DNA of 36,854 nt from Nemertoderma westbladi (GCA_032718475.1 JAUCBJ010005996.1:1-36854), one strand, 5' to 3'; counted from the first letter of the stretch, positions 1 through 36,854 are shown. The notes: a model not told the origin generated them from the letters alone. Made by a program: numbers and translations.

Positions 1-86
1 AATCACATGCGTACTTTTTAACCGGGTAGTGTACAAATTTAGGAATCGGGTAATTTTCTTGAAATTAATATCTCATATCTCTCCAA

Positions 87-129
87 ACCACGTTCACGTT
101 TCGACCTTACTGGGTCTCATCAGCGTGGT
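87..129 (-). ncRNA. Minimal type I hammerhead ribozyme, copy 1 (cleavage triplet mutated)
   Basis: Minus strand reads ACCACG-CUGAUGA-GACC CAGUAA GGUC-GAAA-CGUGAA-CGUGGU. Core and stems I/II are intact, but GUA is changed to GAA and the stem III palindrome is lost. Confidence 0.8.
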
Positions 130-189
130 GTCGGATTCGAACCTGGGACCTCGAGGTAGAAGCCGATACTACAACCACTAGGCCACAGG
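130..189 (-). promoter_or_regulatory. tRNA-derived internal Pol III promoter (A box and B box), copy 1
   Basis: Minus strand has A box TGGCCTAGTGG (185-175) and B box GGTTCGAATCC (143-133) at tRNA-like spacing. No complete acceptor stem is visible. Confidence 0.85.
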
Positions 190-466
190 TTCTTGAGATA
201 TGGATTATTAATTTCAAAGCCAGCTGCCATTTTATTAGCCCCTGATTTTTGATTATTGATAGTAACAATGTGTTGGCTAGCTGCATTTTTCGAGGTGTTT
301 GTTATTATACATTTATTATAGGAAGGGATCTAGGGGTCTTAACCTCGAATGTTTTATTGGCGCAATTGTAGGACTAATCCCATCACATGAGTACTTTTTA
401 ACCGGGTAGTGTACAAATTTAGGAATCGCGTAATTTTCTTGAAATTAATATCTCATATCTCACCAA

Positions 467-509
467 ACCACGTACGCGTTTCGACCTTACTGGATCTCAT
501 CAGCGTGGT
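467..509 (-). ncRNA. Minimal type I hammerhead ribozyme, copy 2 (intact core)
   Basis: Minus strand reads ACCACG-CUGAUGA-GAUC CAGUAA GGUC-GAAA-CGCGUA-CGUGGU: 6-bp stem I, 4-bp stem II with one U-G pair, palindromic ACGCGU stem III and a GUA triplet. Predicted cut is between 473 and 472. Confidence 0.9.
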
Positions 510-569
510 GTCGGATTCGAACCTGGGACCTCGAGGTAGAAGCCGATACTACAACCACTAGGCCACAGG
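510..569 (-). promoter_or_regulatory. tRNA-derived internal Pol III promoter (A box and B box), copy 2
   Basis: Identical to copy 1: A box 565-555, B box 523-513. Confidence 0.85.
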
Positions 570-861
570 TTCTTGAGATATGGAGTATTAATTTCAAAGC
601 CAGCTGCCATTTTATTAGCCCCTGATTTTTTATTATTGATAGTAACAATGTGTTGGCTAGCTGCATTTTTCGAGGTGTTTGTTATTATACATTTATTATA
701 GGAAGGGATCTAGGGGTCTTAACCTCGAATGTTTTATTGGCGCAATTGTAGGAATAATCCCATCACATGCGTACTTTTTAACCGGGTAGTGTACAAATTT
801 AGCAATCGGGTAATTTTCTTGAAATTAATATCTCATATCTCTCCAAATCACATACGCGTTT

Positions 862-3795
862 ACAACTCGGGTATTGAGGTCTTACTGAGATTTAGAAATG
901 GGAGACACGCCTTCACCTGCGACAATGTTCAACCATGTCCGTGTGACGGAGGAGGATAGCGACAGCCAGCGCTTCCTATGGTACAACGGCGACAAGGAAC
1001 CATCGACAATACCGATGTACAAGATGGTGGTGCAGAACATGGGGGCCAAGTCGTACTCATTTACGATGACTGTGGCTGTAAGAGATACGGTAGAAGGGAA
1101 AGAGGGGAAGTATAGCGCCGAAGCGATCGATATGATTCGACATGGCGCCTATGTAGACAACGGGATAGAGTCTGGAAACACGGTTAAATAATTACTGGAT
1201 ACAGGGCGCGAGGTTCGCGACATCCTGAAAGGATCCGGATTTAACCTGACCAAGTTTCAATCCAGCTCAGAGGAGTTTATGGAAGCCATAGAGGGCAGGC
1301 GGCCAGAGTCGACCATGGACAACCCCACAACAGCCAAGGGACAAGACCTGGCGGACAAGAGAATAGAGTCTCAGCAAAAGGCGCTGGGGATCGTGTGGAA
1401 CCGGGAGACAGACGAGTTCAAGTACCAACTGAGCCAGGAGGGCGCGGACATCCACACAAAGAGGGGCTATGTATCATACATAGCAAGGATATACGATCCC
1501 TTAGGCCTAGCATCCCCATTGTTAGTCACGGGGAAACAGATACTTAAGAAAGTATATAAGTTAAAGGACGAGTGGGATACAGAGGTCCCGGAAGAAATTA
1601 GCAAGCAATGGAGTAAGTGGACGGGGAGTTTAGAACAGATGGGGACATACAGCATGACACGCGTGTACTTCCCAGATGGGGACATGACGGATCTGGACCT
1701 ACACATGTTCTCCGATGCATCATTGGAAGCATACGGAGCGGCACTCTACCTAGTACAGCGAAAGGGGGCTGATAAGCCCAGACTTGCATTCAGTAAAGCA
1801 AAGTTGACGCCGCCAGATTCAGCATCAGTCCCGAAACTCGAGTTGACAGCTGCAAGATTAGGAGTAAGGGCCACAGCCTACTTGATGGACACCATTCCCA
1901 ACATAGTGGAAACACACTACTGGGCGGACTCCATGGTAGTGCTTGGATGGCTGCACAATGAGAAGACGAGATACCCTATATTCGTCGCAAATAGGGTGGA
2001 CGAAATAAGGGCGACGACAGACTTGGAAAGATGGCACTACTGCCCAACGGATGAGAACCCAGCAGACTTGTTATCAAGGGGCATGGCATGCCACACTTTC
2101 TTAAAGAAGGAAGTGTTGTGGCAACATGGGCCGCACTTCCAGAACGATAGATCGGCCTGGCCACCAATGAAGAAGGTGGAACCGGGTCCGGAGGAAGTAG
2201 CACCAGGGGAAGAGGGAGAAGATTCAGAAGGTGAAGAAATATATAGTCAGATGGTGAGGGAAGTCAGGTAGGTGCAACCGAAATTATAAGAGCCACGCGA
2301 TAACCCGACGGATAGGCTACTCAGCTACAGCTCGAGCTGGTACAAGACCATGAAGTTGGTAGCGTATTGGAGGGCCTACGGGGATTTCCTCAAGGGAGTT
2401 GGCAAGGACGCCAAGAGGAAACCAAACATCGATCTGGAGGGAGCGGCTAAGGCCGTGATACGGTATGAACAAAGAAAGAACTATGGCGACGAAGTGGATC
2501 GAGTCAGCAAACAACAACATCTTCGTCGGGACAGCGAGCTCATCATGATGTCACCACAACTCAACGATGATGGGATTCTGGTGATGAATTCCAGAGTGCT
2601 GAATAACAACAGCCTTATCATCCCACCAGAACCCATTATCATCCCCAACAGATCGCTGATAGTCCACCAGATCATTTGGGACTCCCACAAGTCGATATTA
2701 CACAGAGGCACCAACCAGACCCTCACGGAGATACGGAGGACCTTCTGGATCGCGCAGCTAAGAAAGAAGGTAAAGGCGGTAGTGGGGCAGTGCCAGACCT
2801 GCCGACGGACGAGAAAGGAGTGGGCCGTACAGGAGATGGCGCCATTACCGGCTAGTAGGGTGAGACAGCACGACCCGCCATTCATGCACTGCGGCGTAGA
2901 CATGTTCGGGCTGATCAAGATCAAGGTGATGCGACACACGGAGAAACGCTACGGCATCATCTTCGTATGTAACAACACGAGGGCGGTAGGAATAGAACTC
3001 GCCCAGGACGCTACGTCATCGGCATTCATCAATGCCTTAGTGAGATTCAGAGACCGCAAAGGTGGGACGTTCGCAGTGATCTATTCCGACAATGGAACCA
3101 ACTTTGTGGGGTCAGAGAACGAGTTGGCGGAGGCCTTGGACATCCTAGAAGGAGAAGAAGTCAGGGCAGCCACGAGGAGACGACAGGTGAAGTGGGAAAG
3201 GAGGACGCCGTATGCGCCACATACTTTAGGATGCATCAAGAGACTTGTGGGTAGTTCCAAGCATCTGATGACGAAGTTGATGAACACCCACATGGTGACA
3301 GAGGACATACTAAGGACGGTGCTAGCCAAGTGCGAGGGCATCATCAATAGCAGACCGCTATATCCAGAAAATGACGACCCAGAATCACTAGATGTGCTAA
3401 CACCCAGCCACTTTCTGATGGAAAGGCCGGCGACCATCGACATGCGCGGTGTAGACCCAGATGACATACACTCCCGACAGAGTTGGAAAGTCGCCAAGGC
3501 GATAAGCGCAGAGTACTGGAGGAGGTGGGTCGAGGAATACCTACCCACATTACATAGGAGGAGCAAGTGGAGGAATACCACTAGAGAGTTAAAGAAAGGT
3601 GATTTAGTGATCGTCACCGACGACACAATCATCAACAATCAGTGGAGGCTAGCAAGAGTAGTAGACACTTACCCCGACGAGGACGGAAGAGTCCGATCGG
3701 TGGAAGTGCGGATAGGGGGTAAGATAGGAGCAAAGGACAGAAAGACCTACAGGAGGGCTGTAGGGAAGTGCTGCCTACTAGAATGGGCACCATAG
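862..3795 (+). pseudogene. pol: BEL/Pao pol (RT C-terminal half, RNase H/Peptidase_A17 region, integrase) with a frameshift and stops
   Basis: VLLRFR..AFTCD, QRFLW, AYVDN (YxDD changed to YVDN), KALGIVWN, IYDPLG, LHMFSDAS..AYGA, PKLEL, YWADS, NPADLLSRG; integrase H..H/CQTC, CGVDMFG, IYSDNGTNFVG, INSRPL, W.RW..EYL. Frameshift near 920; stops at 1189 and 2269. Confidence 0.95.
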
Positions 3796-3804
3796 AGTTT
3801 AGTC

Positions 3805-3850
3805 GTCCAAGTGTTGGACTGAGGGGGGTCGGAATCAGGGCGAGACGCCC
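3805..3850 (+). other. Polypurine-tract-like motif after the integrase, between two small hairpins
   Basis: GTCCAA-gtg-TTGGAC (3805-3819), GAGGGGGGTCGGAA (3821-3834), GGGCG-aga-CGCCC (3838-3850). No TGT LTR start follows. Confidence 0.45.
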
Positions 3851-4000
3851 TTCCCAGACAAAATATAAAAAAAATAAAAATTAATAAAATAAAATAATAG
3901 AAAGAAAGTTAGAAAGTTAGAAAGAGAAAGTAATAGTAGATAGCACGTAGTAGTAAGTAAGTAGGCAGATAGAAGTTAGTAAGAGTTAGTAAGAGTAGAG

Positions 4001-4640
4001 TGTAAGAGGGTACGTAGTACCGTTAGTAGGGAGTACGAGGGTACGTAGTACCGTTAGTGGAGTTAGTTAGAGAGTAAGAGGGTACGTAGCACCATTAGTG
4101 GAGTTAGTTTGAGAGTAAGAGGGTACATAGTACCGTTAGTGGAGTTAGTTAGAGTGTACGAGGGTATGTAGTACTGTTAGTGGAGTTAGTTAGAGAGTAA
4201 GAGGGTACATAGTACCATTAGTGGAGTTGGTTAGAGAGTAAGAGGGTATGTAGTACCATTAGTGGAGTTAGTTAGAGAGTAAGAGGGTACATAGTACCGT
4301 TAGTGGAGTTAGTTAGGGTGTAAGAGGGTACGTAGTACCGTTAGTGGAGTTAGTTAGGGTGTAAGAGGGTACGTAGTACCGTTAGTGGAGTTAGTTAGAG
4401 TGTAAGAGGGTACATAGTACCGTTAGTGGAGTAAGAGTTAGAGAGTTGGTAAGAGTTAGAGAGTTAGTAAGAGTTAGAGAGTTAATAGAGTAGATGGTAC
4501 ATAGTACCGTTAGTGGAGTAAGAGTTAGAGAGTTGGTAAGAGTTAGAGAGTTAGTAAGAGTTAGAGAGTTAATAGAGTCAGAGAGTTAGTAAGAGTTAGA
4601 GAGTTAGTAGAGTTAGAGAGTTAGTAGGGTTAGTAGTAAG
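4001..4640 (+). repeat. 41-bp minisatellite grading into 8-18 bp GTTAGAGA/GTTAGTAAGA repeats
   Basis: GGTAC-rta-GTACC starts at 4009, 4040, 4081, 4122, 4163, 4204, 4245, 4286, 4327, 4368, 4409 and 4496. The plus strand is strongly C-poor. Confidence 0.95.
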
Positions 4641-5139
4641 AAGTGAGAGGGGGGCACGTGAGTACAGCAGGACAGACCGTGTAGGCCGCACGAGACAGAC
4701 TACTGTACTGCACAGCCCGTAGAGTAGGTCAGAATGTTTGATACAGGGCCAGGAGGTTACCTGGTGCAGACTAGCACAGTAAGGAATAGCTAGTCTACCC
4801 TGTATGCAAAGCATAGGGGTTATTTAGACAAAATAATCCATTATAAGTATTGATAGCACAGTAATAGAATTAAAATTATAATTAAATTAAAAATTCAACA
4901 AATTATAGTAACACTAGACAGAAAATTCTAGAACATAATAAAAGTAACTGACAGATTTAGGGAATTTAGGGAAATTTAGCACTTTAGGGGGTAGATAGGC
5001 AAAATATAGTGTAAAAACCTAGTGTTCTGAGAGAGATAGGCCATTATCGGACCGCACAGACCATCCTAACTACATCACTCACCTATTTTGAGCCTTGGTA
5101 AGGCACCACCTTGTAGGTGAGCGATCGGGAGCGTTCGAA

Positions 5140-7746
5140 ATGGCGGAGAGACTTGTCAGAAAGAGAAAGGCGAAAATAGGTGGAAAGGAGATATTAGTGG
5201 ATTTCACTCAGAGGCATCTGGAGGAGAAGACGAGGGGATACTACGAGCGGTTAGAGAAGGGTCACAAGGCGCGAGCGCTGCAGGACCATTTCAGGGAGGT
5301 GCACGAGAGGCGGCTGGTCGGGACCTACGGGACGCCGTCGATAGACAATGCGATCCTCGAGCATTTCCACTACATAGTGAAGGGAGACGAGGCGAAGTTC
5401 AGGATACCGAAGTATCCGAGGGAACCACCGAGAAAGGACTGGAAGAGGTTCGTAGAGTCCGTCAGCAGGGGAGGGTACATGGTCCTAGATGACGAAGGGA
5501 CTGGAAGATGACGAGGGTTCGAGAAGAGGGTTGGCAGGGTCGGCCAGAACCATACTTCTACATTTGGCGCAGCCAAATGTAGGACATATTCCTGTTCGAT
5601 CTGGGAACGTATGGGAAGAAGAGCGGGCCAAAGTTTAACCGGTTGCCAAGGGCGGTGCAGAACCTAGTAAGGGAGAAGTCGACGATGAAGGTGGGATCGG
5701 CGATCCACGACGATGCGGAGAGGATCGTCGGACCGGAAACCCCCAACCTCCTGGACATGCAAACGGTCTACATGGCTGTGACAGGGCCAGCTGGGTTGGG
5801 ATTAGTAGAGAACACAGGACATTGCGGAGCAGTGGCGATGGGCCAGCTGATGGGGCTGATGCCACAAGCCAATGGACTGGGGTAAATTCAGGGAGGAGTA
5901 CGGAGCGGAGTTGGTGAACTCACTGAAGTGGGGAGCGAGGCCAGGGAAACAGGAGGTGTATCAATTCCGGAGAGGAGCGATAAAGATATATCAGAAGCGA
6001 TATATCCTGCAGGAGATTGGATAATGATAGGTTTACTAAACCTATTCATGGCTGTGGTTATCGGAAGAGAACCACGGCGTTTCTGCTGTCAGGATCACCC
6101 CTGAACTACAGAAGAGCCTTCAAAGTGGCCTTCGATGGTCTGGCAGACCACCCGGGGCTGAAGGGCGAGTCGGTATACTATAACTGCCGATATCTAGTAG
6201 ACAGGGAGGTGGATACACCATATCAGAGGTGGGAGAAGCTGGAGGCGGATAGACTAGAGGAGAAGCGATTGGAAGAAATCGCCAGACGAGAAAGGAGGGA
6301 GGCAGACGAAAGAGAGGCGGAAGCTAGAGGAGAGGGCTACGGGTTCGAGGCCCAGGCCTTGGACGAGTTACAGTGGGGATCAGGGAGCTCGGGCGAGTCT
6401 CTGGGGCGGGAGTTGGGATGGACGGAAGGATCGCCGGAACAGTCGTCATTGGGATTGCAAGCGACGCCCATGCCAGCGGGCGCCGAGGGCGATTTCACAA
6501 AGAAAAGACCAAGGGAACTGGAAGGATGGAAAGTTACGGGCGAGAGCCAAGGTGGGACGGGACACAGTGGGTCTGCCGGGATACTGGGTTTGGATCCACT
6601 CCCAGCGGGGGCGAGGATGACGACGAGTTCGGGGAGATGCCGCCCATCGAGAGGATTGGCCACTCAGACAGGGACTGGGTTGGCGGGAGAGTGGTGACGG
6701 CCAGCGGGGCGAGGGCCTTCTGGGATAAACCCGGCAAGCGGGCCTGGGTGCATGAGGAGGCGGCGATGGATTTTGTGGGGAGCACCATCAGGTTGGGCGA
6801 GCAACTGGGAACGGCACCACGGGTAGTGTTCGGAGAGACGATGCCGAGGCGAGACGAGGACATAGACATGGACAGAGACGTTAACGTCCAGAAGTTTGCT
6901 TACCAATGGCCCCATAGACCGAGGAGATCGCTTGGGGCAAAAGACGACTTGGGGCGGGATGCGTTGATACACGGCTGCGATTACTGCGGGAGGCTTACTC
7001 ACCAGGAAAAGAGCTGCTTGTATCGATTCCAGAAGGGGATGTGTTGCCTCTACTGCTGCGAGTCGAGTCACAGGATGGGGGCATGTCCACAGTTGCACAA
7101 CTGCTGCTCTAAGTGTAACTTTCGGGGACACTACGGACGCCAGTGCGACTGGATGGACGACGAGGAGAAGTTTAAGATGTTCGAGGAGTGGGCCGACGTT
7201 GGCGTCATGACGTGGCAGAGAATGAAGGCCCAGGAGTTCCGGTGGGGTTTCTTCAATATTAACCAGGAGGCCCACCTGGAAATCATTAAACGGAGACTTC
7301 CGTTTACTTATCAAGAAGTAGCGACGGCGGCATCGTATGGTGGAGTGATCAATACGCAGAGGTATTTAGATAGATGGGCGCCAGAGAACTGGGGAGAGTT
7401 CAGAGATTTCCTAGCGGAGCATGTGCCGTGGGCCATGAAGGTGATCTTGTGGGACGCTACTAGGGGAAAGCAGCAGGGGCATTCGGAGGGGCCACCTGCG
7501 AAGCGATACCGGGAGCTAATAACACCAGCGCCCAAGGAATCGACCACGGGAATCAGTAAGGAGGTAACGGCAAGGATGAGGAGCCTTAAGGAGGATAAGA
7601 ACAGCCAGGAAGCGACCGAGACAGGACGACAACAGAGGGAAGGACCTGAGATGGTTCCCAAAGACGGGAGGAGCGAACTAGGACTTGGAGGGGGAGATGT
7701 GGGGATGCCTGGAAGGCACCACATGCGAAGTAATACAAACTCCTAA
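5140..7746 (+). pseudogene. BEL-1 accessory gene: DEDDy 3'-5' exonuclease plus three CCHC zinc knuckles (about 870 codons, frameshifted)
   Basis: ExoI GYMVLDDEG (D 5488, E 5494); RTILLHLAQ..IFLFDL; ExoII LPRAVQNLV..KVGSAIHDD; LLDMQ; ExoIII YILQD after removing a 2-bp insertion at 6013. Knuckles CDYCGRLTHQEKSC, CLYCCESSHRMGAC, CSKCNFRGHYGRQC (6976-7146). Confidence 0.8.
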
Positions 7747-8199
7747 GTGCAAATTTAATAAAAGTGCAATTAGTATGTACGTATGTAATGATCAATAGAG
7801 TATAATTAAAATCAATATAATCAAAGTAAGTACTATAGTCATGTAACCTTTTTCCAACTAGCTAGTGGGACTGGGGACCAATCGACTATGACAGGAGGAT
7901 GGGAGACTAGACGTGGCACTACACACTTCACACTTCTTGAGTGCGATGGCACGGAAGGGGAGGGTGAGGCTCGTCAGGAGTGAATGGGGCAAAGTAAGTA
8001 AGGGTTGAGTACAGGAGCGCAGGGGAGATAGTGAGAGGTGGTGTTGATGCGTGTGGAAAGAATACGGGTGCAATTAAAATGTGGGGAGCGAGGAGTAAGA
8101 GGCAGTGTGAGGGACAAAGAGGTCTGAAAGTAGAGTGGAGTTAGAGTGGAGTTAGAGTGGAGCTAGAGGAGTTAGAGTCAGCCTAGAGTAGAGTGGGGA

Positions 8200-8700
8200 T
8201 ACAAAATTGTGTGAGAAGAATCCACAATTGTCTCGAACCGAGACGCCAGATGTCTTGGTGCAACATAGGTTACGGTTGCACCAAGAAGGGGTAGTAATAT
8301 CATACCCAGAGGGAGCGGCCTGGAAAGCCGACTCCAAGAAAAGAACTCCACCCAATAGTAGATCGGGTTCCAGCAGAATTGAAGCGCACTTATAGGTGAT
8401 GCTATCTTCTCACCGGGAAGATAGCATGGGGGGGGAGTGTAAACGGATTCAATTCCGCTTCATTACCCTCATAAAATGGGAAGTGGCACCTTTTCAGCAA
8501 TATGTTGGAGATACGAGATTGGCAATAACCAATCTCGTATCACAACCAACACTGGGGACAACACAACCCCAAAGCCACACAAAGGGAGGTTAGAGGTCAA
8601 TCCACCTCGAAAGGGGAAACAACCAGCAGGGGCCAACAGGGGGGGAAACACTCCCAGAGAGAGTGACAGGCGTGAAGTAGGTTATTGGCCAATAGGGGCG
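8200..8700 (+). other. Hairpin-rich non-coding 3' region of BEL-1 (repeated at +3590 and +7180)
   Basis: Perfect stems of 12 bp (8253-8286), 11 bp (8399-8427) and 13 bp (8510-8541), plus several 4-7 bp stems. Confidence 0.7.
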
Positions 8701-8735
8701 AAGGAGGGCATCCACTGGGTGAAACGCCACAGTAA

Positions 8736-9600
8736 TGTAGCGGTAGAGTAATATCGGTGTGTGATATATATTATCTATTTGCTACCGGCCCATGACTCAG
8801 TTTTACTCAGTTGTCAGTTTCAGTGCAGGCCGGCAATATAGTTTTACCGTCACTGCAGTACTGCCTTATTCTATTATCTATTTACTACCGGTTGTCCGCG
8901 CTTTTAGACCTTTAGCAGTTTAACCTGCCAATTTTAGTTGTCCTCTTGTTTATAAATCGACTTTAGCCTATATCAATTATTTAATGTACTGAAGTTACAT
9001 CAGCCGAAGCCAGTCTGTGCGCTATCATTCACCCACAGTTAAGGGAGACTGGATTCGGATTCCTTGATAGTTATTGCGGTGTAGACCTACTGTATTATTC
9101 GATTGATCGTTACTATATAATCTCTGACAATATATTTACTTTCGGGGAAATATTAACAGTTCCTTTAGGACGTGGCGCTTTAAGTATAAAAACAGAGTTA
9201 TGACTTATACTAATCACAACTAGATGGCCACAGAGTTTCGTAAATAGCGCATTCTTTAGGAGATGCTTTATTATCTTTCACACTACTTCACACGACTTCA
9301 CACTACTTCACACTACTGCGTACTAATCTGCCGACCGTCACTGAATTTGATCATATATAAGGAAGATCGCAACTGACACTTGTAGGGATTATGAAATAGC
9401 ATTTAATTCACACAAAAACCACTATAATTTAAGTCGCAGTTGCTACCGGTAACCTGTTCCTCTTACCTTCAGTAATCAAGAAGATTTGGGGTTTTATGAT
9501 TATTTATCGGTATTCTCCAAATATAACAACATATCCATCAATATAACAACAATTAATAACAGAAGTAAAATAATGCGGTGAACAGTTGGCATGTGTTACT
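8736..9600 (+). mobile_element. Candidate 3' LTR of BEL-1 (end undefined)
   Basis: Starts TGTAGCGGT at a shift from purine-rich to AT-rich sequence and resembles TGTTGCGGT at 33315. No 5' LTR is available for comparison and there is no clean polypurine tract immediately upstream. Confidence 0.3.
9277..9316 (+). repeat. 10-bp tandem repeat (TTCACACTAC) x4
   Basis: Seen directly; present in all three duplication units. Confidence 0.9.
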
Positions 9601-9961
9601 TATGCAGTTATGAAAGTCAGTAAAGACCGTAATATGATATGATGTGATCGGTAGGTGCCGTGATAATAGATTTACGTTCTTGTAATCAAAACCATCTGAT
9701 GTTTAGGCCAAAGTCTGAAACTTCCACACAGAAGTACAGAAGAATTCCAAGCCGGTTCTGAGGCTCAGAAAAAGGTAAACAAAGATAAGATTACGCATTG
9801 CGCGGGTTTCCATAGGCTTCTGTCAGACATAAAGTGAAAATCGCTCTGATTGGCTGAGCAGAACAAAGAAGTTCCACGTCCACAAAGAATCAGCTGTTAG
9901 ATTTTGTCATCTGGGCTCTGATTCCTCCCTTTCACATAGTTGGATAAATTTTAGAGTATTC

Positions 9962-10059
9962 TGCGAATTGCGGGAAAAATGAGTTGTTATGTCCGCAAAA
10001 GCCCCTACACTGCGCATTGCGGGAAAAATGACTTGTTATGTCCGCAAAAGCTTTTACAC
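9962..10059. repeat. 49-bp direct repeat x2, each with an internal inverted repeat TTGCGG...CCGCAA
   Basis: ATTGCGGGAAAAATGA.TTGTTATGTCCGCAAAAGC at 9967 and 10016. Confidence 0.9.
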
Positions 10060-10880
10060 CAGTCATAATGTCTGTTGCTATCATTACTTTATACTATATA
10101 ATATTACATCGACGAAGGAACATCAGACTAAAACCCTTTTTTACACAACCACCCATCAGCCTGTCGTGATGCGTAAGAATTTAACCCGGTCGGGATCCCT
10201 TGATCCCGTCACAGCGTACAACAGTAAGAACCCGCTCCTGATCACGCTTGTTTAACAGTAAGACACATTGTATTTTTGCTGTTGCCTTGCAACAGTGATA
10301 AGCATTTTGTTCAATTATCGCAGAAATACAGTAATTCATTAGGCTATTAGGGAAATTGTAAAATTAGTAAGTTTTTGAAAATTTTAGCTAGGTTTGTGAG
10401 AATTCAGTTTCGGCCAAAATTATTTATAATAAAATTTAGAGTTTTGTACCGTTATGTTAGGTAACCGCTTAGTTATTTTATACCATCTGGAGATACATGG
10501 CGAGACGGAGCTTCTGAGCTTGGGGTTTGTCTGGGCCCGCGGGTTCGGTTTGCAATCAGTGACGAGACTGAAACCTTGGACGCGGACGTGGAATCTCACA
10601 GCAAACATGGTTAGTTGTTCTGTTAGTACCATTGTATTTGTGGAAGCTGTAAAAAATTACCGGTTGTTTAACTGCGAAGCTGAACTCAATTTATTAGTTA
10701 GGATAGTTAGGTTTAGCCGGCCAGGGTGTTTTGGATCGCTCAGTTGGAGAGAGAGAGAGTGTCGCAACCTGAAGGTGTAGCCACGCGCTAGTGGAATATA
10801 TATAATATTTAAAAATAAAATTACGTTGATTTTGAGCTATATATAGTTAGAAATATTTGGGTGACAAAATCATTTTGCAA

Positions 10881-11224
10881 TGTAATTACAGACCTGTTAG
10901 TATCCTAAGTATTGTATCTAAAATTCTCTAGAACGTTCTGTTTTTCTACAGCTGGAGGCACATCTTAGTAGGCTAAATCTGATCTATGAACTTCAGTCCG
11001 GTTTTCGTAAATCATATTCTACAGACACCTGCCTTATTAACTTAACTGATACAATTAGATGTAATAACGCAAAGGGTTTATATACTGGTATGGTAATGTT
11101 GGACCTACAAAAGGCTTTCGATACAGTAGATCACGAAATTCTGCTTGGTAAGTTAGGCCTGATGGGTGTAGGTTCTATAGACTGGTTCAAGTCCTACCTG
11201 TCAGACAGAGGTCAAACTGTAGTC
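10881..11224 (+). mobile_element. CR1/L2-group LINE RT fragment (duplication copy 1)
   Basis: [30 protein letters not shown]; cut by the duplication junction. Confidence 0.92.
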
Positions 11225-14200
11225 GAGGGAAGGACCTGAGATGGTTCCCAAAGACGGGAGGAGCGAACTAGGACTTGGAGGGGGAGATGTGGGGATGCCT
11301 GGAAGGCACCACATGCGAAGTAATACAAACTCCTAAGTGCAAATTTAATAAAAGTGCAATTAGTATGTACGTATGTAATGATCAATAGAGTATAATTAAA
11401 ATCAATATAATCAAAGTAAGTACTATAGTCATGTAACCTTTTTCCAACTAGCTAGTGGGACTGGGGACCAATCGACTATGACAGGAGGATGGGAGACTAG
11501 ACGTGGCACTACACACTTCACACTTCTTGAGTGCGATGGCACGGAAGGGGAGGGTGAGGCTCGTCAGGAGTGAATGGGGCAAAGTAAGTAAGGGTTGAGT
11601 ACAGGAGCGCAGGGGAGATAGTGAGAGGTGGTGTTGATGCGTGTGGAAAGAATACGGGTGCAATTAAAATGTGGGGAGCGAGGAGTAAGAGGCAGTGTGA
11701 GGGACAAAGAGGTCTGAAAGTAGAGTGGAGTTAGAGTGGAGTTAGAGTGGAGCTAGAGGAGTTAGAGTCAGCCTAGAGTAGAGTGGGGATACAAAATTGT
11801 GTGAGAAGAATCCACAATTGTCTCGAACCGAGACGCCAGATGTCTTGGTGCAACATAGGTTACGGTTGCACCAAGAAGGGGTAGTAATATCATACCCAGA
11901 GGGAGCGGCCTGGAAAGCCGACTCCAAGAAAAGAACTCCACCCAATAGTAGATCGGGTTCCAGCAGAATTGAAGCGCACTTATAGGTGATGCTATCTTCT
12001 CACCGGGAAGATAGCATGGGGGGGGAGTGTAAACGGATTCAATTCCGCTTCATTACCCTCATAAAATGGGAAGTGGCACCTTTTCAGCAATATGTTGGAG
12101 ATACGAGATTGGCAATAACCAATCTCGTATCACAACCAACACTGGGGACAACACAACCCCAAAGCCACACAAAGGGAGGTTAGAGGTCAATCCACCTCGA
12201 AAGGGGAAACAACCAGCAGGGGCCAACAGGGGGGGAAACACTCCCAGAGAGAGTGACAGGCGTGAAGTAGGTTATTGGCCAATAGGGGCGAAGGAGGGCA
12301 TCCACTGGGTGAAACGCCACAGTAATGTAGCGGTAGAGTAATATCGGTGTGTGATATATATTATCTATTTGCTACCGGCCCATGACTCAGTTTTACTCAG
12401 TTGTCAGTTTCAGTGCAGGCCGGCAATATAGTTTTACCGTCACTGCAGTACTGCCTTATTCTATTATCTATTTACTACCGGTTGTCCGCGCTTTTAGACC
12501 TTTAGCAGTTTAACCTGCCAATTTTAGTTGTCCTCTTGTTTATAAATCGACTTTAGCCTATATCAATTATTTAATGTACTGAAGTTACATCAGCCGAAGC
12601 CAGTCTGTGCGCTATCATTCACCCACAGTTAAGGGAGACTGGATTCGGATTCCTTGATAGTTATTGCGGTGTAGACCTACTGTATTATTCGATTGATCGT
12701 TACTATATAATCTCTGACAATATATTTACTTTCGGGGAAATATTAACAGTTCCTTTAGGACGTGGCGCTTTAAGTATAAAAACAGAGTTATGACTTATAC
12801 TAATCACAACTAGATGGCCACAGAGTTTCGTAAATAGCGCATTCTTTAGGAGATGCTTTATTATCTTTCACACTACTTCACACGACTTCACACTACTTCA
12901 CACTACTGCGTACTAATCTGCCGACCGTCACTGAATTTGATCATATATAAGGAAGATCGCAACTGACACTTGTAGGGATTATGAAATAGCATTTAATTCA
13001 CACAAAAACCACTATAATTTAAGTCGCAGTTGCTACCGGTAACCTGTTCCTCTTACCTTCAGTAATCAAGAAGATTTGGGGTTTTATGATTATTTATCGG
13101 TATTCTCCAAATATAACAACATATCCATCAATATAACAACAATTAATAACAGAAGTAAAATAATGCGGTGAACAGTTGGCATGTGTTACTTATGCAGTTA
13201 TGAAAGTCAGTAAAGACCGTAATATGATATGATGTGATCGGTAGGTGCCGTGATAATAGATTTACGTTCTTGTAATCAAAACCATCTGATGTTTAGGCCA
13301 AAGTCTGAAACTTCCACACAGAAGTACAGAAGAATTCCAAGCCGGTTCTGAGGCTCAGAAAAAGGTAAACAAAGATAAGATTACGCATTGCGCGGGTTTC
13401 CATAGGCTTCTGTCAGACATAAAGTGAAAATCGCTCTGATTGGCTGAGCAGAACAAAGAAGTTCCACGTCCACAAAGAATCAGCTGTTAGATTTTGTCAT
13501 CTGGGCTCTGATTCCTCCCTTTCACATAGTTGGATAAATTTTAGAGTATTCTGCGAATTGCGGGAAAAATGAGTTGTTATGTCCGCAAAAGCCCCTACAC
13601 TGCGCATTGCGGGAAAAATGACTTGTTATGTCCGCAAAAGCTTTTACACCAGTCATAATGTCTGTTGCTATCATTACTTTATACTATATAATATTACATC
13701 GACGAAGGAACATCAGACTAAAACCCTTTTTTACACAACCACCCATCAGCCTGTCGTGATGCGTAAGAATTTAACCCGGTCGGGATCCCTTGATCCCGTC
13801 ACAGCGTACAACAGTAAGAACCCGCTCCTGATCACGCTTGTTTAACAGTAAGACACATTGTATTTTTGCTGTTGCCTTGCAACAGTGATAAGCATTTTGT
13901 TCAATTATCGCAGAAATACAGTAATTCATTAGGCTATTAGGGAAATTGTAAAATTAGTAAGTTTTTGAAAATTTTAGCTAGGTTTGTGAGAATTCAGTTT
14001 CGGCCAAAATTATTTATAATAAAATTTAGAGTTTTGTACCGTTATGTTAGGTAACCGCTTAGTTATTTTATACCATCTGGAGATACATGGCGAGACGGAG
14101 CTTCTGAGCTTGGGGTTTGTCTGGGCCCGCGGGTTCGGTTTGCAATCAGTGACGAGACTGAAACCTTGGACGCGGACGTGGAATCTCACAGCAAACATGG

Positions 14201-14470
14201 TTAGTTGTTCTGTTAGTACCATTGTATTTGTGGAAGCTGTAAAAAATTACCGGTTGTTTAACTGCGAAGCTGAACTCAATTTATTAGTTAGGATAGTTAG
14301 GTTTAGCCGGCCAGGGTGTTTTGGATCGCTCAGTTGGAGAGAGAGAGAGTGTCGCAACCTGAAGGTGTAGCCACGCGCTAGTGGAATATATATAATATTT
14401 AAAAATAAAATTACGTTGATTTTGAGCTATATATAGTTAGAAATATTTGGGTGACAAAATCATTTTGCAA

Positions 14471-14814
14471 TGTAATTACAGACCTGTTAGTATCCTAAGT
14501 ATTGTATCTAAAATTCTCTAGAACGTTCTGTTTTTCTACAGCTGGAGGCACATCTTAGTAGGCTAAATCTGATCTATGAACTTCAGTCCGGTTTTCGTAA
14601 ATCATATTCTACAGACACCTGCCTTATTAACTTAACTGATACAATTAGATGTAATAACGCAAAGGGTTTATATACTGGTATGGTAATGTTGGACCTACAA
14701 AAGGCTTTCGATACAGTAGATCACGAAATTCTGCTTGGTAAGTTAGGCCTGATGGGTGTAGGTTCTATAGACTGGTTCAAGTCCTACCTGTCAGACAGAG
14801 GTCAAACTGTAGTC
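14471..14814 (+). mobile_element. CR1/L2-group LINE RT fragment (duplication copy 2)
   Basis: Same sequence as 10881-11224. Confidence 0.92.
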
Positions 14815-17351
14815 GAGGGAAGGACCTGAGATGGTTCCCAAAGACGGGAGGAGCGAACTAGGACTTGGAGGGGGAGATGTGGGGATGCCTGGAAGGCACC
14901 ACATGCGAAGTAATACAAACTCCTAAGTGCAAATTTAATAAAAGTGCAATTAGTATGTACGTATGTAATGATCAATAGAGTATAATTAAAATCAATATAA
15001 TCAAAGTAAGTACTATAGTCATGTAACCTTTTTCCAACTAGCTAGTGGGACTGGGGACCAATCGACTATGACAGGAGGATGGGAGACTAGACGTGGCACT
15101 ACACACTTCACACTTCTTGAGTGCGATGGCACGGAAGGGGAGGGTGAGGCTCGTCAGGAGTGAATGGGGCAAAGTAAGTAAGGGTTGAGTACAGGAGCGC
15201 AGGGGAGATAGTGAGAGGTGGTGTTGATGCGTGTGGAAAGAATACGGGTGCAATTAAAATGTGGGGAGCGAGGAGTAAGAGGCAGTGTGAGGGACAAAGA
15301 GGTCTGAAAGTAGAGTGGAGTTAGAGTGGAGTTAGAGTGGAGCTAGAGGAGTTAGAGTCAGCCTAGAGTAGAGTGGGGATACAAAATTGTGTGAGAAGAA
15401 TCCACAATTGTCTCGAACCGAGACGCCAGATGTCTTGGTGCAACATAGGTTACGGTTGCACCAAGAAGGGGTAGTAATATCATACCCAGAGGGAGCGGCC
15501 TGGAAAGCCGACTCCAAGAAAAGAACTCCACCCAATAGTAGATCGGGTTCCAGCAGAATTGAAGCGCACTTATAGGTGATGCTATCTTCTCACCGGGAAG
15601 ATAGCATGGGGGGGGAGTGTAAACGGATTCAATTCCGCTTCATTACCCTCATAAAATGGGAAGTGGCACCTTTTCAGCAATATGTTGGAGATACGAGATT
15701 GGCAATAACCAATCTCGTATCACAACCAACACTGGGGACAACACAACCCCAAAGCCACACAAAGGGAGGTTAGAGGTCAATCCACCTCGAAAGGGGAAAC
15801 AACCAGCAGGGGCCAACAGGGGGGGAAACACTCCCAGAGAGAGTGACAGGCGTGAAGTAGGTTATTGGCCAATAGGGGCGAAGGAGGGCATCCACTGGGT
15901 GAAACGCCACAGTAATGTAGCGGTAGAGTAATATCGGTGTGTGATATATATTATCTATTTGCTACCGGCCCATGACTCAGTTTTACTCAGTTGTCAGTTT
16001 CAGTGCAGGCCGGCAATATAGTTTTACCGTCACTGCAGTACTGCCTTATTCTATTATCTATTTACTACCGGTTGTCCGCGCTTTTAGACCTTTAGCAGTT
16101 TAACCTGCCAATTTTAGTTGTCCTCTTGTTTATAAATCGACTTTAGCCTATATCAATTATTTAATGTACTGAAGTTACATCAGCCGAAGCCAGTCTGTGC
16201 GCTATCATTCACCCACAGTTAAGGGAGACTGGATTCGGATTCCTTGATAGTTATTGCGGTGTAGACCTACTGTATTATTCGATTGATCGTTACTATATAA
16301 TCTCTGACAATATATTTACTTTCGGGGAAATATTAACAGTTCCTTTAGGACGTGGCGCTTTAAGTATAAAAACAGAGTTATGACTTATACTAATCACAAC
16401 TAGATGGCCACAGAGTTTCGTAAATAGCGCATTCTTTAGGAGATGCTTTATTATCTTTCACACTACTTCACACGACTTCACACTACTTCACACTACTGCG
16501 TACTAATCTGCCGACCGTCACTGAATTTGATCATATATAAGGAAGATCGCAACTGACACTTGTAGGGATTATGAAATAGCATTTAATTCACACAAAAACC
16601 ACTATAATTTAAGTCGCAGTTGCTACCGGTAACCTGTTCCTCTTACCTTCAGTAATCAAGAAGATTTGGGGTTTTATGATTATTTATCGGTATTCTCCAA
16701 ATATAACAACATATCCATCAATATAACAACAATTAATAACAGAAGTAAAATAATGCGGTGAACAGTTGGCATGTGTTACTTATGCAGTTATGAAAGTCAG
16801 TAAAGACCGTAATATGATATGATGTGATCGGTAGGTGCCGTGATAATAGATTTACGTTCTTGTAATCAAAACCATCTGATGTTTAGGCCAAAGTCTGAAA
16901 CTTCCACACAGAAGTACAGAAGAATTCCAAGCCGGTTCTGAGGCTCAGAAAAAGGTAAACAAAGATAAGATTACGCATTGCGCGGGTTTCCATAGGCTTC
17001 TGTCAGACATAAAGTGAAAATCGCTCTGATTGGCTGAGCAGAACAAAGAAGTTCCACGTCCACAAAGAATCAGCTGTTAGATTTTGTCATCTGGGCTCTG
17101 ATTCCTCCCTTTCACATAGTTGGATAAATTTAGGGCTATTTTAGAGTATTCTGCGAATTGCGGGAAAAATGAGTTGTTATGTCCGCAAAAGCCCCTACAC
17201 TGCGCATTGCGGGAAAAATGACTTGTTATGTCCGCAAAAGCTTTTACACCAGTCATAATGTCTGTTGCTATCATTACTTTATACTATATAATATTACATC
17301 GACGAAGGAACATCAGACTAAAACCCTTTTTTACACAACCACCCATCAGCC

Positions 17352-17701
17352 TGTCGTGATGCGTAAGAATTTAACCCGGTCGGGATCCCTTGATCCCGTC
17401 ACAGCGTACAACAGTAAGAACCCGCTCCTGATCACGCTTGTTTAACAGTAAGACACATTGTATTTTTGCTGTTGCCTTGCAACAGTGATAAGCATTTTGT
17501 TCAATTATCGCAGAAATACAGTAATTCATTAGGCTATTAGGGAAATTGTAAAATTAGTAAGTTTTTGAAAATTTTAGCTAGGTTTGTGAGAATTCAGTTT
17601 CGGCCAAAATTATTTATAATAAAATTTAGAGTTTTGTACCGTTATGTTAGGTAACCGCTTAGTTATTTTATACCATCTGGAGATACATGGCGAGACGGAG
17701 C
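17352..17701 (+). mobile_element. Candidate 5' LTR and primer-binding site of BEL-2
   Basis: AATAAA at 17618, then ...GATACA|TGGCGAGACGGAGC at 17687/17688, the CA-TGG pattern of an LTR/PBS junction. The start at TGTCGTG (17352) is a guess. Also present at 10498 and 14088. Confidence 0.45.
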
Positions 17702-18070
17702 TTCTGAGCTTGGGGTTTGTCTGGGCCCGCGGGTTCGGTTTGCAATCAGTGACGAGACTGAAACCTTGGACGCGGACGTGGAATCTCACAGCAAACATGG
17801 TTAGTTGTTCTGTTAGTACCATTGTATTTGTGGAAGCTGTAAAAAATTACCGGTTGTTTAACTGCGAAGCTGAACTCAATTTATTAGTTAGGATAGTTAG
17901 GTTTAGCCGGCCAGGGTGTTTTGGATCGCTCAGTTGGAGAGAGAGAGAGTGTCGCAACCTGAAGGTGTAGCCACGCGCTAGTGGAATATATATAATATTT
18001 AAAAATAAAATTACGTTGATTTTGAGCTATATATAGTTAGAAATATTTGGGTGACAAAATCATTTTGCAA

Positions 18071-19419
18071 TGTAATTACAGACCTGTTAGTATCCTAAGT
18101 ATTGTATCTAAAATTCTCTAGAACGTTCTGTTTTTCTACAGCTGGAGGCACATCTTAGTAGGCTAAATCTGATCTATGAACTTCAGTCCGGTTTTCGTAA
18201 ATCATATTCTACAGACACCTGCCTTATTAACTTAACTGATACAATTAGATGTAATAACGCAAAGGGTTTATATACTGGTATGGTAATGTTGGACCTACAA
18301 AAGGCTTTCGATACAGTAGATCACGAAATTCTGCTTGGTAAGTTAGGCCTGATGGGTGTAGGTTCTATAGACTGGTTCAAGTCCTACCTGTCAGACAGAG
18401 GTCAAACTGTAGTCATTAGCAAATCGCAGTCTACTGTACAAGAGATTACCTGTGGTGTACCGCAAGGTAGTATATTAGGTCCTCTGCTTTTTGTATGCTA
18501 TGTAAATGATATGATAAGTAGTATAGATCCCGATTTTAAACTCATTTTATATGCCGACGACAGTGCTCTTATTTTCTCTCATAAAGATCCTATCCATATT
18601 TCCCAAAAGTTAAGTGCAGTTCTAAAATCCTGTAATGAGTGGTTGGTTGATAATAAGCTATCCATTCACTACGGTAAAACTGAAAGTATTTTGTTTGGTT
18701 CCAAAAGAAAGTTAAAGAAGGTAACTAAGTTTGAAGTCACTAGTAATGGACATAAGATTGAAAATAAAAAGGAAGTTAAATATTTAGGCGCCACATTGGA
18801 TAACTGCTTATCAGGAGAAAGTACAGTGAAAAATATTTTCTCGAAAGTTAACAGTAGGCTTAGGTTTCTATACAGAAATAAAAATAGTTTAAATACCGAC
18901 TCCCGCAAGTTACTTTGCTCTTCTTTAATACAGTGTCACATGGACTAAGCTTGCTCTTCTTGGTATGAAGGCTTAACCAAACAGCTTAAATGTAAATTAC
19001 AAGTAGCTCAGAATAAAGTAGTACGATTTATTAAAGACTACAAACCTAGGCACCACCTAACTCCAGATGACTTTTCTGAATCTGGACTACTTAACTTAGA
19101 TAGTAGAGTTAAGCAGCTACGCCTTAACCATGTGCATAAAGTGTATAATGGTAAATGTCCCAATTACCTAAAACAAAAATTCAACAGAGTACGCGATACA
19201 CACTCTTATAGTACCAGAGCTAGTGCTTCAAACTTCTACCTCCCGAATTGTAAATCCTTTGAATCTGATACTTTCTTTTTTAACGGCATTAAAGATTGGA
19301 ACGCTCTGCCTAATGAAATTAAAAACCTAGATAATCAACATTCTTTTAAATCTGCAGTTAAATCTCATCTCCGTGTGCAATGTAAAAATAGGTACAATAG
19401 TCCTACAGTAAGTTATTAG
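18071..19419 (+). pseudogene. LINE ORF2 reverse transcriptase domain and C-terminus
   Basis: [43 protein letters not shown]. One frameshift near 18117 and a stop at 18946. Confidence 0.95.
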
Positions 19420-19750
19420 TTTATTAATTATTTACTATTTATACTGTAATTATGTTTTATATTAAATTGTTCTGTACATTACATCTTTATCGTTGAGTCG
19501 GACATTGTCACGCTCTCGGTAAAGTTGTACATGTACATAGTGTAATTAGGTTTATATTGGTTTTAGGTTAGCGTAGTGTAATATTGTATTTGTAACCAAG
19601 TAACATAAAGGACCCCCTTGGAAATAAGCTGCAAAGCTTTAGGGGTAATCCTATATGTTATGTTGGACAATACCTTTATACCGGTACATTGTTTGGTGTA
19701 TTTGTTATTGTTTTTACATAATGTATAAATAAATCTATCTATCTATCTAT
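18071..19750 (+). mobile_element. 5'-truncated CR1/L2-group (Crack/Daphne-like) non-LTR retrotransposon with 3' UTR and tail
   Basis: RT coding region, 3' UTR stem-loop GGACCCC..AAGCT-gcaa-AGCTT..GGGGTAATCC (19610-19651), AATAAA at 19728 and (ATCT)n tail to 19750. No clear target-site duplication. Confidence 0.92.
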
Positions 19751-20042
19751 TTTGAATTATTTTGAATTAGATTCAGAAAACATTTTCGTGTCATACCGGT
19801 ATTTAAATGCTGTATAATAGCTATAGAGCCACATATTTGTTTAAATATTATACCGGTAATTACTATAACTATATATTTAAATTCACAATATTATATTGTG
19901 AATTTATTTTCGTATTTGTGACATTTGAGACCAAATAAATTATTGACAAATAATTTAATCGAATTTTCGATTAAATTAATATATATCTCAAATTTTTGCG
20001 AGATTTTAGCTGGAAGGCAAATAATTATATATACTTTAAACA

Positions 20043-23000
20043 ATGAGTGTCTCAGAGAAGGAGGCACTAGAGGACAGTTATGAGACGGCGGCCGGACCGC
20101 CGACTGATAACAGTATTGACATAACTGTTGATGACAATGCCGACTATGACGATGCAGCGAGTGACACTGACGTAAGTGAACAGGAGGACGAGACAGTAAC
20201 TAGTGAGGAAGAGCAAGGTGAGTTAATATTATTAGGATCCCCTACCGCTACTGTAAGGAAGGATTGTACAGCAGCCCGGCCAGAGGTGAGTGATAGGGAA
20301 GGTAGCCTAGTAGGAGCGAGAGCCCGGAGCCCGGTTTCCAGACCTGTGGGTATGGTAAGTGCCGTGGCCCCAGCGGCTGTAAGGAGTACCCGTAGTTCCT
20401 GTAACAATCCCTCAAGTCCACCGAGTATGAGTCAGGTAAGCGAGAGAGAACTAGACATCGCAATAAAAAAGAAACATCGCGCGCATGCCGCACATATAAC
20501 CCGGACAATGGACAAAGTAAGGAAGATGCTAGCCGACTCTGGTAATATCGGAAGGGAAGGGTTAGTAGAACTTAGAAGGGGATATAACTCAGCGTTGTTT
20601 AAGCAGACTGAGGAGCTTGCAGTCCTAGCGAAGAGAGCAGTGGAGTCCCAGTTGAGCGATGTAGCGACGAAGGTTTATGACAGGGTTCTGGCGGCCTTGT
20701 TGGAGCACCGCGCATTATCGGAGCAATTCCGATGAGTTAGAACAGAGAACTGGTTGCTATGGGCGTCGCAAACACAGGCGACTCAGGTACGTGCACAGTT
20801 ACGGTCTTACGTGCACAGGAGGCCAGGAAGGAAGCCAAACGAGAAAGGGAGCACAACCGGAAGTTAGACGCAAAGCTGCGCGAGTTGGAGGACATAAGTA
20901 AGCGTGAGCAAGCCGAACACGAATAGGAAGAATGCGAACTCCAACTTGAGCGCGAATGCAAACAGAAGGAACGTGAACTCCAACTTGAATGCAAACAGAA
21001 AGAACACGAACTCCAACTTGAACGCGAGTGGAAGGAACGCGAACTCCAACTCGAACGCGAGCGGGAAGCGAAAGAATGCGAACACAGAAGAAACGCGAAT
21101 TTCAACTCGAATGCGAGCGCAAGGAACGCGAACTCGAGATCGAGAAAGAGTGACGCACGTTATACGAAGAAAATGCGCGACTGGAAGAAGAAAGCGCAGC
21201 GAGACTCGCAAGGGAAGCAGAACAACGCAAGATGGCGCAATTGGAGAGTGCGAGACTAAACTTAGAAAGCGAAGAACGAACAAGAAAGGCGAACGAAATT
21301 GCTGAGAAGGGGATGCGAATGATCGAAGAATGTGGGGCGAGTGTAGGTACCGAGTTGCGAGACCTGTTTGCACAGCAGAAGGCCGAACAGGAGGCGATAA
21401 CTTCGGTTATACGTGAGTCAACGGCGATCAGAATTCCTATACCCGGTCCAACTATTACAAGTACTCGGATTGCTAAACCATTTTCTACATATCGCACTCC
21501 AGTTGGGATTAGTGCTTCACCGATCGCGCAGGATCTGCGCCATCAGGAGGGCGCGCTGATGCACAATTATTATCGCAACGAAGAGGAGTTTATAGAAGAA
21601 ACTCCTAGAGGACGAGTATTGGGCGAACCAAACCCGCGGGTTTGGAATACGCGGATGGATCGCCGACCCAGTGCGACGGAGAACTTCCGGGTTAAACCGG
21701 AAGAGGGATCATATGAGAGACAGCGGATTACCCAAATAGAGCCAACGGCCCAGCGGAACCCTAGCCAGGAGTTTATTACGGGGGAGGAGTTAAGCGCCAG
21801 TCTAGCGCAAGCTATATCGCCGCACATCCAACCTATAATGGACATGCTTAGTAACATACAGTTAAAGGAAGCAGCTCAGTTAAGAAGTAATTCTAATCCT
21901 AGCAGGCCAGAACTAGACAGAGTCCAACCTGGCCAACGAGTACGCATATCGGAGGCAACAATACCGCAAAGACCTCAGGTAAGAACGCCCGTCCCTACGA
22001 TCCACAATCCCGATTTCGAACACTCGGCGGAAAGATTTATACAGGAAGCTTGGGTTAGGGCCTCGGCACATAACCCGCCGCGAGCACCGAGAACCGACAC
22101 AGACTCGAGTAATGAAGAGAATGAATTGAGGCGTAAGAAGTCCCAAAACCGGAAGGAAAGATGGACCGACGCGGAGCAGGTAAGTATGAATCCCCAGGAT
22201 AGGACCAGACTTAATAACCCTGCAGAACTAAACAACTTGTTAACCCGGAATGACGCCACCCTTAGAGACATAGGTAAGTTTGCTTCTAGGCAGGGATTGC
22301 CGATGCAACAACCCCAGAAGTTTATGGGCAACCATAAACATTGGAGGACGTTTAAAACCTATGTCGACGAACAACTGACCAACAGCACTTTTACTCCCAA
22401 CGAGAAATTCAACTATCTACTACAGATGCTCCATCGAGAACCGAGAGCCATTGCTGATAACTTCGTCGGCAATGAAAGAGCATTTGAACTAGCTATGAAG
22501 ACACTTAGCGACATCTATGGGAATAAAACCAAGATGGCACAGTCGATAGTAGATGACTTAGGTAAGGGCGGAACGATTATGACTCCGTTGGAGATGTTGA
22601 ACTTAGCGAACGCCATCTCAAACGCATTAGATATCTTAAGGACGGTAATTCTGCCTCATCATGGTGATCACGCAGAAGTTTTAAAGAGCATAATAAGACG
22701 TTTAAACATGCATTACCGACAGAAATGGCAAAAACTAGAAAATTAATTAGAGGGTCAAGACAAAGTGTTGACACTTCAACACATCCATGACATGATAGCC
22801 ACCGATGCGGTAGCAGAGATGAAATCAAATTTCTCAGAGGATAATATGAGGGAGTCTAAACCTGTTACCGGTAAGTCAATGGTAGCAGAGATGAAATCAA
22901 ATATCTCAGAGAAGAATATGAGGGAGTCTAAACCTGTTACCGGTAAGTCAATGGTAAGTTTTGATGATGACAGAACCACTGTGACTTTTAACTCAGTAGA

Positions 23001-23340
23001 CAAATACAATCCGAGTATCCCTGCCTTTAGACCAGACTTGCGAGTATGGTCAGATGAGAGGTCAGATCGACCTAAGGTGAAGCAACATGAGTTGCCGGAC
23101 GGATTTGTAGGTTGCCAATTCTGCCTACTAAAAGAGGTAAGATCAGACGACCATAAGTTAGACAGTTGCAGATGGTTCAAACAGTTAACTTCGGAACAGA
23201 GAAGAGTTCAAGTGTGGACGTTGGACACCTGTTGGGCATGTCTTGCTCCAGGTCACGTACGGTGCCAGTGGCCAAACAGTAAGGACGGATGCATGGAATG
23301 CGGCAGACTACACCACAAGTTGCTACATGCGGACTTCCAT
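20043..23340 (+). pseudogene. gag: BEL-2 gag: acidic N-terminus, E/R coiled coil, DUF1759-like capsid region, three Cys-His motifs
   Basis: PQKFMGN..W.TF, EKFNYL.QML, L...YG; CQFC..H....C, CWACLAPGH, CMECGRLHHKLLH. Frameshifts and stops near 20733, 20900-21230 and 22744. Confidence 0.9.
22809..22952 (+). repeat. 72-bp in-frame tandem duplication in gag
   Basis: VAEMKSN.SE.NMRESKPVTGKSM occurs twice. Confidence 0.95.
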
Positions 23341-23559
23341 ACCCCAACGGACCGTTATCTACAGATGAATCCTCAAAGGAAGGGGATCAGAGACCCTATA
23401 ACGATAAGGAAGAATACATACACCGGCATCCAAGACGACGGGTATCATCCAAGTTCGTCGGACGAGGACGGTGAAGCGAGCGCGAGGGAGGTGACCTGCC
23501 AGGGATTCACCACTGATAGTTTATTGACCAGCGCGAGTACGTATCTATCATCGGCCACG

Positions 23560-26500
23560 TCAGAGATATTCAGCGTGATACCGGTGAAACTTACTGGAGA
23601 CAGGGGTCGAAGAGAATATATGTGATGTTGGACACTGCGTCCACATTATCGTATATAGACGAGGAAGTAGCGAGAGCCGTTTCCAGCTTCCGGGACGCCG
23701 AGGAAATCAAAATAGAGTTAAAATCCATGCATGGGGTAGGAGACATTAAGGGACATATGATTTCTGTAGAACTAGACTCCCTACTCCCGAGAGAAGAGCA
23801 CACTCGCCAAGAGCAGAGAGCGTTGCGAGGGTTCGGCAGGCAGTTATGTAAGGTGCCGCCGATGAGTCCCATAGCACAGGAGTATTTTGACAAGCTCAGG
23901 ATACTGAGACACCAGGTAGGTTATAGGAATGTGTCTATGTTGATTGGAGCGGAACAGCTGATTGCACACCAAATATGGGAAACATGACCAGCTGAGTCGT
24001 ATGTAAATGGGCCACACGCCCATAGGACTATATTAGGTTGGTATACACGAGTACCCATGTCCTATGAGTTTTCAGGTGGCGATAAGCCAAAGGATAGACA
24101 CGACGAATTACAACATATAACACAACCACTGTTAGTAGAACCACCAGACGTAGACGAGTTTAGGAGAACCTGTATTGATATTGACCACTATAGCGACTTT
24201 AGCGAGTCGGACGAGGACTTGATTCCCGATAACATTAGATTGTCGGAACCACTCTACAACGACCGGACAGATAGTGAACCCGAGGACTACTGTTATCAGA
24301 CCCGTGGGTCTGGTTCATTGGCCCACGCCACTTATTTTAGTAATGTTTTGACTTATACCAATATAGCGGAGGGTCAGGTGGCGAAATATCGAGACCTCAA
24401 CATTTTCCAATTCAGTGAAGAGGAATTACAAAAGGAATTGATATGCCAGGACCTCGAAACAGGAGACAGAACCATCGAATAGCTGGATAGGGACGCGATG
24501 GAACCCAGTGGTTATGATTTAACCATGTCCACCGACGAGAAACGGTTGCTAGAGATGATGGAAGAAACCATATGTCTGCTACCCACAGGACATTTTGAAG
24601 TTGGAATGTTGTGGCGTCGACAACCCCCTAAGTTGGAGAACAATTAAAACTTGGCCCTGAAAAGATTGAACGGAGTAAGGGCTCGGTTGCCAGGATAGTC
24701 TCCAATTTCTCTGGTACGAGAATGAAGACCTATCCGGCCCAGTGGTTACGTACCAGATGTATGTCAGGATATTCGGCGCCCGCGATAGTCCCAACGGCAC
24801 GCTGTTTGTTTTAAAGAAAATGGCGACAGCCCAGGTTGGTAAGTATCCAGTAGATGTAATCGAGTCCATCATAAGGAACTTCTACATGGACGACGGATTG
24901 GTGTCCAAGGACACAGCGGAACAAGCCATAGAAGTGGCTCACGGCCTACAGGAGTGCTTGGCTACGGGAGGATTCCCATTGTCCAAGTTCACCACCAATT
25001 CGGAGGCCTTATTAGAATCGTTCCCGGTGAAGGATCGCAGGAGTGGAGACATTGAACTGAGTGTAGAACCCATCCCCATGGCGCGAGTACTGGGACTTGG
25101 TTGGAATCCAAACACGGATAAATTCCAGGTGAGAGTTAGATTTGAACCCAGTAGCCCAGACAAGACTTTGACTAAGAGAATCTGCTTATCGACTGTATGA
25201 GGAAAATTTGGCTGTCCGACTTTGAGTGGGACGAGCCAATATCCCCTATACATGCAAAGCAGTGGAGAGAGTGGGAAGCCGAGTTGCATCTATTGAAAAA
25301 TATAGATGTACCCCGCTCCTACTTTCCGAATCAGCCGGTATTTCCAGCTGATCTACAGCTGCATTTGTTTAGTGACGCAAGTGACACCGGCTTTGGTATG
25401 GTAGCCTACCTTCGCCGGGAGGTAAGTCAGGATAAGTTTGAGATGGCCTTTGTGACTTCTAGATGCCGGTCAAATACATGACTGTCCCTCGTGCAGAGTT
25501 GCAGGCAGCGGTAGTATTGGTCGAGGTAAGTAAGCAGATAATAGAGGAGTTAGATACGACCTTGACATTATTCTATTGGACGGACGCATCCTTAGTGTTA
25601 GTGTATATTGCAGCTGACAATATTGCACTAAAGACATTTGTAGCAAACAGACATGCTCAGATCGTCGACTTTTCGACGAAGGAACAATGGAGACATTGTC
25701 CGGGAGTGTTAAACCCGGCTGACATAACTTCGAGAGGTGCTATGCCAGCGGAATTCTGTCAAGAAGAATCCCAGGAGTTTTGGTTACATGGGCCTGAGTT
25801 TCTAACGAGAACACAGGAACATTGGCCAGAGCGACTGAAGATCGTTACCAATCCGATGCCGATAGATGCAGAGGGCAAAGTGGAGAAAGTTTCCAAGTCT
25901 AAGTCGAAAGCCAAACTCGAGTCAATGGAGCGGCCTGAAGAGTCATTGGAGCGGCCTGAAGAGTCAATGGAGCGGCCTGAAGAGTCATTGGAGTGGCCTG
26001 AAGAGTCATTGGAGTGGCCCGGAGACCTGTCAGACCAAGAGACTTATGTGACTACAAGATCAGGAAGGGTACGTTTTGACATAAAACCACCCTTACAGAC
26101 TACACAAGGGTCACAATTAGTAAGTGACGGACAGAAAATGACCAACAAAATGGAGCCTTCGGTTTCCAAACCTGCGGGTTTGGATTCGAAACTTCCATTG
26201 GCTACTGGGCAACCGTCGCTGGCATTAGAGCCACGTAGTATTTATGAGAAATTGCTAAATTCGTCCGCCTCTTGGCTGACAATTTGTAAAAGAACCGCGT
26301 GGTTAAGCCGATATGTTTCGTTCCTTTGTTTAAAACATTCGAAGCACTTAGGAGAACAAACAAGCACTAATATTGAGTGAATTCAGAAATTGAAACAACC
26401 TCTGACAGAGGATGAGATTGATCAAGCGGAATTAAAACATTTGAAGCATTATCAAATGTGTGCCTTCCCAAACGAATTCTATCTATTATCGGCTCAACGA

Positions 26501-27878
26501 CCAGTTCTCTATAAACCCCTTAGAAAATGGAGTCCATTAATCCATAAAGGTTTGATTTGTCATAGATCGAGAATCCAGACTGTTGACATAAACTCACAGT
26601 TTAGGTTCCCAGTGATAATCGCTAGTCACCCAATAGAATTGCAAAGAGCGATTCTATGGGATATACATAAGAGGCTGCATCACTCGGGATGGTTACACTG
26701 TTTGTCGGCAGCGATTCATTCTGTTGCAGCCAAGCAGGGCGGTAGGTACCATGTATGACACCTGTCTGGTTTGCAAGAGAGTGAACGCCAGAGTATTGGA
26801 ACAGGAGATGGCTGAACTCCCAGAAGTGAGAGTGCAGGCATATGACCCACCCTTTACAAATACAGGGGTGGACTGTTTTGGCCCGATTGAGGCAAAGAGT
26901 GGATGGCTGACCCACAAGAGATGGGGCCTGCTACTGATATGTATGGCTAGTAGAGCCGTACACATAGAGCGTGTGGCAGACATGTCGACCAAATCTCTGC
27001 TCCTGGCCTTAAAGAGATTTACGGCCAGGAGAGGACTAGTAAAGGCATTCTTCTCCGACAAGGGCACAAACTTTGTCGGAGGGAATAGCGAGTTAAATGT
27101 GGCTCATAGGGCGGCGCAGAACAGAGAAATCTCTGCAGCACTTTTACCGCAAAGAGTGGAGTGGAAATTTAATACCCCAGAAAGTCCCTGGAGAGGAGGA
27201 AGTTGGGAGCGTTTGGTTTGCTCCATAAAACAGGCCATAGCGAAAACATTGCCTGTAAATAAGCAACTGACAGACGACGAGTTGGTAACAGCTTTCATCG
27301 AAATCGAGCATACCTTAAACTCGAGGCCGATAGCTATGTTACCAGACGGCGTCGCATTAATGCCAAATCATTTGCTAATGCAGAGTCCAGCATTTCTTGT
27401 GCCGGCATCAGAACCCATTAGTGCCGACCTATACAGTCGAAAAAGCTGGATAATAACACAGTTTATAGTGTACACATTCTGGGAATATTAGCGGGAATAA
27501 TATCTTCCCACAATATCCACCGGAGCAAAGTGGTACAAAACAGTTCGAAGCCTCCAAAGAGGAGACTACGTATTAATAACCGAACTAGTCGTCAAGAGAA
27601 AATATTGGGAGACCGGAGTCATCTTGCACGTACACCCGGACGTACAAAATATAGTACGCACCGTCACTGTAAAAATAAGGTGCAAGTGTCCGAACAAGAA
27701 GAAGTGTAAAACTAAGGGTTTGCACACCTTGGACAGGCCGGTCCAGGATATTGTGTTACTAGAGAAAACACGCATCGAGACAGGAGATCTCTTCTGCCTC
27801 AAAACAAAATTAGTGTCAGAACGCAAATTCACTTCGTATGCAAATACTCGGAAATGCATAGGAGCGGGTTTGTGGTGA
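23560..27878 (+). pseudogene. pol: BEL-2 pol (protease, RT, RNase H, integrase) with deletions, stops and frameshifts
   Basis: MLDTASTLSYI; FGARDSP, NFYMDD, RVLGLGWN, LHLFSDAS, PRAELQAA, YWTDAS, NPADITSRG; HKRLHHSG..CLVC, TGVDCFGP, FSDKGTNFVG, GGSWERLV, LNSRP. Confidence 0.95.
25919..26019 (+). repeat. 21-bp in-frame repeat (about 5 copies) in the RNase H-integrase linker
   Basis: GAGTCAWTGGAGYGGCCTGAA encoding ES(M/L)E(R/W)PE. Confidence 0.95.
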
Positions 27879-28554
27879 TTTGCGTTGAGAATTTGTCTGG
27901 TGGGTATCAAAACAAAATTAAATTTTTTCATAAAATGTTTAGAAAATTAAAAATTTTAAAAATTAGAAGTGAACCTAAGACAATTCCAAACGCTGCTTAT
28001 AGACGCGTTCTAGAACCTGTCTATAAGTGTACAGTAATTTGAAAGTCGTGAGAGCCTGGAAAATAGTATCTAGACACCATGGTTACGGCTATATTATGTA
28101 GGAGTGTAAATTGAGTTCAGTAACTTCCACAGATTAGTGCCCACAGTACAACAACCAAGATGCTAAAGGTTAGTAGCACCAGAGGCATACACAGACCCCA
28201 CTCAGTAGTTTGCAGTGGAGTGAGGTGTTCGATTATCAAACCTTGGGTTTGGTATAGTCGAACACCATAGCTATTGTCCTTTCTAACTACTGTAGTCTAG
28301 TACAAGTATTGGGGAGTAGTTTGGGCATCAAAAAGTGAGTCGGTCACGGCCAGTTTATCTCCGAAGTTTTTGCGCTATGCATGGGAATAGGTTTGAAGGT
28401 AGTTAAGAATGAGAAAGCCAAACCTGAACTGCTGGAAGGCAGGCCGGGTAGCTCGGGAAGTCCACCCCTCCGCACTATCTAACTGACTTACCCACAGTGT
28501 AATTAGCTTACGTAACAGACTATTGGAATATATATAGATACGCGGCAATAAGTA

Positions 28555-31500
28555 ATGGCGAAGGAAATCCGAGCACAACTGAGGAGAGGATTTACCGCCA
28601 GGGAGGAAGCGGAGTTACCATTCGCCCGACATGGCTGCAAAGACTCTAACGTCTATTATCACGGGAGATCTGTGATGGAATTAAACGGGAAATACAAGCC
28701 CATGTACGACAAGGAGCTGAGGAGAGAAAGGATGTGAGCGTTGGGGGATCGCATGGAAGTATTACGAAAGGAATACCGGACTCGTTATCCCTACGATTTC
28801 GCCCTTGATGTGTGCGACATTAGCGCTGACCCGGATGAGGAAATCGCTCATTTGTGTCATATGAATATGTATTTGTTGCACGATGAACCTCTACTTGCAG
28901 TCCGAGATCAATTCGACGGGATGCATCTTTACCGGAGGACCCGAGGCGAGGACGAGGAGACGCCAAAGGTTTTCAGCGTATAAAAGTTGTTCTACAAATG
29001 CGGTAAATGCATGAATAAACAAGACGTAGCAATCCCCGACTGACTGAACGAGCAGAATCCCGAACCGATATTAATGCGGTGTCAAGGTCATCAGTTTCTT
29101 AGATATAACGGGGGAGGTTACCCGATGAGCAATCCGATGATCAGCATCGACTTTAGCGGAAAGAGACCTCCGAGACCTATTCTGCCGACCGTTACGACTT
29201 TGGACCCGTATACGGAGATTAAATCCTGTTCAACACCCGCTTTGATAGAAACGGCGGCAGCCATTTTGCTTTTCCGACCCTATAAGGACCTAGAGGTGCG
29301 GCGCAAAGCGGCACGGGACTCGATTACCAAACCCTCGGGTTTGGAACTCTCGAGTCCATGGACCACGTTCACTTCGCCCCACTGGGAGTGGATGCTAACG
29401 CCTGAGCATCAGGACGATATAGACATGTTGCGGCAGGAGGAGCGAGCGGCGAAAGCGAAGCAGTTATTCGAAGAGCGTATAGCGGAGTATAATAAGACTA
29501 CGGATAGACATCAGGAAGAAACGAGGAGAGTCACTGGATTTGTTCCACAGGCTGTATCTCAACCTAGACCGGTGTATTATTCCAGCAGCAATGAACCTGC
29601 GATATTGGTAGATCACCCAGAATCGCGAGAAGCTATTCGAGTTCCTTCGCGATGTCCCGATGCAGATTACCGACTATGATACGTTGGACAAGATCGGAGC
29701 TCCAGTGAAGGAGAGCAAGTTATTTGGTTGGTTGGACAAGTATATAAAGGTATGGGTCGCGGTGGCTACGTTCCTGGATGACAAGGAGGTAGACCAGGCA
29801 TGGCTAAGGAGGAAGGGTTCCTACACTCAGTATGACGACCACAAGGCTATCGAGTGCATGTGGACCCCATCCGACAAAATCCGGCATCAGTGGCGAAGAA
29901 CGGAGGAATCCCTGGAGGATTGGCGTGTGATGTTTTATGATAACGAGGGAGGGTCTCACCAAGAATGCTTAACTAGCAAATGCATTCAAATTCGCGCGGC
30001 TGGCTGACGGTGTAACTCACGTATTTATGCGCATGAGGGTGGACAGAGAAAGACCGGAGCCCATTATAACGACGTAATACCGGCGAGGGAAGGATCCTAG
30101 AGAATAGATCTTGGAGGTATATAGGAGAGGGGGTATGCATGGAGCGGAGCGTATCGACGCCAGGATGTTACCCAAGAAGGTTAGGGAGGCAATCCTTAAC
30201 CAGGATTATGTTAAGGTGGGATCGAGAGTCCAAAGTGCTTTAGAGAGCAACTTCAACGCTATGACGGATCTGGAGGATCGATTGCCTAGACCGTTTGTCG
30301 ACACCGAGCTATTATTGCTATGGGCGCAGGACATTGGAATTTACAGGGAGTACCCTAATTCTGCTAAGACTGGTATGGGCTTTATAGCACATTTGTTGTA
30401 TAATTGGGACTTCAAGTTAAAGACGCAAAAGAAATACGAGGAGGCGTACGGTGAATATAACACGCTGCCGGGAGCGGAGTTCAAATCCTACTTTAAGCGG
30501 CAAGCGCTAGTGTATTGGAACATCTGTGCACCACCCCGTGCGTCGCTGCAATATTATTTGGTGCTAGAGTCGAATACAGTAACTTGTTTAGTCACGGATA
30601 TCGTCGCGCGAGTTCTGAAGCGTCATCCATTGGTGTCGGAGGAGAACAATACATTCGCTCGAAAGGAGGAATCCAATCCGACGTGATGAAGCGTTTCTTA
30701 ACCCCATTCTTCAACAAATCACTAGACAACACGTCGATGGTTAGGAGAGGATTAGCGATATTCGAAGGAGTATACCAATAGAACATCAGAGATTTGAGAG
30801 ATCGACCTTCGATGGAGTATCCGACACCAGAGGCCGTGGAGAAGTGGTTCGGGAACCAAACCCGCGGGTTTTGTACTCCTGTCCACTTGGAGGCAGACAG
30901 ACCCGTTAGAGAGGGTTGGCTCGAGACGTTAGTGGAAGTGTTCGAAATTGATCTTCCGGTGGAGATGACATATCCTAAATGGACGCGGGAGGAAATATTG
31001 GAGATCGAGGACAAAGGCAAGCACGTTTACTTTGTTCCGGAACGGCAACCTTTGACCGGAGAGGAAGACATTGTTTTAGACATTGGGAAGGAAGGGAGTG
31101 TGAAGCCGATTGGAGACCTCATATACGAGAGGGCTTGAATTCCACCAGCGCATAGATGCAAGTTGTGCGGCAGCACAAGACATAGTCAAAAGTCTTGTGA
31201 TGCTGTGGTAGAGGCTGCGCATAAGGTTTGCCGTTGGTGCAACGAGACTGACCACTCGTTTTATACATGTACTGTCTTCATTTCCCAGTGTGGATATTGT
31301 GGTGTAAAAGGACACCGTAGCGCAAAGTGCCAGCTGTGTGATGATTCCTTCCAGAACCATAGCGCTAACCTCCTTCGGGAGATGTTGGACAAATGGGAGA
31401 GTGTGGCAGACTACCACATTCAGGCACAAATGCGGTGGTTACCGTTTAAAGCAGGATACAGGTTCTGGGCAGTGGATCCATCACATGTTGCCTATGAGCC

Positions 31501-31930
31501 ATATCTACAATCCCTACCGCAATATCAGGAGTTGATGTTAACCGCTCAGGACCTTCCGCAGAATACAGGAGTTGTGGTTATTAGATCGTATTTCCGGCAG
31601 CTTAACATGGACAATAAGTACACCTGGAATTTCGTCGCTATCTGCGACAGGATAACCAGGGGTGTATTTTCGGAGACGAGGAAAGTGGTGCGTGCGCGAG
31701 GCGACTGGAGGATGGCAGCCATCCAATACCACAACGAATTCTTGCTGACTCACGTTCAGTTGGGGTTATTGACCACAGAACGGGTGGAGGAGCAACGGAC
31801 TGCAGCGCCCACAGCGACAACAGCCGGAGCTCATAGCTCGCGGCAAGTACCAGAAGGAGGAGTCCTTGGCAAGCGTCAAGCTAAGGACGAGCAGTATCAT
31901 GGTATACCTAAAGAGGTGAGGTCTCTATAG
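28555..31930 (+). pseudogene. BEL-2 accessory gene: N-terminal extension, DEDDy-like exonuclease, three CCHC zinc knuckles (about 1120 codons, broken)
   Basis: ExoI VMFYDNEG (D 29939, E 29945); LPKKVREAILNQDYVKVGS; PFVDTE; KTGMGFIA; QYYLVLE. Knuckles CKLCGSTRHSQKSC, CRWCNETDHSFYTC, CGYCGVKGHRSAKC (31157-31330). ORF pieces are collinear on the plus strand. Confidence 0.78.
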
Positions 31931-33300
31931 GGGTGTAGCAAACAGGCGACGGCGGACTTGTGAGGGTCTGGGGGCACGTTAAATTTGGTATATAGTGCAA
32001 GGGAGTCACTGAAGGCCCTCGTGTCTGACGAACCATGAATCAACATGGTGTCGTGGTAGCGTCTAGTTGGCCTGTTGCCGTACTGCCAGTCCTGTACACA
32101 GTAGGGGTGGTGGCATGGTGTGATTTGTGGTTCATGTGGTGTGAACTGTGATTTGTATGTGGGCGATCAGTGGCAGTTTGCTTGGGGCTCGGATGGGTTC
32201 CTTTGGCCATCAGCTGTTCCGTTTTTTTGATACTATATGTTATTGTCTCCATGTTCAGCTGATTGGTCTTTGGGAGTTTGAGCTTTCTGTTGATGTGGGT
32301 ACGTGAGTACACGTGATTGTGTGTATGGCCACTGCGAGTGAGTATGGGAACCCTTGCCAGTTGGTTCAGTCGTCGCTGGTTATTAGTAGGACCATATCTT
32401 TACTACGCCCCAGCATACTTTGTGCACACAAAGTTATTTTGCCCTGACGGCAAAATAAGGTACTCTCGACTCTCATGTTCTCTCTAGTCGATACAACTAT
32501 TCCCTCGCAATTTTGTCCCCGATTTTGACTTTCCCAATTATGTCCTCTGTGTGTGCATGGTATGTGTGCAATTTGTGTACTTGATATTGTGAACATCTGT
32601 TGAGTATACGTGTACAGTGACTGGTAAGTGGTTACTTGTTCTTAGCTTTTGAGCTAGACAGTATTGTCTTTTCAATACTGCCGGCGAGGCAGGTGAAAAT
32701 GAGTCAAAATTCCATGTTGGGTAGCGCAAGCCCGCTTGGGACAAGACCGTCGGTTAGGCCCAAGGGCGACCTTGGTGCTCGATCACTATCGACTGGTCCA
32801 CCTGCCGGTTGACTCTCTGAGTTGGCTCAATGTACAGTCAGGCCACAGTAAGTTGACAGTAGCCGACCATCGGGCTACACGTTCGACGAGCTGTGCCAGT
32901 GTGATTGGGGAATTGAAAATTGAACCCGGGAAGCATCGGGCCACCCTCCAGCCCGGTCTGATAATAACATCAGTCGGACTGGCCCCAGGGGTGGTGGAAA
33001 GGCGTCCGCTTCGTGGGTGCGCCTCGGGGAGGAGCCCAGAAGGACGCAAGTGTATTGATTCGCAATGACTGCAACGCAAGGCGCAAGGAGCGTCCGAAAG
33101 GGCGTGCATGCAGTTGCAGAAAGAGGGGAAAAAGGTTGCCGGCGCCCGCAGAGACACGGCAAATGGGACGAGTCGGGAGATAGTCGGTGCCCAGGGAACG
33201 CCGTCGCCGGTTCCGGGAAGCGACGCCTCAAGTAGGCGCGGCGGGCGCACTGGGGGGAAGCGACGGAACCGAGTGCAGAGGATCCAAAGCGGGGCAACGC

Positions 33301-33323
33301 TGGCGGGGGGCCACTGTTGCGGT
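33301..33323 (+). other. Candidate polypurine tract / 3' LTR start of BEL-2
   Basis: GGCGGGGGGCCAC followed by TGTTGCGGT (33315), a BEL-like junction. Downstream sequence does not match the candidate 5' LTR. Confidence 0.35.
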
Positions 33324-35789
33324 CGGGGCTAGTCAGTGAGGACCGGGGACCTGCCGCTGTTACGATCCAGATTTTGTCTCTACCTTGTAGTGTTAGGGGG
33401 CAGAACTTGGGGTTTAGTTAGGAAGCCTATATGTAGCCGGGGGTGGCCTTTGTGTCTTACACTGACAAATTGACATACTGGTATGCTGATACGCTAATGT
33501 GCGGTTTAGTGCACTAGCTGACTGGTAGTTAGTGCGGTACCGTACTACTAGTTTATTGCTACGCTATTTGTGTTGTGTTGCTAAAGAGTGCCTGATTCTT
33601 AATTGTGAATGCTTAGATAGGCGCGGTTTTCTTGATTGATTTCTATTTCTTAGTTTACGCTTTATTGATTGCTGATTAGGTCAAATTAATACAGTATTTA
33701 GGCTGTTGCTAGTATAACCCAGTACGTAATAAATTAGAAGTACGTATTCTGGAACATCTACTGTAGTAATTAGTACGCAAATCCGTATTTATGACTGTAA
33801 TTAATTTAGCGATAAAATAAAATAAGAATTTGTACGCAGCATAGCGGAGAGTAGTTTAAGTAATTGTCTTAGAATACTGTAGACTATTCACGCTAGGCGG
33901 TTATTTGAAAATAGTGGGGCAACAGGCTGATAGCAGCATCCAGTATACAGTAGTAAGTTGCTGGTCTAAAGCCAGCTAAAGGCCAAGTTTAGTCACTAAT
34001 AAAGTAATAGATCTGGTTTCCATAGATAATAAAACATTCTCACATTCAACATTCTGCCAGTGAATTCCAGTATTTTGCGATAAGTCAGTAAGTGCCCAGC
34101 AAAGACACATCCGGCTAATATCCGGATAATATTAATTTAGCTCTTTATTTCTTGATTCTTGATTTAGCGTCACTTTAGCGTATGAATAAATCGACCTAAT
34201 AGATCGCGGGGTTTTAGCGTTAATTTAGCAGTTGAGAAGATAAAACTAGCTGAGAGTAGCGGGATTTTAGCACCAATTTAGTCGCTAAATATATACGTAA
34301 ATAGCGGTGTTCTAGCGACTAAGGAATGGTGGGTAGAAACGTGGGGGGGGGGGGGGGGGGGTGTGAGTTGTACTTACACAAATCCCATCTCGGCGAATTA
34401 ATATCTCGTCTCATTGTTAAATTATTATGGATAGGACTAAATATGAATTTTGGTTGCCGTCAGCAACCACTCCCCCCCCCCCCCCCTTTTTCTGGATGGA
34501 TGAGGCCATTTGTACAGTATTCCTCCATAACATATGTACAAACATACCCCAGGAAGCTGAAGACATTCGCCAAAGATATTGAACATTGACATATGGTTAC
34601 TTATTCAGTTTTCACCCATGATGTAATAATCTACAGTATGAGACAATGTTTGGATTACAGTAGGCCCTAGGTACAACATGCCGACATTACCAGTGAAATA
34701 CCCCAATTAGCCAATTTGAAATTTTAAAATAATGTAATAATTTTAATCACTAGTTGAACGTAATTAAATATGAACCAACACATTCAATAATGATCGTTCA
34801 CTTTTCATTCAGTTTTACGTCCATTTATTTATACTGTATCAACAATACAGTACAGTACCTAAAATATGAACGATCATGGCACGATGTTTTAATTTTTATG
34901 AACTTTCACAAGTTTACCATAATTAAAGCCATCCCGATGACGTTTTTGATAATTAAAATAATTTACAACATTAACAAACTAACAACACCTACTAACCAAC
35001 ACATACTAACAACATTAAGCACTTCGCAATTATAACACTTTTGATATTGCCCCGGATACATACTGTACTGTAATACAGTAGAATAAGATAAAACAACAAT
35101 TTAAATAATCTAATGACAACAAAACACAAATTCATGGATGGATACAATCGATATTAATTTATATTTATTATTAACTCTCATTCAATATAATGCACTAAGA
35201 ACCGGTTTGTGCAGATGATGATGGGAGGAGCTATACCTGGGGGTGGTGGTGGGAGGGGGGGGGGGGGGGGGGGGGGGGGAGTTTAAACTCAATCAAAGGA
35301 AAAAATTTTGTAATTATCTAAGGGAATATTTTATACAGTAGGCCGACCTACAGTGCTACAATATTTCAGGTTACAGTACCTACAGTTGTTATACAGTAGT
35401 ACACGTTCGTGGGGCCTTCGCGCAGCACGAGGCCCAGTTATGAGATACAAATTAAAATTGTGCGACTGTATCACAAAATCAGGTTATGAGAGATTAACCC
35501 ACACCACCAATTAATCAAAGAAAGGGGGACAGTACGTGTTCACCCCTTTTAATCTGCACCCCCCCCCCCCTCCCCCACCCACCAATACATAACCGCGACA
35601 TCTACCACCCACGGAAGGGTAGCACGAACTTATTTCCAAACGCACGTTCAATATGCAAAGCCAGGTGGTTTATAGGAATATAATCAATGCAGTACTCGTC
35701 TTCATTTTAAGCCTCTTTGCGTTCGACCTGCTTTGTATTAAAATATATTTATTAAACGCAGGCTGACGCTCTTTATAATAATAATACCT

Positions 35790-36203
35790 AGGGATGCCAG
35801 CTTCCAGACTTTCAATCTTTACTGCCACGCAAACCCCGCAGAGGAAGTTTTGGTTTGAGAGATCAAGCCCATCGGCAATTGGTGTTTCAATTTCGGTCCA
35901 GGAACTCTGACAATGGGAGCATTCAATCTTAGCTGTGGTCCATTCCCGTGGTTTCGGCTTCCTTTTCTTCGTCCCAATGACAGATTCTTCTGAAGACGTT
36001 CGATTCGCTTTCAGTTTATTGTTGGCGTTTGTGTTTTGAAGTTGTATTCGAGTGGACAGTCGCGCCGGTTTCGAGGTAACCGCTTTCAGTTTATTGTTGG
36101 CGTTTGTGTTTTGAAGTTGTATTCGAGTGGACAGTCGCGCCGGTTTCGAGGTAACCATACCGACCTGTGATAAGCGTTGGTTTTGTTGAGTGTCGGTATT
36201 CAT
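35790..36203 (-). pseudogene. Possible LINE (CR1/L2-type) ORF1 N-terminus with a C4 zinc finger, truncated
   Basis: IECSHC..W...FLCGVC...KIESLE resembles the zinc finger/leucine zipper start of CR1-group ORF1. The frame turns into YYYY low-complexity sequence near 35790. Confidence 0.45.
36006..36155. repeat. Exact 75-bp tandem duplication
   Basis: 36006-36080 equals 36081-36155, in frame with the minus-strand ORF. Confidence 0.97.
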
Positions 36204-36854
36204 CTTCTCTCACCTCTCCAATGTCAGATGTTGCAAATACGAATAACGGTATATATTTCAATACTTGTCAATAGTAATATAGATAATTTAGATAACTATT
36301 TTATATCTGTACTGTTGAGCAAACTCTACATAAATTCCAACCTGTGTATCGCCGGTAGGGCTGTTGCTGTGCAATTGCTGAAGAGCTAGTTGCCACCGGT
36401 CAGCCGGTACTGGTAGTAGGGTGGTACCTACGGTGCGCACTACAACGGCAGTACAGCAATACGGTGTACCGTGCCAATGACTGAATGATTAGCGGTAACT
36501 ATCTAAACTATTATATTATTATTACCGGTGCCGGTACTGGGCTATTAGGCCTAAACTATAATCACCGCAAGGGTTGCCGAGGGCCATGTTTAATTAGATT
36601 ACATGATATGGCATGTCTGCAGTGTATGGTACCGGCTGACCAGTATTGCAGTATTGACTGATTGCAGGATTCTCGATTCAGGGATTGAGTACAGCCTGAC
36701 AGTACCGGTACACATGGTACATGCAGACAGCCCCAATGTATTGCAAAATTTGTCAGAAACCCAGCTGATTTATCCTACAGTAATAATAATTTAACGCATT
36801 TTAAATTTGGATAAATAAATTTATTATAACTGCAATAACAGTTACACTGATGCT

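Follow-up and report, generated by a model that had tools for sequence, protein, structure and literature searches.

Introduction

BEL/Pao retrotransposons are usually described as gag-pol elements with an occasional env. For the Belpaoviridae, the ICTV profile gives gag, pol and env only (PMC8742986), and the env-bearing members include Tas, Cer7/Cer13 and Atlas (PMC8742986; PMC9094657, partial text). Like the elements reported here, these are BEL/Pao elements with an extra gene after the integrase. Their extra gene, however, encodes a viral fusion glycoprotein, whereas the third gene described below (ORF3) appears from its sequence and model to encode a soluble, nuclease-like protein.

A third gene other than env has been reported in the bdelloid rotifer LTR elements Juno and Vesta and in Athena/Terminon, where ORF3 encodes a DEDDy 3'-5' exonuclease (Rodriguez et al., 2017, PMC5408684; reviewed in PMC6431247, PMC5718144 and PMC6338049; all partial texts). 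Both the rotifer gene and the one described here lie downstream of pol, are of the DEDDy type and lack a transmembrane segment, and in both the activity is predicted. However, the rotifer ORF3 belongs to another retrotransposon group, and BEL/Pao was not named in the available text of PMC5408684. By the description in that text, the rotifer ORF3 is set apart by the motif DEED and by the lack of any described triple CCHC module. The same text reported no deviation from neutral evolution inside the genome, whereas the BEL family displayed between-family purifying selection and co-phylogeny with pol.

Among cellular proteins, RNase D of Trypanosoma brucei (TbRND, PDB 7c45) has the same order, DEDDy nuclease and then CCHC knuckles, and both of its domains were matched by the family profile. 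Its zinc-finger domain (CCHC) drives RNA binding and cleavage, and the enzyme trims small RNAs (PMC7797062, partial text). However, TbRND is a cellular mitochondrial enzyme with four knuckles adjoining the nuclease, whereas ORF3 contains another conserved domain and a linker that is long and disordered; the nuclease match was weak (i-Evalue 17), an architectural analogy rather than orthology. EXD2, WRN, Nibbler (Mut-7) and Egalitarian, the best profile and fold matches, share Exo I DxE, Exo II D and Exo III YxxxD with ORF3, but they are cellular single-copy genes without a knuckle module, with 13–19% identity to ORF3. Readthrough of the pol stop into a third ORF, proposed below for one clade, is known from the plant Copia element SIRE1, whose env-like ORF is expressed by stop codon suppression (PMC3414828, partial text). 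The SIRE1 ORF is transmembrane, and in the present family the readthrough is predicted only and absent from the window copies.

An RNase D-like domain may already have been noted in a nematode BEL element. The available parts of PMC3118150, PMC554778, PMC2996953, PMC9094657, PMC535339, PMC11662393, PMC5029228 and PMC7998251 contained no mention of a nuclease ORF in BEL elements, and a DEDDy ORF3 was not described for BEL/Pao in the literature searched, whose coverage stopped short of Malik et al. (2000), Frame et al. (2001), Repbase and GyDB. The DEDDy ORF3 of LTR retrotransposons is already published (PMC5408684); its occurrence in BEL/Pao, with knuckles, would be the new part.

Organization of the two BEL/Pao elements

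The analyzed stretch, referred to as the window, comprised 36,854 nucleotides from Nemertoderma westbladi (GCA_032718475.1 JAUCBJ010005996.1:1-36854), and all features given here lie on the + strand. BEL-1 contained a pol remnant at 889..3795 (RT fragment, RNase H/Peptidase_A17, integrase and DUF5641), and its 5' half was outside the window. A non-coding spacer (3796..5139) with a 41-bp tandem array at ~3945–4634 separated its pol from ORF3. BEL-2 contained a broken gag-pol at 20040..27878, with DUF1759, RT, Peptidase_A17, integrase and DUF5641. The assignment of both elements to BEL/Pao in the earlier note held: Peptidase_A17 and DUF5641 were present in both, Integrase_H2C2 in BEL-1 and DUF1759 in the BEL-2 gag, and Pfam results from the window and the relatives together gave a Pao-type pol, the order PR-RT-RH-IN and a DUF1759 gag. 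The two pol proteins shared only ~27–47% identity per HSP, or roughly one third of their residues. ORF3 started 1345 bp past the pol stop in BEL-1 (3795 to 5140) and 677 bp past it in BEL-2 (27878 to 28555), which agreed with the distance of 0.7–1.3 kb after the integrase given earlier.

No LTR pair was detected for BEL-1 or BEL-2 within the window, even with relaxed blastn settings, and the 5' LTR of BEL-2 was not found there. A candidate polypurine tract of BEL-1 (8428-8437), followed by a candidate 3' LTR from TGT at 8438, occupied 8428..9378 by sequence; the end at 9378 is a guess, with no 5' LTR in the window to compare. This candidate LTR region recurred three times, along with a 3590-bp unit.

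Every bin of both elements, including the ORF3 regions, was covered by contigs of three DNA runs. These contigs numbered in the thousands and were of mixed identity, so both window ORF3s are repeated sequence and not single-copy genes. No contig joining pol and ORF3 was among the matches listed from the three runs, and depth was not taken as a measure of copy number.

Decay of the ORF3 copies in the window

The earlier note had described a long ORF in each element, which was not borne out. The BEL-1 region (5140..7746) consisted of pieces at 5092-5511, 5583-5885, 5860-6018, 5984-6697 and 6328-7746 in three frames, and the main stop-free pieces of the BEL-2 region (28555..31930) were 29044-29679, 29612-30007, 30108-30686, 30782-31138 and 31139-31930. 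Stops and frame changes thus broke each copy up, leaving at least five pieces spread across three frames, and both are therefore pseudogenes. The motifs quoted in the note were all present on the + strand and collinear, with one correction, since 'RYILQD' reads RYILQE in frame.

The exonuclease remnant of BEL-1 lay at 5482..6015 (putative Exo I 5482-5499, Exo II 5688-5714, Exo III region 5998-6015) and that of BEL-2 at 29930..30614 (putative Exo I 29930-29950, Exo II region 30213-30239, Exo III 30552-30569). BEL-2 had Ala in Exo II at the position of the relatives' Asp, and neither window copy held a complete catalytic set in an intact frame. Three CX2CX4HX4C knuckles were found in each copy, with six residues between the second and third as previously observed. 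In BEL-1 the triple knuckle (6964..7326) comprised 6976-7017, 7045-7086 and 7105-7146 and was followed by a conserved FExxADxGxxT...WGF domain from 7180; in BEL-2 (31142..31540) it comprised 31157-31198, 31229-31270 and 31289-31330 and was likewise followed by a conserved domain.

The two ORF3 regions displayed no nucleotide similarity (best match E 0.07), as the note had stated. At the protein level, tblastx between the BEL-1 and BEL-2 regions matched the knuckles (E 8e-8) and gave weak collinear HSPs at VLDDEG/FYDNEG and LPRAV/LPKKV. Pfam assigned no family at its cut-off to any of the 10 window ORF3 fragments. In shuffle tests, fragments 5583-5882, 5860-6018 and 30108-30683 outscored 300 of 300 shuffles. 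The putative Exo I fragments did align with the profile's Exo I region, but alone they were equalled by 14 and 42 of 300 shuffles and were not significant. A match of a BEL-2 fragment to rotavirus VP4/VP8* (PDB sequence match, E 1.8e-4) was discarded as chance, because those residues lie within the exonuclease profile match (E 2e-20).

ORF3 family and its nuclease domain

A phmmer search of 1.84 billion representatives with the BEL-1 knuckle piece retrieved 58 proteins. Word-index protein searches returned no relatives, or only the query P0051. Many of the 58 had an N-terminal domain, and only two came near Pfam DNA_pol_A_exo1 (best score 23.3 against a cut-off of 23.6 bits); ORF3 mostly fell below that cut-off. 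An exonuclease profile of this N-terminal domain was built from 15 relatives and no window sequences; P0002, P0019 and P0028, which were generic repeat or knuckle proteins, were excluded from the profiles. It matched BEL-2 at 30150-30614 with E 2e-20, and this is independent evidence because the family was found via the BEL-1 knuckles. In BEL-1 it matched 5586-5774 (E 9e-4, and 2e-7 after iteration). The knuckle profile matched BEL-2 with E 5e-16 and BEL-1 with E 2e-27, the latter partly circular, as that piece was the search query. With the relatives' profiles matching both copies, and with the shuffle tests, the two window proteins belong to one family, as had been proposed. Both regions are very probably remnants of a BEL accessory gene of DEDDy-knuckle type.

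The DnaQ-like fold suggested earlier was recovered by two routes. A profile of 19 relatives searched against the PDB gave EXD2 (E 1.4e-10), then WRN and Egalitarian, and also trypanosome RNase D. In the AlphaFold model of the intact relative P0051 (pLDDT 75.9) the nuclease was folded, the linker disordered and the knuckle domain predicted with confidence; with Foldseek this model matched EXD2 (E 2.6e-7), then RRP6, Nibbler and WRN, and against viral models it returned DEDD nucleases. The model of a 192-aa window fragment had no Foldseek match at E ≤0.001 (best 0.26), and its top rows were DEDD nucleases. The N-terminal domain of ORF3 is thus predicted to be a DEDDy 3'-5' exonuclease of the EXD2/WRN type.

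We aligned 68 domains, of which 61 were scored complete; two without Exo I were dropped, leaving 59, three of them the same protein. The family had the Exo I DxE, Exo II D and Exo III YxxxD pattern, and 36 of the 61 rows had the Exo III Tyr. All four catalytic acids were kept in 33 of the 59 complete domains, and one or more were lacking in the other 26. In one starred pol clade the Exo I and Exo II acids were gone and the ORF was retained (dN/dS 0.21–0.44 in seven pairs). Knuckles without a detectable nuclease occurred at L047 and L059, both pol-linked, and at L061. Judging by these sequences, part of the family can do without catalysis. Since the knuckles were kept where the nuclease was dead or lost, RNA binding looks like the core function of ORF3; the loci were picked by the knuckle motif, however, so that knuckle retention is built in and nuclease-only forms escape detection.

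Genomic context and evolution of ORF3

A degenerate knuckle-motif pattern alone, run over 26 of the 64 parts of a metagenome collection, gave 120 loci, 80 of them with flanks, and most of these loci came from a few related assembly series. At 34 loci the contig extended at least 4.5 kb upstream; a same-strand BEL integrase lay there in 30 of them, and in 31 with better queries, so that the linkage of homologues to BEL pol was upheld. The three exceptions were L005, whose contig begins just ahead of a very long ORF3, L012, a decayed locus with the motif but without pol, and L071, which was rejected as a chance motif match without a knuckle profile match. Peptidase_A17 was found by Pfam in all five long gag-pol ORFs scanned. 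Intact members had a gag-pol of 2000–2400 aa followed by an ORF3 of 680–1590 aa, the latter intact in 40 loci. Where the ends were assembled, ORF3 lay between direct repeats, as the note would have it: L013 carried the same 103-bp LTR end on both flanks, with a primer-site-like sequence after the 5' copy, and L023 carried 797-bp direct repeats of 95% identity, with knuckles present and the nuclease not detected. Six of the 80 loci were circular contigs. An env reading of ORF3 was rejected, as a hydrophobic window above KD19 2.0 was found in only one of the 40 long ORF3s and the fold matches were nucleases.

In the comparison of the integrase tree (36 rows) with the knuckle tree, 17 of the 20 starred integrase splits recurred, with a Mantel rho of 0.85 (0 of 2000 permutations). 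Nuclease-domain dN/dS was 0.08–0.50 in 16 of 21 pairs, the other five being saturated; dS was high and the pairs were not independent. ORF3 evolved faster than the integrase. Both window elements were on long unresolved branches, and the tree held no ORF3-less BEL outgroup; a viral contig collection yielded neither the knuckle motif nor BEL integrase relatives, and so supplied none. The congruent trees and the dN/dS values below 1 supported the earlier view of an old, selected module of a BEL/Pao lineage. Judged from these sequences, ORF3 is a selected, vertically inherited accessory gene with a DEDDy-plus-CCHC architecture.

Predicted stop-codon readthrough in the dead-nuclease clade

The stop context of pol was compared in 39 integrase-linked loci, which include close kin that are not independent, and L039 with a pol stop that was mis-assigned in this comparison and since corrected. 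The pol frame stayed open for at least 150 codons past the stop in 11 of 15 loci with TGA-C stops vs. 1 of 24 others. A stem with unpaired UCGG at +18/19 past the pol stop was found in 12 of the 16 members of the dead-nuclease clade and in none of the 23 others. In the 6 of these 12 members whose sequences could be aligned gap-free, 10 of 14 pairs changed on both sides, which 0 of 500 shuffles equalled; the structure was derived from the same sequences that were used in this covariation test. The leaky UGA-C context, the open downstream frame and the conserved 3' structure occurred together in the relatives only. This combination of UGA pol stop, open frame and covarying hairpin suggests programmed pol-ORF3 readthrough in the dead-nuclease clade. 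A conserved Met was present just ahead of the folded domain of ORF3, from which separate initiation may occur. The window copies had long non-coding gaps after pol in place of the readthrough signal. A TCGG hairpin-like match 33 nt past the BEL-1 pol stop was not claimed, as the background was 23 of 589 windows.

Function of ORF3

Our tentative preference is that ORF3, as a third BEL/Pao gene with a predicted exonuclease and three knuckles, shields the element's RNA from host small-RNA silencing. Like the CCHC domain of trypanosome RNase D, the knuckle module would hold single-stranded RNA, and it would pass RNA 3' ends on to the nuclease, by which silencing RNAs would be trimmed or destroyed; in members that have lost catalysis, sequestration by binding alone would suffice. 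Silencing suppressors can act through binding alone. Because of this, the faster evolution of ORF3 than of the integrase and the repeated recruitment of nucleases by retroelements, counter-silencing was slightly favored over handling of the element's own RNA. RNA is probably the substrate of ORF3. The knuckles persist in the seven dead-nuclease pairs and at the three loci where the nuclease is absent. A little over half of that expectation goes to host silencing RNA as the target rather than to the element's own RNA. EXD2, WRN and NrnC relatives act on DNA too, and this counts against counter-silencing, as do the weak Foldseek result of the window fragment and the probable readthrough in the dead clade, which points to a role in the particle and not in the cytoplasm.

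The element's own RNA might instead be what ORF3 handles, either by binding a structured signal for export, localisation or packaging or by trimming the 3' end of the genomic RNA or the primer in the particle. We regard this as possible, though somewhat doubtful. The profile and fold searches matched RNase D as well as Egalitarian, which is an RNA adaptor with a DEDD fold, an entire clade has retained its dead nuclease under purifying selection, and the readthrough proposed for that clade (UGA stop, open frame and hairpin) would yield a packaged Gag-Pol-ORF3 fusion. However, ORF3 is separate, hundreds of bases past pol, in most of the catalytically intact members and in both window copies, and the binding site in the element's RNA is hypothetical. 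Processing of element RNA 3' ends has been suggested for the rotifer DEDDy ORF3s by Rodriguez et al. (PMC5408684, partial text), but BEL elements without ORF3 replicate (PMC8742986), and thus the function is not essential.

The earlier note had offered an anti-silencing nuclease or proofreading and trimming for RT as possible roles, and the former is the one tentatively preferred here. It appears improbable that ORF3 is a DNA exonuclease that proofreads or trims ends for reverse transcription or integration, since dispensable catalysis argues against RT proofreading: at least one catalytic acid is missing from 26 of the 59 complete domains and some ORF3s persist without the domain, although the four acids remain in 33 and the DEDDy fold is common to WRN and polymerase proofreading domains. 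ORF3 is also usually a separate ORF, and triple CCHC knuckles typically bind RNA. That ORF3 is a neutral host-derived passenger, or that the two window copies are unrelated captures, is largely refuted and very improbable, as the same two-domain family occurs at the same position across pols that are 25–75% identical, with congruent trees, dN/dS well below 1 and the 40 intact ORFs. What speaks for it is the decay of the window copies, without nucleotide similarity and on long unresolved branches, the carrier tree without an ORF3-less BEL outgroup for judging monophyly, and the motif without pol at L012.

Significance

A conserved third gene without a Pfam model, co-inherited with pol across very divergent families, represents a hidden accessory function, and genome annotations probably list such ORFs as 'hypothetical proteins' of the host. 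The recruitment of DEDDy nucleases by rotifer LTR elements, Athena elements and BEL/Pao suggests that they bring a general advantage. Active, dead and nuclease-less variants occur naturally in the family and can be compared, and the family also provides a handle on the question whether animal retrotransposons have genes that counter piRNA/siRNA silencing. The full picture, which we consider rather unlikely in its entirety, would be an undescribed old BEL/Pao lineage with its own silencing suppressor, in one clade of which a dead RNA binder is made as a Gag-Pol-ORF3 readthrough fusion via a bulged hairpin. If true, neither a counter-defence gene nor a pol-to-ORF3 recoding signal would have been reported before for Belpaoviridae.

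Flanking Regions of the BEL Elements

BEL-1, one of the two broken BEL/Pao elements, was cut off on its 5′ side by a 380-bp tandem repeat (window 2–861). A stem with unpaired TCGGA was located 33 nt past the BEL-1 pol stop (3828–3855); it resembled a hairpin found in relatives, at a level of likeness no higher than background. A 41-bp tandem array (3945–4634) separated pol from ORF3, the accessory gene comprising a DEDDy exonuclease domain and a triple CCHC knuckle. A 3590-bp unit containing the 3′ end of BEL-1, a candidate LTR and a LINE fragment was repeated three times at 7635–18414, with 99.7–99.9% identity. Either the unit was amplified in tandem recently, or the threefold repeat is an artefact of assembly.

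Upstream of BEL-2, the other broken element, the 3′ tail of a 5′-truncated LINE (18112–19750; RVT_1, E 1e-31) stopped just before gag, the expected place of the 5′ LTR. Contigs from three DNA sequencing runs skipped 31900–33141 and joined across it; therefore, this stretch is missing from other copies of the BEL-2 family, which extended to about 34400 in the window. Two short MITE-like stretches with G-rich and C-rich inverted ends were found at 34343–34490 and 35252–35583.

ORF3 Variants and the Pol–ORF3 Junction

Among metagenomic relatives, ORF3 of L047, L059, and L061 (800–1060 aa) retained the knuckle domain, and the nuclease domain was not detectable. In protein P0001, the knuckle module was duplicated and the nuclease domain degenerate. 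The element at L022:5187–10931 carried an internal deletion and is possibly non-autonomous; between its direct repeats lay remnants of gag and integrase together with an ORF3.

In the dead-nuclease clade, whose ORF3 lost the Exo I and II acids yet remains open, a UGA ended pol, and a covarying stem bearing a conserved unpaired UCGG(A) lay ~8 nt past it (L007:1234–1296, L065:6736–6798, L037:6645–6707, L068:5645–5707, and relatives). In these loci, the pol frame stayed open beyond the UGA into ORF3. For this clade, the UGA and stem make up a candidate signal for readthrough or a candidate site for protein binding.
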